Made by a program: the position numbers and the translations under genes | The notes under the pieces: generated by a model | What the model saw: the letters and a program-made list of their open reading frames with translations, nothing else | What the model was told of the DNA's origin: nothing | Database searches by the model: none | Virus record (IMG/VR): IMGVR_UViG_3300038345_000144 | Strand: one strand, 5' to 3' | Length of the DNA stretch: 64,000 bases | DNA from: a virus | Lineage: Duplodnaviria; Caudoviricetes | In this document: positions 1 through 64,000 of the stretch, piece after piece | Position numbering within the stretch: position 1 is the first letter of the stretch | How the letters are laid out: the number at the start of each line of letters is the position of its first letter

Positions 1-259
1 GGAACCTCATTACCTCACCCTCGACAGTTGCCGACTTGGTATAAGCCTTATTATGAAAGTGTCCGTTGTAGTACATAGCCCAAGCGACACGGGATTGAAC
101 AGGCTTCTGACCATTAGATATATAGTTCATCTGACGGGATAAGTTAACCTCGTCACTATATTCGTGGAAGTCATCGTGAAGTTCCGTAACAATGTCTCTG
201 TCAACAATAGGCTTTTCAATAATTTCTTTTTCTTCTGTAATTTTCTTTCTACGAGCCAT
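1..259 (-). CDS. gyrA: Type II topoisomerase subunit A (GyrA/ParC-like), N-terminal part, runs off window
   Basis: ATG at 259 just after the subunit B stop; reads MARRKK...NGQKPVQSRVAWAM...YTKSATVEGEVMRF, matching the GyrA/ParC DGLKPVxRR and KSARxVG motifs. Confidence 0.85.
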   Translation of the reverse strand, partial: MARRKKITEEKEIIEKPIVDRDIVTELHDDFHEYSDEVNLSRQMNYISNGQKPVQSRVAWAMYYNGHFHNKAYTKSATVEGEVMRF

Positions 260-261
260 AA

Positions 262-2229
262 TTACTCCTCCGTTGCTGAACCATCGTACTCAACCGAGCC
301 GTGATAGAGGTAATCCTTACGAGCGTAAGCATTACTACCCTTAACTAACTCTAACCACTCTTCAAACTCTTGTTCGTCCTTAACTACCAAACGCTTCAAG
401 TTACGAGTAGCAGGGTTAACCAACTGGTCATAAGTGTCGTCCTGTGACATTTCACCAAGACCCTTTGCTCTGGCAACTGTATATTTCTTACTCTTGTTCT
501 TTTCTCTCCACTTGTTGAGTTCTGCATCGTTCTGGAAGAGAATATACTCACCATTAGGGAAAGTAACCTTATACAACGCACCATATACACGATAGATATA
601 GCCGTTATATATAAGTTCAGGGCAAATTCTGTGGAATACCGTGATAAGAAGCATAGCAATATCAGAACCGTCGGCATCAGCGTCCGTTGTAATGATAATC
701 TTGCTATATCTCAACTTCTTTTCGTCAAAGATAAGTCTAACGGCATTACCGTCTTCCATACTCAAACCGAGAGACTTAATAATAGCCATAACCTCACCAT
801 TCTGCAAAATCTTTGAGGCAGAAACATCTTTACAGTTAAGTATCTTACCTCTAATAGGGAATGATGCTTGGAAAGAACTGTCCTTAACAGCGTTGATAGA
901 CCCTACGGCAGAGTCACCCTCGCAAATCATAAGTTCGCACTTACTTCTATCACGCTTGTCCTTTGGATATGCGTCAGAAAGTTTTGTAGGAAGGTCAGTA
1001 AAGAGAGCCTTTGCACCCTTACCCTTCTTAACTTCACGCATCTTCTCACGGATTTTCTTGACTTCCTCTTCTTCTTTTCTCTGCTGAAGAGCCTTTTCTG
1101 TCATCATCTTGAGGCAGTCCTGATTATTACATAACCAAGTAGCAAAGTCACCACCGATAACGGCATTGATGATAGAAGCGTCAATATCGTCAACGATAGA
1201 CTTATTCTGTGCCTCGTATCTAACAGAAGCGGTTGTCATATTAAATACTACATATAATCCCTTTGAAACTTCGCTGAATGTGAAATTTTTATCCGACTTC
1301 TTGAGTAATCCCAAATCGGTTGCACACTTATTAACGGCTCTTACAAATGATGTCTTGAAAGCACCCAAGTGAGCACCACCAACAGTCGCACCGAGATTTA
1401 CGAAAGCCTCGATATGCTCATCATAGTTAGCAACCATAGTGATACAAATATTGAGAGAGTCGTCACCCATAGTTCTATTAGTAATGAACCTCTGTGGGAA
1501 TACCTCGTTATGTTCAACTTTCTTTGATACATACGCAGGCAATCCCTCTGGTTCGTGGAATACCTCTGTTGTACCATCGTGCGTATATTCAATTGTAAGG
1601 TTAGGACAGAACGCACAAGTCGGAGCAAACCAAGACTTGAGTGCATATACATTAGGAACATTCTCATTAAAGAATTGAGGGTCAGGAGACCAAGTAACTT
1701 CTGTACCTGAAGGTCTCTTTTTCTTACCAACTTCCCTCTTCTTGAGAAGTCCGTCCACAAAATCAAGTGACTCATACTCTCCGTCTCTATAAGAAGTTAC
1801 ATTTAACTTCAAGGAGAGCCAGTTAGCCAGTTTTGCACCGATACCGTTAAGACCGAGGGCAGAACCAGCATATACGCCGTTGTCTGTGGACTTACCTGAT
1901 GTGTTAATCGTATCAAACGACCTCTGCAAGATTGTCTTACCGTCTTTCATCGGCTCACCAGTCTTACGGTCAATACCTGGGTCGTTGATGATAAATCCTT
2001 GTCCATTATCCTTAACGGAATAAACATTATTTTTAGTATCAGAACTAACCGTAATGTGGTCGCCGTTACCGATAATGTGTTCGTCAATGGAGTTCGCAAC
2101 AATCTCTTTAATTAAGTTTGTGTTGTCTTTTGCTGAACCAAGATAAGTAGACGGTGCTCGTCTTGTGTACTCTCTTGGGTCTTCTTGATAAATACTTGAG
2201 TTGTCATAAGAATGTTTTACTTCACCCAT
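262..2229 (-). CDS. gyrB: Type II topoisomerase subunit B (GyrB/ParE-like)
   Basis: GHKL motifs EIVANSIDE, DNGQG, GLNGIG; TOPRIM motifs EGDSA, PIRGKILN, DADADG, KGLGEM. Confidence 0.95.
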   Translation of the reverse strand: MGEVKHSYDNSSIYQEDPREYTRRAPSTYLGSAKDNTNLIKEIVANSIDEHIIGNGDHITVSSDTKNNVYSVKDNGQGFIINDPGIDRKTGEPMKDGKTILQRSFDTINTSGKSTDNGVYAGSALGLNGIGAKLANWLSLKLNVTSYRDGEYESLDFVDGLLKKREVGKKKRPSGTEVTWSPDPQFFNENVPNVYALKSWFAPTCAFCPNLTIEYTHDGTTEVFHEPEGLPAYVSKKVEHNEVFPQRFITNRTMGDDSLNICITMVANYDEHIEAFVNLGATVGGAHLGAFKTSFVRAVNKCATDLGLLKKSDKNFTFSEVSKGLYVVFNMTTASVRYEAQNKSIVDDIDASIINAVIGGDFATWLCNNQDCLKMMTEKALQQRKEEEEVKKIREKMREVKKGKGAKALFTDLPTKLSDAYPKDKRDRSKCELMICEGDSAVGSINAVKDSSFQASFPIRGKILNCKDVSASKILQNGEVMAIIKSLGLSMEDGNAVRLIFDEKKLRYSKIIITTDADADGSDIAMLLITVFHRICPELIYNGYIYRVYGALYKVTFPNGEYILFQNDAELNKWREKNKSKKYTVARAKGLGEMSQDDTYDQLVNPATRNLKRLVVKDEQEFEEWLELVKGSNAYARKDYLYHGSVEYDGSATEE

Positions 2230-2326
2230 TTAACTTTATATCCTTTCACTAATTTTTACGTTTTTAATTAAAAGTCATTTTGTTACAAATGTCAATAGTT
2301 AATTTATTTTTTTGAAAATGGGACAG

Positions 2327-2366
2327 AAAAAGAACTCACAGGTCAATACAAAGACTGACCCGTGAG
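2327..2366 (-). terminator. Intrinsic terminator
   Basis: CTCACGGGTCA/TGACCTGTGAG stem followed by a U-tract on the minus strand, just after the HD gene. Confidence 0.6.
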
Positions 2367-2373
2367 CCTATAA

Positions 2374-2970
2374 TTATACTTCGTTCCAGTCATCCAATTC
2401 CTTGATGTTCTTACGGCTTGCTATATAGTCAGCGATGTGAACCAACTTCTCGAAATCCGTTCTCGGCTTTGAGAGAGCCTTCTGCGGATTACCAGCCTTC
2501 TCGCCATAAGTATCAACGCACCACTTACCCATATGTGAGTAAATAGCGTCTGTAATCATATTAACCTTGAGGTCATCAATACCTGCTTCGGTCAAATGCT
2601 CTCTGACGAAATCACTTGCAAGTCTTGGATGCTCGAATACTGTGTGTGTTGAATATGTGCCGTCCTCGGCTACATAACCACTCTTCAAACAATCGTGGAA
2701 GAGGCAAGCGACCCTAACGATGTCTCTGTTAGCAGGGTTATCCCTAACAAACATTTCTGATGTTACGAGGTCATCACCGAACTTTGTAACCATAAGGGAG
2801 TGTCTTACAAGACCACCCTCACCCAAATCACATTCGGGGTGGTACTTACCTGATGATGATGCTGGTACGAGCCAGAAGTAGAACGGAATGTCCTCTACCA
2901 TCTTCAAGCAAGCCTCACGCAGAGCCTCGTCGTTAATACGCTTTACCGCTTCAATAAATTCGTTCTTCAT
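2374..2970 (-). CDS. HD-domain phosphohydrolase
   Basis: ASSSGKYHP, GGLVRHS, FHD, EHP, HMGKW, HIADYIASR motifs typical of phage HD proteins. Confidence 0.85.
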   Translation of the reverse strand: MKNEFIEAVKRINDEALREACLKMVEDIPFYFWLVPASSSGKYHPECDLGEGGLVRHSLMVTKFGDDLVTSEMFVRDNPANRDIVRVACLFHDCLKSGYVAEDGTYSTHTVFEHPRLASDFVREHLTEAGIDDLKVNMITDAIYSHMGKWCVDTYGEKAGNPQKALSKPRTDFEKLVHIADYIASRKNIKELDDWNEV

Positions 2971-3010
2971 TTATATAATTTCCTTTCAAATAAAATACAG
3001 TGTTATGTTA

Positions 3011-3268
3011 TTATACCACAAACTTGTTCCATAGGTTAGTCACTTGTGCTACTATCCACTTACCAATACTTAAAAGACTTGGTAATGAATAACCAAAGCA
3101 ACCACAAATGAACACGATTAAGATATAACCTGCCGCTATCTTGAGGCAATCCTTGATTTTCACTTTACCTACAAAGTGTGCAATACCCAAGATGCAGGCT
3201 AATATAATCATATTAGTTGGCATTGATACTACACAATCAATTAAGTTTTGAAGTAATGTGCTTAACAT
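3011..3268 (-). CDS. Small membrane protein
   Basis: Two hydrophobic segments; RBS AGGAG upstream. Confidence 0.6.
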   Translation of the reverse strand: MLSTLLQNLIDCVVSMPTNMIILACILGIAHFVGKVKIKDCLKIAAGYILIVFICGCFGYSLPSLLSIGKWIVAQVTNLWNKFVV

Positions 3269-3291
3269 CTTAAATCTCCTTCGTTAGTTTT

Positions 3292-3624
3292 TTACTTGGC
3301 TTTCTTTATCAATTTAGCCTTTTGTAATGCTTCTTCAACTGCTTGCAATTCTTTCATACACTTCAGTACGCTTTCGGTGTACTTGATTGCCTTGTCAAAT
3401 TCCTCGTCCGTCAGAGACATATTGCTCATCGGAAGAACAATCTTTGCTCGTTTCTTTGAGTCAATTTCAATCTTATATACTCCGTCAGCACCCCTACTAC
3501 CAATCTCGATGGTGTTCTTGGCTGTTGGCGTAGCATACCAAGTGTTTGATGGCACTTTCTTATTAGCAAAAGCCGTAATGTTCTGTGCCAATTCCTTTGT
3601 CTCGTCCGTAATACCAGTAGTCAT
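3292..3624 (-). CDS. Hypothetical protein
   Basis: 110 aa ORF with GAGG RBS, co-directional with neighbours. Confidence 0.6.
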   Translation of the reverse strand: MTTGITDETKELAQNITAFANKKVPSNTWYATPTAKNTIEIGSRGADGVYKIEIDSKKRAKIVLPMSNMSLTDEEFDKAIKYTESVLKCMKELQAVEEALQKAKLIKKAK

Positions 3625-3686
3625 TGTAATTTACCTCGCTTTTATTATTTATTAGTATAGTACGGAACGGCAAACCGTGTAGTGTT

Positions 3687-4139
3687 TTATCCTAACTGTC
3701 CTAATGATACCACAGGGGCAGTCCAATTATTGGGACAGATGAGCATAAAAGTCAACACAGTTATACCAAATTCAAGCGGTAGCATCGCTGGTATCTTCTC
3801 AACCCTGCTTTTACTCTTTTGAGTGGTTCTGTATAAGAGTGCATAAGCCAGAAAACACGCAATCAATGTTATCGCTAAAATCTTACTATTTACTATTATA
3901 ATTAAATAGCCCATCACGAAAAGGTACAGTATATCAATCGGGAAATCCTTAATTTTAGCCAAAACAATAACTACTAATCCCAACAATAGCGTATAGTCCA
4001 CTAAACAGGACACACTAATGTAATTGATTAGTAGTAACCAAATCGGAATTTCCTGATATTTTAGGTCATATACCGCTACCATTATTGATGATAGCAGTAA
4101 TATGCCTAATAAAACAAATTTGATAACAGTCATCATCAT
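3687..4139 (-). CDS. Prepilin peptidase-like (A24 family) membrane protein
   Basis: Polytopic; AVYDLKYQEIP matches the A24 first-Asp motif; C-terminal KIPAMLPL resembles xIPFxPxL; second Asp possibly in FPID. Confidence 0.6.
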   Translation of the reverse strand: MMMTVIKFVLLGILLLSSIMVAVYDLKYQEIPIWLLLINYISVSCLVDYTLLLGLVVIVLAKIKDFPIDILYLFVMGYLIIIVNSKILAITLIACFLAYALLYRTTQKSKSRVEKIPAMLPLEFGITVLTFMLICPNNWTAPVVSLGQLG

Positions 4140-5182
4140 TTCAATAATGCGTCAGAATGTTCTCCAATATAGATTTTCTGCGGGATTTGTGCGTAGAATA
4201 GCGTATTATCCTGCATTACAGAGAGGAACCTCTTGGCATCATCAGTATTGAAGTAGCCTTGTTCTGTAAAAGTATAAACTCTATTCTTACTGTCAGCGAT
4301 GAACTTCTTGTAGAATTCATCAATCTTGTCAGCAAGGATTTGTTCATTTTCTTTAGAGAAATCAAGTTCCATATACTTCTTCTTACCGATAGGAGTAATG
4401 AGATAACCCTTTGAAATCTCTGTATTAAGTTCCTGCTCCATACCCCACTTATACAAAATCATAGAACCCAAATAACCGTCAAATGTTACATATTCAGGCT
4501 TTGGATTACCAGTCTTGTAGTCAAGGATAACTGGACCGACCTCATCACGATAGTCAATACGGTCTGCTACATAGGAAACGGCACAAGGGAGTGTATAGCC
4601 AATAGACTTGACATATAACTTCTCTCTGCCTCTATGCTCCGTTGAACATTTGAGTTTTGCGTCCTCAAGAATGTCCTTCGGGTGCAGATAGTCCTTAATA
4701 TCGTAATATCCCTTAACAAAACTCTCAAGTTTCTCTCTGTCCTGACCAGGTGCTATAACCTCGTCTAAAATCTCAAAGAGTTTGCTTCTATGTCTTTCAT
4801 CAGCAGGGAGATTATAGTAAATTTCCATAATCTTGTGGAACGCAGTACCTAAAGCGGTAGCGTCATTGACCTGCTCGGTAAAGAAATTCTGCATCAACAA
4901 AAGGGCGGGGTTAGTCATATAACCAGAGAGAAAACTCGGTGAGAAGTAATCTCCGCTAAATCTATTCAATAGAGACTGAATGGAAGAACCATAGCCCTGA
5001 TAGATAGCAACATTTCTGGTCTGATGCTTATTGTTGTACGCCTTTACGAGTTTCTGAATGAGTAATTCACAATCAGTAAAAAGTGCTGATGCGTCCAATG
5101 TCTTGTTGTTAATTTTAGCAACATAAGTTAAGAGGTAGTCTTTACCTTCTTCTGTAATAATCTGGTCTCTAATATCGCCCAT
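4136..5182 (-). CDS. PD-(D/E)XK nuclease (RecB/AddB-like)
   Basis: FSPS, LGTAFHKIME, ADRID, ILDYKTG motifs. Confidence 0.8.
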   Translation of the reverse strand: MGDIRDQIITEEGKDYLLTYVAKINNKTLDASALFTDCELLIQKLVKAYNNKHQTRNVAIYQGYGSSIQSLLNRFSGDYFSPSFLSGYMTNPALLLMQNFFTEQVNDATALGTAFHKIMEIYYNLPADERHRSKLFEILDEVIAPGQDREKLESFVKGYYDIKDYLHPKDILEDAKLKCSTEHRGREKLYVKSIGYTLPCAVSYVADRIDYRDEVGPVILDYKTGNPKPEYVTFDGYLGSMILYKWGMEQELNTEISKGYLITPIGKKKYMELDFSKENEQILADKIDEFYKKFIADSKNRVYTFTEQGYFNTDDAKRFLSVMQDNTLFYAQIPQKIYIGEHSDALLK

Positions 5183-5517
5183 TAAGAAAACACCCTTTCT
5201 ATAATCTGTTCGTCAGGTTCAAAAATAAAATCTGACTCTATTTCGGCATTATTACTATCATACTGGGTTTCAAACCATTTGTAAAGGGCAACAATGTCGT
5301 GGTTTGTAAGCAATCTGTTAGGTGTGAGTAAGACTTTACCGTACTTATTCTGTCTGTTTATCAGCCAAGTTATACGGTTAATCTTGAACTCCTTAAACTC
5401 CTTATTGAGTCTCTTTCTTGTCACCTCATCGTGAATTTCGTGGTTATTGAGTTTGTCCTCGGCAGTAGCCTTTTCACGCTCATTACCTACATACTTAAAT
5501 TCTGCTACATAAATCAT
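5182..5517 (-). CDS. Hypothetical protein coupled to RNAP genes
   Basis: Start and stop overlap with both neighbours. Confidence 0.6.
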   Translation of the reverse strand: MIYVAEFKYVGNEREKATAEDKLNNHEIHDEVTRKRLNKEFKEFKINRITWLINRQNKYGKVLLTPNRLLTNHDIVALYKWFETQYDSNNAEIESDFIFEPDEQIIERVFS

Positions 5518-6515
5518 ACTTTCTTCGCTCCCTTGTATCTGTCGGTGGCAATCTCGGTCTTAACAGAGTTAGCCTCAAATGTTCCTGCTACAAGCAACTT
5601 CTCGAAAGACTGCTGTGTAGGTTTATAGATAAACGCTCCAAACTTATCACCCTGCTGGAGGAAAGATGTCTGTAAAGCGGCGAACTTACCGTTTCTCCAT
5701 CTTGAGAGTAAGGCAACTTCGTAAAATCTTGACTCAACTCCTACATTACCAATCTGGTCGATAATTTCCTGTATCTTTTCCTTTGCTTCAGCGATATTCT
5801 TAATCTTCGGTATCTTCTGCTCAAGCAATACATTGATACGCTCGGAGGTTCCCTTGTTCATAGCATCCAAAGCACCCTGCGTAGCGTACTCTGTAATCAT
5901 ATAAGTAGCCCATTCGCCAATGTTGATAGGTACGAAGGTAGAGTCCCATTCTCTTCTGTAAAGACCAGCACACTTCGCACAGAAATGTCTGATACCGTGA
6001 GTACAAGTAAGGAAGTTACGAATGTGGATAGTACCACGCTTCGGAAGTTCGGAGTAGTCCTCAACATAACGGTCCAACTCCATAACCCAGTGGTTCCTTA
6101 TCTTGTAGTTGAAAGTATCTTCATCAACTGGCATCTTGAACTCAACGCCTTCGCTCTTGCAGTCGGCAATATCAATGCTCATACCGTCACAAGAACTTGC
6201 CAGTTTTTTCCAGAAGTAACCAGAAGCCGTAATATCCGTAACATTAGCGGAAATTACCTGCTTCATAAACTTATTTGACTCTTCCTCGGAGTAATTGTCA
6301 GTTCTTCTGTTAACAGAGTTGGCAATATCTTTTGTGTTACCAGTAAACTCGGTGATGTTCTCAATTTTCTTCATAGAAGTCTTGTTCTTCTCACCAAAAG
6401 CCTTTGCAAAGTCGCCTACATTCGGGATGTAGCACTTGGTAAACATAGCCATTCTGTCTGCATTGTACTGTTCTAAATACTCGTCACGACTTACTCTTTT
6501 AAGTTTTTTAGCCAT
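5514..6515 (-). CDS. rpoC: RNA polymerase beta-prime-like subunit, C-terminal part
   Basis: TASGYFWKKL ~ bridge helix TAxSGYLTRRL; IRNFLTC...CAKCAG ~ Zn site; NIGEWATYMITEYATQ ~ trigger helix AVGxxAAQSIGEPGTQ. Confidence 0.8.
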   Translation of the reverse strand: MAKKLKRVSRDEYLEQYNADRMAMFTKCYIPNVGDFAKAFGEKNKTSMKKIENITEFTGNTKDIANSVNRRTDNYSEEESNKFMKQVISANVTDITASGYFWKKLASSCDGMSIDIADCKSEGVEFKMPVDEDTFNYKIRNHWVMELDRYVEDYSELPKRGTIHIRNFLTCTHGIRHFCAKCAGLYRREWDSTFVPINIGEWATYMITEYATQGALDAMNKGTSERINVLLEQKIPKIKNIAEAKEKIQEIIDQIGNVGVESRFYEVALLSRWRNGKFAALQTSFLQQGDKFGAFIYKPTQQSFEKLLVAGTFEANSVKTEIATDRYKGAKKV

Positions 6516-6984
6516 TCTTTTTATCCTCTATCTTTGCGGTGGTTTCGTCTGTTTTATCTGCAATACATACAAGCACAGTGTCGTCTGCCAAATAAAGCGT
6601 TAACTCATTACCGTCGATAACCATACTCGCATTATCGCTGTTGTTATCGAATACAATGATATACTCTACGGCAGTCTCACTCTGGGGCTTTTCACCTTCC
6701 TCAAGTTGTCTCTTTTCGTAAGTACCGTGTTCCTGCGACACTACTTCTCCGTCAACCTTAATGCCAATGTCAATGTCCTTCTTTCCTAACTGGACGATTA
6801 CTTCAGCATTTTGAGCAAGATTTGTTCGATAAATAGTCTTGGTGGGTTTCAAGAGCAAGATAGTGGCAAATATGATAATACCGATAACCAATATAGCAAA
6901 GAATACTACATTGGAGTTAATCGGAGGCATATTACCCTTCTTGGCGGGCTTTTTCTTTGTCTCGGTCTTTTTCTCTTCAGCCAT
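6508..6984 (-). CDS. Membrane-anchored hypothetical protein
   Basis: Single N-terminal TM segment; sits between the RNAP beta-prime halves. Confidence 0.65.
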   Translation of the reverse strand: MAEEKKTETKKKPAKKGNMPPINSNVVFFAILVIGIIIFATILLLKPTKTIYRTNLAQNAEVIVQLGKKDIDIGIKVDGEVVSQEHGTYEKRQLEEGEKPQSETAVEYIIVFDNNSDNASMVIDGNELTLYLADDTVLVCIADKTDETTAKIEDKKNG

Positions 6985-6987
6985 AGA

Positions 6988-8292
6988 TTACTCCTTTGTT
7001 GCCATCATTTGGGCTGTTATTATCCATTCTACATACTCAAACTCTTCGAGCAATCTGTTACGGATGCTGGAGTTTGAACCCTCGATATAGTTATGACTCG
7101 GTAACAACTTCTCTGCTTCCTTACAAGCCTTCTTTGTGTAAAGAGCAATAACATTAAGCGTGTCACCGTCAACATCTGCGGCGAGTCCGTCATAGATGAT
7201 AGGATTTGTCTGGATAACATACTTCTCGTCATCATCAGCAGAGAAATATGGTATCATTCCCATAATGGACTTTGCACCAATTGTAGGTTGGCGGTTCAAA
7301 AGAACATAATAATGTCCATCTTCCAAAATCTTGTTAACCTTATCAATGTCGGTCTTACCTGTTGTCTTATCCGTACAATCAGCGTAAATCTTCGGATAAA
7401 GTGTCTTAATGAACCAACTACCAATGACAATCTTATCTTCAGGCAAACGGCAGTTATTTGTCATAACGGCTCTAATCATACCTGTCTGGGGCTGTCCCCT
7501 CAACTCATTGGCGATGATGTTTCTCTTGTTCTTGGCAAGTATCTGGAACAAAGACTTATACAACTTCTCAAGGGTTGCACAAGTGACATATCTGATGTTC
7601 AACTCGTTAATCTTTGTCAGTCTGCTGTTTACAGAGAACTTATCATACTTGAGTTTCTGTCTGATAATCTTGATATATAACTGGTTCAACTGTCCGAGGA
7701 ACCTCTTACCATTCTGGAAAGTAATCTTTCTGAATGATGTGTGAGGGATAGCGATGAGCCTGTGAGTGTTTCTCTCATACCACTTACGGATGTCCTCCGA
7801 GTCCTCGATATAGAACAGAGCGTCCTTACCGTAGAGAATACGGTCTTCCTCGTAGATGGACATATCCTTCTTGAGGTCAAACTCAACAATCTGGTCTTCT
7901 TCGTCTCCCTTTCCCTTATAGATAAACCACTTATAGTATAAGAGGTTATACATCATATCCATTGTTGCTTTGTCGAAATCAAATTCGTCATCGCAGTTCC
8001 AGTCAAAGACCCAGTTAGGGAGGTCAAAGCCAAACTTTACATAGAAGTTAGGCATCCTTCTCTTATCAAGAACACGGCAACCACAGGCTTCACAGATACC
8101 AGGTCTGGTCAAAAGACCGCACTTACAGTGTCCAAACTTACCGAATATTTTTTCGGAGAAGATACCTTCCTCGTCAAAAAGATATTCACCAGTTACGCTG
8201 TCCTTAATCTTACGAGCCTGAAAAACCTTATCTGAAGTAACTTCATTCATAGGGTTTTCTTTAATCTTAATCGGCTTCACTGTTATCTTCAT
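6988..8292 (-). CDS. rpoC: RNA polymerase beta-prime-like subunit, N-terminal/catalytic part
   Basis: GIFSEKIFG, CKCG..CEACG Zn finger, LNRQPTI, catalytic AADVDGD (cf. NADFDGD). Confidence 0.9.
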   Translation of the reverse strand: MKITVKPIKIKENPMNEVTSDKVFQARKIKDSVTGEYLFDEEGIFSEKIFGKFGHCKCGLLTRPGICEACGCRVLDKRRMPNFYVKFGFDLPNWVFDWNCDDEFDFDKATMDMMYNLLYYKWFIYKGKGDEEDQIVEFDLKKDMSIYEEDRILYGKDALFYIEDSEDIRKWYERNTHRLIAIPHTSFRKITFQNGKRFLGQLNQLYIKIIRQKLKYDKFSVNSRLTKINELNIRYVTCATLEKLYKSLFQILAKNKRNIIANELRGQPQTGMIRAVMTNNCRLPEDKIVIGSWFIKTLYPKIYADCTDKTTGKTDIDKVNKILEDGHYYVLLNRQPTIGAKSIMGMIPYFSADDDEKYVIQTNPIIYDGLAADVDGDTLNVIALYTKKACKEAEKLLPSHNYIEGSNSSIRNRLLEEFEYVEWIITAQMMATKE

Positions 8293-10546
8293 TCGAGTCC
8301 TCTTCCTTTCCCATAATAGAGTTAATTTGCTGTAAATCCCTCTCGTCCAAACCCTTATAGTCTACGACATTGTTCTCAATGGAGATACTGTAACCCATTG
8401 ACTTAACAACCTCAATAAAGTTAAGGGAAAGTCTTGTATTTTCTGGAAGTTCTCTGGTTTCCTGCATATCAGCAATCATTCTGTGGGAGCCAATATACTT
8501 TGTAACACTTCTGATACCCAACTCCTTGAGGATATTAGGGCAATCGTTTGCTACAAGGTTCATCTTCTCCATTTCACCGAACTTCAGTGTTCTGCCGTAT
8601 GCGGAGTCTGCCGATGACTCGGAGATATGGGTTGCGGCGTGGTGGTACAGTCTCATAATATAGTTGAGACCAACAGGTACGGTCTGCTTCTGTCCCTTAT
8701 ACTCCAATACAGAGTTCTTGGCATATTCCTTCATCTGGTCAGCATAACGCTCAATCATAATAGCAATAAAGTCTTCGTTTTCACCGTATTCAATATTGCT
8801 TGCCAATGCCCAAGCCTCAAAAATCTGACCAAGTGAACCTCTACGCATTGTAGAGAAACCTGAAATAACAATTTCCATAGGTCCTGCCTTCATATCGCCT
8901 ACATCGTGCAAGAGACGAGGCATCTGGTCGTCAGGAAGGATAAGTCCTACTGTACCCTTCGCACCGTGGAGGTTGGTAATCTTATCACCAAGTCTGAACG
9001 GGATTTCCCAAGACAGGAATACACGGATATTGTTCTTATCTACCTCATCAAATCTGTCAATCTTGAAGTTCTCATAGTTTGAAAGCACAGCGTCACTCTT
9101 GTTAGGGAATAACTGCTTAAGAGCCTCTAAATTAAAGTCCTGCTTGGCAATAAGAGCAAAGTCCTTTGAATTCTTATTTAAGTATAAAATTGTCTTGTCA
9201 AAAGTTCTTAACCTTTCGGCAAATGACTTTGAAATAATCATTGAGTCGGCGGCAGTATATCCCTCAATGTCGCAAAAACAAACCCTTGCCTTAATTCTGT
9301 GTGTAAGAGGGTCAATTTCCTCTGCTAACGGAACTGCCTGTGATGTCATTTTAGCGTTCATCATAATACGCTTCGGCTTATCGTTGTTACCAAACGGAGC
9401 CTTTGACAAACAAGAAAGACGGGCTTTCTGCGGGTCGGTGAAATACTCGTACATATTCTTCTGTACGCCGTTCTCATCTACAATCCACAACATTCCCTTC
9501 TTCGTTACAACATTATCAAGCAACAATCTCTGACGACCTGCTGACTGTGATGTTACAGTCTTGAATGAGTCAAAGAAACCGTTAGTGTCTGTGTAAGTAA
9601 ACGCAGGCTTGAATTTGGTCTTCTTATCATCATCACCATTATGGTCGTAATGATTGCTTGGAGCGTTGTCGTTACCATTGTAAATATTTACGCAAGTTCT
9701 GAAGTTTTCAAGTGCAAAAATAAGGCTTTCGCTACGAACAAGGCAACCTTCGAGGTTCTCGCCTGATGTCGTGTACTGCTTTGCCTTTGAAGCAATAATA
9801 GTGTTGATACCCAAGAGTATCTTCTTTGTAGGTTGAGCAAACTTCTTGGAGTTAAGGATAATATCCTCAAAGTATTCCATTCTGGAGAACTTATAATTGA
9901 AGATACTGTCGCTCCTGAACTTTGGAACCTGTCTCAAAGCCTCTGTAAAGTTATCCAGTGTGAGAGGCTCCTTGATAATAGACATCAACAAGCACTTGGA
10001 CCTGAAAGTGAGGTTATTGAATACCTCTTCTTTTGTAGGCTCAAACTGGTTTTTAGGGTCTTTGTAAGTACATTCAAAGGTGTCAGAAGGAATATCATAC
10101 TTCCAACCGTTATCACCTCTGATGGTCTGGAAATCCCAACGAGCCAAAGCCCCGTAGAAGTCCTTAACGGCTGTCACACGGGTTACATAGTGGGTTCTGT
10201 TGATAATCCAGCAAAGGTCAATACAGGGCAACGGCATCGCCCCTAATTTGAGACGCTTGCCGTTGTAATCACCTGAAATATCGACACACATAGAGTGAAA
10301 ATTTAACTTCAACTGATATGAGTTCTTTGTCTGTTTAGACGCATCATAGTTAAGTACGCCGTTGTTAAAATATCTGGCTAACTTACAGGGTGAGTCCGTA
10401 TTCCAATACTTCTCGCAATCCCTGTCGATGCTTGCCTGAATATCAGCAAAGTTGTCATTTTCATCAATAGGAGTTAGCCCCAAAAAAGACTGATTTGCAA
10501 CAGTCCAAAAGGCTAACTCTTTGGCATAAAGTTCCGTAATTGTCAT
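8267..10546 (-). CDS. rpoB: RNA polymerase beta-like subunit
   Basis: RIMMNAKMTSQAVP, EGYTAADSMIIS, GDKITNLHGAKG, MRLYHH, KFGEMEK correspond to conserved RpoB blocks. Confidence 0.9.
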   Translation of the reverse strand: MTITELYAKELAFWTVANQSFLGLTPIDENDNFADIQASIDRDCEKYWNTDSPCKLARYFNNGVLNYDASKQTKNSYQLKLNFHSMCVDISGDYNGKRLKLGAMPLPCIDLCWIINRTHYVTRVTAVKDFYGALARWDFQTIRGDNGWKYDIPSDTFECTYKDPKNQFEPTKEEVFNNLTFRSKCLLMSIIKEPLTLDNFTEALRQVPKFRSDSIFNYKFSRMEYFEDIILNSKKFAQPTKKILLGINTIIASKAKQYTTSGENLEGCLVRSESLIFALENFRTCVNIYNGNDNAPSNHYDHNGDDDKKTKFKPAFTYTDTNGFFDSFKTVTSQSAGRQRLLLDNVVTKKGMLWIVDENGVQKNMYEYFTDPQKARLSCLSKAPFGNNDKPKRIMMNAKMTSQAVPLAEEIDPLTHRIKARVCFCDIEGYTAADSMIISKSFAERLRTFDKTILYLNKNSKDFALIAKQDFNLEALKQLFPNKSDAVLSNYENFKIDRFDEVDKNNIRVFLSWEIPFRLGDKITNLHGAKGTVGLILPDDQMPRLLHDVGDMKAGPMEIVISGFSTMRRGSLGQIFEAWALASNIEYGENEDFIAIMIERYADQMKEYAKNSVLEYKGQKQTVPVGLNYIMRLYHHAATHISESSADSAYGRTLKFGEMEKMNLVANDCPNILKELGIRSVTKYIGSHRMIADMQETRELPENTRLSLNFIEVVKSMGYSISIENNVVDYKGLDERDLQQINSIMGKEEDSNEDNSEAD

Positions 10547-10574
10547 TTATGCACTCCTTATAGTGTTTTATTTA

Positions 10575-10949
10575 TTAGTTGTCTTTTACTCTACCATTCT
10601 CATCGAAGTAGTGTTCAGCAGTATCAGGAGTGTCCTTGATATGTGCATCAGGGTTGTCAATGCGTTCACCCTCTTCAGATACCGCATCGGTTTCATCAAT
10701 ATAGTGGTCGTCGATAATAACCCCGTCTTCTCCATCGTGACCAGGCTTATCCTCATCGTAATGGCTATCACGGTCTGGAGTGTCTTTCGCATCGTCAGTT
10801 GACTCTTCTGCTACTTCCTTTTCCTCTGTTTCCTCGATAACGGTTGTAGTTTCCTCTGGGTCGTTGGTCTTCTTTGTACCGCCACACGCTGTCATTGTCA
10901 ACAGCATTGAACCTACAAGTGCCATTACCATAATCTTCGACTTTTTCAT
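10575..10949 (-). CDS. Acidic lipoprotein
   Basis: Signal peptide with lipobox MTAC; D/E/H-rich; internal KDTPD repeat. Confidence 0.75.
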   Translation of the reverse strand: MKKSKIMVMALVGSMLLTMTACGGTKKTNDPEETTTVIEETEEKEVAEESTDDAKDTPDRDSHYDEDKPGHDGEDGVIIDDHYIDETDAVSEEGERIDNPDAHIKDTPDTAEHYFDENGRVKDN

Positions 10950-10985
10950 TTTCCTAAATTTCCTTCCTAAAATTAAAATTATATT

Positions 10986-11213
10986 TTATTTATTCTTGGC
11001 TATTATAATAATGAACACCAAGAAATAAATAAGCAACAGTAATAATACTAATGCAAAAGTAATCCAAATTGGCGAGAGTACCCAAACCCAAGACCAGTCG
11101 ATTACCTTGCATAATTTTAAGACAATAAAGGCAATAGTCAATAGGGTAGAAAAACTACCACCTACTGTAACGGAGACTTTTGCTCCTCCACCGTTATTGT
11201 CATCATTTCCCAT
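10986..11213 (-). CDS. Small membrane protein
   Basis: AFIVLKLCKVIDWSWVWVLSPIW, a motif common in small phage membrane proteins. Confidence 0.7.
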   Translation of the reverse strand: MGNDDNNGGGAKVSVTVGGSFSTLLTIAFIVLKLCKVIDWSWVWVLSPIWITFALVLLLLLIYFLVFIIIIAKNK

Positions 11214-11240
11214 ATTTGTACTCCTTAAAAGTTGTGTGGT

Positions 11241-11999
11241 TACAGGCAGTGTTGTTTGTTTTTAAGTTTATTTTTGTTTATTTTTGATTAGTGGAATTTA
11301 GAATGTATCTTCATCTTCCGCAGTAACCTCAACAGGACCGTCTTCCTCAAGAGAGATTACTGTGCCTTCGCTTGGAGCATCTTCTAATTCTTCCTCTGTG
11401 TTCTTGCCTGCTTCTCTTTCAGCAATAGACTCCTTAACGAGTTTATTGGTGAGAGATACAAGATATGCCTGAATGTGTCTATCGACCATAATCATAGCAC
11501 TTCTGAACTTTGCAGGCTCTACGGGTACACCAATCATAACTTCAGGCTTACCATCAGGTATAATTGCACCAGTGTCAGTTGTCTTACCCTTACCGAGTGA
11601 GAGATTAACGAACAACTTATCACCTGCCATTGTTAACTTGATGGTACGGCTTTCAATGTGGTTGTCATATCTCTTGGACTTTGTGCTACCACCACGGCTG
11701 ATAATGTAACCCTTCTCGCCAGCCTTCATAACCTTCTCAAAAATTCTTCCCGACCTACAATCTTCTGCAAGTGTGACAGCCTCTTCGAACTCAAGATAGC
11801 AACTAACAGAACGCTGTGCCATCGGGAGCGACTTGTCATACTTTGCCGCCTGAAGTCTTACCTTCTCGATACCGAAACTATCGAGATACACATTCAGAAC
11901 GACTGTTTTTGTAGATGATTTGGAGATTTTGTACTTGTCAAACTGATTGTTTCTATTCATTTAATTAAATTCCTTTCGCATAATAGAACACTGCCTGTA
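11241..11999. repeat. 13-bp perfect inverted repeat pair flanking the 11298-11960 gene
   Basis: TACAGGCAGTGTT at 11241-11253 and AACACTGCCTGTA at 11987-11999. Confidence 0.85.
11298..11960 (-). CDS. Hypothetical protein with acidic tail (possible ssDNA-binding protein)
   Basis: Beta-rich basic core and acidic C-terminus ending EDEDTF; function inferred only. Confidence 0.45.
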   Translation of the reverse strand: MNRNNQFDKYKISKSSTKTVVLNVYLDSFGIEKVRLQAAKYDKSLPMAQRSVSCYLEFEEAVTLAEDCRSGRIFEKVMKAGEKGYIISRGGSTKSKRYDNHIESRTIKLTMAGDKLFVNLSLGKGKTTDTGAIIPDGKPEVMIGVPVEPAKFRSAMIMVDRHIQAYLVSLTNKLVKESIAEREAGKNTEEELEDAPSEGTVISLEEDGPVEVTAEDEDTF

Positions 12000-12026
12000 C
12001 CCCACTATGCTTTTATATACTTAATC

Positions 12027-12055
12027 ATTATAACAATATTATTTTTCTTTGTAAA
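12027..12055 (-). promoter_or_regulatory. sigmaA-type promoter
   Basis: TTTACA-N17-TATAAT. Confidence 0.75.
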
Positions 12056-12059
12056 TAGC

Positions 12060-12779
12060 CTACTCTTCAATTAACGGATTTTTTATTTTAAGGGTGATGC
12101 TATCCGAAGATTTTTCTGCTTCATTTATTTTAGCCTTACCCTTAACTTCGACCCCATAATCCTTGAGACGCTGTTTGAGGTGTTTTACTCCAGTAGTGCG
12201 TACCCACTTATTAAATGCCTCTCGGTTAATAATACAATACATATTGGTATCATCAATCTTCCACTCTCCGTGCCACTTTGAATACTTCGGAGGCTTCAGT
12301 TCACCTGCTCTATGCCAAAGAAAGTCAGGATAAGACTTTGAGTTGAAAAGACAATGACCTCGCCACTGGGACAAAATTGTACCATTTTCAAATGTCGTAT
12401 CAAACGAGTCCAGAGGCATACAATAACTATCGCAAATATTAAAATTTTGCCCGCTAATAACTGCTGAAAGGGTTGAAATCAGTGTTGGTTCGTGGTCATT
12501 TGGGCTTCTATGAAAATTCATTTCAAATCTGGGAACGCAAATCTCAAAATCAATCGCAAGTTCCTTTGCAACACAATTATCCTTGTTCTCCATCGCTTTT
12601 GACAGCACAAGGTCTAAAAACTGGTCGGTAACAATATATTGGATATACTCATCTAAATACACATCAACCTTATCAATGAAATTATCCAATATCTTAAGAA
12701 ACTCTGTCTGATAATCGTCCTTGTCCTTCACGGCTTTCAGGGTTTTTGACCTGACTGAATTAAGTAATTCTAAATCCAT
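12060..12779 (-). CDS. Hypothetical protein
   Basis: 239 aa ORF with GAAAGGA RBS. Confidence 0.65.
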   Translation of the reverse strand: MDLELLNSVRSKTLKAVKDKDDYQTEFLKILDNFIDKVDVYLDEYIQYIVTDQFLDLVLSKAMENKDNCVAKELAIDFEICVPRFEMNFHRSPNDHEPTLISTLSAVISGQNFNICDSYCMPLDSFDTTFENGTILSQWRGHCLFNSKSYPDFLWHRAGELKPPKYSKWHGEWKIDDTNMYCIINREAFNKWVRTTGVKHLKQRLKDYGVEVKGKAKINEAEKSSDSITLKIKNPLIEE

Positions 12780-12807
12780 TTCTCAAAATTCCTTTCAACA
12801 TTCTACA

Positions 12808-13290
12808 TCAGTCATCAATATTTCTCTTTAACTTATATAATTCTCTATTAGACGACCTGAACATCATTAACAACAACTCGTATATAGGCTTATCCCTATC
12901 GTGAACTTTTGCGTTTTTAATTACTCTCATATTTCCCCAACTATCAGGTGCTATACAGCCAACCCAATGTGGTAATAAATGTCTAACTTGCGTAAACACT
13001 TCTTCCGTAGTAACCAAATATGACTTATCCGCAATATGCCAATTACAACCGTGTCCTGAATTGAAATCTTCAACTGACGATTTAATCTCATAAGCAATAA
13101 ACAAACCTTGCTCTATTCCTGACACGCTATTGTTTTTTGGCTTGAACTGCATAAAATCTATTCTACACTCTTTAGAAGTAGCATAGTCAAAAGTTACTTC
13201 CGTAGCATAATAAATGCGGGGGTCGTTATGCGGGTTAATGTAGTTTTTAAGTTGTCGGGATAATTCAGCCGTTATCTCTTTCCTATTCAT
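12808..13290 (-). CDS. MmcB-like PD-(D/E)XK nuclease-fold protein
   Basis: EV...RIDF...AYEIKSSVEDFNS. Confidence 0.65.
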   Translation of the reverse strand: MNRKEITAELSRQLKNYINPHNDPRIYYATEVTFDYATSKECRIDFMQFKPKNNSVSGIEQGLFIAYEIKSSVEDFNSGHGCNWHIADKSYLVTTEEVFTQVRHLLPHWVGCIAPDSWGNMRVIKNAKVHDRDKPIYELLLMMFRSSNRELYKLKRNIDD

Positions 13291-13303
13291 TTATAAATTC
13301 CTT

Positions 13304-13720
13304 TCAACTTTTTCCGTATCTGTAAGCCACATAACTAATAACTTTTACTTTATCAAGAATGTATATGTGGTAGGTCTTCTTATCTGCGTCACCCTGCTCA
13401 TATTCAGGAACTAACGACTTGGGATTGAAATGCCTTACCATCCAGTCATAGACATACTGATTAGCACCGTTCCAATTGTAACGGATTTCATCGGGCATAC
13501 CTCGCTCATTGTATAAAGTAACAAGGGCTTCACTTAAAACCTTTAAGCCATAGCCCTTATGCTGATACATCGAGTTCGTGAACCACTCGGAGATACTCCA
13601 AATACTGCCATCACCATTTAGAGAGATTTTGCACTCACTAATCTGTGTATGGTTGTCCTCTTCGTAGATAGTTACTCGTAACCCATTTAATAAGTTTTCC
13701 TTGACAATTTTAGATGCCAT
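13304..13720 (-). CDS. GNAT-family acetyltransferase
   Basis: Acetyl-CoA binding motif YQHKGYG. Confidence 0.55.
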   Translation of the reverse strand: MASKIVKENLLNGLRVTIYEEDNHTQISECKISLNGDGSIWSISEWFTNSMYQHKGYGLKVLSEALVTLYNERGMPDEIRYNWNGANQYVYDWMVRHFNPKSLVPEYEQGDADKKTYHIYILDKVKVISYVAYRYGKS

Positions 13721-14528
13721 ACATTCTCTTGATTGCGTTTACATCAAACGAAATATTTTTCTCTTCTTTAATCTGTGTCTTTGCTACTTCAACCAGTGTG
13801 TCGAGGTACATTGTATCACAATCGGAGTGGCTTTCAACCCACTCTTCCAAAATAACTCTCAACTCGCTGATATGAATAGGCTTGGTCGTACTTGCATACC
13901 ACTCATCATCACGGCAAATATCAATAGGCGTGTCATTGACAATACAAACATAGCCGTCAATACTGTCGATAGGCAGACCTCTCTTTGACATAATATTCTC
14001 CCAAATAGGAGTAGATGCGTGAACTGTAAGCAATTCCTTGCCCTTATCTGGGTCCATAAGGACATTTCCTACCAAGATAACCTCTTGATTTGGCTTTAAT
14101 TTGAGGTTTTTAGCGTCAATAACCAGTAAGTTACGACCATAAACCAAAAGCGTATCGGTATCTGGAGTATATCCTAACTGTTCAAATTTCTCTGGCTCGG
14201 AGGAAAGGCTGGCAAATGCTACTATTCCCTGCAACTTATCATCATTCTTGAGAAGTGTCTGCAAGTATTCACATAACTTAATCTCACCTTCAAGACCTGC
14301 CTTTGTCAAAGCAATTTGAGTTTCAAGTTCAGGGTCTTTCATACTCCAATCGAGTATTGAGACATTCTTCTGTGCGTCCCTCTTATGCTCCAATTCTACC
14401 AATGTCTGACGCAAACCCTCACCAGGAGTTCCGATAACACGGTCTCCAGAACGAATATAGTTTCGTACATTTATAGCAAGGTCGTGGTCTTCAGGCAGAA
14501 TATTATCCTTGTTAAGTTTAGTAAGCAT
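13710..14528 (-). CDS. NERD-like nuclease domain protein
   Basis: GLEGE...DTDTLLV...LLVIDAKN. Confidence 0.6.
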   Translation of the reverse strand: MLTKLNKDNILPEDHDLAINVRNYIRSGDRVIGTPGEGLRQTLVELEHKRDAQKNVSILDWSMKDPELETQIALTKAGLEGEIKLCEYLQTLLKNDDKLQGIVAFASLSSEPEKFEQLGYTPDTDTLLVYGRNLLVIDAKNLKLKPNQEVILVGNVLMDPDKGKELLTVHASTPIWENIMSKRGLPIDSIDGYVCIVNDTPIDICRDDEWYASTTKPIHISELRVILEEWVESHSDCDTMYLDTLVEVAKTQIKEEKNISFDVNAIKRMYGI

Positions 14529-14531
14529 TAC

Positions 14532-15524
14532 TTACGCCTTTCTGATGTTGGTATTCTTGTCAGGGTCTACATACTCCCAGTGATAACCACCAGCCGTAAT
14601 TGCAAGTCCCTTGAGTACAGCGTGGACATTCTTATTACCGCAAGCCTTCTGTGCCTTTGATACGGAAGAGAATACCTCTCCAGTTTCTACGCAACGAACG
14701 GACTTGGACTCGTCCTTAACATACTCCCAACGGAAACCCTTTGCTGTTGGAACTCTGCCAGTACATACCGCATAGATTGTTTCTCTTGCAAGTCCGTACT
14801 TCTTTCCTGCTTCTTCAACGGAGTCAAATACTTCGCCAGTGTCAACATTTCTGCACTTTCTGTTTCTTGTGCCTGCTACCCACTTCTGCAAATCCTTCTT
14901 TAGACATCCGCAAGACTTGGTGCGTTCGATGTTGTTAGTAGCAACTTCTACGATATTACCGCACTCACACTTACACTTGAATACCGCCTTACCGTTCTTG
15001 TTCTTAACGACATCAATAACTGTAAGTCTTCCGTGAGGATTGGAGTCAAATGCCCACTTGAAAGTTTCCATAGCATATTCGTGCCAATTATTCTGTCTGT
15101 AATAGAGAGTTGGCTGTGAAATGCTCTTATACTTGTTAAATAGGTCTTCTGTGAGTTTTCTGTCCTTCTCAAACTGTGCTCTTGTAGCCTTGAGATTTCT
15201 ACGATAGAACATATCGTAGTAGTTATAAACTATGTCATCAAGGTTGAACATAGCCTTGAAATGCTCTGGTGTAAGGAAACTGTATGACTTAAACCAGTAC
15301 AAAGCCTCGAACCTATCTTCATCAAGTTCAGGCTTATTTTGCATCATAGGTGCTATTATCTGACGAACACGCTCTCTTGAGATACGCTCGGTTTCCTGCT
15401 CCCCAATTTCCTGAAGTGTCATACCCTTCAGTCTCATATTCATAAATCGGGTTACTTTTTCCACCTTATCCTTCTGATTATAGAGTTTAGCAGGATAAGT
15501 CTTTACCCATTCTTTGATTTTCAT
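14532..15524 (-). CDS. DNA-binding protein: sigma70 region-4-like HTH plus Cys module plus two NUMOD1-like repeats
   Basis: MTLQEIG...ISRERVRQII; GRLTV..CKCECG..KSCGC; two TGEVFxSV...GxxWEYV repeats. Confidence 0.65.
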   Translation of the reverse strand: MKIKEWVKTYPAKLYNQKDKVEKVTRFMNMRLKGMTLQEIGEQETERISRERVRQIIAPMMQNKPELDEDRFEALYWFKSYSFLTPEHFKAMFNLDDIVYNYYDMFYRRNLKATRAQFEKDRKLTEDLFNKYKSISQPTLYYRQNNWHEYAMETFKWAFDSNPHGRLTVIDVVKNKNGKAVFKCKCECGNIVEVATNNIERTKSCGCLKKDLQKWVAGTRNRKCRNVDTGEVFDSVEEAGKKYGLARETIYAVCTGRVPTAKGFRWEYVKDESKSVRCVETGEVFSSVSKAQKACGNKNVHAVLKGLAITAGGYHWEYVDPDKNTNIRKA

Positions 15525-15532
15525 AACATTTA

Positions 15533-16378
15533 TTAGTCCTTTCTGTTGTTATCTTCATCGTCTAAAAATTTGGCTAACTTGTCGGGGTCAACCTCAAGAA
15601 GTCTTTTTGCTTGTATCTTGTTGAGTTCAATACCCTTAACAATGCCAGTAGCAATACAACTATCTTTAATTGTATTGGTAGGTCTCCAGTCATCACTGGT
15701 CTTAAAAATTGCTATATATGTTTTCATAGCATAGCCTCACTTCTGCTCCCATTAACAACCCCTATATTGTCTGCCTACTCTGTATGCTTTCTTTCTCAAT
15801 TCCTCAATAGCATTATCTAACGCACGACAATATGCCTTGTTTTCCTTGTAATTATCCCTTAATTCAGACAAATTATGTGTGTCCTGCATAATGTCATTCT
15901 GCATTTTCGTAATCTGTTCGTCTAATTCTTTACTTGTCATTTTTTTTGCTCCTTTATGTAATTTATTTTTCAGTATTAAACCCTCATATCTGCTCCGCAA
16001 GTAGGGCATACTCCCAACGGCTCTGTAATCATCGTGTGAATTATTGGTAATTTGTATTCTCCGCACTTATCACATTCAAAACAAACAACATCTTGCCCGA
16101 AATTATTTTGTTTGTGTCTTGTTATCCACTTACCGTGAGGTCTTGTGTATTCCTTCTTTGCGTCCTCGTAACCTTTCTTATATCCATTAGCATAGAACTC
16201 TTGACCGTCTCGCAGTTCATTATAATTAGTCATTTTTCGCACCGCCTTTTTGTTCTATCGGTTCGTGATTATAGATGCCACAATACTGACTTACTTCTGT
16301 ATATGCGTCAGGACATTCCTTTAATTCAATGTGTCCTGCATACGGACATTGAGTACAACCTATTTCTTTCTTATTCAT
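15533..16378 (-). CDS. Cluster of four small hypothetical genes (15533-15727, 15752-15940, 15976-16233 Zn-ribbon, 16226-16378 Cys-rich)
   Basis: Tightly packed ORFs; CDKCG...CPTCGADMR in the third; fourth read manually (MNKKEIGCTQCPY...). Confidence 0.55.
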
Positions 16379-16394
16379 TTTAGTTATCCTCCTT

Positions 16395-17063
16395 TTACCA
16401 AGTTACTGCAAGGTCATATCCCTCTGGATATGTATAAATAAATGTACCTGTATCAAGTACAATACCCTCACCAAGACTTGTTTCAACGATAGAGCCGTAA
16501 GGGTGCAATCTCCAGTTAGCGGCGACTATTACATACTTACCGAACATCTTTGCTCCGTCCTCACGCTCCCAATACTTGCCTTCAATACCCTTCTTTGTGG
16601 CATTTGAGCAAACAAGACCCATAGGGAGATTGTAATAAGTCTCTCTATGACCATTAAACATATTAACCCCCTTCTGCTTTGTAAGAGGGTCATCAATAGC
16701 CTGATAGCCGAGGATTGTCTCTGTAATATCAACATACTCGTCATACAGGGCTGTGTAACTTGTTTCGAGATTGTTATAATCTGTGGAAAGAGCATTATAG
16801 TTGGACTCAAGATTTGTATAGTTAGTTTCCAACTCATTGTGGCTCTGCTGTAATGTATTGTAGTTGTTTTCAAGTGTCGTACAGTTGTTTGTTACCGTCT
16901 GAAGGTTAGTTGTCAACTGCTGGTTTTCTACTGCCAGTTCATCGGCTCTTGCATTAACCTGACTAAATCTGATATGGTTTGAAATAATATTGGCTCCGAA
17001 AGCCATAACCAAAATCACCGCAAACAAAAGTATCTTGTTGTTTATCTTTCTATCAAAAATCAT
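16395..17063 (-). CDS. Secreted coiled-coil protein with 3D-like cell-wall hydrolase domain
   Basis: N-terminal TM, heptad repeats (LETNY/LESNY), C-terminal VIVAAN..PYGSIVETSLGEGIVLDTG. Confidence 0.65.
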   Translation of the reverse strand: MIFDRKINNKILLFAVILVMAFGANIISNHIRFSQVNARADELAVENQQLTTNLQTVTNNCTTLENNYNTLQQSHNELETNYTNLESNYNALSTDYNNLETSYTALYDEYVDITETILGYQAIDDPLTKQKGVNMFNGHRETYYNLPMGLVCSNATKKGIEGKYWEREDGAKMFGKYVIVAANWRLHPYGSIVETSLGEGIVLDTGTFIYTYPEGYDLAVTW

Positions 17064-17138
17064 TAGTTTACCTCTCTTTTATGTAATGTAAACATATTAT
17101 ACCAAACGAATTTACAATTTGTAAAGGTTTACACTAAA

Positions 17139-17564
17139 TTAGTGATTTTCGAGATAATTCATCACCTTGAAGAGTGACTTCTGTTCAATCTGACGCACTC
17201 TTTCAAAGGACATATCATAGATTTCTGCAAGGTCTCTGAAAGTATAGCACTTATCGGCATTTATACCTCTTCTCTTATACAGAATATCCTTTTCCTGCTC
17301 CGTGCATACAATATCAATAGCCTTAATAATGTCCTCGGCGGTGATTTCTCGTCTTGCGTGAAGCCTCTTATAAAGGCAAATGCTCTGGAAAATAATACCT
17401 GCAATACCAAGACCTACGGCAATAAGCGTATAAAGTCTGATTGTAGGGAATATGATTGATGCTCCTACGAAAAGGAGTGTAGCAATACTGCCTGCTACCA
17501 GTGAAATAATGTCCTTTCTGACTAATTCCTTATTAGGCTTTCTGTTAATTGTAATGTTTCTCAT
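17139..17564 (-). CDS. Two-TM protein with C-terminal sigma70 region-4 domain
   Basis: Two hydrophobic helices, then EQEKDILYKRRGI...TFRDLAEIYDMSFERVRQIEQKSLFKV (cf. RpoD VTRERIRQIEAKALRKL). Confidence 0.75.
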   Translation of the reverse strand: MRNITINRKPNKELVRKDIISLVAGSIATLLFVGASIIFPTIRLYTLIAVGLGIAGIIFQSICLYKRLHARREITAEDIIKAIDIVCTEQEKDILYKRRGINADKCYTFRDLAEIYDMSFERVRQIEQKSLFKVMNYLENH

Positions 17565-17595
17565 TGTAGTAATTTCCTCTCTTTAAGATGGTTTC

Positions 17596-17625
17596 ATTAT
17601 ACCAAAGAGGTTATCTTTTTGTAAA
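17596..17625 (-). promoter_or_regulatory. sigmaA-type promoter
   Basis: TTTACA-N18-TATAAT. Confidence 0.65.
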
Positions 17626-17640
17626 GTGCCGTATAACAAT

Positions 17641-17676
17641 AATAAAAGGGTGGTATTACCCACCCTTGTTATTTTT
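17641..17676. terminator. Intrinsic terminator, probably bidirectional
   Basis: AAGGGTGG-N6-CCACCCTT hairpin with A/T tracts on both sides. Confidence 0.7.
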
Positions 17677-17691
17677 AATATGTCAGGTTGA

Positions 17692-18642
17692 TTAGACCTT
17701 GAGGACCATATCGTATGCACGGTCTACGAGAGGATGTCCGTGGATAACCTTCATATAACGGTTGATGTTGCCGTTAATCGTGTTCTTGCTGTCTGCGTGG
17801 TCAACCCAGTCGGTGACGGCTGACAGGAAACGATAAGCGTTGTTATCGAAGTTTGCGAGGTCGTCCTTCTCAAGATAGACGGACATCAACTGTGTTCTTC
17901 TAATCTTGATGTTCTCGATAACCTTCTCGGAGGCTTCCTTCTCGCCAACCTTTACTACGGGAAGAGGGAACAGTCTCTCGATGAATTCCTTTACCTGCAA
18001 AGGAGACAACTTAATGCCGTTGAGAACCTCTGCTTCTCTCTGGAGGGCTTCCATATACTTTGAGCCTGCAAGGAGAACTTCCTGTGCCTCTGCAATCTTG
18101 CCGTTAGGGTCGCCAGAGTGCTTGCAACGCCATACTCTTGATACAGCAGAGAGAGGCATATTGAAGAAGTTAGAGCAAGCAACTCTACGAGGAACTACGA
18201 GAGCCGTAACGCTACCAGTACCGTCGTGGGAGTTCTTGAATACGATGTAGCACTCCAACTTATCACCGAATACGGAATACTCTTCTGCTACTCTACCTTC
18301 GAGCCAAGTGGAACGACCACCCTTGAAGGAACCGCCCTTTACGAACTCAACGGACTTGTCGTTGTAAAGGTGCTTTGTGAACTCGAAAGCCTCTGTGTTC
18401 TGAACCAACTTGTACTTGTCAGTTACGATACCGAGTGCCTTGCCGTCCTCTTCACGAACAACCGTCTTGGTGTTAGGGATGAGTACCTTCTCACCGTTGA
18501 GGTCTACATAGGTGTCGTGTGTGTCTACGGTCCAGTTCAGACCTGTCTGTGCCAAAATGTCTTCGTATGATGTAGGATTAACGATGTCCTCACCAAAACC
18601 TGTCTCCAACTTTTCCTTTGTCAAAAATGTTAAATCTGCCAT
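17692..18642 (-). CDS. DUF932 family phage/plasmid protein
   Basis: GLNWTV, LGIVTDKYKLVQNTEAF, NSHDGTG, RVACSN; start reset to 18642 (GGAGG RBS). Confidence 0.8.
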   Translation of the reverse strand: MADLTFLTKEKLETGFGEDIVNPTSYEDILAQTGLNWTVDTHDTYVDLNGEKVLIPNTKTVVREEDGKALGIVTDKYKLVQNTEAFEFTKHLYNDKSVEFVKGGSFKGGRSTWLEGRVAEEYSVFGDKLECYIVFKNSHDGTGSVTALVVPRRVACSNFFNMPLSAVSRVWRCKHSGDPNGKIAEAQEVLLAGSKYMEALQREAEVLNGIKLSPLQVKEFIERLFPLPVVKVGEKEASEKVIENIKIRRTQLMSVYLEKDDLANFDNNAYRFLSAVTDWVDHADSKNTINGNINRYMKVIHGHPLVDRAYDMVLKV

Positions 18643-18863
18643 CTTTAATTCCTCCTGAATAATTTTCGTAAGGTGTTTTATCTTTAACGACCTCATATTA
18701 CCATAGAAACTTTCAGGCTGTCAAGTGTATTTTCGGCAAAATATTCAAAAAAATGCCAAAATGGTCAGATTTGTCCTATTAAACGGACTAAAATGGGTAA
18801 AAAGGCATAAAAAACTCCCCGTAAAATCAATTACGAGGAATTTTTTTAATAATGTGGATTGCT

Positions 18864-19075
18864 ATTACAGCCCCCATAAATGAGGAAAGTTGAACGAGTT
18901 GTCAATGAACCCTTGTCAGCTTTGAACAACCTCCGATGCGGAGAACAGCCGTTTTACGCCAAGATTTGCTGAACAACCCCCGAAACGGGGAAACTTGTGC
19001 ATATATTACACAAGTTCTTTGTGGACTAAACCGCAGAGTTTGAGTCCTTTAGAACAACCCCCGAAACGGGGAAAA
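18864..19075 (-). CRISPR. Degenerate type I-E-like CRISPR mini-array (4 repeats, 3 spacers)
   Basis: Minus-strand repeats TTTTCCCCGTTTCGGGGGTTGTTCT (19051-19075), GTTTCCCCGTTTCGGGGGTTGTTCA (18970-18994), GTTCTCCGCATCGGAGGTTGTTCA (18923-18946), CTTTCCTCATTTATGGGGGCTGTAAT (18864-18889); each is a hairpin plus 8-nt tail; spacers 56, 23, 33 nt. Confidence 0.7.
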
Positions 19076-19087
19076 TTTCCCTTCCTA

Positions 19088-20161
19088 TTATATACTTGCC
19101 AGATTTACATTCCTGTAAGACATATCATCTGTTACCTCTTTAATGACCTTAATCTCATCTGGTATAGAGATTTTAGCGTCCTCGGAGGACATTTCAATCT
19201 CAAGAATTGCCACATCATTCCAGTTAGGATAAATGTCTATCTCTAAATAACAATCCATATATGACATACAGTAGCGTGTCTTTCTTATCTGGTGCTTTGA
19301 GGTGTCTGCGTTCATCAACAGGGCTAAATACTCGTCCTTTGTCAACATACGCTCAATCTCCATACGCTTGATGTCCGATACCCTACGCTTGATGGTCTTT
19401 GTGTAAACATAGTTACCGTTAAGTCCTCTTTGTCTAACTCTGACCTCATCTTCGGGGTTATCGCTGTTCAAATATGTCTGGATAATATCTACCTTCTGAA
19501 CATTAGGCAGGCTCTCCAGCCACGCAACATCAGGGTACTCAATCAAGAATTTACGCTCAATCTCGTAAGGCTCTGGCTCACCTAAATAAGATGTGATTTC
19601 CGTCATAAGTCGCTTAATCTTCTCATCAAAACCTGTTGAGTTGTCGATAATTCTGAAGTGCGGGTGTCCTGTCCAAGCCTGCATAACCTTTGTATCGTTA
19701 TCCCTTGCCTGTTCAGGAGTTTCCCATCTTGCCTGATTATTTTCTGTGGTATAGAACTCTTCTGCACCCTTCGCCGCAGTTACGAGGTGGAATACTGCAC
19801 CGTAGTTATCACGGAGTTCAACCTCATTTGTGCCAAGAGTATGTAAAACTCTGTTCCACATTTCTTCGTCCATATAAGCCTTGTTATCCAAAACTCCTCT
19901 GTCGCAGATGATAATAGCCTTCTGGTCAAGAGTTTTAGAGGCTTCCTCATAGATACGCTCCTTATCTAACTGGTATTTTGTCAGATAAGTCTGGAATTCC
20001 TTAAAATCTACTGGGGTTAATCCGCTTGAGATAAGTTCGGTGGCAGACTCGGCAATAATAAGTACCTTATAACCAAGTTGTGTCAATTCCTTACTAATCC
20101 TGCTCATAGCGGTTGATTTACCAGCACAAGGACCGCCAGTTATTACGATTTTTTCAACCAT
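19088..20161 (-). CDS. AAA_28 P-loop kinase-like domain fused to CYTH domain
   Basis: GGPCAGKS Walker A, CDRG; EIERKFL CYTH motif. Confidence 0.85.
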   Translation of the reverse strand: MVEKIVITGGPCAGKSTAMSRISKELTQLGYKVLIIAESATELISSGLTPVDFKEFQTYLTKYQLDKERIYEEASKTLDQKAIIICDRGVLDNKAYMDEEMWNRVLHTLGTNEVELRDNYGAVFHLVTAAKGAEEFYTTENNQARWETPEQARDNDTKVMQAWTGHPHFRIIDNSTGFDEKIKRLMTEITSYLGEPEPYEIERKFLIEYPDVAWLESLPNVQKVDIIQTYLNSDNPEDEVRVRQRGLNGNYVYTKTIKRRVSDIKRMEIERMLTKDEYLALLMNADTSKHQIRKTRYCMSYMDCYLEIDIYPNWNDVAILEIEMSSEDAKISIPDEIKVIKEVTDDMSYRNVNLASI

Positions 20162-20441
20162 TTAGTACCTCTTTCTTTTGTGGTTTATGATATTTGATAA
20201 TCAAAATAAACTGGATGATTACTTCCAGCATTACTACGGAACTGAATAGCATTTCATACCAAGTAACTTTGGTCAGTACCCAGTACACCATCCACAACGA
20301 GTTCATAAACAATACCAAAATCTGAGATAACAGTGATATATCCTGACTTGATTTTGTTCTCACCAACTTGACTATCTGGGGCAAGAAGGTGCAAAACTCT
20401 ATGGTGTGTAATGCACAAAAAATTATGTCAGCAACATTCAT
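20154..20441 (-). CDS. PQ-loop (SemiSWEET-like) transporter
   Basis: FLPQIVKLVRTKSSQDIS; three TM helices. Confidence 0.8.
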   Translation of the reverse strand: MNVADIIFCALHTIEFCTFLPQIVKLVRTKSSQDISLLSQILVLFMNSLWMVYWVLTKVTWYEMLFSSVVMLEVIIQFILIIKYHKPQKKEVLNG

Positions 20442-20664
20442 TAAGTCGTACTTCCTTTTTGAAATGCCAGTATATCCAGCCTTTCATCAAAGGTAATAAC
20501 TCCAATTTCATACAATACACGGGTAAAACCTCTAATGTATTCATAAGTGGACTCGCTTGGCTTATCAAAGTATCTCTCAAGCATTTGTCCCAATCTGTCG
20601 TTATATCCTTTTACTTTTTTTAGTGTTTCTGCTTTTATAGGCATAGTGTGTTCTCCATTTCTTT

Positions 20665-21120
20665 TTATATTATTTCTTGTATTACTGAAATACTCTCCCA
20701 ATCGGGTGTTATGAGAATATTTACGGTGCAATCGTCAAGAGTATATGTTGTATTATAATTGACGGCATAGATTGAATGAGCATCTAAATCATCTAACAGG
20801 TGGCATAAGTATTCATAACCTTCCAATACACGGTTATGTATATCCATTGTGTCAGACTTCCCAGGTATAACAAACTGTTGAACATCAGGCACAAAAGTAA
20901 AATCGTGTAAGAAATTATCATCGAAAGTGAAGTCTATGCTTCCTGTGAATTTGCCAAACTGTACTTCTTTTATATAAGAATAAATCAAGTCTAAATCAAA
21001 CTCACTTACCTCTTTTTCAAGGCTCCCGACAACTTCCTCTACCTTGTCTATCCTGTCACCTACTTTGGTAGATTTACCAGTTTTGGTGTTAATGATTGTA
21101 TGTCCGTCAAACACTAACAT
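20665..21120 (-). CDS. Hypothetical protein
   Basis: GGAG RBS, operonic. Confidence 0.6.
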   Translation of the reverse strand: MLVFDGHTIINTKTGKSTKVGDRIDKVEEVVGSLEKEVSEFDLDLIYSYIKEVQFGKFTGSIDFTFDDNFLHDFTFVPDVQQFVIPGKSDTMDIHNRVLEGYEYLCHLLDDLDAHSIYAVNYNTTYTLDDCTVNILITPDWESISVIQEII

Positions 21121-21130
21121 AAATTACTCC

Positions 21131-22120
21131 TTAAACAGCAACAGGAATACCCTTAATCTTTTCTGCATACTCGTAATTATCAAGGTGGATATTTTCGAGT
21201 GAGAAGTCATAGAAGTCGGTAACTCCATCGTCAATATAGAACTTCGGAGCAGGGAATTTCTGGTTATTTACCACCCTATCAACTGTTTCCATATGTCTGT
21301 CGTAGATGTGTGCGTCAGCGATAACGTGGACAAACTCACCTACTTCAAGTCCCGTAGCCCTTGCAATAAGATGTACGAGAACGGCATACTGGGCAACATT
21401 CCAACCATTTGCAACCAACATATCCTGTGAACGCTGATTGAGAATAGCGTTTAACTTATATCCGTCGGTTTTGTTTCCTGTAACATTAAAGGTCATAGAA
21501 TACGCACACGGATGTAAGTTCATTTCAGACAAATCGTGGAACTGATAGATGTTTGTAAGCACTCTTCTGTTCATCGGAGTAAGAATGAGGTCATAGATAA
21601 CCTTGTTAACCTGGTCCATCCACCACTCACCGTTGATACAGTAAGCAACAGTAACCTTGTTATCCCTTCTGCGACAAATCCTTGAAATATGTCCGTCCTT
21701 ACAATCCTTGTCAACATTCTCGATGAGGTAATTTTCACCAAATGCCTTGAGAAGTTTGACATCGGAAACACCCTTATATCTGTCAAGAACGCCTAACTGG
21801 TAGCCATAAGCCTTACCAATGGAGCCATTCTCATCAGCCCAAGAGTCCCAAATATGAGAGTTGAGGTCATTAACATTATTTGACTTCTTCTGCCAAATCC
21901 ATAATAATTCATCAACTAATGCTTGAAAGTTAATCCAACGCTGTGTCTGCATCGGGAATTCTTCAGCAAGGTTATACCTATTTACGACACCAAATGCCTT
22001 ATAGGTAAAAGCGGGAGTTCCATCTTCCCAATGAGGTCTTACTTCCTCGTTCTCTGTGGTATAGCCTGAATTCTTTATGGTGGCTATTGTCTCATCAAAT
22101 TTGTCGTCTGCTTTGCTCAT
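21131..22120 (-). CDS. thyA: Thymidylate synthase
   Basis: ELLWI, GKAYGYQ, NRR, LHPC, QRSQD, WNVAQY, DAHIYDRH. Confidence 0.95.
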   Translation of the reverse strand: MSKADDKFDETIATIKNSGYTTENEEVRPHWEDGTPAFTYKAFGVVNRYNLAEEFPMQTQRWINFQALVDELLWIWQKKSNNVNDLNSHIWDSWADENGSIGKAYGYQLGVLDRYKGVSDVKLLKAFGENYLIENVDKDCKDGHISRICRRRDNKVTVAYCINGEWWMDQVNKVIYDLILTPMNRRVLTNIYQFHDLSEMNLHPCAYSMTFNVTGNKTDGYKLNAILNQRSQDMLVANGWNVAQYAVLVHLIARATGLEVGEFVHVIADAHIYDRHMETVDRVVNNQKFPAPKFYIDDGVTDFYDFSLENIHLDNYEYAEKIKGIPVAV

Positions 22121-22135
22121 AAAATATATCCTTTC

Positions 22136-23782
22136 TTATTTTAATAAACTCTCTGGCACATAGATAATATCACTCTTAATAGATAGATAAAAGTCATCAC
22201 CATCTATCAAAGTGACGGTATTAAACCCGTGAATATCCGTGTATTTCATATATCCTTTTATTCTCTGTTCAATAAGGTCAAATCTGGTCTTCATATACAA
22301 CTTATTTTTGGTGGAAGAGCCATCACATACGATAAACAAACGGTTGCCGAAATGCTTTCTTCCTTCCTGTGACTGGTTCTTATACAGCCACTCGATTAAC
22401 TTGTCCCTACCATTACGGGTAGTCATATCTGGAGTAAAATTGATATTGTCAGGAATAGTTGTAACCTTCAAATCAAAAGGCTCACCCTTGATGTAAAAAT
22501 CAATTAACTTATGCTTTGAGTTTGCCTCATCTACCGCACCGTACTTAACGAACAGGTCTTCACAAGTAAGTGATACTTGAGCATTAAACCACCTGTGGAG
22601 AGCATAGTTGAGGTCAATCTCATTCTCTTCGCAGGCTTTCTTAACCTCATCTACCGTTTTGGCACTGTAAATAAAACCTGACATTTTATCATTATCATCA
22701 GATTGCTTTTCCCATTGAGCGTCCATCATCTGTAACGCCCTGACTAATTCTTTTTGTAACGGTGTGTCATTAGGGTTTACCTTAATGATGTCAGGAATAT
22801 TCTGCTTTTTCTTGAGGTCTCTATTAGGGAGTTCGCTGTGACGGACAATCTTAATAGACCAGAACTGTTCCTCGGTCATATCGTTGATGTCCTTACAGAA
22901 CTCATATCCTTCATAGTCTAACTCGTAGATAAACTTACCCTTAACATTCTGGTGGAACTTCTGACGAGCCTTATATCCAGCCGTATCTTGGTCGGTAGCC
23001 AAGACAAGCATAGGCAAATCAGCCTTCATAATCTGCTCGTACTGTTTAGCGGAGCCTGTACCGTTTAAGGCAATAGCATAACCGCCCCAAGACCAAATAG
23101 AGAGAGCGTCAATCATACTCTCTACGACAAAGACCTTATCAATCTTTGCACCTGCTTTGCGAGCCTGCTCTAACTCATAAAGTCCATAAACAGGCTTATC
23201 TACGCTGTCAGGGTAGTGGAAGTATTTAGTCTCTGTGCTACGGATAGCCACGAACAGAATATTGCCGTGAATATCTTTTACAGGGAACAATACCTCTTTA
23301 CGCTCTTCATCATAGCAAACCTCAAACAAATCAAGGATTTCCTTCTTGATGTGTCTGGTATTAAGCATATAGTCAGAGTATTTTCTGTACTTATCAAGGA
23401 TTGATGGCTTAATGTATTTAGGCTCTGGCTTCTTTTCCTTCTTTGTTACCAACTTGATATTAGTCGGCTCGAAAATCTCATAGGAAGTAACCTCAAAATT
23501 ATCACGCAACCACTCCACTCCATCAGCGTGAACAACATCGCCAATGACTTGTGGGAGTGAATGAGAGCATTTACAGTTATGACAAAAGAAGAGTCCGTCT
23601 TCTTTTCTGAACTGTGCAGAAGGCTTATTTTCCTGACCGAGTTTGTGGTAAGGGCATTGTACCATTAGGTACTCATTAGCCTCTTTATAGCCCATTGAGA
23701 AGTACGGAGCACTCTCTAATAATAATCTGTCTAAAATCTCATATATAGTAGCATTTACATTGAGATTTTTACCTACCTGCAT
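22136..23782 (-). CDS. dnaG: DnaG-type primase with C-terminal PD-(D/E)XK-like extension
   Basis: CPYH..CHNC Zn finger; TOPRIM VESMIDA, DQDTAG, KDIND; C-terminal E...IDF...FDLK. Confidence 0.85.
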   Translation of the reverse strand: MQVGKNLNVNATIYEILDRLLLESAPYFSMGYKEANEYLMVQCPYHKLGQENKPSAQFRKEDGLFFCHNCKCSHSLPQVIGDVVHADGVEWLRDNFEVTSYEIFEPTNIKLVTKKEKKPEPKYIKPSILDKYRKYSDYMLNTRHIKKEILDLFEVCYDEERKEVLFPVKDIHGNILFVAIRSTETKYFHYPDSVDKPVYGLYELEQARKAGAKIDKVFVVESMIDALSIWSWGGYAIALNGTGSAKQYEQIMKADLPMLVLATDQDTAGYKARQKFHQNVKGKFIYELDYEGYEFCKDINDMTEEQFWSIKIVRHSELPNRDLKKKQNIPDIIKVNPNDTPLQKELVRALQMMDAQWEKQSDDNDKMSGFIYSAKTVDEVKKACEENEIDLNYALHRWFNAQVSLTCEDLFVKYGAVDEANSKHKLIDFYIKGEPFDLKVTTIPDNINFTPDMTTRNGRDKLIEWLYKNQSQEGRKHFGNRLFIVCDGSSTKNKLYMKTRFDLIEQRIKGYMKYTDIHGFNTVTLIDGDDFYLSIKSDIIYVPESLLK

Positions 23783-25122
23783 TAGAAGTCCTCTTCTGCG
23801 TCCTTATATTCTTCGTTTGCGTTCTTTGTGGCAGTTGCCAATTCAGGGTGTTCGAAACCGTCTTTAGGGTTAGGAACATAAGTAAAGTCACCTGTGTTAA
23901 TCTTGACTGCCCAAATAAGTTTCTGTCCCATAGGACCATATCTGTTCTTGTTGACATAGATTGTGATTGTATCTCCATCTTCCTTTGACTTCTTGTGAAT
24001 GATAGAGAATACACGGCTTGCGTTGTGGGCAATACCATCGGAACCACGAATTGTATCGAGTTCAGGTGCTTCGGTATTAACATCACCGTCCTTATCACGG
24101 GCGGCTTCACGGTTAGCCTGTACGACAACAATAATCGGAATATTGAGTTCTACGCTCAAAGACATCAAATCTTCGGAAATCTCTGTAAGTCTTTCCGTAG
24201 TGTTTTGCTTGCCATTTAGACACCTCTCGTTTGCGAGGTATGTGATACCGTCCAAGACAATCATCTGCAAGTTGAGTTCGAGAACCCAACGCTTCAATGC
24301 CGTAACTGTAACCTGCTTGTTGAAAGTAGCAGGGTTAGTAACATTGAACAACGCCTTGTTTTTAGGCAAATTGGAACAATATGTCTTATATTTAGCAGGG
24401 TCAAAGTATTTATCTCCACCCTGAATACCCTTGTTATCCCAGTGCTTGTAAAGGGTATCGAAACGATAACCAACAGAGTCGGCAGACATTTCTGGTGAGA
24501 AGAAACCTACATTGTAGCCAGCCTCCCAAACAGCAACAGCCATCTTTTCAGCGAGCCAAGACTTGAGGTTGTTAGTACGGGCAAAAATTACCAGCAACTC
24601 TTCTCTTCGTCTGATACCTTCAATAGACAAATCAAGGTCGTCCAAACCCGTAGGGAACCAGTAGTTCTCTGGGTTGTTCATTCTGTCAATAAGTGCGTTA
24701 TATCTGTCTGGAGCCGTCTGAACAATATCGACACCAAACTGCTTGTTAGGTCTCGGAGGGATTGATGCGAGTTTCATCTTCAAGTTGGCAAGAGCCATTT
24801 CTGCATCGACACCCCATTCAGGACCGCTTTCGTCTACAATACGAGTTGCCTCATAAGCAATCTTTTCACCGTACAACTTACGGACGATATAATCTCTTGA
24901 CTCATCTGAAGAACCATAACTTTCTTTGAGGTCTTCAAATTGTTCTTTATCGAACTCACTGACCATAGTAGCCATAGCAGGAACCTGCTTGAACTGTTGC
25001 CAGTGCTTAAAAATAAAGTCATATGCTTCAGGGTAGTTCCAGTAATACTCTGGACCATACATCTGAAGTAACTCGACATCGTTTTTGTTGATAATATAGT
25101 TCAACGCTTGCATCTGTATCAT
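23782..25122 (-). CDS. dnaB: DnaB-like replicative helicase
   Basis: PTGLDDLD, FSPEMS, VLDGITYL, VVVQANRE, GSDGIAHNA, KNRYG. Confidence 0.9.
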   Translation of the reverse strand: MIQMQALNYIINKNDVELLQMYGPEYYWNYPEAYDFIFKHWQQFKQVPAMATMVSEFDKEQFEDLKESYGSSDESRDYIVRKLYGEKIAYEATRIVDESGPEWGVDAEMALANLKMKLASIPPRPNKQFGVDIVQTAPDRYNALIDRMNNPENYWFPTGLDDLDLSIEGIRRREELLVIFARTNNLKSWLAEKMAVAVWEAGYNVGFFSPEMSADSVGYRFDTLYKHWDNKGIQGGDKYFDPAKYKTYCSNLPKNKALFNVTNPATFNKQVTVTALKRWVLELNLQMIVLDGITYLANERCLNGKQNTTERLTEISEDLMSLSVELNIPIIVVVQANREAARDKDGDVNTEAPELDTIRGSDGIAHNASRVFSIIHKKSKEDGDTITIYVNKNRYGPMGQKLIWAVKINTGDFTYVPNPKDGFEHPELATATKNANEEYKDAEEDF

Positions 25123-25138
25123 ATTCTTATACCCTCAC

Positions 25139-25813
25139 TTATATTCCTCTAAAATCAGTTCCGTGGAACTCGATTACCTCTGAAGCATTAAATACTCTAC
25201 TTGCAAGTCGTCCACCGAGATTTTCCGAAAGATTAAAAATATTTGTAATATTAGAAGTATAGATATTACACTTACCAGCACTCATACGGTCTTCAATGAA
25301 CATCAAGAGTTGCTGTCGCTGGTAATCAGTAGCGTAAGCCCCACAACCAATATCGTCCCAAATGACAATATCTGCCTCTGCAATATGCTGAATATAGGCA
25401 GGGGGATTATTGAACTTCTTTATATCATCAATAAACTTTGGAACGGAAACATAGATACCCTTTGTCTGTCCGTAACTTCTGTACCAGTTCTTATAAAAAT
25501 AGTTTAACAGGAGTTTTACAGCCCAAGAGGTCTTTGCATTACCAAAGTTAGTAGAGCAAAGATACAAATTCTTGCCATTAGCAACAAAGTCATTGATGTC
25601 CTTCTTAATCTCTGCAAGTCGCTTATAAGCATCGGTATCAACCTTATTCTTCTCGGTGATAATCAATTTAAGAGGCACACGATAGTTCTGTGGAAGATTA
25701 CTATTGTCCATAAGGCTCTGTGTCTGTATATAACGGTCACATAAGTCTGAACATTGTTTAGTGTTCTTCAAGCCACAATTTCTACAAATACAATCAACTG
25801 GTCTTTTTCCCAT
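25139..25813 (-). CDS. DnaC/IstB-like helicase loader
   Basis: FGNAKTS, IWDDIG, IYTSN, GGRLASRV, GTDFR. Confidence 0.8.
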   Translation of the reverse strand: MGKRPVDCICRNCGLKNTKQCSDLCDRYIQTQSLMDNSNLPQNYRVPLKLIITEKNKVDTDAYKRLAEIKKDINDFVANGKNLYLCSTNFGNAKTSWAVKLLLNYFYKNWYRSYGQTKGIYVSVPKFIDDIKKFNNPPAYIQHIAEADIVIWDDIGCGAYATDYQRQQLLMFIEDRMSAGKCNIYTSNITNIFNLSENLGGRLASRVFNASEVIEFHGTDFRGI

Positions 25814-26571
25814 TAGAATACAGTCTCTCCCTTCTTGCCGTTTTCAAGTTCTTCTCTTTTCTTACGGATTTCTTCCTTTTCCGCATCTGTGTAAGTACCA
25901 CTAACGATACCCGTAGCACTAAATCCCTGATGAATAGTGCGTTTTGTAATAGGCTCGGTAGGTGCTACGAACTTGAACCAACAATGGTCGATAGACTGCT
26001 GTACTACCCAAATCATAGAGTCCTCATCCAAGTGCATAGCCACCAACTCACCAATAAGACGGTCAACCATTGACGGACGGAGCATATCTGCTGAAGCAAA
26101 TCTACCCTCTCCGTTCAGCCAAGCCGTAAAATATGTGATGAGAATGGTCTTTACATTCTTTGGAATTTCCCAACCCTCAATTCTGTCAACGAGTCGGGTA
26201 TAACGGTTCTCTACTTTCTGTTCCTTAACCACATTGACCTGTTCCTGAATGGCGGTCTGCTCTTCAGGGGTCTGTACTTTGGTCTTGGACTTCTTTGCAA
26301 CCCTAACCAGTTTGACATTCTTAATCTCACCGTTCTTGTTCTTGGTGACATCAACATAACCATTGTCAATTAACTCTTGCCAAAGGTTTTCAAGTTCTGC
26401 TTTAGGTGTTGTAGTAAAATTTGAACTTAAATCAGCCAAACCACAAATCTTCGGATTGGCGTGATACAGGAGCATATATAAACCTTTTGCTCCTACTGAC
26501 ACATTAGGGTCTTCCAAAATAGAAGTTGGGAATGTTCCCATCTTCTGCCAAGTTTCTGTTGCAATCCACAT
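25813..26571 (-). CDS. Phage replication initiator-like HTH protein
   Basis: LEDPNVSVGAKGLY...ELIDNGYV N-terminus; directly upstream of loader, helicase and primase. Confidence 0.6.
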   Translation of the reverse strand: MWIATETWQKMGTFPTSILEDPNVSVGAKGLYMLLYHANPKICGLADLSSNFTTTPKAELENLWQELIDNGYVDVTKNKNGEIKNVKLVRVAKKSKTKVQTPEEQTAIQEQVNVVKEQKVENRYTRLVDRIEGWEIPKNVKTILITYFTAWLNGEGRFASADMLRPSMVDRLIGELVAMHLDEDSMIWVVQQSIDHCWFKFVAPTEPITKRTIHQGFSATGIVSGTYTDAEKEEIRKKREELENGKKGETVF

Positions 26572-26606
26572 ATTTAAGTAATTTCCTTACAATATTTTTT
26601 TGGTGT

Positions 26607-26960
26607 TTAACACCAGTTTTCACTTATTTCTTCTACTATCTTCGACCCACTATGATTACCAGTGGGGCAAATTCGTTCTGTCTTGAGAGCCTCGATGACT
26701 CCCCTTGTCCTTGTCATAAAGAATGTTGCGTTTTCATCCATCTTTGAGAAACCCAACTGTCTGCTGTAATAATATATGAAGTTGTTATTCTCCACATAGT
26801 TGAACTTCTCAACGATATTATAGTATATCAAGCAACGCTCGTTTATGTCCTTTACCTTGTTGTACCCAATGTACTTAACTTGCTCCCATACATATTTGTA
26901 GTCTTTTTGAGCAAGGGCTTTGATAATGTGTCCCTGGTCATTTGTAATCTTTTTTGGCAT
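26607..26960 (-). CDS. Hypothetical protein (weak sigma region-2 resemblance)
   Basis: IVEKFNYVENNNFIYY vs sigma AVEKFDY..GFKFSTY; own upstream promoter. Confidence 0.5.
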   Translation of the reverse strand: MPKKITNDQGHIIKALAQKDYKYVWEQVKYIGYNKVKDINERCLIYYNIVEKFNYVENNNFIYYYSRQLGFSKMDENATFFMTRTRGVIEALKTERICPTGNHSGSKIVEEISENWC

Positions 26961-27129
26961 CTTCTACCTCACAGTTATCCCATTATTAAACTATGAATAT
27001 TATAGCAATTCCACCTTGAACTGTAAAGTGAAATTTTTAATAAGTATAAATTTTTTACCCCAAGTCAGAAAAAAAGAAATATCTATGCAACTATAAAAAT
27101 TGCATAGATACTCTTTTAGTTACTTAATT

Positions 27130-28137
27130 TTATTTGCCTCCACCAGCAAATACGGTCAATGCTTCACCGTTTGTGTTTACTACATAGAAGCCACTACCAG
27201 CACGGTACTTGAGAATGTGCATCTTGTCACCGTGGTCTTCCCATTCAAACTTGTCAGACTCGTCTGGGTCAAGAATTTCAGTAAGATACTGTGGAGCACA
27301 TCTGATAACGAGTTCGTGGAACTGGTTAATCTCACTATCGTAGGAGTTGATGCACTCAACACACTTTCTCATACCGTTAGCGTTCAATACCTCATCGAAG
27401 CGTTTAGCGTCAGGCTTGATGTAGAACTTGAGCATAGGTGCTTCAGCAAACAAGAAGTTAGGTGTAGGTCTCTTGTTGACCAATTCCTCTAACCAATGAT
27501 GCCAAATTGTCTCTGGAATAAAGTATTCCTTTTCATCAGGGTCTTCAGCAAACTTCATTGAAGCAGGAGCCTTTGCCTTACCGCCACCCATAGCCAATCT
27601 GAAAGTAGCACCAAACAAACTCTTAACAACTGGGAGTTTGATTTCAATATCAGATGATAAATCCTTCATCGGAACCTTACACTTGATAAACTTAATCTTT
27701 TGCTTGGAGTGGTCACAACCAACAATGTACTGGGAATAATCCAAGAACTTTGTGCCTGCACCAATCAACTTATGAATATCGGTTAACTGGCTGATATTTG
27801 TAATACGAGCCTCTCTTGGAGCCTTGCCGTCGGTGATTAACTTATTAACAACCAACGCAAAGTAATAATCAGTAACAGGGTGGGTAAATGCCACACCAGT
27901 TCTCTTTGTGAATTCATCTGCAAGTGTCAAAGCACTGGTTAACTGACGATAGTTGTCAGCATCAATCTCTTCGTTGAAGATGAGGTCTTTCAACTCACCC
28001 TCGGTTACGCTTGGTTCCTTACAGATAGCCGTAAGTATGAATTCAGCCTTATCGGGATGGGACTTGAAAAATGTCTTGAAAATTTGATTATCTGTGTCTC
28101 CACTCCTTAATGTAGTCAATAAAATGTCTTCTGCCAT
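27130..28137 (-). CDS. Hypothetical protein, probable paralog of 29155-30249
   Basis: Shared PVVK...FG..FR.A...KAK...DP....IP segment. Confidence 0.65.
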   Translation of the reverse strand: MAEDILLTTLRSGDTDNQIFKTFFKSHPDKAEFILTAICKEPSVTEGELKDLIFNEEIDADNYRQLTSALTLADEFTKRTGVAFTHPVTDYYFALVVNKLITDGKAPREARITNISQLTDIHKLIGAGTKFLDYSQYIVGCDHSKQKIKFIKCKVPMKDLSSDIEIKLPVVKSLFGATFRLAMGGGKAKAPASMKFAEDPDEKEYFIPETIWHHWLEELVNKRPTPNFLFAEAPMLKFYIKPDAKRFDEVLNANGMRKCVECINSYDSEINQFHELVIRCAPQYLTEILDPDESDKFEWEDHGDKMHILKYRAGSGFYVVNTNGEALTVFAGGGK

Positions 28138-28143
28138 AGTGTT

Positions 28144-29139
28144 TTACTCCTCCTTAAATCCCATAGCCAATCTGATAGCCTTGCAAGCCTCCATTTGCTC
28201 TGGGGTCAATTCACCCGCATCTCTCTTTCTCTGAAATTCTGCCTGTGCTATATCTGCATTAAACGCATCTTTAGCCTCTTTATCTTCTTCCATAGCCTGA
28301 ACTTCAGGAGTCTGTGTAGGGTCAATAATCTTTTCTTCGTCTGCCATTGTATAATTTCCTCCTAAAAATATTTATTAACCTAATCTGCGATATACTCCAG
28401 CACCAGGTAAGACTTCACTCATAGACATAGCGTTCTCGTCATTCTTGATGAAGTCAAGTGCCTTGTCATCGACTTCGCCTAATTCAACAACCTTAACGAA
28501 CTTAACTTCGTTGAGAGGCTTCTGAATACCAGCGACAGTAGAGTTCTGCATAACCTCGCTACTCTTGATTGTCTGCTCATAAGTAGGATAGAGGTTCTTA
28601 TCACGGTCAGGATTTGCGTCACGGATAGTCTTGTAGGTCAATCTGATGCCGTGATTGAAGTTAAGTCTTTTTACGCACTGTGCCAAGTCAGCGAACTGGA
28701 ACTTTGCTACGAAAGACTGTACTCCGTTTGCGTCAGGGGCATAGACAGCCACTACCGTACCATTCTGCAAATCATAATCGTTATGCTTCTGAACCCACTC
28801 GTCCAAATACATTCCATTTTCAATGTTTGCTAATCCCATAATGTTTCTCCTTTATTTCATCGGAACTTTAGCAATATACCCGCAATTTCTTACGGATATG
28901 CTCATATTGTTATCTGTTTCAATAAGATTTGGGTCTCCGCAATCAGATGGAAAGCCTGATACCAACCCCGCCATCATCCACTTTTGCTTGTCATTTCTGG
29001 GACAAAATACAAGTTTATCGCCAATATTGACGGCAAATGAATTACCGAAGTTATCGTATAATTTCTTAACGGTGGGGTGGTCAGGAACATCTGCCACGCT
29101 TATTTTCCCATAAACGAAGGCTTCTATTGATGTTTTCAT
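28144..29139 (-). CDS. Three hypothetical genes (28144-28347, 28375-28839, 28852-29139)
   Basis: Operonic ORFs with RBSs. Confidence 0.6.
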
Positions 29140-29154
29140 TAAAAAGCCCCCTTT

Positions 29155-30249
29155 TTATTGAGGGCTGATAACATTCATATTATCGGGCTGGCTAATCTTG
29201 ATGATATACATATCAGGTGAGTCAATAGAATATTTTGCATCGCCTCTTGCAGTAATCTTAACACCACCAATAAGGTCAGCATCTTCGTCATAAATATCAC
29301 CACGACCAGTTACATCAGCCTCATTACGGGGCTTGAGGTAAACACCCTTCTTATTAACTTCAACTTTGGAGTCGTCAGCAATCGTAAGGTCAGACTGGTC
29401 AAGTCCATTCTCCGCACCAAGAATAGCAACTACCAAGTAACTGTTTACACCAAAGATAGACTCAATGTGTGCAGACTCGGTATTAACATAGTCCTGAAGT
29501 GACCTCTGGGCTTCCTCGGAGGAAAATCTTACCTTCTTACGGTCCTTGAGTTTCTCTTCAATCATATGTGCTAATTCAGGGCTTGGGATAACTAATTCGT
29601 GGTTAGGGTCACGGTTAGGATAGAGCAATCCCTTTGCCTTATCATTTGCAATTCTGAACTTATCTCCAAATACGGCAGGAACCTTAACGACAGGTACTCT
29701 AACCATAAACTTAACGGAGAAGTCACTGTTTGTAGCCATAAAGTCGAGAGTATCGCCTTCAAGCAGGTCGCTACTAACCATATAGTCCTCGTAGTTGAGT
29801 GGAGCAAGTCCCTCAAGTCCACAAAGAACTCTTGCATCTCTCAATGCCTGATAAGAACCAATGTTCTTGACATTGTTATACTTTCTACTGCAACAAGTAT
29901 AGTTTACCCAAGTTGCAAAGAAGAGGTCATTTGTAGGTGTACCCTGTAATGTTGGGGCATCGTTACCAGAAATCTCCTTCCAAGCATCGAAGAGTGTAAG
30001 GTGATTGATGATGTTATCTCTTTCAGCCTCTCCGATAGTCTCACGGAATATTGCAGAAACCAAGTCAGGTACAAGGTTAGGGTCACTTAACATTGATGTT
30101 AAGGCTTTTCCTGCATTTTCGGGGTGGTTCTGATAACCAGCCAATGCGTTATCATTGTTCTTCTCGCCAGACTCAAGTTTGGTCAAAGAAACCTCAACGC
30201 TAACAGGTTTTCCATTCATAATAACTGTTGTTTTGATTTTGTCAGCCAT
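29155..30249 (-). CDS. Hypothetical protein, probable paralog of 27130-28137
   Basis: Long ORF with AGGAG RBS; shared motif as above. Confidence 0.65.
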   Translation of the reverse strand: MADKIKTTVIMNGKPVSVEVSLTKLESGEKNNDNALAGYQNHPENAGKALTSMLSDPNLVPDLVSAIFRETIGEAERDNIINHLTLFDAWKEISGNDAPTLQGTPTNDLFFATWVNYTCCSRKYNNVKNIGSYQALRDARVLCGLEGLAPLNYEDYMVSSDLLEGDTLDFMATNSDFSVKFMVRVPVVKVPAVFGDKFRIANDKAKGLLYPNRDPNHELVIPSPELAHMIEEKLKDRKKVRFSSEEAQRSLQDYVNTESAHIESIFGVNSYLVVAILGAENGLDQSDLTIADDSKVEVNKKGVYLKPRNEADVTGRGDIYDEDADLIGGVKITARGDAKYSIDSPDMYIIKISQPDNMNVISPQ

Positions 30250-30562
30250 AGCCTTTCTCCTTTAATTTGATAAAATCTTTTTTATTTTTCGTCATCGTGT
30301 TCATACGGGCAAAACTGCCAACCACCTGAAATGTTGGTACAGTTACCGTTTTCACAAAAATCACAAAGCCTGCCCTGTTCGGTGCAGTAATTATCTTCTG
30401 CTTTCTCCCAATCCATAAGAACACCTCTTAATATTCTTCATCGAAATCACCAAAGTCGCTCTCGTCATCATAATAAGTGCATATTTGCCCCTCTGGTTGA
30501 GTACACTTGCCGTCTACAATGTATGGGCAAAAGGTACTACGATAGGCACAATACTCCATTTA

Positions 30563-31302
30563 TTACTTCGCTCCTGTCTTAATTCCTAATGAATTATATA
30601 AGGCTTCTCTACCCTTCTTCTCTTCGGGGGTAAGCAATCCTTTTTCTACTCTATCTTGATAATCGGTCAACTCGACATCTTTCTCAAAAGCCTGAACATC
30701 GAGTTCGTCCTCGGTCATTTCTTCGGGTTTCTTTGTAAGTTTGATAATCATAATAACATTTCCTTTCTATTGTTGGTTCGTTAAAACTCGCTGTAAATCG
30801 CCTTTAGTATGTCACTGGCGGTTGTTTTATAGGTTTTCGCATCGGCACTGTATATATCTGTACCCATCGACCACTCCGCAGTTTTACTAAACAGATTTCC
30901 TTTTTCATTTACTTTATTAAATATAAATAGTCCTTCGTGGTGCATATAGTAAATACGCTCACGGAATGTCTTTGGTAGAAATAGTTTCTCTGTGGCGATT
31001 TGCTTGATATGAGCAGTTAACTCACTTTTTGAACAAATCATATGGTCAGCGTGGAACCCTTCAATATTGATAATATGATAGGAACGCTTCTTATCACTCT
31101 CTTCACCTATCAAATAAACGTGAATTTGAGTAGAAACTATAACTAAAAAACGAGGGTCTTTGAACGCATCAATAAACGGATATTCAGGGTGGGCATAAGG
31201 CTTCCATACCCTATTCTCGTCTATAATATGACTCGCTCTAAAGAACCTCTCGGTTTCAGGGTTGAGATATAATACGGCTTCAACTACATCTTTTGTAGTC
31301 AT
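30563..31302 (-). CDS. Two hypothetical genes (30563-30751, 30781-31302)
   Basis: ORFs with RBSs in operon orientation. Confidence 0.55.
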
Positions 31303-31316
31303 AGTCTATATCTCCT

Positions 31317-31742
31317 TTATTCTTCTTCTTGTTGGTCTAATAACTCCAACGCATACATCATTCTCTTAAACAAGATTTCATCAATGCAGTAGATGTTTGG
31401 CTCATTAGGTCCAAAGTTAAACACAACTGCCGAATAGTCCTTGTTCATAAAGTTGCTTTCTTGCTTGTTCTTATCAAACCATTCCTTTTGCATTGTAAAG
31501 GACTGTTGCTTCTTGGTGCAGGTCTTACACTCCATAAGCCATTTTTGAGTAAGAACATCGCCTTTAACATTAGGGGTAGCCCCACTGTTGGGGGTTTTAC
31601 GCCCACCAACAGCACTTGCTACCGCCTTTTCTTGTTTACTTGAATAATATCGAGTAGGTTTATTAGCCTCTACCTTATCTAAAGGTTTCTTATAAGTAGA
31701 TTTAGTTTCTAATCTACTTAAAGGCTTCTTATAATTAGCCAT
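31317..31742 (-). CDS. Holliday junction resolvase-like PD-(D/E)XK protein
   Basis: QEK...NSGA...KGDV...ECKT; next to recA. Confidence 0.75.
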   Translation of the reverse strand: MANYKKPLSRLETKSTYKKPLDKVEANKPTRYYSSKQEKAVASAVGGRKTPNSGATPNVKGDVLTQKWLMECKTCTKKQQSFTMQKEWFDKNKQESNFMNKDYSAVVFNFGPNEPNIYCIDEILFKRMMYALELLDQQEEE

Positions 31743-31744
31743 TA

Positions 31745-33019
31745 TTAAGCCTCATTTTCGTCATCTTCTGTAACTTCAGTAGTTAAGTCTTCACCCTTCT
31801 CGTCATTCTCGTTATATTCATCAACATCACGGTCAAGACCACCAGAAATCTTGATAATCTTTGCCATATCCTGCTCGGAAAGGAGAGAAATATCCATTGA
31901 AGTCTTGCCTATATACTCATTGACCGCTTTGGTGTATTCCTCAACAAAGTCAGGGTTATCCTGAAAATACTTCAAGAGTTTAGGCTTACCTACAAACTTA
32001 AGAGGATTGCCTTCATCGTCGCTGTATGCCTCACCAGTGTTAGGGTCAATAAGATACCAAGTAGTACCTTCGAGTTTTGCGATATTGTTTCTGGTTACAA
32101 CTTCGAAAATATCAGTTGCCTTATCAATACCAGTAGCATATCTGAAAATCAACTTACCACCACTACGGTCAATTCCACCGAAACGGCTCTTTGTAATAGC
32201 AAATGAAGCAACGAGACCATCAGGAGTGATACCCTTTTCACCCTGAACCTTACCCTCGGTAAGTTCGAGGTCTGTGCCACAAGTAAACTTACGCTGTAAG
32301 AACCTAATCTTGAGTGATGGGAAGTAGTTAAGAGCCGTACCACAAGGCTCTGAATACTTAAATGCTCTCGTACCAGGAATTGGCTCTACAATAGAGTGGT
32401 TAATCATAATACATACATTCTGCTTGTCCTCCAAAGGTCCAAGCATCATACGACAGAACTTACTCAAGGACTTGGCTACGGTTGCCCTCATACCATTATC
32501 CTTGTCAAAGTCGTTCTCATATTCAATTTCTGGAACTAATGCCTTAACAGAGTCAAATACGATAAGTCCAATATCGTCATTATTCTGTAAGTCTAAAATC
32601 ATTTTGAAAATCTGCTCTGCGGGGAGACCTACGCAACGCAAACGCATAAAATGTTGTTCGTCTGTCTGTAAGCCAGTCCATCTTGCAAAGGTCTTAATCT
32701 GGAACGGAAGGTTGTGTTCTGCATCTACATAAATACAAACCCTATTAGGGAACTTCTTTTGATACTGTGCCATAGCACTTATCGCCGCCAATGTCTTACA
32801 ACCACCTGACGGACCTGCAAAGGTAATCATAGTACCAAGCGGAATACCACCGTTGATTGCGAAGTCTGCTGACAATGTACCAATGGAGAACTTCTGAACT
32901 TCGGGGATAACATCACCCGCCATCAAAATTTTGTCCCCATACGCCTTGTTGATTGCCAGAGCCGTCGCCAAGACACCTGATACGGGTTTCTTCTCGTCTT
33001 TTGTTACTTTTTTAGCCAT
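31745..33019 (-). CDS. recA: RecA/UvsX-like recombinase
   Basis: GGIPLG, GPSGGCKT, YVDAEH, IVFDSV, INH, KSRFG. Confidence 0.9.
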   Translation of the reverse strand: MAKKVTKDEKKPVSGVLATALAINKAYGDKILMAGDVIPEVQKFSIGTLSADFAINGGIPLGTMITFAGPSGGCKTLAAISAMAQYQKKFPNRVCIYVDAEHNLPFQIKTFARWTGLQTDEQHFMRLRCVGLPAEQIFKMILDLQNNDDIGLIVFDSVKALVPEIEYENDFDKDNGMRATVAKSLSKFCRMMLGPLEDKQNVCIMINHSIVEPIPGTRAFKYSEPCGTALNYFPSLKIRFLQRKFTCGTDLELTEGKVQGEKGITPDGLVASFAITKSRFGGIDRSGGKLIFRYATGIDKATDIFEVVTRNNIAKLEGTTWYLIDPNTGEAYSDDEGNPLKFVGKPKLLKYFQDNPDFVEEYTKAVNEYIGKTSMDISLLSEQDMAKIIKISGGLDRDVDEYNENDEKGEDLTTEVTEDDENEA

Positions 33020-33105
33020 AAATATAAAATTCCTTTCAATTTATTTTTTGCTTATGTTAAGTTATATGGACTAAAATATATACTTTATTATAATTAAATA
33101 GCCTT

Positions 33106-33919
33106 TCAGCCCATACAGAAATTGGAGAAACGCCTAAATTCCATAGGCTCTTCACAACTATCCAATTTTATGAACTGTCCATCTTCCCACTTAAAAAGAG
33201 TGTATGCAACTGAAATTGCAGGGACTCCTTCCATAAAGGTCTCAATAATACAATACTTGTACCTATTATAGTCAGCAAAGCACCAGTCATTATCACCTGT
33301 AAAATTCTCCTCAACTATATGTAATGCTTCGTCTTTATTAGTGCAAAATCCAACACGATATAGGTCGCCTATATCTATTATTCCATACTCATCTTTCTTG
33401 GGTAAGTCTTCAATCAATGTTATTGCGTGTATCATCATCACCGTTTGCTCCTTTGAGTTTTGCCTCTGCACTACGGCTGATAAGAATACTATTAAGGACA
33501 CCAATCATTCTGTGAGTTTCTTCTAATTTTGTTTTCATTGTGTTGGCTACGGCATTGTAAAGAATTCTAACTACCTCTTTATCAACTGTGTGGGCAGTAG
33601 CCTTATTCGTTCTATAATTCTGTGTACCCTCTGTGCCATTATAAATCTCGGCTTGTGCTGTTCTTTCAAGAGCAACTGCACATTCCTGTCTTAAAACGGC
33701 TAAATCTTTTGACGGAGCGAAATAGAACTCTTCAACCTGAAGTTCAAGAATTAAATTACGCAACTCCTTATTAGACATAGTTTCAGCAGAGTCTTTTTTG
33801 ATTTTTTTCATAGCCTCGTCAATGTTCTTTGTGTGCTTTGCCACAATATCCTTGACGACGGGAGCAAGATTTGAATAAGTATCTCTTAATTCATTATCTG
33901 CGTTTTTGTAATCTATCAT
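33106..33919 (-). CDS. Two hypothetical genes (33106-33438, 33410-33919)
   Basis: Operonic ORFs; second is helical/coiled-coil. Confidence 0.55.
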
Positions 33920-34250
33920 TTTGATTATCCTACTCCTTTATTTTGTAAGTCTTGCTTATTATAGCATAAAAATTTGGTGCTCGTAAAGTGTAAAACTGAA
34001 AATAATTATCAACTTCGGACAGGGTGAAATATAGCCGTACTGCCTTATTTTATTGTGTTTGAGGCTTTTTTAGCCGTGCTAACATATTTTTTGCATAGTA
34101 ACAATTTTTATGTTATTAAGCATTTTTTATGTTATTAAGTAAACCTCGGCAAAACATAAAGAATTGCCGAGGAATACTCAAACGATAAAGATAAAGATGT
34201 TTGAAGGCTTCATTATTTATATGATGTCGTTTTGGCTAAAGTGTCAACCT

Positions 34251-34652
34251 TCATATCACCTTATTTGTAACAGGTGTTCTGGTTCCCTTATGCACATATC
34301 TACGACAGAAGAACTGGAAGTTGTGGTCTGTGTCCAACAACTGATAGTCCTTTAACCACTTGTAATACTTCTGATGACCTCTCATCTTCGTGGGTCTCTC
34401 CCACATATAATTGTTCCAGTCCATTATGGTCTTGTAGTCCAAGTTGCCTGCAAAGACTCCCCTGCTAATCAAGTAGTCCAACAGAACTCCTACGAGCAGG
34501 ATTGCCATACAAATACCGCAAGCAATATCTACCTTCGCCCAGTCAGGACAATCTACTATCATACCAATACAAAGTATGCCAATAAAACCAGTTCCGAATA
34601 GAATACTTCTTACTCTCTGAACTATTCTTAATCTTCTTAACTTTCTTGCCAT
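34251..34652 (-). CDS. Membrane protein
   Basis: Two TM helices; AGGAGG RBS; upstream TTTACA..TATAAT promoter. Confidence 0.65.
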   Translation of the reverse strand: MARKLRRLRIVQRVRSILFGTGFIGILCIGMIVDCPDWAKVDIACGICMAILLVGVLLDYLISRGVFAGNLDYKTIMDWNNYMWERPTKMRGHQKYYKWLKDYQLLDTDHNFQFFCRRYVHKGTRTPVTNKVI

Positions 34653-34752
34653 TGTTATTTCCTCCTTGCGTTTGGTTGATGATTGCATTATAGAAAATGA
34701 CTATCCCAGTTGTAAAGTAAAAATGGCTTAAGTAATTGAACTGTACCCTGCT

Positions 34753-34769
34753 TGTAATCTGTTTGTAAC
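34753..34769 (+). promoter_or_regulatory. OmpR/PhoB-family direct-repeat box matching the WalR consensus
   Basis: TGTAAT-N5-TGTAAC. Confidence 0.45.
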
Positions 34770-34932
34770 ATTGAGTAAAAAAAGTTACATAATTTATGGA
34801 TATGGGTGGGTATAGGTTACTCTAAATAATAGTTATTATAAGAAACTACCATAATAGAGAGACATTGAACTTTTGTCAACTTTTCCGACAGAAGTAGTAT
34901 ATAATAGGTAATTATAAGAAAGGAGAGAGAGT

Positions 34933-35160
34933 ATGCTGGAAAATGCTATGGAAAAAATTTTGCAAAATTTGGGTGAGCGTTGGGACATACTCAAGGTCAA
35001 AGAAGATGATGAGAACTATTATGTGTTTACCACTATCGTCGAACAACAAATGCTCGGTCCGATTTATCAAGTAGTTAAGTCTTCTGGAAATATCAACTTC
35101 CTGCCGATGCCCGACCCCGACAGTTTTGCTTTAATCAATTCAGCAGTGGAAATTACCTGA
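34933..35160 (+). CDS. Hypothetical protein
   Basis: AAGGAG RBS; upstream TATAAT. Confidence 0.6.
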   Translation: MLENAMEKILQNLGERWDILKVKEDDENYYVFTTIVEQQMLGPIYQVVKSSGNINFLPMPDPDSFALINSAVEIT

Positions 35161-35164
35161 ACAT

Positions 35165-35255
35165 AAAAATAGAGTGCTACCATTCCCGACTTGGTAGCAC
35201 CCCGAAAAGAAAGGAGAAAACACTATGCTTGATTACAAAAAGCAATTTCAAACAC
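35165..35255 (-). ncRNA. Candidate small RNA with anti-SD motif
   Basis: TTTACA-N17-TATAAT (35290-35262), CTCCTTTCT, GTGCTACCA hairpin and U-tract; no ORF. Confidence 0.55.
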
Positions 35256-35393
35256 AACTTTATTATACGCCTATTCGCTAATTTTGTAAATGGTGGTACA
35301 AAAAAAGTTCTATATAGTAGGAATAGTTCAGGCTATTCCTATTTTTTGTGCATTGATATACCCATCCGTCCAAAAACATATTGTTTTAGGGTA

Positions 35394-35423
35394 TTTACAA
35401 AAACACAAAGATTTTGGTATAAT
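35394..35423 (+). promoter_or_regulatory. sigmaA-type promoter of plus-strand operon
   Basis: TTTACA-N18-TATAAT. Confidence 0.7.
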
Positions 35424-35455
35424 TGTGTTATCAAATAATAAAGGAGTAAACACTT

Positions 35456-36112
35456 ATGAGTTTTTGGACACATATTAACGGGGTTATCACCCTTGATGTT
35501 GCAGGCAGAACACAGGTAGAAATGGACTATATTATTGGTTCAATTCTTGACCATCTTCCAAAGGTTACTGGTTCAGAGCGTGATATGGAGTTTTATCTTA
35601 CTCCTGTTAAGGGTTCAAATTGTTCTTGTAGTTGTGACGAATATGAACAGGATAGTAACCTTCTTCCATCAAAGTATGGTGGAAGGTTTGGTTGGTTGGA
35701 AACCCAGTCAGTTTATTTATTAACCGTTCACGGCTCTCTCCGTGATAGAATGTTTGAGGAAACATTTAAGGAGTTTCTTAACTTTGCTACCCGTCTTGCT
35801 AAAAGATGTATGGTAACTGATATTCTGGTTAGCGTCACTGGTTATAGTGAGAAAGGTTATGGGTTTAAGAAGACTGTTATATCTGATTACAAGCCTTTTT
35901 CTGATATGTATGAATACCCAAGTTGGTCAATTGGCAACGAGACAGGTGAACCTGCTTGGTGGGAACACTTAATGTGGGATAGATTTGGCAATTCTGCATT
36001 ACCTCTTAATCTCATTGTAAAGTATTACAAGGATGAAAAGGCTGATGCTGAATGGGATAGGCGAATGAACGCTAATAACGGCGAAGATGATACCGAAGAT
36101 ACCAAACAGTAA
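35456..36112 (+). CDS. Conserved phage hypothetical protein
   Basis: MSxWTHING...VTGSE...GSLRDR pattern; RBS. Confidence 0.7.
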   Translation: MSFWTHINGVITLDVAGRTQVEMDYIIGSILDHLPKVTGSERDMEFYLTPVKGSNCSCSCDEYEQDSNLLPSKYGGRFGWLETQSVYLLTVHGSLRDRMFEETFKEFLNFATRLAKRCMVTDILVSVTGYSEKGYGFKKTVISDYKPFSDMYEYPSWSIGNETGEPAWWEHLMWDRFGNSALPLNLIVKYYKDEKADAEWDRRMNANNGEDDTEDTKQ

Positions 36113-36124
36113 GGAGAAATCAAA

Positions 36125-39100
36125 ATGAAAACATCGGACTTAATTAAAAAGCATATTTCAGAAATGGACTCAAAGGACCCTATTCTGTTTTACATTGTCA
36201 AAAAGCCACACAGAGAAAATAGTGAGGACTTTCATTTACGCTTTTACTCTGATGACTTTAGATGTCAGTGTGAAGATGACTTTGTAACTGGAAGTGAGTG
36301 TATGTGTCAGCAGATAGCATATCTCACCGAGAAGTACGCAAAGAGAGGAATTCAGGTAGTCTTTGAATTTAGTGAGCAGATGAAGCCAGATTATATTATA
36401 TCTGACAGTCAGTTTGCTCCTATTTATGATTACGAAATAATGGAAGCAAGGACAGTATGAATTTAGAATTAGTTAGTAACATTTTTTTAACCATATCGGC
36501 TTTTGCTTTTTGTTTCTGGATTGGTTTGCGTGTTTGGAGGATGTCCTAATGTATCGAAAAGAACACATACCACCTCTGCTATCGGCGGCAACGATACTGG
36601 GAAGAATTATCCGAGTATTGTTAGATAAACAGTTAATTGACCGTGAGGATGCCCTGTATATACTTGGGGATAGAGATTATAAGGAGGAAGAGTAAATGAC
36701 TGCTCTTGAGATTTTAGAAAAGATTAAAGCCCAGATTGAGAAAACATATTACAGTCAGGGCGAAGGCTTTGACGATTATTCAGATGGATTTATTAGGGCT
36801 AAAAATGAAGACCTGAAAATCCTTGACTGTTTTATTACAAGAGCCAAGTGGAAGGAAAATAAGAAAAGCAACAATGTCCAGACCGTTTGCGGAAACAATC
36901 CAAAATGGTGTGAGAGTTGCGTATCAAAAGGCAAATGTGCAAGTACAGGACCGCAAAGCGAGCGTGAGTTTATAGAAATACTTGCTCAAAATGTACCTGA
37001 TGATATTACTCCTGTTGATTACAGAGGAAAGCCTTATTATTCAATTCACTATAAGGAAAACGGAAAGGATTTTGTTGGCTTTGGTACTTACAAGCCCGAA
37101 GTATTATCCAGTTATTTGAGAGACTATTTTATGAAAGGAGATGCGAAATGAATACTACAAAATTCTTATTTTATAAGAGGATGATGGACAAACAAATTAT
37201 GCAATTAAGATATGCGTGAGGTTAATGAAGAATGAAATGCCCTAAATGTGGTACAGAAATGGTTTGGGTGGGTGATGTTCAAATATTGATTAAAGATACA
37301 GACAAATATCTTTATAAATTATCCAAGAAAGCATTTCGTAGTAAAGATATTAAATTGGTAGCAGTTAATTGGAATAAGGGAGATTTGTTTTGTCCTAACT
37401 ATTTACAATGTGGAAATCATCCATTGTTGAAAGGCGGTAAGAAATGAGACTTGGTGATTTAGATGCTTTGAAAAAGGAGTTTATAAACGAATTCTATACG
37501 GCACTTGGTCAGGGTGAAGATAGTTTTGATGTTATTGGTACTATGGCAAAAGTTATCGACAATGCCCCGACAGTTGAAGAAAGACTAAAAGGCGAGTGGG
37601 TAGTAGAAAAGAACAAGTTTGGTGATATTCTACATTGTTCTATATGCGGTGCAAGACCTCGCAGAAGTGAGTATGGATATGACTTACACGATAAGTTTTG
37701 TAATGAGTGTGGTGCGGATATGAGAAAGGCTGAAGAATGAGTGTTGAAAACGGTAAAGTCTGCTGTAATTGCCGACATTGTAAAAGAATAGCCAAAGAGC
37801 ACGGAAAACATATTGAGTGTCGTTGTGATATAGATAATGCTTATCTGACTTATACGACGGTTTTGAGTTATTGGTGTCGGCATTGGGCAAAAGAAAGCGA
37901 GAAAGGTGGTACGGAAAATGACAGATAAAGAAAAAGCAATAGTTATGGCTTATACGGGAGTTGCTATGCTTACTGGAGACAAGTTCTCTATATTTCATAA
38001 GTACATCGAGGACCTCTTGAACCGACCTGTGTTTACTCACGAATTGGCAAGCGAAGAGGTTTGGAACGAGATTAAGGAAAAATCAAAGGATGACTTTTTG
38101 AAGTTGTGTAGAGATTAAACTATTGCTGTGTAAATATACAGAAAGGCGGTGCGGAAAATGACGGATAAAAAGACCGTTTATTGGCTTAAAGAAATCAAAA
38201 AGGAACTGAAAACAAGAAGGTTCCCTGAATACAAAGACGAAGTTTTCGAGGCACTTGATACGGCTATTGCCAAATTCAATGAACCTGAAATCACATACGC
38301 TTGGCAGGATAGTATTCCTAATGTTGATAACGATTATGGTAAATATTCTCACACTTGCCCTAATTGTCATACGGCACAGCGTAACAAGAGTAAGTTCTGT
38401 CCCGACTGTGGAGCCAAAATGAAATTTGATGAGGTAACAAAAAATGAATGACGAAAAGGCATTAGAACAGTTAGAAGAATTTTTGGTGATTGATGATTGG
38501 TCAGCCGTATATATGCCTTACTTACAAGACGCTATTGAATATGTTATCAATCGCATAAATGCAGACAGGTGGGTTCCAGTATCAGAAAGATTGCCAGACA
38601 AAGAGGGCAAATGCTTGGTAACAACCGACTTCGGAGATGTATGTGAGGATAGTTTTGTGGACGGTATGTTTGTTTTATATCTTGGTAATGTTATTGCTTG
38701 GAAATATAAACCTGAACCATACAAGGAGAATAAAGAATGATAGATAACATTGACGAGGCAATTAAACATTGTCTTGAAAAGGCAGAAGAAAAGAAGAAAG
38801 AGGCAGACTACCTTGATGCACCTTACGGAATGGACACAAGCGAAAGAACAAGTTGCCTTGACTGTGCAAACGACCATTTACAGTTAGCCCAATGGTTAAC
38901 TGAATTAAAAAACTATCAAGACCCTAACAGGAAGTGTTCTAATTGCAAATATAACAGCCAGTGTGGTCCTGATTATGAGCGTTATGCACAAACAACAGAG
39001 GGAACTCTTTATAAACACAAGGTCAGCGGAGTTCTAAAACTTGTTATAAAACACCCAAAATGCAGAAATTGTAGTGCAACCGTTTTAAGACATTTTGAGC

Positions 39101-40958
39101 CAAAAGAGGAGACTAAAGATGATAACAAATCTTAAGGACTTAATTGAGAATTTAAGAGATAGAGCCGAGATTTTAAGATGTGAAGCGAGGTTACTTAATT
39201 CTCATTATGAACTGGAAGCAAAAAGAAAAGAATATTGTATTCACAGGGCTAACGGATTAGAGAAGTTTGCTACTTGGATTGATAATTTAGCGATTGCCGA
39301 CAAGCGAGAGGCACAGGAAATATTTGACGATGACACTCTTGATTGTTCTAATAAGGTTAGAAAATTAAACCAATTGTTTGCTTACATTAAGCGAAGGGAA
39401 GCGGGGTATTACAATGACATATATTCTTGATAATGCTATTAAGCACTATACTGAAAGAACAGAAAACTTAAAGAAAGACTTACAAAGCCTGAAAGAGAAA
39501 AAGGCGTTAATTGAAAGTAATCCAAGAAATCCGATAGGTATTTATGATGAACCTATCGGTACTTGCACTGCACTTGTTCAAGAATACGACCAGTTAGTAA
39601 GATGGCTTACTGAATTAAAGCAAATTCGAGAACAGTCGAATGAAGGCAAGTGGGAAGTAGTACCTATATACTGTTGTCAATATCCTATTGATGATGCTTG
39701 TGCTAAAGGTAAACACTTTGCCAGTGATGAGTGGTGCTTAACCTGTGAGCATTGGAGACAAGATGGTGTTAGGTACAAATGTCGTAAGTGTGGTAAGACT
39801 TATGATGTAAACCATAATTTCTGTCCTAATTGTGGTTCAGATAACAGGAGTGATGACTAATGGCTACTTGGATTTTGAAAGTTTATATAAGTGAAAATTG
39901 CGGATGTAGTACCGTTGCTTGCTCTGATTGTAAACAGCCTGCTCTTGAGCCTACTTATTATGGAGGATTTGATGATGGAATGACTGATAGAGACCGCTAT
40001 TTTAAGTGGGACCATTCTAAAACAACATCGAACTCTTGCTTATCAAATTTCTGCCCCCACTGTGGAGCACAAATGACAGGTGTAGACTTAAATACCAAAA
40101 TTTATCACAAGGACTATGAAGCAGACCGTAAGGCAATTCAAGAGGCTAAAGAAAAGGGCGAATGGTGGAGATTTATGTAATATGGAAGACGAAAAGAAAG
40201 TTAAGTTAGTAATTGAAATACCTGAAGAACAGTATTCAATTATTTTGGAAACTATTACAGGTATTCGTGAGGAAATGAGAAGAAAGGGATATGCCAAGAA
40301 TGATGTTGTGTCTATTGGTTGGACAGCGATTGCTGATGGTAAAGTTTTACCCAGGGGTCACGGAAGGCTGATTGACGCAGATAAACTTAATACCAGACCT
40401 AATTACGGTAATAACTCAACTCGTACAATGTGGTATAACATTGAGGCTATGGTAAATAAAGCACCTACGGTATTAGAGGCTGATGTATGAGCGACCATAA
40501 AAAGCGTAAATTGATAATTGAGGTTGATGACGAAACCCTTAACTATTGTGAAAGGTTCCGTTCTGTTGATTATCGCTGGGTAGATAATTTGCACGAATAT
40601 GATATGGCACAGGCAATTCTTAATGGTATTCCTATACCTAACGAGGTGTCAAATAATGAGTGATAGTAAGAAAGTTCAAGTTGTCATTGAGTTAGATGAA
40701 CTTATTTATAAGGTACTCAAGGACTATACACCCGTGCAGTCTTGCTGTACTGAAAATGCACGACTGGTTCTCGCCGTTAAAGAGGGCATACTTCTACCTG
40801 ACGGCGATTTAATAAGCCGTGAATATTTAGAAGACGCATTTGATAATTTGTGTTGCCACAATTGTAAGATGTGTCGAAATTTTAGAATAGAAGATAGTTT
40901 TTACAAGTGTGCTTTAATTGATAACGCCCCGACAATACAAAAGAAAAAGTTAAAATGA
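36125..40958 (+). CDS. Array of about 16 small phage genes (Zn-ribbon, DUF551-like, LIDAD/NAPT-type modules)
   Basis: Overlapping start/stop codons; recurring CSxCG..CPxCGAxM, WVPVSERLP, IDNAPT, WLTELK, KLVIE motifs. Confidence 0.7.
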
Positions 40959-40996
40959 GTAGCGGTAAAGAAGAAAAAGTAAAGTAAATCTCCCTC

Positions 40997-41026
40997 TTTA
41001 CAAATATATACTAAATTAGGTACAAT
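40997..41026 (+). promoter_or_regulatory. sigmaA-type promoter
   Basis: TTTACA-N18-TACAAT followed by a leader duplicated at 35426. Confidence 0.65.
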
Positions 41027-41058
41027 GTTGTTATCAAATAATAAAAGGAGATAACACA

Positions 41059-42784
41059 TATGATTATGAAGATTAGACAGATGTTCTGCAAGCACGATTA
41101 CGAGTTATGCAGAAAGGTACAGCCCTTTCATAATTTAAGTGGTGAACAACTTTATAAGCGTTGTACGAAGTGCGGTAAGGTTATTAAGGATAGATTTGTC
41201 TCCACTGAAGAGATGTGGACAATGTATCAGTAAATAAAGGAGTATTACAAAATGACTAATAAAGATAAGTTTATGCAGGTATTTGGAGAAGAGCCTGATA
41301 CCGACGTTTGCCCTGTCGGTTGTCGTACCGATTGTCCTTGTTTTTCAAAGTGCAAGGGAAGCGGAAACGGACGAGACTGGTGGAATAGCGAGTACAAGAG
41401 AAAGAGGAAAAACTGATGACACCTGAAAATGAAAAAATCTGTCCGTTAGTTAACGGTAAATGTATTGGTACTGCGTGTATGGGTTGTAAAGAGGATATAC
41501 GGGGCGATATTAACGGTCTTATTATTCATCGAGAAACGTATTATACCTGCAAATTATTTGATGTAGAGTTAAACATTAAGGGTGCAGAGTAATGACTAAT
41601 GGTGAAAAGTTATTGTCCGTTTTTGAAGGGGCAACAATATATGGAACATATAAAGAGAAAGGCATAATCAAAGTCTGTGTTGATAACTTTTATATCGTTC
41701 CATTTGATTTGGACTGGTGGAACCGAGAATATGATGGATAACGAACCAATACAGATGATATTTAGGGGCTATAACAAGGGACACAAACTTCTGTTTTATG
41801 AGTGTCCTCGATGTGAAGCCCCTTATGATAGTTTTTACTTTAAGACCGCTAAACTTAAACCTAATACAGTTATAACTTGTGATTGTTGTGGCATAGATAT
41901 GATTGTGCCAAAATATAAGAATTTTAGGAGGGCAATTAGAAGATGAAATGTGATAACTGTCCCTTATTATATAGGCAGTGCTACTATGAAAGTTACGAAA
42001 TTGACGAATATTGTCAGGCAGGCATTGAAGACGATGATTTGGTTGAATTCAAAGACCTGTCAGTAGGTTGTAGGATGCCCAGAAATAAGATTGATAAGAT
42101 TGCTCGTCAGATAGCACAGTGTCGTAGGTGTAAGCACTGGATGTCAGAAAGCCCTGATAGTGGCTGTATTACCTGTAAAGATAATAAGAATTTTGAGCAA
42201 ATATAAATGGAGGATTTCAAAATGAATGATACTGACTTTCGTAGGTCCGTAGAGGCTATTGACTCTGTTATTCAGCCTCTTCTTCCGTTTTTGGAAGAAA
42301 AGACAAGAACCAAGATTGAAGATGGGTTGTATGAAATCCGCACAAATCCCCCAAGACCAGAGGGCGAGTGGGTTGAACAGACATATCGAAGATTACTCCC
42401 CCGTGATGTTCCCCCTGATTATAACGATGATACTTATAATGAACAGGACCACTCCGTAGAGGACACCGAGATTGTATGTTCCTGCTGTGGTGAAAGAGAG
42501 CCTATGCTTGGTGGTAAGGCATATTGTGGTTACTGCGGAGCAAAGATGAAGAAGGAAGTTAGATATTTACCCAGCGATGAAGAGTGAATTAGACACTAAA
42601 GGAGGCTCAAAAAATGACTAATGGACAAAAATTTCAAAAGGTCTTTCCTAATACAACGGCTAACCCTAATGCTTTTGGTCAAATGTTTGTACTGGTTTCA
42701 GGAAAATTTGATTGTTATGTTGATAAGGAATGGTGGTATGCCGAGTATAAAGGCAACTCCAAGAAAAAGGTTGATAAAAAGTAA
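41059..42784 (+). CDS. Operon of eight small genes (41059-41232, 41252-41416, 41416-41592, 41592-41741, 41731-41946, 41943-42206, 42207-42587, 42614-42784)
   Basis: Read manually; several are under 60 aa and missing from the ORF track; translationally coupled, Cys-rich. Confidence 0.65.
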
Positions 42785-42811
42785 AAACCCTCGTAATGAG
42801 GGCTTTATTTA
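42783..42811. terminator. Bidirectional terminator between convergent blocks
   Basis: AAAAACCCTC-GTAAT-GAGGGCTTTATTT. Confidence 0.65.
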
Positions 42812-43564
42812 TTACTTACACCACTTACACTTACAATATGTGTCCTTAATGAAGTAATTAGCGTAGTGCTTATACTTCTTATAGCGATTAGGGTTTTTGG
42901 TATGATACGAAATGCTGTTAAAGTACAGTACATTATGAGGTATCTTACCCTGCTTAATCTGCTTATAGGCAAGCAAGATTGCTAACTGGGCTTTCTTATC
43001 GTTTGCTCTACCTGACCTATCCTTCTTTAAGTCATAAAACTGACCTGGCTCGTTGATTACGCCCTTGATAGAATTCTTAAATTGCTTACAATGCTTTCTA
43101 TTCCAGATAACCGCCGCAACCAAAATCTTATCATTCATTTGAGTGCCTGCTTCGTGGGTAATAACTTCGGTCATCATCTTATATTCCTTGACCGAAATAC
43201 CGACCAACTTTGCCTTTTCTTTGATAGACAAAGCATTTAGTTCCTTTTTAGACATATTCATTACGGTTTTCTTCTGAACTGGGGTTTCTTGTAAATCTCC
43301 TACCAATTCATTCAAAATCTCAACATCTCCGAACTCATCATTGGTCTCTCCCGAACTCTCGGAGGTTCCTGTGGTACTCTCGGAAGGGGTACTCTCGTTT
43401 GGCACTGACTCGGAGGGTAATTCACTCTCCGTAGTTTCCGTTATTTCTGTTGTGGGTGCTGGTTCTGGCTGTTCTGACGGATTAGTTGTCCTAACTGCGT
43501 GTAGTGGGTGTGCTAAAAACAGCATAGCCAGAGCGTAGGTCATTACAGTCTTTGTGTTTAACAT
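42812..43564 (-). CDS. SleB/CwlJ-like cell wall hydrolase (Hydrolase_2)
   Basis: Signal peptide, S/T/E/P linker, ITHEAG, VAAVIWNR, VINEPGQF, VLYFNS. Confidence 0.85.
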   Translation of the reverse strand: MLNTKTVMTYALAMLFLAHPLHAVRTTNPSEQPEPAPTTEITETTESELPSESVPNESTPSESTTGTSESSGETNDEFGDVEILNELVGDLQETPVQKKTVMNMSKKELNALSIKEKAKLVGISVKEYKMMTEVITHEAGTQMNDKILVAAVIWNRKHCKQFKNSIKGVINEPGQFYDLKKDRSGRANDKKAQLAILLAYKQIKQGKIPHNVLYFNSISYHTKNPNRYKKYKHYANYFIKDTYCKCKWCK

Positions 43565-43732
43565 AATTTCTCCTTGTTTAGTGGTTTAACAACCCTCTTA
43601 TTATACTACATATTCGTATAAAAAGTAAAGTATTGTCAAGACATCTTGATAGTTACAAAGAGGCTTAACCAATTAAAAACGACCACTCCGAAAAGCAGTC
43701 GTTTTCACAAATTCTACCAAAAGGTAAAAGTA

Positions 43733-46135
43733 TTATGGGACAATAGTAGTGAGCCAACGGAGACCATCTTCCGTAAGAACAACGCCGTCACGCAACAGGT
43801 CTTGCCTATCGTAGAAGTTAATATCCTCGATAAGTTTATGCTCGAACTTTTTAAGCGGAGCCATAATAGCGTCATCTTTATATTCAGATATAGTAACAAC
43901 ACACTTCTGCATAACTTCCTTTATCTTACTAAAGTTGTGTTCAATGTCTGCGATGTTTGCCATATCGACAATAGCGATAGATACCGTAGGATAGGTCTCA
44001 AACCTTGTTACCGCCAGACTGCCTCCGAACTTATCATAGTCCTTTTCAAACATATTATCGTCCGTAGGCTTCTTAATCAGACAGTTACCTGCCATTAAGT
44101 CCTTATGCAAGTTCTTGGTCAAATCAAGGCTTGAATAAACGGTATCAATCAGTCCTCGAATATCTTTGACATTGTTAATTGTCTTTTTATTCTTCAAAAC
44201 CGCTACGGTACGGGCAAGGATTTCCCTGCTGTAAATAGAAACACCGAAACGGTCTCTTGGAATAATAACAGTGATTGGTGTTGTGATGTGTTCTTTCTCT
44301 CTGACTGTATCTTTGTCGGGGTGTCGCCAAACTCTACCAAATCTCTGAATAAGGAGGTCAATAGGGGCAATAGCCGTGAACATTCTATCCAAGTCAATAT
44401 CCAACGACTGCTCGATAATTGAGGTAGCCGTAAGTGTGAGCCTCGGAGGTCTTTCTGTTCTGTCCTTACCCAGAATATCAATGATGTCTTTGGTCTTTTT
44501 CTCTTTATGCTCTACGGTATCACGACCATTGAACATCATTACATTAGGCAAGCCAATCTTCTTTGCCTCGTCATAAAGTCTCCAAGTCTTATCAACCGTA
44601 CTCTCGATATAAGCCGTACAACCGTTATAGTTAGTTGCCATAAACTTATTCCAAGTCTCTTCGTAGTCATCTGTTTCGATAACATCAATATTGAAGGTAC
44701 GCTCATCACAGGAAACCTCGGTAAATGCCATACCATTAGCCACACTGTATGTGGTAATAAGAGGATATGCGTCATTCTTTACAAACTGGTCTCTGGTGCA
44801 ACCACTGGCTTCAAGTAACTCTCTCTTGGTTACTGAAGGGAGTGTAGCGGAGAGCAGGATAACAGGAATATCGAGGAACCTGCACCACTGTATAAGCATC
44901 TTAATCTCGGCAATCATATATGAGTCATAGGCGTGAACCTCGTCAATTACGATTACCTTATCAGACAAACCAATAAGTCCAATGCAGGAATATTTCTGGT
45001 AAAGCACGGTCTTGAGGATTTGGTCAACCGTACCTACTGCATAAGGATATAACAAGTGATGTTTTGTCTTATGAGTCCACAAATATTGAGGTATCTTTGT
45101 CATATCGGCATCTGTCCAGATTTCACTACTGTCCAATTCTGGAATATTCATTCCCAGACCGATTTTCTGTGCTACCTTATTCATACGGAGGGACATACCC
45201 TTTGCCGTAGCCATTGTAGGAGTAGCAAGGTAAATACCAGATTTGTTAGCACCAATCTGCTTGGCGGCTACCAGAGAGGCTTCCGTCTTACCACCACCGC
45301 AAGGGTACTCTACAATCATAAGTGAAGGATTAGACTTTGAGGCTTCAATAATCTTCTCCTGCAACTCATTCTTTTCAAAGTCAAAAGCCATATCCCAAGT
45401 AACATTCTTGAGACGGTCTTTCATAGGTACATATCCCAACGCATTATTCTGTATGAAGTTTTTAGCCCATACTCTACGGTCCAGCGAGTTAGTAGGCATT
45501 TTTTGCCAGTTCTCGCCAGATGCAATCCAGTCGGCTGTTACCATAATTGACAGGATAGAATACCAAACTCCGTTATGGAATTTATCAAGGTCAGCAAACC
45601 TGTCGCTGAAACTCCACTCGTTCTCAATTTCCTTAATTAAGGCAAATCCTACCTCTCTCCATTCGGGAGATACCTTATATGAGAAACCGCCCTCTGATTT
45701 AGACTGGTGGTGATATGCCAGTATGTCGGCAAATCGTTCAGCCTCAAATGAGAAGTCCTTTTCCTCAAAATAATCTTTAAGTATTTCTCTTGAGAACCTT
45801 TCGTGTCTAAAGCCGTCATAGTCTCCGTCTTTTGCAATACCACGCTTCTTGAAGTCTTCCCAAAGTTTATCAAGTTCAGGGTTCTCTTGGCATTTAGGGT
45901 ACATCTTACCCATAAAGAACGGATGAGCCTTACCTAAATCGTGGCAGGCACACAAGAACGAAATAGAACTAACTACCTCTGGGAAAGGTAATTTAACCTT
46001 ATCAGCGATAGAATGAGCCATATTAAACGCCCTACCATATTTCATTAGGGTCTCTGCAATACAGCCAACATCAAGCAAGTGATTTAGCAACTTCAAATCT
46101 GGCTTTGCATATAATTCGTCTAATTCTACTATCAT
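43733..46135 (-). CDS. cas3: CRISPR-associated HD nuclease-helicase Cas3
   Basis: HLLDV, HDLGKA, RHE, YHH, ADWIAS; GGGKTEA, DEVH, LSATLP, EQSLDID, QRFGRVWRH; ATG 46135 preferred over GTG 46177. Confidence 0.95.
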   Translation of the reverse strand: MIVELDELYAKPDLKLLNHLLDVGCIAETLMKYGRAFNMAHSIADKVKLPFPEVVSSISFLCACHDLGKAHPFFMGKMYPKCQENPELDKLWEDFKKRGIAKDGDYDGFRHERFSREILKDYFEEKDFSFEAERFADILAYHHQSKSEGGFSYKVSPEWREVGFALIKEIENEWSFSDRFADLDKFHNGVWYSILSIMVTADWIASGENWQKMPTNSLDRRVWAKNFIQNNALGYVPMKDRLKNVTWDMAFDFEKNELQEKIIEASKSNPSLMIVEYPCGGGKTEASLVAAKQIGANKSGIYLATPTMATAKGMSLRMNKVAQKIGLGMNIPELDSSEIWTDADMTKIPQYLWTHKTKHHLLYPYAVGTVDQILKTVLYQKYSCIGLIGLSDKVIVIDEVHAYDSYMIAEIKMLIQWCRFLDIPVILLSATLPSVTKRELLEASGCTRDQFVKNDAYPLITTYSVANGMAFTEVSCDERTFNIDVIETDDYEETWNKFMATNYNGCTAYIESTVDKTWRLYDEAKKIGLPNVMMFNGRDTVEHKEKKTKDIIDILGKDRTERPPRLTLTATSIIEQSLDIDLDRMFTAIAPIDLLIQRFGRVWRHPDKDTVREKEHITTPITVIIPRDRFGVSIYSREILARTVAVLKNKKTINNVKDIRGLIDTVYSSLDLTKNLHKDLMAGNCLIKKPTDDNMFEKDYDKFGGSLAVTRFETYPTVSIAIVDMANIADIEHNFSKIKEVMQKCVVTISEYKDDAIMAPLKKFEHKLIEDINFYDRQDLLRDGVVLTEDGLRWLTTIVP

Positions 46136-46136
46136 T

Positions 46137-46190
46137 TGTTTATACCCCGTAATACAAGGAAAGAAAGCGTCCCCCACCGAAGCGGGGAGT
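46137..46190 (-). repeat. Two abutting CRISPR-repeat-like hairpins in the cas6e-cas3 intergenic region
   Basis: CCCCGC-TTCG-GTGGGG-GACGCTTT then CTTT-CCTTGT-ATT-ACGGGG-TATAAACA, 1 nt before the cas3 ATG. Confidence 0.6.
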
Positions 46191-46195
46191 TAATT

Positions 46196-46777
46196 TTACT
46201 TAACTAACATCAGACCTAATCCGTAGTTCTTCATTCTGCCGACACCGTTAGTAATAAACTCTTCTGCCTTTTTAGCGTCTACTACTCTGATTTCGCCCTT
46301 GAATGATGAAGTCGGAATTCTCTTATTCTGGTTGTTGTCCAAAATAATGTCTGACTGTTTGTACTCGATAGCACCAAGCAACTCAATACCATTCTTTTCA
46401 AAAATGTTCTTCAGCCACTCGTAGCGTCCTGCATAATCCTTGATGTAGTAACGCTTGTTATCGACTACTTTATATGGGAATGTTTGTAAATCAAACTGTG
46501 TAAGTTTGCTGTAATCTCTCTTTGAAATATCAAATGACTTTACTGGGATAAAGCCCACAGCATCGACATTCTCTATATTAAAAGGAGACTGGGACTGGAT
46601 ATACATATAAATCTCGTCCCCATTTGAGATAATCTTATAAAGCAACTTATCTGATGCTCTTGATTTATCCTGTCGTCCAGTAAGCCACTGATGTACGCTA
46701 TTTGTACTCTGGACATTAAGGAGTTTTGGAGCCGTCAAGATAGATTGCCTCGTCATCTTAAGCACAGTCAAATACAT
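46196..46777 (-). CDS. cas6e: Type I-E Cas6e (Cse3)
   Basis: MYLT, N-terminal His (VHQ), C-terminal GVGRMKNYGLGLM glycine loop. Confidence 0.9.
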   Translation of the reverse strand: MYLTVLKMTRQSILTAPKLLNVQSTNSVHQWLTGRQDKSRASDKLLYKIISNGDEIYMYIQSQSPFNIENVDAVGFIPVKSFDISKRDYSKLTQFDLQTFPYKVVDNKRYYIKDYAGRYEWLKNIFEKNGIELLGAIEYKQSDIILDNNQNKRIPTSSFKGEIRVVDAKKAEEFITNGVGRMKNYGLGLMLVK

Positions 46778-47312
46778 TTTCCAAGTCCTCCTCTTTTATA
46801 AGTTCAAATTTAGTAACCAACGGCTTATTAGGTACGCAACTTCTCTTACCAAAGAATAAAGCATAAACAGGGTTTCTCAAAGCCTCATAGATTTCCTTGA
46901 GTATCTTCTCGTCGCCTCCGACATATACTTCAAATTCTGCGTTCTGAAGGTACTGTATCTTCTTAATGATAGCCTCTTCGCTACCCTTACTACCGTCCAT
47001 TGTCTTGAAGGTATTTCTCTTGTAATGCTTGTTCATATAATACTGCTGACTCTTGAGAGGGCTAACAGTCTGATAGTCCTCAAGCAACATAATGTCGTCC
47101 TTGAGTGACTTATACTTAACAACCAAATTATCCTTTAAGTAATTCTGTTGTTCCTTATTGCCTCTCTCAAAGCCCATAGCAGAACCAATGAGTCCAAACA
47201 CGGCTCTCTTTGTAGGGTGTGTTTCCGTTACATAAGAACTTCGTAATGTTGTGGACTGATTAGAAGAAAAATACTGCAATACACCAGACAGATGTATTTT
47301 TAGATATTTCAT
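46758..47312 (-). CDS. cas5e: Type I-E Cas5
   Basis: HPTKRAVFGLIGSAMG, YLQNAEF, NPVYALFFGKRSCVP. Confidence 0.9.
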   Translation of the reverse strand: MKYLKIHLSGVLQYFSSNQSTTLRSSYVTETHPTKRAVFGLIGSAMGFERGNKEQQNYLKDNLVVKYKSLKDDIMLLEDYQTVSPLKSQQYYMNKHYKRNTFKTMDGSKGSEEAIIKKIQYLQNAEFEVYVGGDEKILKEIYEALRNPVYALFFGKRSCVPNKPLVTKFELIKEEDLENVFDCA

Positions 47313-47326
47313 ACATTAGCCCTTTC

Positions 47327-48625
47327 TTAATCTGCAAGTAACGGTTCAATTGCCTTCTTGAGAGTCTTGGACAGTTCCTTAAAGTTCTTAATTCTTGTAG
47401 CGTCCTCAAACTCGCTTGCGAGGTCTGCGTAGTCGGAACCTACCATAATATACTGCTTAATATCACCTGAACGGAATGTGGTGTCGTTAGCAAACTGGGC
47501 AAGTCTCTTGATAGCCTGCTCTGAAATGCTCTCTCCACCTCTGTTTCTGATAACTGTACTCCAGTCAGGCTGAATGTTAGCACCGTCATCAATTACCTCG
47601 ATAAGTACAAAAGCAGGTGCGATGTGTGAAGAAGAACGATGCTGTGTTGCTTCAGGGGTCATTTCAATCATAGCCTGAATGAACTGTGCAGTAGTGTCAA
47701 TAACTGTCTGCTTTGTGTCCTTGTTTTCCTTACCACACTTCTTTGAACCTACGAAAGTATCAAGATTTCTCTCGAACTCCTTGAGGTTGATGTTAGCGTA
47801 TGAATACATAAGGTTAGATGAAAGTGAAAGACCTGTATTGAATGTCTCACCACTTCTCTTCTGGCTCTCTACTTCATTGAAGTCATTGTAAGCACCGAAG
47901 AACGGGTCATCACTGGTAGCACCTGAACGACCTGTGAACTTAACAGTAAAGATGTCGCTTTCAGGCATATACTCGTCTACTGAATAAGCCTGACCCATTT
48001 CCAAAGCACCGTCAACTGTACCAAGTACGCCGTCAGTAGCCATTGTACCGAAAAGTGCTTTTGCGATTGAAAGTGTTACATCATCAAGGGCAACGGTCTT
48101 TGCGACATTTGCCATCTTCTTTGTATCGGAGAAATCCTTTGGACCATTCTCCTTGAGATATGCGATAAATCCATTGATGAGGGCAGAAATCTCGGAGGCG
48201 TTAGTATTAACAATGATGTTCTTACTCTTTTCTTCCTTCTTCTCGGAGGTATCTTCCTCTTCATCTTCAGCCTTCTTCTTCTTTTTAGGCTTCTCGTCAC
48301 CTGTTGCCTTTAATCTGTCCCAACAGTTAGAACCAATGACTTCCTTACTACAAATTGCCTTACCGACGATTTCCTTTTCTTCCTCGGTAATTGTACCATC
48401 AGCAACCTTAACATCAAGACAATTACTAATCAACTTCTCGATATAACCTGTACGGATTTCCTCACAAGCAAGGCTCTCTCTGATTGCTCTCTTCTGGCAC
48501 TGTGATGAGAAACGAACACGGTTAGTACCGCCAATGATAATCTGCTTGGCTTCTCCGTCCTCGCCTCTGTTAAAAGTACCAGGATTGTACTGTTTAAGTA
48601 AATGAATTGCTACAAACTTTCCCAT
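47327..48625 (-). CDS. cas7e: Type I-E Cas7 (Cse4)
   Basis: NRGEDGEAK...GGTNRVRFSSQCQKRAIR, ALFGTM, YSYANIN. Confidence 0.9.
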   Translation of the reverse strand: MGKFVAIHLLKQYNPGTFNRGEDGEAKQIIIGGTNRVRFSSQCQKRAIRESLACEEIRTGYIEKLISNCLDVKVADGTITEEEKEIVGKAICSKEVIGSNCWDRLKATGDEKPKKKKKAEDEEEDTSEKKEEKSKNIIVNTNASEISALINGFIAYLKENGPKDFSDTKKMANVAKTVALDDVTLSIAKALFGTMATDGVLGTVDGALEMGQAYSVDEYMPESDIFTVKFTGRSGATSDDPFFGAYNDFNEVESQKRSGETFNTGLSLSSNLMYSYANINLKEFERNLDTFVGSKKCGKENKDTKQTVIDTTAQFIQAMIEMTPEATQHRSSSHIAPAFVLIEVIDDGANIQPDWSTVIRNRGGESISEQAIKRLAQFANDTTFRSGDIKQYIMVGSDYADLASEFEDATRIKNFKELSKTLKKAIEPLLAD

Positions 48626-48652
48626 AATAATTTAATTTCCTTTCGTGTGTGT

Positions 48653-49159
48653 TTAATCTTCATCGTTGTCTACACTACAACAAATGGTACTTGCCCATTT
48701 CATTCGTGTATTATTACTATTCCAGTTCTTCAGGTCTTTAAGAAGACTGTAATAATCAATTCTTTGATTACCCGCATAAGGTAATGCTCTTCTTGCGAGA
48801 CTTGCAAAGGTCTTATTGAAGTAAGCCGTATTACTATACCTCATTGATAAGAACTTTGTAATAGTCTTCTTACCAGAGTCAGAAGAGTTGATATAGAGAA
48901 GTCGAAGGATTTTTTCAAACGGAACTCTCTTATCACTGCTCTTGTTGCCCTGCTTCTCTGCATTATAGCATAAACCCGCAACTAAAAACTCGAATTCCTG
49001 CTCCCACCTCGGAGTTTCTGGTTCCATAAGTTTTGAGTAGGAGATTAGAGCCTCAATCTGACAAGTATCTAATGACTGCCCGAATGACCTACGAATAGGA
49101 TAATATTCGGATGAGTTATTGATATGTCCACACATACGGGTTACAAAATCATCAGCCAT
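48653..49159 (-). CDS. cse2: Type I-E Cas11 (Cse2)
   Basis: Small helical protein between cas8e and cas7; IDYYSLLKDLKNW; start MADDF with GGGAGG RBS. Confidence 0.75.
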   Translation of the reverse strand: MADDFVTRMCGHINNSSEYYPIRRSFGQSLDTCQIEALISYSKLMEPETPRWEQEFEFLVAGLCYNAEKQGNKSSDKRVPFEKILRLLYINSSDSGKKTITKFLSMRYSNTAYFNKTFASLARRALPYAGNQRIDYYSLLKDLKNWNSNNTRMKWASTICCSVDNDED

Positions 49160-50732
49160 TGGCAAATTCCTCCCATAATGAATAACATTTTTCTTTGGTC
49201 TTCTTGGAAAGACCTGCAAACTTGCGTTTAGCATTGACAAAATCAACAGGCGACTGAATGATGCTGGTGTTTACACAACCGTTAATCAAATCATTCGCTG
49301 TCTTAAACATAAAGTCGTTGAAGTGAGTGAATACTTCTTTAGGTTCTACATCAGCACACTCTTTCGTAAAGGTGTTAAAAAAATAATTTTCAACTGACTG
49401 TGAGAACTTGGAACTAATCTCTGCCTTCCTTGAGGTAATCTTTGCTTCGTTAATGAAGTAAGAGAGATTAGCGTTATAGTTAGTTAAAGTCCACTGGAAG
49501 ATTTCTGCCATCTTGTTATGAGCCTCGTCCTCGAAAAAATCAAACAAGTCTTGCGAAATCTCATCGAACCTACCACAAGAGTAGAACAGGTCGGTTGTGT
49601 GGAACTCAACATTTCTGTAATAGATAAAACAATCGGCATCGTGGTTATACTGGTAAGTGTCTGACAATACATTACACAAGCGTCTGTCTGTTTTCTTGGT
49701 AATCTCTGTCAGCAACTCACTAACCTTGATGTCGTTTTTATAATTCCACTTCTGACACACGCCCTTCTTATCCAACTTCTTAATGCCGTAAGGGTATATC
49801 TCAAAATATACATTTTCAAGGGCTTTACGAGCGTCCTTGTCAATAACCTGTCTATGAGTCTTGCCTGCGAATACTCCGCATACGGTCTCTCCGTCCCTTC
49901 TCAAAATATAGACAGGGAAAGAGGGGAAGAACGAACAAATCAAGTGGTTCTTTCCTAAAAATTCTCCGTAAGCATCAGGAATATCGAAGATACTATCGAA
50001 CTCCCATACTGGCTTATCATACATTGTATTAGGATTGTATTCATCAGGCTTGGAACTATCTCTCAAAGGAAGTGAATTATATATAATAGTCTCCTTGAGG
50101 TTCTTACCCTGTAACAATACAAAAAGTCTCATTCTATTCAAGAGTGAGTTAATAGGGTACGGACCAGGTGCTATCGTGATACCCAGATGGTTCATAAACA
50201 ACAGAGCATACACAGTCTCGGCATCATCCATCTTGTAACTTTCAATAAGTTCCTCTTCTGAACCTGCGGTTCCACTCTCAAAAATCTTGTTAGCAGAACC
50301 AGGTGCGAGAGGGTTGATGTTAAGTATATAGGTATGTTTCTTATCCTTTTCTTCAGTCTTTTCTGCTGTTTCCTTGAGTGTAATATCCTGCATAAAGGGA
50401 AATTGCTCGTCATAGAGATTGAACTTATGCTCCCACTTATCAAGGTATTTAAGGATTGTTTTAAGGTTCCAACCCTTCTTCATCAACTTTTGACTGAAAT
50501 ATTTTCCACCAGCCTCGAAATCATTTTCAGGCTTGAAATAGGCTGAAAGTAAGATTACTGATAAGAACTGCATAACGGGTACATCATAAATATACGCCTT
50601 TTTACCGTGAAAGGTGGGCGTATATAAACACTTGATTTTATCTGCGTCAGTAAATGCTTGTCTAACAGAAATCTGCTCGTTATGTCCGTCTAAATAAGTA
50701 ACAAATAGCCATTTGTCGTTAATGACATTCAT
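49152..50732 (-). CDS. cas8e: Type I-E Cas8e (Cse1)
   Basis: MNVINDKWL, YLDKWEHKFNLYDEQFPFMQ, GKNLKETIIYN, PVWE. Confidence 0.85.
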   Translation of the reverse strand: MNVINDKWLFVTYLDGHNEQISVRQAFTDADKIKCLYTPTFHGKKAYIYDVPVMQFLSVILLSAYFKPENDFEAGGKYFSQKLMKKGWNLKTILKYLDKWEHKFNLYDEQFPFMQDITLKETAEKTEEKDKKHTYILNINPLAPGSANKIFESGTAGSEEELIESYKMDDAETVYALLFMNHLGITIAPGPYPINSLLNRMRLFVLLQGKNLKETIIYNSLPLRDSSKPDEYNPNTMYDKPVWEFDSIFDIPDAYGEFLGKNHLICSFFPSFPVYILRRDGETVCGVFAGKTHRQVIDKDARKALENVYFEIYPYGIKKLDKKGVCQKWNYKNDIKVSELLTEITKKTDRRLCNVLSDTYQYNHDADCFIYYRNVEFHTTDLFYSCGRFDEISQDLFDFFEDEAHNKMAEIFQWTLTNYNANLSYFINEAKITSRKAEISSKFSQSVENYFFNTFTKECADVEPKEVFTHFNDFMFKTANDLINGCVNTSIIQSPVDFVNAKRKFAGLSKKTKEKCYSLWEEFANG

Positions 50733-50776
50733 AAATGGTCTCGCTTACTCCTTAAATTTTCAAAATAATTATCAAC

Positions 50777-50805
50777 ATTATGCACTTTTTTCAGTGCTTT
50801 GTAAA
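50777..50805 (-). promoter_or_regulatory. Promoter of cas operon with internal inverted repeat
   Basis: TTTACA-N17-CATAAT; GCACT-N6-AGTGC within the spacer. Confidence 0.6.
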
Positions 50806-50854
50806 GGGCGATACCCGTGTATAGCCCTCATTTTATTAGGTTCTCAAGAAAATA

Positions 50855-52768
50855 TTACTTTCTCAAGTTACAACAGTCGTCAGGATTAGGGTTAAACTGG
50901 GTGTTCCAGAACTCGTAAGCCTCGTCTTCATCTTCGCATACGGAGATTTCCTTAAAGCCCTTAATATTCTGGATTAACTCCTTCTTCTTTGCTAATGGAA
51001 GATGGTTATAACCACCGTGCTTAACCGTGTATGGAGTGAAGTCAATATCAAACCACTTCTTAATCCAAGTGTTGACTCTCAAGAACTCAACGATAATCTT
51101 ATCACACTTAATCTTTGCCAACTTATCGTAGTCAACAAATTCAGGAATAAACGGAGAAAGTCTTACCTGAACATCAAAACCACGCTCATAGAGTCTCTCT
51201 ACTGCCCAAATTCTTCTGCTCGGTAACGGTGCTTTCTCGTAGTCCAACTTCTTATAGAGGTCATCATCAAAACAAGTAATAGTTACCTGAATATGTGCAA
51301 GTTCGGGGTCAAGAATATCGAGATACTCGTCCCTACCAATAATATCACCCTTTGTAACAATGAGGTAAGGCTGACGCTTCTCGTTTAGAGCCTTGATTAT
51401 TTCATAAGTAACTCTCTTTTCCAACTCTAACGGCTGGAAGGGGTCGGTCATACCGCCAAGTCTGATAGCGGGCATACCTGCGGGAAGTTTAGCAATCTTT
51501 CGCTTTGCCTGCTCGATATTAGTAATTGCAGGGTCCTTCGGGTTCCACAACTTTCTAAAATCAAGTAATGACTTTGCATAGCAATTATGAGAAATTACAC
51601 CATTAGCCACAAAATTACGAGTTGTTGTAGTTATGTCTACCAAAGGTTGGGTATCTTTTAACTTTTTGATACTAACAATTTTTAAGTCGCCAGCATTAAA
51701 AGTCTTGAGGGCAATATTAGCAATTTCGCCTTCTCGATTACACTTGACACATTTAACGATATTGTTAAATCTGATGCTTTCGGATAAGCCTCCTACTAAT
51801 CTTACCGTTTTGCACACACTATTTTTAGTCTTTGCTTCTTTATCAAAGGTATATGCAAATTCAAATGCAGTTAAAGCGTCCGTATATTCTTTAATTAGTT
51901 TGTCATCCGTATTATAAACTCTACGAATTAAAATATTAGAACTACCTTCGGCATCATATAAGCCCGCCAAAAAACCTCTTCTAAATTCACGGGTCTTTTT
52001 AGTATCTATGAGGTCATTGATTTCATCAAAGTTTTCTTTTGACGAAGTTCTTATTGCCATTACCGTATAGTGTTCTTTAGTGCTACGGTCAATCATCGGG
52101 AATTCAAACCAAGCAGGCTCAACCCCAAACCAAACTAAATAATCAAACACTCTATCCGTAATTGCTTCGTCTTTCAAAGCAAGTCTAAAATGATATTGAT
52201 TATCAGTATGTCTATAAGGTCTTTCTGGATAGTTATATTCCTGTAAGTTAGCGTCACCTAAAATAACACCTCTCAAGTAGCCCTTTTTGTAGTCGTCGGT
52301 CTCTTCAAAGAAAGGAACATCAAATAAAGTAGCAAATCCCATTAACTGATTATTTTCGGTAATATAAGGTCTTCTATTCTCCCCTGTCATTTCACCAGTT
52401 GTGTACTTCCAACCTCTATCAGTAAGCCACTGGTGGTCAGCAGAACAAATAAGTGTATTGCCGTTTGAGAGTTTAATCTTATATGCCTCTTTTGCCACTA
52501 TGTTTTTATTTGTTACAATGGATTTTGTAAACTTTTTATAAGTATTGCCATCGCCTTCAACAATACCATATATTTCATCACCCACCTCTATATCACCAAT
52601 AGTCTTAATAGACCCGTCATACATCAAAATTTGGGTGTCCATTGAAAGACAATAGGAACAATCGTGTTGGCATCCGCAACCGTAACTATCTAATCGTGTA
52701 GGATAATGACACTTACTACCCTCGTTGCCCTTAACTTCCTTGTAAAAACTCTTAAACTCTTTACCCAT
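50855..52768 (-). CDS. Radical SAM protein (spore photoproduct lyase-like family), intein-containing
   Basis: CQHDCSY|C motif, RLGGMTDPF, YLIVTK, VQVRLSPFIP. Confidence 0.85.
   Translation of the reverse strand: MGKEFKSFYKEVKGNEGSKCHYPTRLDSYGCGCQHDCSYCLSMDTQILMYDGSIKTIGDIEVGDEIYGIVEGDGNTYKKFTKSIVTNKNIVAKEAYKIKLSNGNTLICSADHQWLTDRGWKYTTGEMTGENRRPYITENNQLMGFATLFDVPFFEETDDYKKGYLRGVILGDANLQEYNYPERPYRHTDNQYHFRLALKDEAITDRVFDYLVWFGVEPAWFEFPMIDRSTKEHYTVMAIRTSSKENFDEINDLIDTKKTREFRRGFLAGLYDAEGSSNILIRRVYNTDDKLIKEYTDALTAFEFAYTFDKEAKTKNSVCKTVRLVGGLSESIRFNNIVKCVKCNREGEIANIALKTFNAGDLKIVSIKKLKDTQPLVDITTTTRNFVANGVISHNCYAKSLLDFRKLWNPKDPAITNIEQAKRKIAKLPAGMPAIRLGGMTDPFQPLELEKRVTYEIIKALNEKRQPYLIVTKGDIIGRDEYLDILDPELAHIQVTITCFDDDLYKKLDYEKAPLPSRRIWAVERLYERGFDVQVRLSPFIPEFVDYDKLAKIKCDKIIVEFLRVNTWIKKWFDIDFTPYTVKHGGYNHLPLAKKKELIQNIKGFKEISVCEDEDEAYEFWNTQFNPNPDDCCNLRK
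51584..52651 (-). mobile_element. Intein with LAGLIDADG homing endonuclease (356 aa)
   Basis: Starts CLSMDT, block B SADH, GYLRGVILGDA and GFLAGLYDAEG, ends NGVISHN followed by +1 Cys. Confidence 0.95.
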
Positions 52769-52770
52769 AT

Positions 52771-55454
52771 TTACTCCTTTACAATTTTGTTATCAGGATA
52801 TTTTTTATCTAACCACTTAAAGTAGGTCTTGAACATTTCGGCTAATCCCCAAGAAATAGAAATAAGACCTGCGATAATGCTAATTGCCATTAAGCAATAA
52901 ATGGCTACTTCAACCATCTTATCGGCAAAAGACCAGTCATCTACTACGAGTGCGAGCCAACCAGCCAAGAGCGAAAAGCCTGACGCTACAATTACTGTTA
53001 AAATGGTCAATAGTGTTGTAAGAAAAATCTTTAATCCCTTGCTCATTATGAATTTCCTCCTAACTCGTTTTTGAGCATATCGACAAATCCCTCTTCGGAG
53101 GAATGGTCGGTCATACTAAAGTAGAATTTACCCAGAACCAAACAATCAAGACTTACAGGGCGAGTAGTAAAAGGAAATTGCTCACCGTTAACTGTATATC
53201 TTTCTTTCTGGTCGAGAAATATAAGGTTATAGTTCCACTTGTTATCGTGAACCTTAATATACGGTATCTGTGTGGTATGAATAATCATATCCTGCTTGTC
53301 AACAATCCAATGCTCATACATCACACCTTTGTCTACAACTACTCGATTTGTGTCCTTGTCAGGGTCGTCCAACTCGTTAAGGTAGTAATCACCAATGTTG
53401 TATTCCGTAACTGATTTACCCTTTATCATATTGTGTCCTCTTTATCGTTGTCCTTTGAACTAAATTCGGTCTTTACATTACAAAGGATAATTACCAGTAA
53501 GGTAATCTGAAATGCCTGTAAGTAGTCCATAGTTTTAGCACCCTCGATAAGGGCAGGCATAACATTATTCCAAACAAACATTGTAGGAAGAGCCAAAATA
53601 ACAGAGTGTATAACACTCAATCCAACCTTTAGTAATGCTGATGATAAAATTTTCTTTCCCATAATTAGTCCTCTGCGGGTATTACTTCTTCCGTAGTTGC
53701 TACCAACTCAAAAGTAGTCATCTTTAACTGCTGGTCAGGGCGACACTTATTATGATAAGCAATAACCTTTCTTAACTGGGTAGGGTTTATATAGTATGTA
53801 TTTTTAGTGCTGGACCCCATCATTTCACGGATATTACCCTGTTCATCCGTTGCACAATATACAATCTTTGGCTTTGCTTTATCACTAATCATATAGAACC
53901 TCTTTCCTATATATAAATAAAAACACCCTTATTTTAACATATAAGAGTGTTTCTTGTAAATATTAGTCAACTTTTGTAATATGCAATATATTGCGTGTTA
54001 GATGCGTTTTTGGCACTTAACCTGTCATATCTTGCATATTAAAGTAGTTCAACTATCTTCCAAAGTTTGATTGTTTCTGGGTCTAATCGGTAAACCGTAC
54101 AGATGTTTGACAGTCCATAGAACCCGTCATAATAGAGGTGCTGTCTTATCTCGGCATATTTACGGTCATCAATCGCCTCGTTACTTGCATAAATAATACT
54201 ATGCTCGGCATCAACCGTATCAGATACTATCAGCAATAGAACCTTCTTGTTTTTGTCATCAATCATTGACATTCTTCTGATTGACCTGATTTCCAACAAG
54301 CCTACATCGTCCAATTGTACTAAAGGTGTTGTTTTTTGTGGTTTTGCTTGAAATTTAACTTCAACTTTCATTTATGTTGTCTCCTTTTTGATAATTAAGC
54401 CCTCTGGCATATAGCCAGAGAGCCTGACATTACTTAATACCATTCGTGATAGTAAATATCCTCGGAACCCTCATCAAAAGAACCGTCGGTATGCCCCCAC
54501 TTTTCTTCATCGTCTCCACGCTCGTCATAATCAAGCATAGCCCTAATCATATCTTCATTACACCAGTGAAATCCACAGTTTTCAATACAGCCGTCATAAG
54601 CGTCATATATCTCATCTTGTAGGTCATAAGCCTTACGCCAGTAACCAACCTCTTCGCCTATCCACATATAGCCGTCATAGGGTTCAGTCATACCATACTT
54701 ATCAAGTTGACTTCTTGGTATTGAAATCTCTCTACGCCCATAACGCCCATTCTTATATTTCCAGTTAAATGCCAAATCAATACTGTCCTTTTTATATCCA
54801 ATCATACCAATAGTAGCATTTTCAGGGATATTATGGGCTTCCATAATTTTCTTCATATCCAAGTCAGATTGGTCAATATAAGAAACCTCGGTTAAGATAC
54901 TCTCAAGGTCCTTAAAACTCGAATAATCTTCCTCAAAGTCTTTCTTTTTAACGAAGAATACTCCGTTACCTGTTCTACCTGTTTCAATCAAATTCTTAAC
55001 TTCGGCTTCAGTTGCCTTTCTACAACGATAAGCGTACATATCTAAACCCATACTGCGAGTCCTCCTATAAATTATTTTTCTTTACACCAAAATTTGCACC
55101 AGTCTTCGTAACAATGCGGATATGTAATTTTCTGGTTGGTTTTGGTGCAAGTACACTCCACTACTATCTTACCATCTTTTGATGATATTTGCTTATCTTT
55201 TTTACCACAATTGCAACAACATCTTGCTTCCATATTCATTGTTCTCCTTAAATAACAATAAATAAGCCCAACATAGATGTAGGCGTGGTAAGATTAACTT
55301 TCTGTACTGTAAAGTCCTTTAATTCCTCGTAAACAGCACTGTCAAAGAACTCGGCAATCGTCCCAAAGAATTTCGTATTCTTGTCAGCATCTACAATCTT
55401 AATAGGTGTATTTTCAGCACCATCACCAAGAAAGCAGTTGAGAAATTCTACCAA
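52771..55454 (-). CDS. Small hypothetical and membrane genes (52771-53046, 53046-53429, 53426-53662, 53665-53892, 54039-54371, 54434-55051, 55248-55454)
   Basis: Co-directional ORFs with RBSs; 54434-55051 has the MGLDMY...YWRKA phage motif. Confidence 0.6.
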
Positions 55455-55493
55455 TGAACAAAAGTAAGGTTTCTTCTTTATATTATTACTTCC

Positions 55494-56204
55494 TCAAATT
55501 TCATATTCTTTGATGCCTTCAAAAAGCATTTCATAGTTCCCATTCTGCCAGTCACCGTGGAAATGTCCAAACCACCACTTCTTAAATGAGAGGCGGTCAG
55601 CAATATCCTGCAACCACTTTTCAGTTGACTTATCTACACTCTCTTGGTCAATAAATGATAAAAACAAATGTGTAGGCTCTGTACTAATGGGACAGGTATG
55701 TGAAAGAACCATATCAACTGCCCAGTCATTATCAGCCAACTGTTTTTCAACATAAGCCTTAATCTCTGGAGTCGGTTGTTCGCTTTCCCACCAACCACCG
55801 CCTTGTGCAAGACGATACCATTTATCCACAGAATAAGCCCCTCCGATTACAACGGTCTTATAACCATTCAAATCATAGATTTCACCGTCTTTGGCAAATA
55901 TCTGGTTAGGATATTCTGGGTTAACATAGGTAATGCCCCCGAAATGTTCTTCCTCAACATAACCTTCTACAAGGAAAGGACGCTCTTCGTGATTTCCGTG
56001 TATGCAAAAGAAAGTAAGTGGTATGTCAGCCACTTTCTTTTTCATTTGCTTTGAGTATTTGGTGTCTTTACCGTCGTGGACATAGAAGTTTAACCCTGCA
56101 TCGCCCAAAACAATCATTACATCTTCTTTAGTTGTCTGCATACGCTCGGCAAAGTGGGCTAATCGCTCAAACTTTCCGTGTGTATCTCCTGTTATATAAA
56201 ACAT
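55494..56204 (-). CDS. Calcineurin-like metallophosphoesterase
   Basis: GDTHG, LGDAG, GNHE, GGAYSVD, SHTCP, GHFH. Confidence 0.9.
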   Translation of the reverse strand: MFYITGDTHGKFERLAHFAERMQTTKEDVMIVLGDAGLNFYVHDGKDTKYSKQMKKKVADIPLTFFCIHGNHEERPFLVEGYVEEEHFGGITYVNPEYPNQIFAKDGEIYDLNGYKTVVIGGAYSVDKWYRLAQGGGWWESEQPTPEIKAYVEKQLADNDWAVDMVLSHTCPISTEPTHLFLSFIDQESVDKSTEKWLQDIADRLSFKKWWFGHFHGDWQNGNYEMLFEGIKEYEI

Positions 56205-56215
56205 TCAGTTACTCC

Positions 56216-58318
56216 TTATCCGTACTGCTTAATGAATTCGCCCACGCCAAGTTTTTTAATCATCTTTTTATTAAAGGCTGTTCTCTTATGATTAAGATAC
56301 AAAGTCTTAATTAACGCAATCAAAGGGATAACAGTAAAACCTAAATAGGTAAACCAAAAACTGGCATCAGTTTGGAGAGGTTCCTGTTTTACAAAAGAAA
56401 CCACAAATACTACGACACAAAATATAGAAAGTGTTAAAAATAGGGCAAGACCTATCGTGTAAATAAGCCCCTCTACCATACCCATCTGGTATTGTTCCGT
56501 CTTATAAATGGTTCCACAATCACATAAAGTCACTTCTTGACCTAAACGGTTACTATTGTGATGAAAATGTCTTGAACAACCACAAACAGGACACTTAAAT
56601 TGTTCTATTTCGCTTATAAGATTTTTATAATATGCCCAAGATTTAGCCTCTTTAAGCATTTGACTATATTCGGCAGTATGATTAGCCTTTGTAATCTTAA
56701 TTTCACTCATTTTTTGCCTCCATACTTTATCTGAAGTGTCTCAAGAATTTGAGACACTCCTTTTACTCTATAAAACTTTTGTAAGTGAAAATCGTCGAAA
56801 TTTAAGGTAACTTCATCGAGATAGCCGTCACACCCCATAGATGGCATACGCACATTTGACCAATCCTTACTCTTCGCCTTTAGCGTTTTCTTGATGTCTT
56901 CCCATTCTTGCTTATCCAACCTATGGGGGTGGCAACTGTTATCTACAAAATATGGCTCATCATCAACGCAATAAACCATATAATTACAAGTAGACCAACC
57001 ATCTTCTCCGTGATACCACAGAGTATAGTTACCTGTCTTTTCTCTATTTAACACTGTAAGTCCAATTTTGTCAATAGTTTTTAAGGTTTCAAAAAATTTT
57101 TCACAAAATTCCCAGTAAGGACAGTCTTGGCATTTCATTCCTAAAACATCGTCAGGACAATTTACCATTCCTGCCTGCCAAACTAATTGCATAGCCTCTG
57201 TGAGAGGTAATAATTCTCGTTTATCAGCCATCAATGTAGTCCGTAGCAACTATTTCTACTTTGTCAGCCGTGTAGAAATCTGTTTTAACTTTCTTTGCTT
57301 GTAGTTGTCTAACGCCCTGACCTGACACATAGATAGCCAGTGTAAGACAAACAACTCCAACGGTGATAACCGCATCCTTTAACTCTCTTTGTGAAACAAA
57401 CTTATATCCCAGAACAAAGATGATTATGCTGACCCCCAGCATAATTAAAGAAACAATAATTAAGTTATTCATTGAAGCGACCTTCTTTCTTTCTCTGCTA
57501 AAAGTTCTTGTTCCCACTGGAGCCAGCCTGGTTTATCACAGGTTTCGCTACCATAATTATCGAACTGTCTCTGTAATCTACAACCGTCTAACAGAACACC
57601 AATATCCTTATCTTCCAACTGTGATAGATGTGGTCTAACAATATCTCTAATAAGACCTGGCATATATGTTTGTCTACCTTCACAATATCTAATAGCACAA
57701 ACCACTAATGCTCCAAATTCCTCACTTGTAAGTGTGATGTGGTCTTCTTCATATCGTCTAATAGTCTCACAGACATCAAACGCCTGAATATAATCCTGCC
57801 CATCACTTGACTCGGCAGTATGTAATTCTGCAATCCTTTTCATTAGGGGACTCATATTTGTAGCCATAAAAACACCTCTATTATATATAGTTTGTAATAT
57901 ATTATCATAATAGAGGTTTATTTGTAAAGATTTATATAATCGTAAATCCTTTTCTTACCGCATCTACGACCTTATGAAGTTTTCTAAAGTTCTTAAAACT
58001 GCTTGCAGTTCCGTAGTAAGCCTTTGGTACTCCGTCAAAGTTGACAATTATTTTTAGTGGAGCATCGACCAAATGACTGACCTCCCACGATTTAGTGTAC
58101 TTGGTAATCTTATGAACCACCTTGTCATATTGCCATTGAGATACAGTAGGAATATGATGGTCTCTGCCATTATATGCGATTATCTTATCTCGGATAGCAA
58201 AAAGCATTAGTTCTTCAGTAACTTCATTATTACAACAGCCTACGGTTGTGTAGCAAAAATAGAACAAGAAGTCTTGTTCTTTCAATCTCTGCTGTATTTC
58301 TCCGTAGCCTATTTCCAT
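56216..58318 (-). CDS. Five hypothetical genes (56216-56710, 56707-57231, 57224-57472, 57469-57867, 57932-58318)
   Basis: Operonic ORFs; 56707-57231 is paralogous to 58953-59477. Confidence 0.6.
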
Positions 58319-58594
58319 TCATTATCCTTTGTGTTGGAGAATTGTAAAAATTCTTTAATGCTCCTATTATACACTATTATTGTTTTTCTATGTTATAAAT
58401 TTTGGATATATGTTACATTTACCTACCAAATCGCTCTTTGTTAATTATCATTTCCCTTTCATCGTAGACTTCTTTAAGCATTGGACACTCTTCCATATAC
58501 TTGCATAACCTACAATCAGTAGCCCAGTTACAGTCGTTTTCGCCTTTCTGGTGAGATACAAAACTCATACCTGCTAATATGTCGTCTCTATACA

Positions 58595-58972
58595 TCAGTC
58601 TTTATCCTCCAAATAATCAACAATGTCTATTGCCTGCATCAAGATTTCTTCAAATGATACTCCACCAAACCACTCGGAGCCTTGTACTCTAAAACGAGTA
58701 AACTTGTTTTGTACCCATCTTTCAGCCTTCTTCTGTCGAACTGGGGTACTAACAGCAACTCGGATGAACTCACTGCCCCCCGAATTGCTATGTCCCAAAC
58801 TGTTAATTCTTTGAGCAATATTCTTTGACCTGCCTACCTTAATCATATCGTGAGAGTTCTCAATGATGTAGATATAGTAGGCATTGTCCAGTCTCGGAAG
58901 TTGCTTAATGTCCTCTAAATGAGGCTCAAACCTTTGAGTATAGATAGTAAAATTAGCCATTTTTACCTTCAT
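58595..58972 (-). CDS. T5orf172/GIY-YIG-like domain protein
   Basis: YIYIIE...IKVGRS...QRI...E...GSEWF. Confidence 0.75.
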   Translation of the reverse strand: MKVKMANFTIYTQRFEPHLEDIKQLPRLDNAYYIYIIENSHDMIKVGRSKNIAQRINSLGHSNSGGSEFIRVAVSTPVRQKKAERWVQNKFTRFRVQGSEWFGGVSFEEILMQAIDIVDYLEDKD

Positions 58973-60234
58973 AAATTTTAGTCAATAAAGTTTCGACATC
59001 CATACACTGGTAGAATGTCTGTCCGTTAAAATCCCCAAAGTTAAGGGTAACTTTACTTTCAGGAAAATCGCATCCCATAGGTGGAACATACACCTTTGAC
59101 CACTCTTTACTCATCGCTGTTAGGGTTGTCTTGAGGTCCTCCCACTCTTGCATATCTAACTTGTGGGGCTGTGTCATCGCAGGTCTACCGCCCACCAAAT
59201 AAGGCTCTCCGTAATATAGATATATCATAAAAGAGTTACTTGTCCAACCGCTTTCCATTTCATAATACAAAGCATAGTTGTCTGTTGCCGTTCTATTTGA
59301 TGGGGTAAGGGCTATTTCTTGGATAATGTCATACGCCTCCTTCAATTTATTGCAGAATGGCTGATACGGACACTTCTTACAGGGTAAATGTCTTACCTTT
59401 TCAGGGCAGTTTGCTTTTTCAAGTGCCTGTATTACTAACTCCATAGCCTCTGATACAGGCAATAAATTATTATCCATTTATAGTTCCTCAATATATCATA
59501 ACTTGGTCACGAAGAGTCAATGGAGTATCTCTATGTGATAAAATCATTCCTGACTTAACTTGCTTTTCAATTGTCAATTTAGTATCAGGCTCGCCACATA
59601 AACCTCTGTATATTACTTCTGCTTCCTTCTTTGAAGAGGCATAGATAAATCGAGTTTTAGTTGTTGTGCCTGTTGGGAGTGTCTTTGAAACGATATAGAT
59701 GTTCATATGTTTCCTTTCTTATTAGGTCATTGGAATATTTCCAACTACCGTTCCCTCATAGAAATGATATTCATTGTCCCAGTTACCTGTATAATCAGAC
59801 TCTAATGTATGAACACCAACAAAACCAAACTCCTTTAAGGCTCCCTCAAGGAACTTTACACCTGCGTCTACCATAGCAACATAGTCATCATTCTCAAACT
59901 GAATATAATCAGGAAAACAGCCACAATTATCAATTTCAATACCGTCGGTCTTAAAGTCAATCACTATTCTTTCTGTATCACATAAATAAGCCGAAACGCT
60001 AACGCTAATCTGGTCAATAGTTTCTAACTCTTTTGTATGATTAAGGTGATTTTCAAGTGCCTTAAATAATTGAGTCTGAAAATCTCTTGAATATACTTTC
60101 TGTTCCATTTTTTCTCTTAAATTATTTAAGAACTGGGACTTTTCCTTATTTTCTTTTGTTATTGCAAACTTCTTATCGTCCCTCTGTTTAACCAAACTGC
60201 TCATTAACTCTTTTGATACTTTTTCTCTAAACAT
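58953..60234 (-). CDS. Three hypothetical genes (58953-59477, 59488-59706, 59722-60234)
   Basis: Operonic ORFs. Confidence 0.6.
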
Positions 60235-60399
60235 ATCATACTCCTTTATTCTGTTCTTCAGTATTGACCGTGATGTTAATTAGATTACCGTGAGGATTAA
60301 AATGTTCGTCAATAGCATTTCTGCCGTCCCAAAGTTCATAACCAAAGAAAGTTTTGACCCTATATAAAGGACACGGGTAATCACTAATCTGCTCAACAA

Positions 60400-60963
60400 T
60401 CATTCACTCTTCTCCTTTACAGAACCATATCTAATCTGTTTTGCGGGCTTTTCAAGTATAGCACAAATCGGCAAACTTACAACGATAACGAAAGCATCTG
60501 CTACGAAAGATGTAAAGTTCTTTGCAATTCTTACCGCAATAGGCTGGCTTACGATGAAGTGGTCGATTACAGACTTGACCAGTTCAATACCAATAAATGT
60601 AACAACGATTGCTACGATTGCCGTAAGGATAACCTGCACTGCCTTATTATTGATTTTCTTAATAAAGGGAAGTGTAAGACCAATACCCACACCGATAACA
60701 ATATTACCTACCGCCCAACCAGGCAGACCATTAAAGCCCAACTGTCCGATAAGACCATAAAGCAGTGTGCCTAAAAAGCCGATGATAGCACCATCATACC
60801 ACTTAAAGCACCATACATATACCGTCATAACGACATAGCCCAAGCAGAGATAATAGTTCTCAAATACGGGTACTCGGAGGCACATAGATAATACTACAAA
60901 GAGTGCAATACCTATTGCCAGAAATGTAATAGTTCTGATTGTTTCTTTACGCTTTGTATTCAT
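60400..60963 (-). CDS. ECF transporter S component
   Basis: Multi-TM; ITFLAIGIAL (AxxxA), RVP...YYLCLG, GAIIGFLG. Confidence 0.8.
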   Translation of the reverse strand: MNTKRKETIRTITFLAIGIALFVVLSMCLRVPVFENYYLCLGYVVMTVYVWCFKWYDGAIIGFLGTLLYGLIGQLGFNGLPGWAVGNIVIGVGIGLTLPFIKKINNKAVQVILTAIVAIVVTFIGIELVKSVIDHFIVSQPIAVRIAKNFTSFVADAFVIVVSLPICAILEKPAKQIRYGSVKEKSE

Positions 60964-60966
60964 AAG

Positions 60967-61761
60967 TTACTCTCCTACATAAATCAGTTTTTCAAGATAT
61001 TCTCTGTTCTCACCCTTGAGAATAGGCATTTCCTTATCAACAAACCACTTGCCGTTTGCATCCTTAATACAAGCAGTACCTCTCTTCTGTGTAATAGGAA
61101 ATTTATCCCAGTTAATGTTGTAGGTACTCCAGAGCATTTCCTGAATGTCATCACAACTCTTGTTGTTAAGTTCCTTGTGTGAGAAGTATGCCCTACCAAC
61201 CATCTGAATACTGTTTCTTGTAGCGTCCTGCTGTCTCCAGTAAACAAGGTTAGTAACCTCTTCCTTTGGAATGTTAAAGCAACGAGCGTCAAACATAGCA
61301 CCCTTTTCAAGAGCCTTGTAAAGTGAGTTGACATACTTCTTGTCCTCGTCCTCTATGTTCCAAGCCTCATTGATATAATCAATATCCTCTTTTGCCTTAC
61401 TTCTAAATATTCTATTGAATACCATAGTTGCCATAGAAGCAGAAATACTGCACATCTTCTGAACTTCGTAATCAAACCACGCTGAAGTGTCCTTCTTCTG
61501 ATAGTCAATGAGAATAAGAGTAATCTCATCTGACTGTGTGTAACCAAATACACAGCCCTGAATATTCTCACAGAGATACTTCATTGTCTCCTGCATTGAC
61601 TCCATCAGGACCATATCAAAAGGCTTTCTGAACCCTCTTGTAAAAGTGTGGAACGCCTTACCATCAATTCTAATTGCAACAGGCGTTCTTCTCATTAACC
61701 TTGTCTTTGGAATACCCTCATAGTATTCCTTCATTCTTGTACCAAGACTATCCTTTATCAT
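60967..61761 (-). CDS. thg1: tRNA(His) guanylyltransferase / Thg1-like protein
   Basis: RIDGKAFHTFT, GYTQSDEI, FDARCF, WRQQDATRNS. Confidence 0.92.
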   Translation of the reverse strand: MIKDSLGTRMKEYYEGIPKTRLMRRTPVAIRIDGKAFHTFTRGFRKPFDMVLMESMQETMKYLCENIQGCVFGYTQSDEITLILIDYQKKDTSAWFDYEVQKMCSISASMATMVFNRIFRSKAKEDIDYINEAWNIEDEDKKYVNSLYKALEKGAMFDARCFNIPKEEVTNLVYWRQQDATRNSIQMVGRAYFSHKELNNKSCDDIQEMLWSTYNINWDKFPITQKRGTACIKDANGKWFVDKEMPILKGENREYLEKLIYVGE

Positions 61762-61772
61762 ATTAAATCTCC

Positions 61773-61976
61773 TTAATTGTTTCCGTTACCACTCTGCATA
61801 ATCCAATATGCCCAAGCAGGAACCTCTGAAATAGGCTTGTCGCCATACTCAATAAAGGCAAATACCTTCAAAATGATTGTACCAACCACCAGTGCAACCA
61901 CCAGAACGATAGCAACAATCAGCAAAATTTCTGTGAAGGTAAAACCTCTCTTATTGTTCTTGTGTATTCTTCTCAT
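61773..61976 (-). CDS. Miniature type IV prepilin-like protein
   Basis: MRRIHKNNKRG|FTFTEILLIVAIVLVVALVVG class III signal with Glu+5; AAGGAG RBS; 67 aa. Confidence 0.75.
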   Translation of the reverse strand: MRRIHKNNKRGFTFTEILLIVAIVLVVALVVGTIILKVFAFIEYGDKPISEVPAWAYWIMQSGNGNN

Positions 61977-61987
61977 CTGTTGTCTCC

Positions 61988-62912
61988 TTACCAGCAACGC
62001 TTTGAGTCTACAAGATACTCATAGCCATCGAACTCAAGAATTTTCCACTTCATATTGTCGGGGATTTTTACAACCTCAAGGTCTGAAACCCTTGTGTTTG
62101 CCTTTTCCCCAAGTTCCTTAACAACCTCAATCAAAATAGGGTCAACTCGAATGTCCTTCTTACCGTTAAGGTGTTCAATTCTCTGCCTTTTAGGTATCTT
62201 CTTGGTGTCAACGACATCGCCAAAGTCCTTCTGTGTGTAGAAAATCTTATTGAACTGTTTGTGAGGCTTATCCAAATCCTGAAGTGTCATTTTTATGCAC
62301 TTACCATAAGTCTCTTCTTCAATAAATGAGAAAGCCTTGTTTGTAGGCTTAAACTGGTGGGAAGTATTCTCCCCATAAATGAAAAGCCCATTACGCTCAA
62401 CACAACGCTTACGCCACTCCTTGTAGGCTTTTGTTGAAATTTCAAAACCGCCGTAGCACTTGTTAATTATGATTTCCATTGTTATCTCTCCTTTTGTATT
62501 AGTTTTTATATTACACAGGACTATCCAACTGAATTTCCTGCTGTCTCTTACTTTCCCACTTATCACGAAGTTTCAGATAATAAGCGTACTCTTCGGCATC
62601 TGCCTTTTCTCTTTTAAGAGCCTCTCTCTTCATTCCTCGTTCCTTTAACCAAGCATCAAAGTCAGCCTTTGTTGCATTAGTAAACAAGAAAGACAAAGGG
62701 ATTGTCTTTTCAAATGTACCTGAATTGGTACGAATTCCGAGAAAATGCAAAAGGTCGATGTCTTCTAACTGTTCAACATCTTCAGTGAGTTCAAAAATTT
62801 TGAACTTTTCTATCTCAATGCCCCAGATATTTCTGATGACATCCTTTGCCTTATTCTGAAGGCGGTCATAGTCCTTAATGGTTTCCTTTGCTTCTTCGAT
62901 GTAATATCGCAT
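61988..62912 (-). CDS. Two hypothetical genes (61988-62479, 62511-62912)
   Basis: IINKCYGGF...RVDPILIEVVKELG...EFDGYE phage motif in the first; RBSs. Confidence 0.65.
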
Positions 62913-63000
62913 TTGTATTCTCCTTTTGTGTTGTTTTTAACACAATCATAATAACACAAGAATTACAAACTTGTAAATAGCCTGAATGAAATCACAATAC

Positions 63001-63250
63001 AAATAAAGGACCCTCCTGTATATTGCTATACAAGAGGGCATCGTAATGGAAGAAAAAACAATGAAACAATCATAAAATACTTAAAATCGTTAAGTATCAC
63101 GCCTGCTTCGTCGCTGTGTACTATTATTTAACCATACTTCAGGGTCTATTGTAAATGGTGAAAATTAAAAAGAAGCCAATGGTCTCACACTGGCTCCCGT
63201 ATGTTTCTAAAAGGAAAGGAGGGCTGAACCTTTTGGGGATTAGAAACACT
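63001..63250 (-). ncRNA. Two tandem candidate small RNAs (~63001-63120 and ~63165-63250)
   Basis: Each has a promoter-like element, a pyrimidine-rich anti-RBS stretch and a minus-oriented hairpin with U-tract; no ORF. Confidence 0.4.
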
Positions 63251-63333
63251 ATTAGTATATATCATTTTGCTATATTTAGAAAGTACCTTTGCGAAAGTGT
63301 AATCTATTTTTAATTTTGGCGGTTATACTATCA

Positions 63334-63795
63334 TTTGTAATCTAATTGTAATATAAATGACACATAACTCCTTATCATTATATTGACATTTAGAAAATAA
63401 GATGCTATATTATAATCATTAAAAGAAAGGAAGACTTGAAAATGAATACAAAGCGTTATGAAATGGACCGTGGAGCAAGAGCAAAGTTCATCGAAGAACT
63501 CGGTGGTGCAGGACTTACAATCGACATTATCCATAATGTTGATAAGGGACATAGAGACGGTCTTGAAAGACACGAAATCACAGAAAACGGTATCATCAGA
63601 ATATTCAATGAGGCTACTGGTAAGCATATCACAGACCTTATTGCAAGACCCGAACAGATTTTGAGATACTACACACAGCCTGACCTTTATGGAGAGCATA
63701 AGTACCCGAAGGGAATTCAGAAGGTTCTTCGTCTCGCAAAGGAGCATACAGAACTTGGTTTCAACTATAAGTAATTATTACAATTTGATTACAAA
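63334..63795. repeat. 20-bp inverted repeat (19/20) flanking the 63436-63774 gene, each arm a TGTAAT-N5-TGTAAT box
   Basis: TTTGTAATCTAATTGTAATA (63334-63353) vs TATTACAATTTGATTACAAA (63776-63795). Confidence 0.8.
63436..63774 (+). CDS. Hypothetical protein
   Basis: TTGACA-N17-TATATT promoter and GAAAGGA RBS upstream. Confidence 0.7.
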   Translation: MKMNTKRYEMDRGARAKFIEELGGAGLTIDIIHNVDKGHRDGLERHEITENGIIRIFNEATGKHITDLIARPEQILRYYTQPDLYGEHKYPKGIQKVLRLAKEHTELGFNYK

Positions 63796-63865
63796 GTTGA
63801 TTTTAAGGTTGGTTTTTAGAGAAAAAGAGCACATAGTAGTAATAGACGCAAGGAGAATAGATAGT

Positions 63866-64000
63866 ATGACAATGAAGAAGTACAGAGAAAAGTTAGAGAT
63901 ACAGGCAAGGGTAAATCCTGGTCATAAGACCAAGTATGAACCCAAGCCCTCAAGGAACTTTGTTATCCTTTCAAATAAGGATAAGCACTGTTCCAGACAG
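63866..64000 (+). CDS. Hypothetical protein, 5' part, truncated by window end
   Basis: AAGGAG RBS; open frame to the window end. Confidence 0.5.
   Translation, partial: MTMKKYREKLEIQARVNPGHKTKYEPKPSRNFVILSNKDKHCSRQ

Follow-up and report, generated by a model that had tools for sequence, protein, structure and literature searches.

The DNA analysed here, referred to as the window, is a stretch of 64,000 nucleotides from the IMG/VR virus record IMGVR_UViG_3300038345_000144 (Duplodnaviria; Caudoviricetes), a giant rumen phage with a genome of ~0.4 Mb. Two of its genes are considered, one for a six-helix membrane protein and one for a type IV pilin-like protein (the mini-pilin), which lie 58 kb apart in separate modules. 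These genes and the features around them are as follows.

3011..3268, minus strand: two-helix membrane protein of 85 aa (N-terminal ...STLL.NL....SMPTN...), kept beside the six-helix protein in relatives
3687..4139, minus strand: six-helix membrane protein of 150 aa from a small phage-only family (open reading frame and model)
4136..5182, minus strand: PD-(D/E)XK nuclease gene (Pfam PDDEXK_1, E 1e-10), its stop overlapping the start of the 150-aa gene
60967..61761, minus strand: Thg1-like tRNA-His guanylyltransferase, downstream neighbour of the mini-pilin gene (Pfam Thg1, E 1.9e-29; PHROG 4717, E 2e-84)
61773..61976, minus strand: type IV pilin-like gene with a headless product of 67 aa (open reading frame and sequence reading)
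61983..61987, minus strand: ribosome-binding site GGAGA, 6 nt before the ATG at 61976 (direct reading)
61988..62479, minus strand: upstream operon neighbour, 163 aa from ATG (PHROG 16527, function unknown)
62948..62977, minus strand: promoter-like site (TTTACA, 18 nt, TG, TATTAT) heading the mini-pilin operon (consensus scan only)
63010-63039 and 63171-63198: terminator-like hairpins just upstream of the promoter-like site (consensus scan only)

The initial annotation had described a class III signal in the product of 61773..61976, and the open reading frame and each element of that signal could be read directly. The leader, MRRIHKNNKRG, consists of 11 aa with five Lys or Arg and has Gly at -1; the cleavage context is G|FTFTE, with Phe at +1 and Glu at +5, and the 20 residues after FTFTE carry no charge and are for the most part hydrophobic (the hydrophobic helix is given as 25 residues long). 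The mature length of about 56 residues was also borne out, since 56 were counted after the predicted cut. The 31 residues beyond the hydrophobic helix form a tail, broken by Lys-Pro, and include no globular alpha-beta head. The profile check proposed at the outset gave a divided answer: Pfam N_methyl (PF07963) matched the mini-pilin at E 6e-4 over model positions 1-26 of 27, though its 19.7 bits fell 1.5 bits short of the Pfam cut-off of 21.2, and PF01478 did not match the 150-aa protein. Five pilin or pseudopilin models of NCBIfam (PilA, ComGD, PpdA/B, GspH) matched the N-terminus weakly and in register, that of ComGD with E 0.13 over the N-terminal 32 residues only. The top PDB sequence matches were Geopilin domain 1 structures, 9egp and 7tgg (E 0.02 and 0.09), over residues 7-30, and six of the seven nearest Atlas structure entries belonged to N_methyl families; the Atlas model of the mini-pilin is of low confidence (pTM 0.41). 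When ~1.2 Mb of phage DNA (the window and related loci) was scanned in six frames with a strict class III pattern followed by a hydrophobic run, only the mini-pilin orthologues and one internal false match were returned. The miniature pilin is real, and its signal matches the canon as closely as can be judged from so short a motif.

The gene itself is genuine and belongs to the accessory genes of this phage species. It has a ribosome-binding site, tight operon spacing (a gap of 11-12 nt to either neighbour), a promoter-like site upstream and mainly synonymous differences between strains, i.e., two or three synonymous changes and the conservative I34V in 204 nt. The product of the adjoining 61988..62479 contains neither a membrane segment nor pilin-C-like features. 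Homologues among 5.8 billion proteins were near-identical ones only. No relative was found in 185,579 bacterial species genomes, and hence no bacterial donor pilin. Searches of GenBank phages by tblastn gave no match for either the mini-pilin or the 150-aa protein, and no DNA near-identical to the window was present among them. In IMG/VR, an exact 57-nt pattern sought for the contig of the window had no match. The Thg1 gene served as an anchor in seeking the mini-pilin gene in relatives: neither of the two closest relatives (Thg1 identity 82% and 74%) has it upstream of Thg1, and it is likewise missing in 158 other loci. The region is a variable accessory one, with gene content differing even between the closest relatives. 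The mini-pilin gene is an orphan confined to one phage species; it has no diverged homologues and its motif is therefore without an evolutionary test.

The statement that the window carries no pilus ATPase or platform gene largely held. Of its 18 open reading frames of at least 300 aa, 12 were scanned (10 otherwise assigned and two without assignment) and none matched T2SSE or T2SSF; for the remaining large frames, the RNAP and Cas labels are provisional and come partly from precomputed Pfam tags. The other genes of the element suggest a Gram-positive host. That the host has a prepilin peptidase and type IV filaments is an assumption based on the general picture of Firmicutes.

The 150-aa protein belongs to a very small family. 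A profile search of 1.84 billion proteins recovered only 33 relatives, a profile search started from the family at E<=10 returned nothing beyond the family itself, the relatives re-found by a word-indexed search had no Pfam domain, and the IMG/VR search yielded no occurrence. An earlier model built from seven sequences was weak (pLDDT 71, no fold match) and was redone with 36 sequences, which gave six helices with pLDDT 88.4 and pTM 0.80. D25, N39 and D69 are invariant in the family, with D25 and D69 present in 36 of 36 sequences, and E123 is near-invariant. In the first Asp motif, D-x5-IP, the spacing is identical to that of A24 peptidases. D69 is preceded by x-P-I (Pro in 33/36, Ile or Val in 36/36) and never by Gly. 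D25, D69 and E123 are predicted to lie on the cytoplasmic face, at the ends of helices 1, 4 and 6, because mean Lys+Arg counts are 1.8, 1.6 and 2.4 in loops 1, 3 and 5 and 0.1 and 0.6 in loops 2 and 4 (positive-inside rule). With two invariant Asp predicted on that face, the family may have a protease role.

A likeness of this protein to A24 prepilin peptidases, as originally proposed, did not survive comparison, although the open reading frame exists and encodes a six-helix protein. The Pfam scan of the window protein gave no match at E<=1, and the NCBIfam and PHROG searches gave none. PF01478 was matched by only two of the 36 family members, with E at least 0.47, and Presenilin by one. When the 36-sequence family was aligned with an A24 alignment by hhalign, the probability was 0.3% (E 0.22), and the first Asp motif was aligned while the second Asp was left unaligned. 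The A24 set in this comparison consisted of 11 proteobacterial domains of PilD/GspO type, short TadV and FlaK types being absent from it. Within the aligned motif, the Asp of the family is paired with that of A24. The second Asp that the initial annotation had asked for is present as the invariant D69, without the GxGD motif, which is missing in the family, and a catalytic role for it is putative only. Foldseek searches of the PDB with the model gave nothing below E 0.9, and the wide VIA-align search gave generic helical bundles only, the best of them a designed filament (Z 9.2). No FlaK, A24 or presenilin chain was among the top 50 matches listed in each of the two fold searches, which is an absence and not a proof of difference. 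The best ten named language-model matches in the Atlas were all of the A24 clan (top score 0.87, one of them a viral 138-aa cluster), with scores in a range that the tool itself grades as leads only, and the top BFVD match was an unnamed viral protein of 138 aa (probability 0.85). Signal peptidase II, CAAX and rhomboid proteases, and GtrA and SMR-type small membrane proteins were weighed as alternatives by motif and provisionally set aside; the Pfam scan gave no match. The 150-aa protein cannot be recognised as an A24 peptidase; its likeness to that family consists only of the first Asp motif, the topology, a second invariant Asp without GxGD, and weak language-model matches.

The 150-aa gene is a core gene of a huge-phage clade, located in a replication/transcription block and translationally coupled to the PD-(D/E)XK nuclease gene. 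A nuclease-like gene preceded it in every context seen (in one short contig the nuclease family was not recorded), and the gene order around it, which includes RNA polymerase, nuclease and gyrase genes, was conserved. The 85-aa two-helix protein has a weak TrbC/VirB2 match (Pfam, E 0.053). The replication block of huge phages contains a conserved and as yet unexplained unit linked to the membrane, made up of the coupled nuclease, the six-helix protein and the two-helix partner of the latter. Co-occurrence of the two genes in relatives was not found, the 150-aa family being present there at 46-63% identity and the mini-pilin having no diverged homologue. No class III or Flp-like leader occurred within 10 kb of the family members in relatives. 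Among 50 large IMG/VR phage records there was just one PF01478 match, below threshold. Because no A24 kinship could be detected and the 150-aa gene belongs to the replication block, the mini-pilin gene and the 150-aa gene are probably unconnected.

Several known systems can be compared with these genes. The competence pseudopilins ComGC and ComGD of Firmicutes share with the mini-pilin a short leader and the G|FT..E context. ComG pilins are ~90-140 aa long, with a folded C-terminal part, and are encoded in the comG operon, unlike the mini-pilin, whose likeness to ComGD is confined to the N-terminal 32 residues. The A24 peptidases (PilD/GspO, ComC, TadV/CpaA, FlaK/PibD) resemble the 150-aa protein in being polytopic and in having D-x5-(I/L)P and two Asp at cytoplasmic ends of helices (1 and 4). 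However, the two Asp are 44 residues apart in the 150-aa protein and 50-65 in the peptidases, and the 150-aa protein has no GxGD, no Pfam or hhalign support, no linkage to pilins or pili, and a place beside a nuclease. Geobacter PilA-N, or Geopilin domain 1 (9egp, 7tgg; GSU1496, PMC5174107), is like the mini-pilin in its short basic leader, G|FT..E, long hydrophobic alpha1-N, ~60 mature residues and lack of a globular domain. On the other hand, this likeness is limited to residues 7-30, the tail is unrelated, and the PilA-N genes have a pilus operon and a PilA-C-like gene beside them, neither of which is near the phage-borne mini-pilin. PilA1 and PilA2 of SNJ2 (Natrinema, PMC12426801) are likewise viral pilin genes without assembly genes; processing and assembly are left to the peptidase and PilB-PilC of the host (PMC12426801). 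They are archaeal and full-size, with close host homologues and demonstrated filaments (PMC12426801), whereas the mini-pilin, a putative pilin, is bacterial-type, headless and without a host homologue. PfsE of Pf phage is another tiny phage membrane protein (PMC8764522); cells lose their pili and pilus-dependent phages are excluded, the same outcome as proposed for the mini-pilin. It acts through binding of PilC and is not called a pilin in that abstract (PMC8764522).

The reading we prefer, tentatively and with a probability of roughly 45%, is that the two genes are unrelated: an accessory mini-pilin acting on host type IV filaments and a core membrane protein outside the A24 family. The mini-pilin would most likely become a host-membrane protein whose leader faces the cytoplasm, and a host prepilin peptidase of PilD/ComC type would cut it after Gly-1. 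The cleaved product could then engage the host type IV filament machinery, i.e., a type IV pilus or competence pseudopilus. It would most probably block or alter filament assembly, for example excluding pilus-dependent phages or stopping DNA uptake, because Phe1 and Glu5, used in filament docking, are kept but the head is missing. Both the cleavage by a host enzyme and the effect on pili are inferred. By analogy with PfsE (PMC8764522) and the SNJ2 pilins (PMC12426801), the role as a decoy or in superinfection exclusion put forward in the initial annotation is plausible.

The product of the small open reading frame could also be a membrane protein of ordinary single-pass type, or the open reading frame could be what is left, in decay, of the N-terminal part of a captured host pilin gene; the pilin-like signal would then have no role in pili. 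This is unlikely, if still worth serious thought. It would agree with an orphan that has near-identical copies only, with an N_methyl score under the gathering threshold, with the variable accessory region, and with the lack of a head domain and of an adjacent PilA-C-like partner. However, the class III signal is complete at all of its defining positions, which are in register, the pattern does not otherwise occur in ~1.2 Mb of six-frame phage sequence, the ribosome site is good, strain differences are mainly synonymous, and no donor pilin was found in the 185,579 species genomes. Alternatively, the mini-pilin might serve as a building block, the host machinery polymerising phage-specified filaments in the manner of the SNJ2 pilins or the headless Geobacter PilA-N. 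Phe1 and Glu5 are kept, its best solved relatives are headless pilins able to assemble (PMC5174107), and viral pilins are on record as dominant host filaments (PMC12426801). We nevertheless regard this as improbable. Next to the truncated pilin genes of Desulfuromonadales lies a GSU1497-like gene akin to the C-terminal domain of pilins (PMC5174107), and no such partner adjoins the mini-pilin gene; moreover, its 31-residue tail is interrupted by Lys-Pro and the Atlas model has low confidence.

The remaining alternatives concern the 150-aa protein. That it is a very divergent, GxGD-less aspartyl peptidase of A24 type, supplied by the phage for the mini-pilin as initially suggested, is very doubtful. 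D25 and D69 are invariant in the 36-member family, the D-x5-IP spacing and the hhalign pairing at this motif recall A24, the three acidic residues would sit at cytoplasmic ends of helices as in A24 enzymes, and the two PF01478 matches, the Presenilin match, and the Atlas and BFVD matches lean the same way. Beyond the two invariant Asp, the first motif and the topology, however, the protein fails the A24 tests: the second Asp is unaligned at an hhalign probability of 0.3%, P-I-D stands in place of Gly-x-Gly before D69, and PF01478 is matched by just two of 36 members (E at least 0.47), in a family for which 1.84 billion proteins yielded only 33 relatives. No FlaK or presenilin is among the top 50 matches of two fold searches made with a pLDDT-88 model, and the Atlas scores are at the level of leads. 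In addition, the two genes lie 58 kb apart in different modules and differ in distribution, and the 10 kb around family members contain no leader of class III or Flp-like type. A more radical suggestion, and a long shot, is that the six-helix family, with D25, N39, D69 and E123 all at the cytoplasmic face of the membrane, represents a new lineage of intramembrane aspartyl leader peptidases that lacks GxGD. As a core gene of a huge-phage clade, it would serve in the maturation of phage proteins that reside in the membrane or bear leaders and, in this phage, of the mini-pilin as well.

Based on these results, motif likeness alone is no ground for annotating a membrane protein with two Asp as a prepilin peptidase. 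Should the mini-pilin prove to be a substrate of the host peptidase that obstructs or reshapes host type IV filaments, it would represent a simple pilin-derived off-switch for a receptor or a DNA-uptake machine, and it would then be a compact probe of pilus assembly in Gram-positive bacteria of the gut and rumen.

The class III signal proposed in the initial annotation was read directly from the gene of the mini-pilin, a pilin-like protein of 67 residues, whose operon appears to be headed by a promoter-like site:

61773-61976, minus strand, pilin-like open reading frame read from the sequence: an 11-residue basic leader ending in glycine, then FTFTE, then a helix and a tail
62977-62948, minus strand, promoter-like site heading the mini-pilin operon (consensus matches only)

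The leader is followed by the G|F site, Glu at +5 and a hydrophobic run; after Phe-Thr-Phe-Thr-Glu there are 20 more uncharged, mostly hydrophobic residues and then a tail of 31. The mature protein would comprise 56 residues past the predicted cut, in agreement with the earlier estimate of about 56, and has no globular head. The Pfam N_methyl model, named earlier as a check, was matched over positions 1-26 of its 27 at E 6e-4, with a score (19.7 bits) below the cut-off of 21.2. Moreover, five NCBIfam models (PilA, ComGD, PpdA, PpdB and GspH) matched the N-terminus in register (E 0.03-0.5), and the top two PDB sequence matches were headless 'Geopilin domain 1' chains, 9egp (E 0.02) and 7tgg, over residues 7-30. 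Six of the seven nearest ESM Atlas structure rows were N_methyl families; their query TM of 0.53-0.59 counts as a lead, because a long helix alone can reach such values. A strict class III pattern with a hydrophobic run served as an empirical control: in all six frames of the window and of about 1.2 Mb of phage loci, it matched nothing but mini-pilin orthologues and one internal, non-N-terminal false hit. In sequence terms the class III signal is genuine, and cleavage is predicted.

Several features indicate that the mini-pilin is a real gene. A ribosome site (GGAGA) is located 6 nt 5' of the ATG, and intervals of 11 nt separate the ATG from the stop of the upstream gene and the mini-pilin stop from the start of the downstream Thg1-like gene. 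Two terminator-like hairpins, likewise consensus matches only, directly precede the promoter-like site, from which the mini-pilin would be read as the third gene. In three strain variants, 3-4 of the 204 positions differed from the window (2-3 synonymous changes and one Ile-to-Val), which, for so small a sample, is consistent with a translated frame. The same operon includes, besides the Thg1-like gene, a membrane protein resembling a riboflavin/folate-type ECF-transporter S component (60400-60963, minus strand; E 7e-11, under the curated cut-off).

Among 5.8 billion clustered proteins, only one 99%-identical protein and one fragment matched the mini-pilin, and neither the genomes of 185,579 bacterial and archaeal species nor the GenBank phages yielded a homologue. 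When 80 IMG/VR and 80 metagenome loci were compared, anchored on the adjacent Thg1-like gene, none of them, the two closest relatives (Thg1 identity 82% and 74%) included, had a class III gene upstream of it. Since homologues are confined to near-identical copies and the gene is absent from the Thg1 loci, the mini-pilin is a species-level accessory gene within a variable region.

The window has a G+C content of 36-43% and carries nearly all its genes on the minus strand. It encodes topoisomerase II, multisubunit RNA polymerase pieces, primase, a DnaB-like helicase, a UvsX-like recombinase, thymidylate synthase, an intein-bearing radical-SAM protein and a cell-wall hydrolase; a metagenome contig of 407,912 bp carries a protein 99% identical to the product of one of the two genes considered here. 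The 637-aa frame at 50855-52768 (minus strand) is an intein-interrupted radical-SAM enzyme, because intein splicing, Hint and LAGLIDADG domains are combined in it with a radical-SAM domain. The product of 42812-43564 (minus strand), which has a cell-wall hydrolase domain of the SleB type (PF07486), is consistent with a Gram-positive, possibly spore-forming host, and at 19088-20161 (minus strand) a CYTH domain is fused to an AAA_28 kinase-like domain. The reported lack of a pilus ATPase or platform gene held for the 12 of the 18 large frames (at least 300 aa) that were scanned, none of which belonged to a secretion ATPase or platform family (10 had other assignments and 2 had no family); the RNA polymerase labels among the rest are precomputed Pfam tags.

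The second gene had been described as resembling an A24 prepilin peptidase, and is located in a conserved unit:

3687-4139, minus strand, 150-aa six-helix membrane protein (open reading frame, AlphaFold2 model)
3011-5182, minus strand, conserved unit of a PD-(D/E)XK nuclease, the six-helix protein and a two-helix protein of about 80 aa (SMPTN motif)
8939-11120 of L005 and 8421-10049 of L187, the matching unit in two related phage loci

The protein had eight detectable homologues (identity 46-99%), and when 1.84 billion representatives were searched in full with a profile, only 33 relatives, 118-150 aa long, came up. Across the 36 aligned sequences, D25, N39 and D69 were invariant and G54, P67, M119 and E123 nearly so, with the motifs YDxKYQxIP, xPIDxLY and KISxMxPLE; AlphaFold2 run on this alignment gave a confident six-helix model (pLDDT 88.4, pTM 0.80). 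Loops 1, 3 and 5 are enriched in Lys and Arg, which would put D25, D69 and E123 on the cytoplasmic side, at the ends of helices 1, 4 and 6.

The D-x5-IP spacing and the topology are as an A24 member would show, and two invariant aspartates are present. However, the glycine before D69 expected in the A24 GxGD context is lacking, and although hhalign matched D25 to the first catalytic Asp in domains of the PilD/GspO type, the probability was 0.3% (E 0.22) and the second Asp was unaligned. The window protein had no match in Pfam, PHROG or NCBIfam, or among solved structures by sequence or Foldseek; only two of the 36 members reached PF01478 (E at least 0.47) and one reached Presenilin (0.73). A profile search at E<=10 brought back no proteins outside the family, none of whose members carried a Pfam domain, and an exhaustive structural scan gave only generic helical bundles among the matches listed. 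The ten best named ESM Atlas matches all belonged to the A24 clan (the highest score, 0.87, falls short of the tool's 0.9 line), one of them a viral 138-aa cluster, and the top BFVD match was an unnamed viral protein of 138 aa (probability 0.85, TM 0.42); these leads keep a slim chance for a divergent protease, but give no support for placing the protein in A24. Among 50 large Thg1-carrying gut/rumen phage records, the only sub-threshold Peptidase_A24 match was in a 244-aa frame (L186, 107792-107947 of IMG/VR record G023; E 1e-3, 16.7 bits).

The start of the 150-aa gene lies inside the stop of the nuclease gene (ATGA overlap). Downstream of it come a 110-aa gene and the genes for an 85-aa membrane protein with two helices, an HD protein and gyrase B/A; RNA polymerase genes lie upstream. 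In relatives at 63%, 46% and 42% identity this order was kept, the nuclease and membrane-protein genes overlapping or near-abutting, and the two-helix partner was also conserved. Stops and starts in the unit often overlap, and it sits within the RNA polymerase/gyrase block of the huge-phage clade. Right after the gyrase A gene of L187, a gene with a SecY match (PF00344) was found at 19294-19813; it would be unusual for a phage to encode a translocon subunit. Within 10 kb of the family members examined there was no class III or Flp-like leader, and the proposed co-occurrence was not borne out. Given the conserved order, the conserved partner and the lack of a nearby leader, the six-helix family is a core gene of the clade, and the mini-pilin a private accessory gene. 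The sole such leader in the window is the mini-pilin itself, 58 kb away in a different operon. If one were the dedicated enzyme for the other, the two genes should be found together in the same genomes; the context argues against linking them. Together with the failed A24 tests, it makes processing by a phage-supplied enzyme improbable, and the attractive pairing with a private peptidase is not supported.

Proteins with a type IV pilin N-terminus insert with the leader in the cytoplasm, and PilD/ComC-type enzymes accept such substrates and are tolerant of the sequence beyond the helix; a subunit docks into the filament base through Phe1 and Glu5. If abundant during infection, the headless mini-pilin may compete with host pilins for the peptidase or the platform; alternatively, it may cap or poison filament assembly, or may itself be polymerised. 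Virus-encoded pilins of SNJ2 take over host machinery (PMC12426801), and PfsE is a tiny phage membrane protein reported to abolish type IV pili and thereby to exclude other phages (PMC8764522). Headless pilins of Geobacter do assemble, with an adjacent PilA-C-like partner gene (PMC5174107); such a partner is missing beside the mini-pilin, and a filament building block is as improbable as phage-supplied processing. From these precedents and the missing partner, interference with host filaments is ranked first (0.45 for the reading as a whole), ahead of a functionless or unrelated membrane protein, which is rather unlikely. Both headless pilins and viral genes for type IV pilin-like proteins are already known; what appears to be new is a headless pilin-like gene on a bacterial huge phage, for which interference with the filaments of the host is the proposed function.

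Follow-up and report, generated by a model that had tools for sequence, protein, structure and literature searches.

Introduction

Several selfish elements encode reduced two-barrel RNA polymerases that lack alpha, among them the Rpo of the yeast killer plasmid pGKL2 (ORF6 and ORF7), YonO, the crAss-like gp66 and the P23-45 enzyme. The minimal polymerases of the YonO, crAss-like gp66 and P23-45 type have been covered elsewhere (PMC7824862, PMC10770324). Large phages have been published as encoding either a polymerase of their own without a sigma factor, or a sigma factor without a polymerase (PMC7824862, PMC7598289, PMC13282480); sigma factors are common in huge phages without a polymerase, where their presumed role is the redirection of the host enzyme (PMC7824862, PMC7598289). 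For multisubunit polymerases of phages a single metagenomic screen has been published, that of mReC (multisubunit-RNAP-encoding Caudovirales), in which both beta and beta' had to match over 800 aa or more and the motif NADxDGD had to be present (PMC7481178).

Here we describe three polymerase genes from the window, by which we mean the whole 64,000-nt stretch of DNA that was analysed. The carrier is a giant DNA element of about 0.4 Mb from the cattle rumen that has been catalogued as a huge phage.

Very probably, the products of the three genes together make up the catalytic core of a DNA-dependent RNA polymerase that belongs to the element itself, a compact two-barrel enzyme that assembles without alpha or omega; biochemical evidence is lacking. 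Assembly of the core without alpha, for which there is no complex model, is presumed from the precedent of AR9 and phiKZ (PMC7598289). The family to which these genes belong is most likely a distinct, uncharacterised and functional lineage of DNA-dependent RNA polymerase cores.

Results

Organization of the polymerase locus

The core is encoded by three minus-strand genes whose frames are intact, overlapping and translationally coupled. The gene for an unsplit beta-like subunit of 759 aa (8267..10546), which carries the second catalytic barrel, was identified from a Pfam Rpb2_6 match, a profile and an AF2 fold. Its stop is overlapped by 26 nt by the start of the gene for the beta' N-part (beta'N, 6988..8292), a protein of 434 aa that comprises a Zn ribbon, the clamp coiled-coil and the catalytic barrel and was recognized through Pfam Rpb1_2 and hhalign. 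The beta' C-part (beta'C, 5514..6515; 333 aa), assigned by profile and fold, supplies the bridge helix, a second Zn cluster, the trigger loop and the clamp-closing C-terminal regions. These lengths and positions had been proposed in an earlier sequence-only reading and are borne out by the ORF coordinates and translations, which sum to 1,526 residues. Fourteen related loci preserve this order of genes, with identities of 48-68%.

Between the two parts of beta' lies a minus-strand ORF of 158 aa with one membrane helix (6508..6984), which the sequence-only reading overlooked. This ORF is kept in position in loci L001-L006 at about 30-36% identity, and members with an unsplit beta' lack it; elsewhere in the family the space between the two beta' genes is occupied by genes unrelated to it, namely a Zn-finger/nuclease-like gene, an RRXRR-HNH endonuclease or an AAA_5 gene. 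It is probably a clade-specific insert and not a universal subunit. The minus-strand ORF of 111 aa that follows beta'C (5182..5517) had been put forward as a possible partner of the polymerase, a suggestion that found no support: it lies outside the conserved set, has no counterpart in the 14 related loci (L001-L006 and L022-L029) and gives only sub-threshold Pfam matches.

Synteny revealed a further conserved protein, encoded upstream of beta on the same strand (11298..11960), which is 220 aa long here and 175-220 aa across the family. It is found upstream of beta in 15/15 family loci, directly so in most, and in the window two small ORFs separate it from beta. No match to this protein was found in PDB, Pfam or PHROG, and the nearest named ESM Atlas cluster, a Whirly-domain cluster (0.89), is a lead only. 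It is possibly a single-strand DNA-binding protein, with its function otherwise unassigned, and it is a candidate polymerase partner, which has not been shown. In the intergenic gap upstream of this gene we found a candidate sigma-A-type promoter (12027..12055, minus strand; TTTACA-17-TGTTATAAT) that scores 11 of 12 and has an extended -10. It is likely to be the start of the transcription unit; it remains a lead only, because the whole scan returned 40 promoters where 37.6 were expected from shuffles and was thus not enriched.

At every locus the operon sits inside a replication and recombination block that includes DnaB, DnaG, two PD-(D/E)XK nucleases and a possible SSB, a setting that would suit an enzyme needed chiefly for replication, for instance to synthesize origin transcripts or primers, and less for transcription in general, possibly with relaxed sugar selectivity. 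The asparagine of the bacterial NADFDGD motif contacts the ribose of the incoming NTP, and it is replaced in all members of the family. However, an early or replication-gene neighbourhood is common for phage polymerase genes, a primase (DnaG) is encoded in the block anyway and there is no evidence on product or template, and we regard a dedicated replication role as quite unlikely.

The beta subunit

Indeed, the similarity of the 759-aa protein to cellular beta extends over most of its length. In addition to the Pfam Rpb2_6 match (1.2e-9), the beta family profile retrieved E. coli beta (7e-19) and AR9 beta-C (1.2e-17) from PDB. Residues 1-643 of the AF2 model (pLDDT 83) superpose on residues 23-1245 of E. 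coli beta (VIA Z about 22), and the hhalign alignment extends to the C-terminal end of the E. coli subunit. The catalytic lysine motif GDK..HG.KG is present as GDKITNLHGAKG at 8954-8989, with G520, D521, K522, H527, K530 and G531 invariant among relatives, and a KRIMM..QAVP motif is located at 9329-9412. At 9245-9250 the sequence reads AD instead of ED, just as the sequence-only reading had stated. Both [AG]D and GDK..HG[AS]KG are kept across the family, whose beta members are 679-783 aa long. The flap, measured from the ED-equivalent to GDK, amounts to about 85 residues in the family as compared to about 250 in E. coli, and the tip of this reduced flap keeps a short amphipathic helix, FNLEALKQLFP (9092-9148).

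The two parts of beta'

The N-part of beta' matches Pfam Rpb1_2 (1.1e-7) and aligns with residues 52-491 of E. coli beta' (hhalign E 1.3e-12), with its clamp coiled-coil falling on E. coli residues 264-309. A Zn ribbon (CxC..CxxC) is located at 8068-8142 and the catalytic loop at 7162-7182, where the sequence-only reading had noted AADVDGD in place of NADFDGD; the translation confirms this. Of 121 beta'N relatives, 118 contain GLAADVDGD, and D373, D375, G376 and D377 are invariant, such that the metal-binding DxDGD triad is kept.

For the C-part no Pfam match was obtained. Its family profile aligns with residues 788-971 of bacterial beta', a segment that runs from bridge helix to trigger loop (E 1.3e-4), and its AF2 model (pLDDT 77) finds beta' chains with Foldseek at 1.7e-5 (E. 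coli beta', phiKZ 7OGP_D, AR9 7UM1_D, 7S00_D) and superposes on residues 690-1257 of Mycobacterium (Mtb) beta' (VIA Z 15.7, rmsd 6.5, 309 residues aligned). The bridge helix is encoded at 6186-6266, the second Zn cluster at 5961-6167 and the short trigger loop, EYATQGALDAMNKG, at 5850-5891. This loop had been described as lacking the TFH histidine, and it does: in the profile alignment N220 sits at the position of the bacterial histidine. The motif ITE[HY]ATQ..LD.MN[KN]G recurs in about all of 113 relatives.

Two rare family members encode an unsplit beta' (770 and 797 aa) in which only about 30-38 residues link the N-part and C-part sequences. Given that an unsplit beta' of 770-797 aa exists, no core segment is therefore missing. 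Another family member, P0121 (1,091 aa), has beta fused to beta'N. The folded models align with cellular beta and beta' along almost their full length.

Conservation and altered residues

Family proteins fall into 39 clusters for beta at 50% identity and into 112 and 166 clusters for beta'C and beta'N, respectively, at 90%; they come from metagenomes only, on contigs of up to 512 kb. Sequencing runs of cattle and sheep gut from 11 studies contain the DNA stretch itself. In a bovine metatranscriptome, small contigs were found on beta, beta'C and the upstream gene, but these are contigs only and DNA carry-over is not excluded.

In E. coli numbering, the changes fixed in the family are N458 to A, F460 to V, E813 to A or G, R933 to D and H936 to N. 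Since these altered residues are fixed across the family, they represent a selected state and not decay. The metal-binding aspartate triad, the two beta lysines, the bridge helix and both Zn clusters are kept in the core. Two observations would fit an inactive remnant of a captured bacterial rpoBC: canonical residues have been lost, and about 45% of the length is missing. But the frames are intact, more than 100 clusters carry the deviant motifs without variation even at 27-40% identity, confidence in the folded models is high, and the catalytic triad and lysines are retained. A remnant is contradicted by this conservation pattern and must be considered highly improbable. Nevertheless, because three substrate-handling residues of cellular enzymes are changed, the activity of the core could be weak or different.

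The sequence-only reading had inferred a distinct reduced lineage, an inference that near-identity to a characterised phage RNA polymerase, or missing segments encoded elsewhere in the genome, would have refuted. Neither was encountered. There was no DNA match among 50,697 phage records, and at the protein level the best matches share 24-44% identity across 11-42% of the query. In each of four complete relatives, Pfam and the profile of the family itself both find just one beta and one beta'N, the models are near full-length and unsplit beta' is known. The mReC screen would exclude the family, since proteins of 759, 434 and 333 aa and the motif AADVDGD fail all three of its filters (PMC7481178). 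Therefore, without near-identity, without segments encoded elsewhere and with published filters that exclude such proteins, "distinct reduced lineage" is a fair description.

Sigma factors and the nature of the element

The absence of alpha, omega and a second polymerase set was established in the same four complete relatives, whose loci show 60-68% identity to the family member described here, and not in the window's own genome. In these relatives the alpha families PF01000 and PF01193 gave no match at E<=10, with controls positive in 14/14 genomes, and the omega family PF01192 gave none. The earlier remark that no alpha subunit is seen thus holds for the four relatives, with no verdict possible for the genome of the window.

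All four relatives encode 2-4 sigma-70 genes (region 2, E 1e-14 to 1e-24), which match the Firmicutes RpoD model over nearly the full length of the model (E 1e-50 to 1e-82). These RpoD-like sigma factors of the element, or else an unrecognised subunit, are the candidates for promoter specificity. That the core and the sigma factors form a holoenzyme, and hence a sigma-dependent non-cellular system, is a narrower form of our main interpretation and compatible with it. In addition to the presence of 2-4 RpoD-like genes in every complete relative, the clamp coiled-coil of beta'N aligned with E. coli 264-309 is kept, as is the flap-tip helix at 9092-9148, and many putative promoters of the element are sigma-A-like. 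Yet the co-occurrence of sigma and polymerase proves nothing, because huge phages without a polymerase commonly carry sigma factors too. Moreover, the position of E. coli beta' R275, which we take to be a sigma-contact residue, is occupied by Q in the beta'N alignment, and the flap is cut to about 85 residues. The holoenzyme is accordingly offered as a tentative possibility.

A broader version would have the compact core and the RpoD-like sigmas constitute a complete, self-contained holoenzyme, perhaps carried by a giant, conjugative, plasmid-like element instead of a phage. Eight Pfam families for phage packaging and structure (including capsid, portal, terminase and sheath) went undetected in seven relatives, with the reservation that the control for one of the families, Gp23, was silent, and TcpF/VirB4-like and FtsK-like ATPases occur in 7/7 relatives. 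The phage identity of the host element is not confirmed, and this version is speculative. If true, a multisubunit RNA polymerase dependent on sigma-70 would be known outside cells for the first time.

Alternatively, an unrecognised non-sigma specificity subunit might direct the core to unusual late promoters, as for AR9 and phiKZ, whose type of enzyme has a fifth, non-sigma subunit (gp226/gp68) for specificity, with the sigmas serving the host enzyme early. The family and the LPJP1 beta'N have in common the beta' split site and the sequence DGDxLN[IV]IAL after the catalytic loop, and the loop of LPJP1 (GGDYDGD) is likewise without the asparagine; neither group has alpha or omega, and the family profile gives AR9 beta-C a score as good as that of bacterial beta. 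However, beta is unsplit and no second (virion) set is present, no match was seen between beta'C and the gene annotated as gamma in LPJP1, and the sole conserved unknown gene of the operon encodes the upstream 175-220-aa protein, which looks more like a DNA-binding replication protein. A specificity subunit of this kind is likewise a tentative possibility.

Discussion

Our main interpretation, namely that the element brings its own polymerase core, suggests a simple order of events. By inference, the host enzyme would transcribe the operon first, from the sigma-A-type promoter, and the core would then transcribe genes of the element in the manner of the jumbo-phage non-virion polymerases. The core would probably be insensitive to host-directed control, and rifampicin insensitivity would be expected, in the absence of assay data.

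The complete cellular beta/beta' module order is accommodated here in 55% of the E. coli length and in three chains (two in rare members), which makes this an appealing minimal system in which to study the structure and mechanism of multisubunit polymerases. It is also a natural experiment in which the loop asparagine, the ED glutamate and the trigger-loop histidine, near-universal elsewhere, are dispensed with. A family with both polymerase and sigma breaks the published either/or dichotomy for large phages, and prompts one to ask if initiation can depend on sigma outside cells, and if the lineage forms a bridge between the bacterial and AR9-type enzymes. The elements are, furthermore, widespread in the cattle and sheep gut.

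Among known enzymes, the non-virion polymerases of AR9, PBS2 and LPJP1 (7S00, 7UM1) and of phiKZ (7OGP) likewise have a beta/beta' core without alpha or omega. For example, the beta'N of Listeria phage LPJP1 is 437 aa long as compared to 434 aa (hhalign E 5.9e-15, with an alignment that stops 19 and 24 residues short of the C-termini), and its beta' is split after the catalytic barrel at the same place, within about 5 residues. Identity to the AR9/LPJP1 type is 27% over the aligned part. In contrast, the beta of AR9/phiKZ-type enzymes is in two chains whereas that of the family is a single chain of 759 aa spanning E. coli beta 23-1245; their beta' is split whereas some family members have it unsplit; and they come as a virion and non-virion pair whereas each complete relative has one set. 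The N-terminal Zn ribbon of beta'N aligns with bacteria and not with LPJP1.

The nearest beta matches outside the family, in a search of 1.84 billion representatives, are fused beta-beta' phage polymerases (E 1e-13 to 1e-8). Salmonella phage Arash gp206, a protein of 1,525 aa with metagenomic relatives of about 1,250 aa, adjoins the portal gene in a structural block. Arash-type enzymes have the same short spacing between the halves of the beta barrel and 40% identity in the GDK block, but they carry beta and beta'N in one chain, which are separate chains in the family. The pGKL2, YonO, gp66 and P23-45 enzymes are of smaller size or consist of one chain, and most beta/beta' modules are gone from them, whereas the family keeps the full module order; in YonO and crAss gp66 both barrels share one polypeptide that is free of the flap insert, as opposed to separate chains here. 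The mReC proteins are likewise metagenomic, deep-branching beta and beta' on large viral contigs, some of them host-associated (Weinheimer and Aylward 2020, PMC7481178). Jumbo phages that encode an RNA polymerase have been reported without sigma (PMC7824862, PMC7598289, PMC13282480), unlike the relatives studied here with their 2-4 RpoD-like genes.

The bacterial core (E. coli RpoB/RpoC and the structures from Thermus, Mycobacterium and Firmicutes) differs from that of the family in having omega and, as its assembly platform, an alpha dimer, neither of which the relatives encode, in its beta', which the family usually has split, in its size (2,749 aa for E. coli beta plus beta' versus 1,526 aa) and in reading NADFDGD, ED and MRTFH where the family reads AADVDGD, A/G-D and LD.MNKG. 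Nevertheless, the two have in common the N-terminal Zn ribbon, the second Zn cluster, the bridge helix, the trigger helices, the motifs KR..M..Q.VP and GDK..HG.KG and the C-terminal beta clamp, and their modules follow the same order along the whole length.

Subunit identity and active-site motifs

The polymerase genes lie within a run of five tightly packed, overlapping ORFs on the minus strand, comprising beta (8267-10546, 759 aa), beta'N (6988-8292, 434 aa), an ORF with one membrane helix (6508-6984, 158 aa), beta'C (5514-6515, 333 aa) and a final ORF of 111 aa (5182-5517). The ORF listing returned the same coordinates and lengths for beta, beta'N and beta'C as had been read from the sequence alone. 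That sequence-only reading had also proposed the 111-aa product as a partner of the three chains; this proposal was not borne out, as the ORF is unconserved among related loci. Together the three subunits total only 1,526 residues, as compared to 2,749 in E. coli.

Pfam recognised only the two catalytic barrels, Rpb2_6 (1.2e-9) and Rpb1_2 (1.1e-7), and PHROG families named 'RNA polymerase beta subunit' were also matched. For beta'C there were no family hits at all, and a single-sequence search of the PDB gave no match. A profile of 24 beta'C relatives, however, matched bacterial beta' over the bridge helix, the second zinc cluster and part of the trigger loop (E 1.3e-4). Similarly, an AlphaFold model of beta'C (pLDDT 77) matched E. 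coli beta', phiKZ 7OGP_D and AR9 7UM1_D/7S00_D, and superposed on residues 690-1257 of Mycobacterium beta' and 908-1471 of the Thermus subunit (Z 15.7, rmsd 6.5, 309 residues). The beta model (pLDDT 83, pTM 0.79) aligned over residues 1-643 with cellular second-largest subunits, covering residues 23-1245 in E. coli and 25-1050 in B. subtilis (Z about 22, with 500-550 residues aligned), while hhalign against E. coli beta aligned only the C-terminal third of the protein, up to the last E. coli residues. Based on these fold-model and hhalign matches, beta, beta'N and beta'C span the whole beta/beta' module order.

The unusual active-site motifs reported earlier were all found at their positions in the window: AADVDGD at 7162-7182 in beta'N, the histidine-less trigger loop EYATQGALDAMNKG at 5850-5891 in beta'C, and AD in place of ED at 9245-9250 in beta. 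Profile alignment sets L-D-A-M-N of beta'C opposite bacterial M-R-T-F-H, and therefore the arginine and histidine of the trigger loop are D and N in the window. These departures are fixed across the family of related three-gene sets. Indeed, GLAADVDGD is shared by 118 of the 121 relatives of beta'N, and the trigger loop ITE[HY]ATQ..LD.MN[KN]G by essentially all of the 113 relatives of beta'C; family beta proteins have A or G ahead of the conserved D and retain GDK..HG[AS]KG. No variation is seen in the aspartate triad, the two lysines or KR.MM...Q.VP. As judged from these alignments, the pairing of fixed odd motifs with invariant catalytic residues points to a functional state maintained by selection.

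Completeness of the core

Four complete relatives, with direct terminal repeats and lengths of 290-467 kb, allowed the gene content to be assessed. Each encodes a single beta and a single beta'N, whether searched with Pfam models or with the profile built from the family itself. Searches of these four for alpha (PF01000, PF01193) and omega (PF01192) found neither subunit, with positive controls found in 14 of 14 genomes; the earlier statement that alpha is absent therefore holds for the complete relatives, while the window's own genome lies outside that check. Two metagenomic proteins, P0388 and P0389 (770 and 797 aa, with loops AGDCDGD and AGDTDGD), are unsplit forms of beta' in which about 30-38 residues connect the N and C parts, and in a third, P0121 (1,091 aa), beta is fused to beta'N. 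Missing segments encoded elsewhere as further subunits would have refuted the idea of a reduced enzyme, but the single beta and beta'N of the complete relatives and the short linker of unsplit beta' show no sign of them. The core segments are all present, and reduction affects the peripheral domains and the flap, where about 85 residues separate the ED-equivalent motif from GDK.

Distribution of the family

Searching with beta against 1.84 billion 50%-identity clusters recovered 39 representatives at E<=1e-30, below which there was a gap, the next polymerases appearing at 1e-13. At 90% identity there were 112 clusters for beta'C and 166 for beta'N, on contigs of up to 512 kb. The only label on these proteins is 'hypothetical protein', in bins named 'Bacilli bacterium'. 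In IMG/VR, 14 loci are full-length, their contigs measuring 117-467 kb, and the stretch itself was detected in gut runs of both cattle and sheep, contributed by 11 studies. Evidence for expression of the operon is weak, consisting of only five small contigs in a bovine metatranscriptome, which fall on beta, beta'C and the conserved upstream gene and carry no strand or start information. A full-text literature search found no description of the family, nor is it described in the main text of Al-Shayeb et al. 2020; the one metagenomic screen for phage multisubunit polymerases would have filtered it out (PMC7481178).

Genomic neighbourhood and the split in beta'

In every locus the operon sits within a replication and recombination block. 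DnaB and DnaG are encoded upstream, as is a conserved gene of 175-220 aa, and the block also includes a PD-(D/E)XK/NERD-like gene, assigned by a motif read from its alignment; a PD-(D/E)XK exonuclease follows beta'C. The PD-(D/E)XK/NERD-like protein, the exonuclease and membrane proteins encoded by conserved flanking genes were each considered as extra subunits and rejected. The 175-220-aa protein had no match in PDB, Pfam or PHROG, and its nearest named Atlas cluster is a Whirly-domain one (0.89), which is only a lead. This gene lies directly upstream of beta in most loci. In the window two small ORFs intervene (10575-11213, minus strand), encoding a lipoprotein-like product of 124 aa, whose signal peptide ends in LTMTAC, and a membrane protein of 75 aa; both are particular to the window's genome and absent from the 14 related loci.

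The gap between beta'N and beta'C is more variable. In the window's clade it is filled by the poorly conserved 158-aa membrane ORF. Other members have a zinc-finger/nuclease-like gene there, or an RRXRR-HNH endonuclease, or a group of genes with an AAA_5 ATPase among them (for example, at L027:14136-15578 and L024:13360-18728 in two related loci), and three loci have no beta'C within 10 kb. Therefore, the 158-aa ORF is an insert peculiar to one clade, and the place where beta' is split acts as an insertion hot spot, which fits the published idea that polymerase gene splits of this sort arose via mobile elements (PMC7598289).

Promoters, sigma factors and the nature of the element

A strong sigma-A-type promoter, TTTACA-17-TGTTATAAT, is predicted just upstream of the conserved 175-220-aa gene, and its placement suggests that the host holoenzyme may begin expression of the operon. 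The motif TAAATAGYC occurs 6 times against 1.7 expected, a count reached in 2 of 100 shuffles. The four complete relatives each encode 2-4 sigma-70 genes, matching the Firmicutes RpoD model nearly end to end; their products may work with the compact core or with the host enzyme. The window encodes a membrane-tethered protein of 141 aa with sigma-70 region 4 only (17139-17564, minus strand; Pfam 4.7e-7), which could contact the flap tip of either the host polymerase or the element's own. Three reviews describe jumbo phages with a polymerase as lacking sigma factors, and those with sigma factors as lacking a polymerase (PMC7824862, PMC7598289, PMC13282480).

The relatives are filed as viruses in IMG/VR. 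In the seven relatives G001-G007, none of eight packaging and structural Pfam families was found (Terminase_6N, TerL_ATPase, TerL_nuclease, Phage_portal, Phage_capsid, Gp23, Phage_sheath_1 and GPW_gp25), with the provisos that Terminase_6N was searched in only four of the seven and that the Gp23 control was silent. VirD4 and MobA relaxase were likewise not found in the seven. Every one of the seven encodes a protein with a TcpF/VirB4-like ATPase domain, along with several of the FtsK/SpoIIIE type. It may be worth checking the 'huge phage' label of these contigs, but the empty search does not prove a non-phage element, since structural genes of huge phages are often too divergent for Pfam. The polymerase most likely serves as the transcriptase of the element itself.

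Other minus-strand genes in the window encode an 814-aa Cas3 with HD, DEAD helicase and Cas3 C-terminal domains (43733-46177), a radical SAM protein split by an intein that carries a LAGLIDADG homing endonuclease (50855-52768; Pfam Intein_splicing, LAGLIDADG_3, Radical_SAM), and an AAA_28 kinase-like NTPase fused to a CYTH (triphosphate tunnel) domain (19088-20161).

Relationship to known polymerases

Among cultured phages, the best match to beta'N was the AR9-type Listeria phage LPJP1 (hhalign E 5.9e-15). The two proteins stop at an equivalent position beyond the barrel and share DGDxLN[IV]IAL where bacteria have DGDQMAVHVPL, and the LPJP1 loop, GGDYDGD, lacks the asparagine as does the family. 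E. coli beta' scored nearly as well (1.3e-12), and it alone aligned with the N-terminal zinc ribbon. The LPJP1 'gamma' protein, a candidate counterpart of beta'C, gave no match to it and was rejected. With the beta profile, E. coli (7e-19), Thermus, B. subtilis and AR9 beta-C (1.2e-17) were tied, and phiKZ was far behind (1.4e-7).

The nearest sequences outside the family are fused phage beta-beta' proteins of about 1,250-1,500 aa. For example, Salmonella phage Arash gp206 (L094:1819-6396; 1,525 aa) is annotated as RNAP beta, carries both barrels and adjoins the portal gene. It stands for a numerous group of fused proteins, about 1,250 aa long, which forms the nearest outgroup to the family. 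Another fused relative, P0168, had no match in IMG/VR. Block identities to beta were 40% for Arash, 29% for E. coli and 28% for LPJP1, and did not agree with the hhalign scores on one nearest relative. Near-identical 535-aa beta-C-like proteins at two further loci (L016, L017), in bins labelled Thermodesulfobacteriaceae and Aenigmatarchaeota, suggest that a mobile element or a virus was assigned to unrelated genomes during binning.

A tree of beta with bacterial, archaeal, AR9-type, phiKZ-type and fused phage references was attempted, but hmmalign to the family model left the references with only about 97 alignable columns, and the tree was set aside as not reliable; jumbo-phage enzymes, too, are reported to resist phylogenetic placement (PMC7598289). 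Without that support, the comparisons above lead us to assign the compact enzyme to a putative deep-branching lineage of its own on the bacterial-type branch. The earlier inference of a distinct reduced lineage is supported: these compact multisubunit RNA polymerases form a real and conserved group that is so far uncharacterised. The lineage has the split of beta' in common with the AR9-type enzymes, and differs from them in its unsplit beta, its single enzyme set and the sigma genes in its genome.

What the first reader, a model, noticed from the sequence alone, without database searches (positions are those of the whole stretch)
18864..19075. Remote, non-canonical CRISPR mini-array for an adaptation-less phage type I-E system
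Seen: four 24-26 nt repeats, each a G/C hairpin followed by an 8-nt tail (GTTGTTCW in three), which is the I-E crRNA architecture. Stem changes are compensatory (CCCCG/CGGGG to CTCCG/CGGAG), indicating selection on structure. The array has no leader, starts 12 nt after the AAA-CYTH stop, is followed by a terminator-like hairpin and lies about 25 kb from the cas operon. Spacers are 56, 23 and 33 nt. Inference: a fixed, multifunctional guide cassette in which the 33-nt spacer directs Cas3 cleavage and the 23-nt spacer directs binding-only gene silencing, as short I-E guides bind without cutting.
Basis: partly seen in the sequence, partly recalled or inferred. Interest (0 to 1): 0.88.

Follow-up and report, generated by a model that had tools for sequence, protein, structure and literature searches.

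The report
Phage CRISPR mini-array with unlike repeats
This short stretch is very probably a real guide-RNA array for the giant phage's own CRISPR system, which has no spacer-acquisition genes. It is one of many small scattered arrays whose repeats keep a hairpin and an 8-base tail but differ in sequence, so standard CRISPR finders miss them.

Summary
On the minus strand, four hairpin-plus-tail units sit 13 nt after the AAA_28/CYTH stop codon and end at a strong terminator, 24.7 kb from a complete type I-E interference operon with no cas1/cas2 nearby.

The array reading is well supported. Related huge phages carry the same unit type (variable 5-7 bp hairpin, GTTNTTC-type 8-nt tail, 33-nt spacer, 57-61 nt period). 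They carry it right beside cas6e/cas3 and also at remote sites. One complete 467-kb relative has at least seven such mini-arrays, no Cas1 and no canonical array.

- **"Spacer 1" (57 nt)** is native DNA. Three sibling strains lack repeat 1 and have about 111 nt there, opening a 48-codon ORF that ends inside "spacer 1".
- **The cassette is not fixed.** Spacer 3 varies between strains, while the repeats and the 23-nt spacer are conserved.
- **"Binding-only" for the 23-nt guide is untested here.** E. coli data show guides over 20 nt still interfere.

I found no targets and could get no RNA data. This scan has flagged the same kind of array on other parts of this genome and in other phages. I found no paper describing it.

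The parts
19051..19074 (-). Unit R1: 5-6 bp G/C hairpin (loop TTT) plus tail GTTGTTCT. It is an exact 23-nt copy of R2 and is absent from sibling strains.
   Evidence: absence in L015, L016 and L019:
18994..19050 (-). 'Spacer 1', 57 nt. In sibling strains this is the last 14 codons, the stop and the trailing hairpin (19014-18994) of a 48-codon ORF. It is native DNA, not an acquired spacer.
18970..18993 (-). Unit R2: hairpin plus tail GTTGTTCA. It is the first unit of the array in sibling strains.
18947..18969 (-). Spacer 2, 23 nt, in a 47-nt unit. It is invariant in four strains.
   Evidence: other 47-48 nt units:
18923..18946 (-). Unit R3: hairpin with a compensatory C>T / G>A change, loop CAT, tail GTTGTTCA.
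18889..18922 (-). Spacer 3, 33-34 nt, in a canonical 59-nt unit. 6 of 34 sites vary among four strains.
18864..18888 (-). Unit R4, the terminal repeat: hairpin kept, tail degenerate (GCTGTAAT), like the last unit of every related array.
18809..18846 (-). Intrinsic terminator that closes the array transcript. Its stem resembles a repeat stem of the neighbouring array.
19088..20161 (-). AAA_28 + CYTH gene. The array appears to ride on its transcript, since no terminator-like site beyond R1's own hairpin lies between the stop codon and R1; the nearest promoter-like match lies inside this gene (19197-19170), about 100 nt upstream of R1.
46196..46777 (-). cas6e, the presumed processing nuclease for the hairpins.
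43733..50732 (-). Type I-E interference operon: cse1, cse2, cas7, cas5, cas6e, cas3. No cas1/cas2 beside it.

Best explanation

**Proposed mechanism**
- The array is transcribed on the minus strand as the 3' tail of the semiSWEET / AAA_28-CYTH operon and stops at the terminator at 18846-18809.
- The phage Cas6e should bind each G/C hairpin and cut at its 3' base. Each guide then starts with the 8-nt handle GUUGUUCW and ends in the next hairpin.
- Cascade (Cse1, Cse2, Cas7, Cas5, Cas6e) and Cas3 would then act on matching DNA.

**Expected RNAs**
- A canonical 59-nt crRNA with a 33-34 nt guide.
- A 47-nt crRNA with a 23-nt guide, 12 nt (two Cas7 steps) shorter than normal.
- An 81-nt RNA, found in this strain only. 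Its 57-nt 'guide' is native phage DNA, captured when a copy of R2 replaced about 111 nt.

**Family context**
The array is one of many scattered mini-arrays in this phage family. Without Cas1 to copy repeats, the repeats have drifted apart in sequence. Selection has kept only what the proteins need: the hairpin and the handle.

**Shown:** the anatomy, the family-wide conservation and the selection pattern.
**Inferred:** transcription, Cas6e cutting, loading into Cascade and interference.
For: **1. Cognate cas genes.** A full I-E interference set lies at 43733-50732.

**2. The same unit type sits beside cas genes in relatives.**
- Between cas6e and cas3 in L001/L008.
- Directly after cas3 in L002 and L007.
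- These units have an 8-nt handle, a 33-nt spacer, a 16-20 nt hairpin part and a 57-61 nt period.

**3. Structural selection.**
- All 33 units from six arrays have a hairpin of at least 5 bp directly against the handle.
- There are 19 distinct basal stems.
- A unit's own arms are fully paired in 100% of cases, against 22.5% for arms taken from different units.

**4. A pattern that fits the crRNA model.**
- Terminal units keep the hairpin but lose the handle.
- Some first units keep the handle but lack the hairpin.

**5. Remote, operon-embedded arrays are the norm in this family.**
- The complete relative G001 has arrays at about 18.3, 20.3, 22.1, 35.9, 37.3, 245.9 and 433 kb.
- G001 has no Cas1 and no canonical array.
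- The window's own phage has an 8-unit array about 2 kb before the window start.

**6. Purifying selection at this locus.** Among four strains, 2 of 154 sites vary outside spacer 3. The rate at third codon positions of the neighbouring gene is 6.7% (p = 0.0017).

**7. The spacers look foreign.**
- Spacer GC exceeds genome GC: G001 p = 2e-4, L007 p < 2e-4, this phage p = 0.047.
- G001's spacers show no match of 26/33 or better in its own genome.
- One L007 spacer hits the same conserved phage gene in three relatives at 24-25 of 33; only 1 of 81 shuffled spacers reached 24.
- Two G001 arrays carry spacers that are 25/33 alike.

**8. Both odd guide lengths are tolerated by studied I-E Cascades.** Spacers over 20 nt still interfere (PMC5159557). 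Spacers up to 57 nt assemble and form R-loops (PMC6859484).
Against:
- I found no protospacer for any of the three spacers in GenBank phages, plasmids, IMG/VR, JGI metagenomes or GTDB genomes. Target and PAM are therefore unknown.
- Two of three intervals (81 and 47 nt) are off the family period.
- 'Spacer 1' is native DNA with internal hairpins, so it may not be a working guide.
- Spacer 3 changes at or above the neutral rate: p = 0.024 against third codon positions, but not significant against the 10.8% of the neighbouring intergenic DNA. That could mean a lack of constraint rather than target tracking.
- The hairpin plus U-rich tail also looks like a weak terminator.
- An 85% relative has no array at this site, so the locus is dispensable.
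Confidence: 0.75

Rival explanations
1. It is a partly decayed relic. The array was once functional, but at this locus only the hairpins still matter, for example as Cas6e-bound 3' ends that stabilise or separate the operon's mRNA. The guides no longer direct interference.
For: - Two of three units are off-period.
- 'Spacer 1' is an ORF remnant.
- Spacer 3 varies at about the neutral rate or faster.
- The 85% relative lacks the array altogether.
- A spacer-less pair of repeat-like hairpins in the cas6e-cas3 gap suggests that arrays do decay in this genome.
Against: - The 23-nt spacer and all handles are invariant in four strains, while neutral sites vary at 7-11%.
- The R3-R4 unit is fully canonical at 59 nt.
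- Short units of 47-48 nt recur in two other arrays, including one in a distant relative. That argues for a tolerated length class rather than random damage.
Confidence: 0.12
2. It makes crRNA-like regulatory or decoy RNAs: either CreR/CreA-type crlRNAs, or Racr-type RNA anti-CRISPRs. Such RNAs would repress a gene through partial complementarity, or soak up Cas6e/Cascade of a host type I-E system.
For: - Degenerate repeats, a short 23-nt guide and mini-array size resemble crlRNA mini-arrays and phage Racrs (PMC10651486; bioRxiv 10.1101/2023.03.03.530964 and 10.1101/2024.10.29.618823).
- The 23-nt spacer is invariant across strains.
Against: - The phage encodes its own complete Cascade and Cas3.
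- In relatives the same units flank regular 33-nt spacers beside those cas genes.
- No partial target appeared. The best match of spacer 2 in the window is 16 of 23, and the single 11-nt seed match is at chance level.
- The locus is 25 kb from the cas promoter region.
Confidence: 0.08
3. It has nothing to do with CRISPR. The units are stacked weak intrinsic terminators or mRNA-stability hairpins at the end of an operon.
For: - The consensus scan calls R1 terminator-like.
- The handle is U-rich.
- In relative G001 a terminal unit doubles as a terminator.
Against: - G at position 1 and C at position 7 of the tail are conserved (31 and 26 of 33 units). A terminator does not need them.
- Relatives show a 57-61 nt period with unique 33-nt inserts.
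- The units lie beside cas6e/cas3 in relatives.
- No such units occur at other operon ends in the window.
Confidence: 0.03

Closest known systems
Canonical type I-E CRISPR arrays and crRNAs (E. coli K-12, Thermus thermophilus, Streptococcus thermophilus Cascade/Cas6e)
   Same: - The same cas gene set is present.
- The guide layout is the same: 8-nt 5' handle, spacer of about 33 nt, 3' hairpin.
- The last repeat is degenerate, as in ordinary arrays.
   Different: - Repeats are 23-26 nt rather than 28-29 nt.
- Stems are 5-7 bp and nearly every one differs in sequence.
- There is no cas1/cas2 and no leader.
- Arrays are tiny (1-7 spacers), numerous, and scattered inside operons far from cas.
- This locus also has off-size units of 81 and 47 nt.
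CRISPR-Cas systems of huge (jumbo) phages that lack adaptation modules and have compact arrays (reviewed in PMC11656645)
   Same: It is a huge-phage-encoded system with an interference module only and very short arrays. It is probably used against competing elements.
   Different: The review text I read does not mention sequence-divergent, structure-conserved repeats, or the dispersal of many mini-arrays into operon 3' ends. My literature searches found no description of these features either.
Viral mini-arrays, solitary repeat units and RNA anti-CRISPRs (Racr; PMC10651486)
   Same: These are also short repeat-like hairpin elements in phage genomes, away from any cas locus.
   Different: Racrs mimic the host's repeats and carry no guide. 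Here the units bracket 33-nt guides, and they match units next to the phage's own cas6e/cas3 in relatives.
crRNA-like regulatory mini-arrays (CreA/CreR, crlRNAs; bioRxiv 10.1101/2023.03.03.530964)
   Same: Both have degenerate repeats, one or two 'spacers', and sometimes short guides.
   Different: Those mini-arrays sit beside cas or toxin genes and pair partially with a nearby promoter. No such partial target was found here.

Membership tests
Type I-E CRISPR array (crRNA genes) | Cognate type I-E cas genes (cse1, cse2, cas7, cas5, cas6e, cas3) in the same genome | tested here: met
   Pfam hits over each family's cut-off for all six, at 43733-50732 on the minus strand.
Type I-E CRISPR array (crRNA genes) | Near-identical direct repeats of about 28-29 nt | tested here: not met
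   Units are 23-26 nt. Only R1 and R2 are identical. R3 and R4 match the reference copy at 69% and 62% over 26 nt.
Type I-E CRISPR array (crRNA genes) | Repeat folds into a stem-loop directly followed by the 8-nt sequence that becomes the 5' handle | tested here: met
   All four hairpins form in the minimum-free-energy fold. All 33 family units have a stem against a GTTNTTC-type tail. The cleavage itself was not tested.
Type I-E CRISPR array (crRNA genes) | Regular spacing with unique spacers of about 32-33 nt | tested here: inconclusive
   One unit here is canonical (59 nt) and two are off (81 and 47 nt). Relatives' arrays are regular at 57-61 nt.
Type I-E CRISPR array (crRNA genes) | Adaptation module (cas1, cas2) and an AT-rich leader with promoter | tested here: not met
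   No cas1/cas2 lies beside the operon. The complete relative has no Cas1. The array begins 13 nt after a stop codon.
Type I-E CRISPR array (crRNA genes) | Spacers match foreign protospacers flanked by a PAM | tested here: inconclusive
   No hit for this locus's spacers. There is indirect family evidence only.
Type I-E CRISPR array (crRNA genes) | Transcript processed by Cas6e into mature crRNAs | not testable with these tools
RNA anti-CRISPR (Racr) / solitary repeat units | Repeat mimic without a guide, acting on a host Cas system that the phage does not itself encode | tested here: not met
   The phage encodes its own I-E system, and the units bracket spacers.
crRNA-like regulators (CreA/CreR, crlRNA) | Partial, seed-first complementarity to a promoter of a cas or toxin gene, usually adjacent | tested here: not met
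   Spacer 2 matches at best 16 of 23 in the window. One 11-nt seed match is at chance level. The locus is 25 kb from cas.
Intrinsic terminator | G/C hairpin followed by a U tract, with no other sequence constraint | tested here: inconclusive
   R1 is flagged as terminator-like. But G1 and C7 of the tail are conserved in 31 and 26 of 33 units.

The most novel reading that the evidence does not exclude
In this strain a copy of an existing repeat (R1 = R2) was dropped in upstream of the array. That turned 57 nt of the phage's own DNA into a new guide without Cas1.

Sibling strains still carry that sequence as the end of a 48-codon ORF. There it is preceded by TAT instead of the handle. The event would therefore arm this strain against its closest relatives while protecting its own copy.

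More broadly, these Cas1-less phages might make and reshuffle guides by repeat insertion and recombination. Differing repeats would then guard the arrays against spacer loss.
Probability: 0.1. Interest if true: 0.85.

Novelty: new variant of a known kind. Interest (0 to 1): 0.66.

Why it matters
**Detection.** Huge phages with interference-only CRISPR systems are known. Arrays like these are invisible to repeat-identity-based CRISPR finders, so such phages may be wrongly scored as having few or no guides.

**What the proteins need.** The family is a natural mutational scan of what a type I-E Cas6e and Cascade require from a repeat: a 5-7 bp stem of almost any sequence, plus a GUUNUUC-type handle.

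**How an array evolves without Cas1.** Repeats drift apart, guides vary between strains, and whole units are gained or lost.

**Practical use.** It suggests compact, recombination-proof multiplex guide arrays for type I-E tools.

**This locus in particular.**
- It adds a strain-level polymorphism: a repeat copy that converts native DNA into a guide-like unit.
- It adds a recurrent class of guides 12 nt shorter than normal.

Tried and rejected
- **Rfam and tRNA scans of the window:** nothing found.
- **The window's record and whole genome:** not held, and absent from GenBank phages and from IMG/VR.
- **Spacer targets:**
  - Spacers 1 and 3 against GenBank phages gave only chance-level hits, E >= 0.4.
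  - Spacer 3 had no hit in IMG/VR or JGI metagenomes.
  - Spacer 2 against GTDB genomes gave two hits, in a cyanobacterial and an alphaproteobacterial MAG (21 and 22 of 23). About one hit is expected by chance, so I rejected them as targets.
  - Spacer 2 had no hit in IMG/VR.
  - The whole array had no hit against plasmids.
  - The neighbouring 8-unit array gave one chance-level hit against phages.
  - Two G001 spacers in IMG/VR, and one of them in JGI metagenomes, hit only the array itself or a near-identical copy of it.
- **Self-targeting:** none at 26/33 or better in the complete relative.
- **A 15-nt exact match** between 'spacer 1' and the antisense strand of gene 29155-30249 looked like a target clue. 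I then found the spacer to be an ORF remnant, so this stays unexplained.
- **Pfam/PHROG on the 48-codon sibling ORF and on gene 29155-30249:** no family.
- **A covariance model of the units:** not built, because MAFFT would not place the loop gaps. I used a hairpin-plus-tail scan instead.

Full report
**What is at the site**

Genes in this part of the window run on the minus strand. After the stop codon of an AAA_28 + CYTH gene (19088-20161) come 13 nt and then four units:
- R1 (19074-19051) and R2 (18993-18970) share an identical 23-mer. It is a 5-6 bp G/C hairpin with a TTT loop, followed by GTTGTTC. Shuffles expect no such match in the window.
- R3 (18946-18923) keeps the pairing through a two-sided change and has another loop.
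- R4 (18888-18864) keeps a hairpin with one G-U pair but has a degenerate tail.

A terminator with a 16-bp stem follows at 18846-18809. After it come a good sigma-70-type promoter and a DUF932 gene. All four hairpins form in the minimum-free-energy fold of the transcript (z = -5.4). No other short-range repeat family exists in the 64 kb.

**The cas genes**

cse1, cse2, cas7, cas5, cas6e and cas3 lie at 43733-50732 on the minus strand, each over its Pfam cut-off. Their neighbours are a cell-wall hydrolase and an intein-bearing radical-SAM gene, not cas1/cas2. The window holds no canonical array.

**What relatives show**

The Cas6e has about 48 relatives at 46-99% identity. The contigs I inspected look like huge phages of 350-490 kb. 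In every relative whose DNA covered the flanks of cas6e and cas3, the same kind of unit sits beside the cas genes:
- between cas6e and cas3 in L001/L008;
- directly after cas3 in L002 and L007.

Cut in register, these units read as an 8-nt tail (GTTNTTC-type), 33 nt of unique sequence, and a T-flanked hairpin, with a period of 57-61 nt. That is the type I-E crRNA layout.

Across 33 units from six arrays:
- every unit has a stem of at least 5 bp directly against the tail;
- there are 19 different basal stems;
- a unit's own arms always pair, while arms from different units pair fully in only 22.5% of combinations;
- G at tail position 1 and C at position 7 are kept in 31 and 26 of 33 units.

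Terminal units keep the hairpin but lose the tail. Some first units keep the tail but lack a hairpin. This is what is expected if each guide needs a handle on its 5' side and a hairpin on its 3' side.

**Remote arrays are the rule**

I fetched the complete 467-kb relative G001. It has mini-arrays at about 18.3, 20.3, 22.1, 35.9, 37.3, 245.9 (beside cas) and 433 kb. Most start right after a stop codon. It has no Cas1 and no canonical array.

L002 has a second array 2.6 kb upstream of its cas operon. The window's own phage has an 8-unit array with its own promoter about 2 kb before the window's first base. Earlier unchecked notes of this scan list further arrays elsewhere in this genome. They also describe the same phenomenon in other jumbo phages.

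**What is unusual at this locus**

Tail-to-tail intervals are 81, 47 and 59 nt. Only the last is canonical.

Three sibling strains (L015, L016, L019; neighbouring protein 97-98% identical) carry R2, spacer 2, R3, spacer 3 and R4, but not R1. In its place they have about 111 nt that open a 48-codon ORF. The last 14 codons, the stop and the trailing hairpin of that ORF are the window's 'spacer 1'. A fourth contig has the same longer gap. The two in-ORF differences between siblings are synonymous. So the long form is probably ancestral, and R1 is probably a recent copy of R2 that replaced the ORF's front. The 57-nt 'spacer' is thus native DNA. An 85% relative has no array at this site at all.

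The 47-nt unit (23-nt spacer) is not unique. The neighbouring array has one of 47 nt. G001 has one of 48 nt. All are about 12 nt, or two Cas7 steps, short of the norm.

**Selection among the four strains**

| Region | Variable sites | Comparison |
|---|---|---|
| Spacer 3 | 6 of 34 | Fisher p = 5e-4 against the rest of the array |
| Rest of the array | 2 of 154 | p = 0.0017 against the third-codon rate |
| Third codon positions of the neighbouring gene | 6.7% | neutral yardstick |
| Intergenic DNA after the terminator | 10.8% | neutral yardstick |

The repeats, spacer 2 and the ORF remnant are therefore under purifying selection. Spacer 3 changes at or above the neutral rate (p = 0.024 against 6.7%; not significant against 10.8%). 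This could be target tracking or a lack of constraint. The cassette is not 'fixed'.

**Targets**

I found none for this locus in GenBank phages, plasmids, IMG/VR, JGI metagenomes or GTDB genomes. Family-level hints point to foreign, probably sister-phage, DNA:
- Spacer GC exceeds genome GC.
- G001's spacers show no match of 26/33 or better in its own genome.
- One L007 spacer hits the same conserved gene in three relatives at 24-25 of 33.
- Two G001 arrays hold spacers that are 25/33 alike.

**The 'binding-only' idea**

In E. coli type I-E, spacers over 20 nt still give interference (PMC5159557). I-E Cascade also accepts spacers up to 57 nt (PMC6859484). Length alone does not make the 23-nt guide a silencer, and I found no partial target.

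**Verdict**

This is a real crRNA-type mini-array of a Cas1-less phage type I-E system, and a member of a family-wide set of scattered arrays with unlike repeats. Processing and interference are inferred, because RNA data were unavailable.

My literature searches found jumbo-phage CRISPR systems without adaptation modules, viral mini-arrays, Racrs and crlRNAs. They found no description of this repeat behaviour. I class it as a new variant of a known kind.

Noticed in passing
window 46136-46195 (minus strand): The 60-nt gap between the cas6e stop and the likely cas3 ATG (46135) holds two repeat-like hairpins 25 nt apart with no spacer between them. Relatives L001/L008 carry a full array at this position, so this looks like a vestigial array. 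The ORF listing GTG start at 46177 is probably too far upstream.
   Followed up: partly
L012:14228-14640 (same contig as the window, about 2 kb before its first base): An eight-unit array with its own promoter lies between gyrA and a DEAD-box helicase gene. One unit is 47 nt (21-nt spacer). Two adjacent repeats share the same stem-loop.
   Followed up: yes
window 29816-29830 (+) versus 19027-19013 (-): 'Spacer 1' and the antisense strand of gene 29155-30249 (364 aa, no Pfam or PHROG family) share an exact 15-mer. It lies 23 nt from the site that an L007 spacer matches at 24 of 33. About 0.01-0.02 such 15-mers are expected by chance. Unexplained.
   Followed up: partly
L015:3596-3742 (also L016, L019): Sibling strains have a 48-codon ORF between the AAA_28/CYTH gene and the array. 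It matches no Pfam family. The window keeps only its last 14 codons.
   Followed up: partly
L008:2794-5505 and L001:10949-13660: In the G001-type relatives, Cas3 is 903 aa and carries a precomputed Cas2 (PF09707) hit, yet the complete genome has no Cas1. The window's Cas3 (about 800 aa) showed no Cas2 hit.
   Followed up: no
window 18809-18846 (minus strand): The terminator's stem (CCTCGT/ACGGGG core) matches the stems of two repeats in the neighbouring array. It is followed by a G plus T-run 56 nt after R4's tail. It may descend from a repeat unit. In G001 (about 22.1 kb) a terminal repeat doubles as a terminator.
   Followed up: partly
window 50855-52768 (minus strand): The radical-SAM gene just upstream of cse1 is interrupted by an intein with a LAGLIDADG endonuclease domain.
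   Followed up: no
window 19088-20441 (minus strand): A semiSWEET/PQ-loop gene overlaps the AAA_28 (NadR-kinase-like) + CYTH gene, suggesting a nucleotide or NAD salvage module. The closest named cellular homologue (64% identity) is from a Ruminococcaceae/Oscillospiraceae MAG, which hints at the host lineage.
   Followed up: no
G001 about 22,070-22,145 and 37,335-37,400 (L023): A single-spacer unit directly after a stop codon carries a spacer 25/33 identical to the first spacer of the 37-kb array. On the reverse strand both translate to similar peptides. They may be two guides against variants of one gene.
   Followed up: partly

What the first reader, a model, noticed from the sequence alone, without database searches (positions are those of the whole stretch)
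46133..46195. Repeat-like hairpins on the cas3 ribosome-binding site: possible Cas6 control of Cas3 expression
Seen: the ~60-nt cas6e-cas3 gap consists of two back-to-back units of hairpin ending GGGG plus 8 nt. The second (CTTTCCTTGTATTACGGGG-TATAAACA) begins like the terminal array repeat (CTTTCCT), its tail resembles the E. coli I-E handle ATAAACCG, and it ends 1 nt before the cas3 ATG. The only SD-like sequence (GGGGT) is in the stem. Known: Cas6e cuts at the 3' base of such stems. Inference: Cas6 cleavage removes the SD and uncouples cas3 from the Cascade mRNA, a built-in switch between silencing and DNA destruction; the product would also mimic a crRNA whose spacer is the cas3 5' end.
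Basis: partly seen in the sequence, partly recalled or inferred. Interest (0 to 1): 0.82.

Follow-up and report, generated by a model that had tools for sequence, protein, structure and literature searches.

The report
CRISPR-repeat relics forming the cas3 ribosome site
In a rumen huge phage, the 60 bases between cas6e and cas3 are two spacer-less, handle-less copies of the phage's own CRISPR repeat, the second one supplying the cas3 ribosome-binding site, so the repeat-cutting enzyme Cas6e could plausibly control Cas3 production, though nothing here shows that it does.

Summary
On the minus strand, cas6e (46777-46196) and cas3 (ATG 46135) are separated by 60 nt. These 60 nt tile as two 28-29-nt units, each a hairpin plus 8 nt.

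H1 is strong (-12.1 kcal/mol). H2 is weak (-4.3 kcal/mol), and its 3' arm GGGG is the only Shine-Dalgarno-like sequence before cas3.

Both hairpins look repeat-derived:
- H1 shares its lower five base pairs with repeats Ra/Rb of the window's remote mini-array.
- H2 resembles that array's terminal repeat.
- Two sister clades carry a full CRISPR array in exactly this gap.
- Two separate clades (window + L002; L025 + L026) keep one repeat-like unit ending at the cas3 ATG, with one compensatory stem change in each clade.

Against a working repeat: models built from relatives' repeats do not score H1 or H2. The 8-nt handle (family GUUNUUCN) is lost and there is no spacer. The likeness to the E. coli handle is irrelevant here.

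My reading: a terminal repeat was co-opted as the cas3 translation-initiation region, since 3' arm plus handle gives SD plus spacing. Cas6e docking or cleavage is plausible but untested.

Earlier notes of this scan had already recorded this stretch and the dispersed arrays. New variant of a known kind; moderate interest.

The parts
46196..46777 (-). cas6e (193 aa). It has an invariant His29 and a C-terminal glycine-rich loop.
   Evidence: Pfam PF08798, E 6.8e-15. Family alignment A1. Matches to PDB Cse3.
46136..46195 (-). The 60-nt cas6e-cas3 intergenic gap. It is tiled by two repeat-like units.
46164..46192 (-). Unit 1 (H1). The stem-loop at 46188-46171 reads U.G, four C-G, G.U, C-G, with a cUUCGg loop. 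G follows at family position 22, then the non-canonical tail ACGCUUU.
   Evidence: Folds at -12.1 kcal/mol. It is one of only three strong hairpins in the window with arms UCCCCG...GGGGG, the other two being repeats Ra and Rb. The CM gives 1.5 bits at most.
46137..46164 (-). Unit 2 (H2). The stem-loop at 46159-46145 (CCUUGU AUU ACGGGG) is followed by the tail UAUAAACA.
   Evidence: Folds at -4.3 kcal/mol. It is the positional homologue of the L002-clade hairpin: 100% of cells paired, with one compensatory pair. It resembles terminal repeat Rd.
46145..46148 (-). GGGG, the only SD-like sequence for cas3. It is the 3' arm of H2 and lies 9 nt from the ATG.
43733..46135 (-). cas3 (800 aa; HD domain, DEAD helicase, Cas3 C-terminal domain). 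It has no Cas2 domain.
   Evidence: Pfam. Start confirmed by N-terminal homology.
46758..50732 (-). Cascade genes cse1, cse2, cas7 and cas5, upstream in the same operon.
   Evidence: Pfam PF09481, PF09485, PF09344, PF09704
50777..50805 (-). Candidate promoter of the cas operon (TTTACA-17-CATAAT).
   Evidence: Consensus scan only
43675..43704 (-). Terminator-like hairpin with a U5 tract after cas3. It sits where the nearest relatives carry their array.
   Evidence: L002 and L006 arrays lie directly after cas3.
18864..19076 (-). Remote mini-array Ra, Rb, Rc, Rd with handle GUUGUUCW. It starts 12 nt after the stop of an AAA/CYTH gene. The Rc-Rd spacer is 32 nt.
   Evidence: A CM built from relatives only finds Ra, Rc and Rb at 16.6, 13.6 and 11.2 bits. 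Pfam of the neighbouring genes.

Best explanation
The gap is made of two degenerate CRISPR repeats that have lost their guide function but were kept as the 5' region of cas3.

In this family of rumen huge phages, cas3 sits inside or beside the CRISPR array on the same transcript as the Cascade genes. The family repeat ends in a GGAGG-type 3' arm plus an 8-nt handle. That is exactly a Shine-Dalgarno sequence at the right distance from a start codon. When the array left this position, the last repeat stayed on as the cas3 ribosome site. That relic is H2 in the window, and a single unit in L002, L025 and L026. The window's lineage has a second unit, H1, directly upstream, which keeps the lower stem of the phage's own array repeat.

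I infer the following steps; none is shown:
- Cas6e in this family evidently accepts many stem sequences, so it probably still binds, and probably cuts, at the 3' base of H1 (new 5' end near 46171) and perhaps of H2 (near 46144).
- Cutting at H1 would sever cas3 from the Cascade mRNA while leaving its ribosome site intact.
- Binding or cutting at H2 would hide or remove the weak SD.
- Either way Cas3 would be held low relative to Cascade and coupled to the amount of free Cas6e.

Shown here: the sequence, the folds, the homology of position, the resemblance to the array repeats, and the conservation of pairing.
For: 1. Positional homology.
- Arrays of 14-23 canonical repeats (29-nt repeat, 32-nt spacer) lie between cas6 and cas3 in L007, L013 and L015.
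- Arrays of 2-6 repeats lie there in L001, L010, L011, L014 and L016.
- The window's closest relatives carry the array directly after cas3.

2. H1 has the same lower five pairs as the window's repeats Ra and Rb. It is one of only three such hairpins in 128 kb, and it keeps the family-invariant G after the stem.

3. H2 aligns base for base with the hairpin of the 77-78% clade. Six of six pairs are kept, with one compensatory pair (U-A to C-G) and one one-sided change. The 5' half of the gap, by contrast, cannot be aligned.

4. A second well-supported clade (L025 and L026) also has one repeat-like unit ending at the cas3 ATG. These score 10.4 and 9.5 bits as the best local hits, again with one compensatory pair.

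5. The distance from the cleavage site to the AUG is 6-10 nt in all four lineages, and the SD is the 3' arm.

6. Array-bearing relatives carry a second SD downstream of the last repeat. This suggests that cleavage there matters for cas3.

7. In the complete 467-kb relative, repeats are embedded in operons at 8 or more loci. A solitary repeat sits between cas7 and cas5 in L007 and L008 (23 bits).

8. The tail after H1 has 3 U in 8 nt. Most of the phage's U-tailed intergenic hairpins have 5 or more.
Against: - Covariance models built from 37 and 86 repeats of relatives do not score H1 or H2 (3.3 bits at most), although they recover the window's real array.
- The handle is not conserved and there is no spacer.
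- H2 is thermodynamically weak and not significant on its own.
- The covariation rests on two lineages per clade (138 of 500 shuffles reach it). The stems could also have been inherited already different from different repeats.
- L006, L017 and L024 lack any such element.
- H1 is absent from the sister clade.
- The cUUCGg loop is typical of stability hairpins rather than of this family's repeats.
- In L008 the solitary cas7-cas5 hairpin carries a mismatch.
- An RBS-only role explains the geometry without Cas6e.
Confidence: 0.45

Rival explanations
1. This is a pure relic plus a ribosome site. The units are leftovers of an array that moved away. Only the 3' arm (the SD) and its spacing to the ATG are under selection. 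The pairing is inherited, weak and without consequence, and Cas6e plays no role.
For: - The repeat 3' arm plus handle equals an SD plus optimal spacing in all four lineages.
- The CMs do not recognise the units.
- H2 folds at -4.3 kcal/mol, and 27 of 200 shuffles fold as well.
- Some relatives have no gap at all.
- Four strains at about 98.5% identity show no change in the gap, but only about 1.5 changes were expected.
Against: - The 5' arm and its UUUC flank are kept or compensated between the window and L002, while the rest of the gap cannot be aligned. The same holds for L025 and L026.
- The SD itself weakened (GGAGG to GGGG) while its pairing partner changed in step.
- H1 has no SD role, yet it keeps the exact lower stem of Ra/Rb while its flanks diverged.
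Confidence: 0.3
2. H1 is a Cas6-independent RNA element. It could be a partial intrinsic terminator (attenuator) or a 3'-end stabiliser of the Cascade mRNA, lowering the cas3:Cascade ratio. H2 would be a simple SD-masking hairpin.
For: - H1 has a GC-rich 7-bp stem with a cUUCGg tetraloop (-12.1 kcal/mol) followed by U-rich sequence, and the terminator scan flags it.
- The cas3 leader is the second most structured of 62 genes.
- H1 is absent from the sister clade, so it could be a lineage-specific insertion.
Against: - The first 8 nt of the tail hold only 3 U, after a 4-nt ACGC spacer. The phage's clear terminators have 5-6 U directly at the stem.
- The identity of H1's lower stem with Ra/Rb is not expected for an unrelated terminator.
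Confidence: 0.2
3. This is a guide-type regulator. In one form it is a CreR/CreA-like mini-array whose product directs Cascade to a cas promoter. In the other it is a crRNA mimic whose 'spacer' is the 5' end of cas3, so that Cascade assembles on, or targets, cas3.
For: - Two degenerate repeats lie in a cas intergenic region, as in the mini-arrays described in PMC10120712 and bioRxiv 10.1101/2023.03.10.532045.
- The cas3 ORF begins where a spacer would begin.
- In L025 and L026 the handle is near-canonical.
Against: - Only 0-3 nt lie between the tail of unit 1 and the flank of unit 2, so there is no spacer.
- The gap or the cas3 5' end shares no word of 8 nt or more with the cse1 promoter region, on either strand.
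- The window's tails (GACGCUUU, UAUAAACA) do not match the family handle.
- No repeat hairpin lies 32 nt into cas3.
Confidence: 0.05

Closest known systems
Standalone repeat-like elements and regulatory mini-arrays in cas loci (Shmakov et al. 2023, PMC10120712; CreR/CreA, bioRxiv 10.1101/2023.03.10.532045)
   Same: Degenerate CRISPR repeats in an intergenic region next to cas3 of a type I-E locus. Repeat-like sequences were reported in 25-29% of cas3 flanking regions.
   Different: Known mini-arrays carry a short spacer that pairs with a cas promoter, and they act through Cascade on DNA. Here there is no spacer, no handle and no promoter match. The second unit is itself the ribosome site of cas3. 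Any control would therefore be post-transcriptional and act through Cas6e.
Racr / viral solitary repeat units (Camara-Wilpert et al. 2023, PMC10651486)
   Same: Phage-encoded solitary repeats that could bind Cas6 without giving a guide.
   Different: Racrs have their own promoter, lie away from cas genes and inhibit the host's system. These units lie inside the phage's own cas operon and resemble the phage's own repeats.
Canonical type I-E repeat and Cas6e (CasE/Cse3) processing
   Same: A 5-nt flank, a 6-bp stem, a 3-4-nt loop and 8 nt, with G at the 3' base. The family arrays have 29-nt repeats and 32-nt spacers.
   Different: The handle is not conserved, there is no spacer, and the units are not scored by the family model.
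Engineered Csy4/Cas6 sites used to insulate genes in synthetic operons (my own knowledge: Qi et al. 2012, not checked here)
   Same: A Cas6-type hairpin between two cistrons would cut a polycistronic mRNA and uncouple their expression.
   Different: That design is artificial. A natural counterpart inside a cas operon has not been shown.

Membership tests
CRISPR repeat of this phage family's type I-E arrays | Stem-loop geometry: a 5-nt flank, a stem of about 6 bp, a 3-4-nt loop, and G after the stem | tested here: met
   H1 has 6-7 bp, a tetraloop and G at position 22. H2 has 6 bp and a triloop.
CRISPR repeat of this phage family's type I-E arrays | Conserved 8-nt handle GUUNUUCN 3' of the stem | tested here: not met
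   The tails are GACGCUUU and UAUAAACA, against GUUGUUCW, GUUAUUCY or GUUUUUCU in the family.
CRISPR repeat of this phage family's type I-E arrays | Followed by a spacer of about 32 nt and another repeat | tested here: not met
   The units abut each other, and the ATG follows 1 nt after unit 2.
CRISPR repeat of this phage family's type I-E arrays | Scored by a covariance model of the family's repeats | tested here: not met
   R1 and R2 give 3.3 bits at most in the gap. The window's Ra, Rc and Rb score 11-17 bits, and relatives' repeats score 18-43 bits.
Regulatory mini-array (CreR/CreA type) | Two degenerate repeats flanking a short spacer | tested here: not met
   Two degenerate repeats are present, but only 0-3 nt of spacer lie between them.
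Regulatory mini-array (CreR/CreA type) | Spacer partially complementary to a cas promoter next to a PAM | tested here: not met
   No shared word of 8 nt or more with the 200 nt upstream of cse1, on either strand.
Racr / viral solitary repeat unit | Own promoter, not associated with cas genes, mimics the host's repeat | tested here: not met
   The units lie inside the phage's own cas operon. No promoter-like site was found in the gap. They resemble the phage's own array repeats.
Intrinsic (Rho-independent) terminator | GC-rich stem followed directly by a U tract | tested here: inconclusive
   The stem criterion is met. The tail ACGCUUUC has 3 U in 8 nt. The loose scan flags it, but the phage's own terminators have 5-6 U at the stem.
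Cas6e substrate (bound or cleaved by the operon's Cas6e) | Binding and cleavage at the 3' base of the stem | not testable with these tools
   No RNA-protein test is available. No RNA run was usable.
Type I-E interference operon | cse1, cse2, cas7, cas5, cas6e and cas3 present and intact | tested here: met
   All six match their Pfam families above the cut-off. No cas1 or cas2 is present in the window.

The most novel reading that the evidence does not exclude
The repeat on the cas3 ribosome site is a post-transcriptional sensor. Free Cas6e (and, where the handle is intact as in L025 and L026, perhaps Cascade subunits) binds or cuts the cas3 leader and blocks Cas3 synthesis. When the phage's many dispersed pre-crRNAs soak up Cas6e, the site is freed and Cas3 is made. 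The nuclease would then appear only once Cascade is loaded with guides. This would be an RNA-level counterpart of CreR autoregulation, acting on cas3 rather than on the Cascade promoter.
Probability: 0.18. Interest if true: 0.8.

Novelty: new variant of a known kind. Interest (0 to 1): 0.55.

Why it matters
How type I systems keep the destructive Cas3 nuclease in step with guide-loaded Cascade is only partly understood. The known repeat-derived regulators act on promoters through Cascade.

Here the repeat itself has become the translation-initiation region of cas3, and this recurs in at least two clades of huge phages. If confirmed, it would show a second route to such control: direct action of the repeat-processing enzyme on a cas mRNA.

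It would also show how adaptation-less phage systems, with fixed guides scattered through operons, reuse their repeats as gene-expression parts. Even on the plain reading, it documents how cas3 and the array trade places in this family and how a repeat turns into a ribosome site.

Tried and rejected
- **Expression data.** No RNA holder was listed for the operon. The four runs laid were all contigs, so they show no ends and no expression. They showed no variant between 46077 and 46249, which is not significant because about 1.5 variants were expected.
- **Covariance models.** R1 and R2, built from relatives' repeats, did not score H1 or H2. Other weak hits in the window fall in coding sequence or in a promoter and are taken as chance (8831-8860, 17572-17617).
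- **CreR-type guide.** There is no complementarity to the cse1 promoter.
- **E. coli handle likeness.** Rejected, because the family handle differs.
- **GTG 46177 as the start.** Rejected on homology.
- **Promoter in the gap.** None was found.
- **Phage database.** No DNA match for the cas6-cas3 region and only a 21-nt chance hit for the remote array's spacers.
- **Exact array repeat.** Not found in viral contigs.
- **Own genome.** No whole genome is held for the window.
- **Catalytic His of Cas6e.** Alignment to solved Cse3 did not cover the N-terminus, so the catalytic His was not aligned directly.
- **More lineages.** The exhaustive protein search found no lineage between 78% and 55% identity that could add covariation.
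Full report
**What is there.** The window carries, on the minus strand, a complete type I-E interference operon. All six genes are confirmed by Pfam. No cas1 or cas2 is present.

| Gene | Coordinates |
|---|---|
| cse1 | 50732-49152 |
| cse2 | within 49246-48653 |
| cas7 | 48625-47327 |
| cas5 | 47312-46758 |
| cas6e | 46777-46196 |
| cas3 | 46135-43733 |

The context is a rumen huge phage:
- Relatives lie on contigs of 350-490 kb, and one is a complete 467-kb genome with terminal repeats.
- The stretch is held by bovine and sheep gut runs from 13 studies.

Between the cas6e stop and the cas3 ATG lie 60 nt. They tile as two units of 28-29 nt:
- Unit 1 (46192-46164) is a strong hairpin, H1, followed by GACGCUUU. 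H1 has a U.G pair, four C-G pairs, a G.U pair and a C-G pair, with a cUUCGg loop (-12.1 kcal/mol; 7 of 200 shuffles fold as well).
- Unit 2 (46164-46137) is a weak hairpin, H2, followed by UAUAAACA, then one A and the ATG. H2 reads CCUUGU-AUU-ACGGGG (-4.3 kcal/mol; 27 of 200 shuffles fold as well).

GGGG in the 3' arm of H2 is the only SD-like sequence. Neighbouring genes use AAGGAG or GGAGG. The cas3 leader is the second most structured of 62 gene starts in the window. The ATG is the true start: relatives begin 5-10 residues before the shared LYAK motif.

**Are the hairpins repeat-like?** The window's only array lies 27 kb away, on the same strand (19076-18864).
- It has four repeats with different stems.
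- The handle is GUUGUUCW.
- One of its spacers is a canonical 32 nt.

Three points favour a repeat origin:
- Among all strong GC-rich hairpins on both strands of the window, only three have arms UCCCCG...GGGGG. These are repeats Ra and Rb, and H1.
- H1 shares the lower five pairs with Ra and Rb. It also keeps the G that is invariant after the stem in the family.
- H2 shares CUUUCCU...GGGG with the terminal repeat Rd.

Two points count against a working repeat:
- Covariance models built only from relatives' repeats recover Ra, Rc and Rb (11-17 bits) but give 3.3 bits at most in the gap.
- The 8-nt tails do not match the family handle, and there is no spacer.

The likeness of UAUAAACA to the E. 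coli handle is beside the point, because this family uses GUUAUUCY, GUUUUUCU or GUUGUUCW.

**Relatives.** I fetched relatives with Cas6e 39-78% identical to the window's. The cas6-cas3 junction takes several forms.

| Form of the junction | Loci |
|---|---|
| Canonical array of 14-23 repeats (29-nt repeat, 32-nt spacer) between cas6 and cas3 | L007, L013, L015 |
| Mini-array of 2-6 repeats with different stems and a constant handle | L001, L010, L011, L014, L016 |
| One repeat-like unit ending at the ATG | L002 clade (77-78% identity) |
| One repeat-like unit ending at the ATG | L025, L026 |
| No gap, or a 7-nt gap | L006, L017, L024 |

Further observations:
- The window's nearest relatives, L002 and L006, carry the array directly after the cas3 stop. 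The window has a terminator there instead.
- A Cas7+Cas5+Cas6 tree groups the window with L002 (100/100) and then with L006.
- L025 and L026 form a separate clade (99/98).

cas3 in this family therefore lives inside or beside the array, on the operon's transcript. The unit before cas3 sits where arrays sit in other members.

**Evidence that the hairpin is kept.**
- H2 aligns without gaps to the L002-clade hairpin. All six pairs are kept, one by a double change (U-A to C-G) and one by a one-sided change. The 5' half of the gap cannot be aligned.
- L025 and L026 show the same pattern, with one compensatory pair.
- With two lineages per clade this is suggestive only: 138 of 500 shuffles reach the observed value. 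Different stems could also have been inherited from different repeats.
- Four strains about 98.5% identical to the window show no change in the gap, but only about 1.5 changes were expected.

**What explains the geometry.** In all four lineages the 3' arm (GGAGG or GGGG) is the SD, and the AUG lies 6-10 nt after the would-be cleavage site. A family repeat (GGAGG plus an 8-nt handle) is thus a ready-made ribosome site. Array-bearing relatives, whose last repeat must be cut to mature the last guide, carry a second SD downstream of it. This fits cleavage having consequences for cas3. The co-option of a terminal repeat as the cas3 initiation region is, in my view, well supported.

**Role of Cas6e.** This part is inference.
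- The family's Cas6e processes arrays in which nearly every repeat has a different stem.
- Repeats are embedded in operons at 8 or more loci of a complete relative.
- A solitary repeat sits between cas7 and cas5 in L007 and L008.
- Binding or cutting at H1 and H2 is therefore plausible.
- A cut at H1 would separate cas3 from the Cascade mRNA and keep its ribosome site.
- Binding or cutting at H2 would mask or remove the SD.
- No RNA data could be used.

**Rivals.**
- A plain relic-plus-RBS reading explains the geometry, but not the retention of the 5' arms or of H1's lower stem.
- A terminator or stabiliser reading of H1 fits its cUUCGg loop. It fits less well its tail of 3 U in 8 nt, against 5-6 U in the phage's clear terminators.
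- A CreR-type guide is rejected: there is no spacer and no promoter match.

**Known work.** Repeat-like sequences next to cas3 and regulatory mini-arrays are described in PMC10120712 and bioRxiv 10.1101/2023.03.10.532045. Viral solitary repeats acting as anti-CRISPR RNAs are described in PMC10651486. My searches found no report of a repeat that forms the ribosome site of cas3.

**Verdict.** This is a new variant of a known kind, of moderate interest. Earlier notes of this scan had already flagged this stretch and the dispersed arrays of this genome. I tested the dispersal only in a relative.

Noticed in passing
L002:6025-6290; L006:5996-6337; L001:4589-4896; L011:3589-3953: The arrays of these phages have repeats whose stems all differ but keep their shape and a constant handle. 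The same spacers recur in contigs from different samples (L001, L010, L011, L014). This suggests fixed guides in systems without adaptation genes.
   Followed up: partly
L007:2421-2449 and L008:2421-2449: A solitary repeat-like hairpin (23 bits) lies in the cas7-cas5 gap. The two strains differ at only 9 of about 3700 operon positions, and two of those differences are the two partners of one stem pair (U.G becoming C.A).
   Followed up: partly
G001 (record of L001), e.g. C1:18264, 20275-20471, 22117, 33346, 35846-36057, 37316-37523, 54689, 433027-433117: The complete 467-kb relative carries 22 repeat hits at 8 or more loci, all on one strand. Several sit directly after a stop codon or just before the ribosome site of the next gene.
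   Followed up: partly
L001:4589-4601; L020 (G001:C1:22050-22146): Some units begin with a handle only (for example TATAGGTTTTTCA, right after the cas6 stop), with no preceding hairpin, followed by a 32-nt spacer and a full repeat. How the 5' end of that guide is made is unclear.
   Followed up: no
window 18864-19076 (-): The remote mini-array has irregular spacers of about 54, 21 and 32 nt. It starts 12 nt after the stop of an AAA_28/CYTH gene and ends in a clear terminator. L015 also has a shortened last spacer, with the same 47-nt period.
   Followed up: partly
L001:4949-7660; L016:3717-6431; L026:3229-5964: Cas3 carries an N-terminal Cas2 domain in some relatives (about 900 aa) but not in the window, L002, L006 or L007 (about 800 aa).
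   Followed up: no
window 50855-52768 (-): A radical SAM protein is interrupted by an intein with a LAGLIDADG domain, directly upstream of the cas operon.
   Followed up: no
window 47327-48625 (-), residues about 110-135 of Cas7: Cas7 carries a highly charged Lys/Glu-rich insertion that makes it about 20 residues longer than in most relatives.
   Followed up: no
L024:28-536: In this relative the array lies upstream of cas6, and cas6 and cas3 are separated by only 7 nt. This is yet another position of the array relative to cas3.
   Followed up: no
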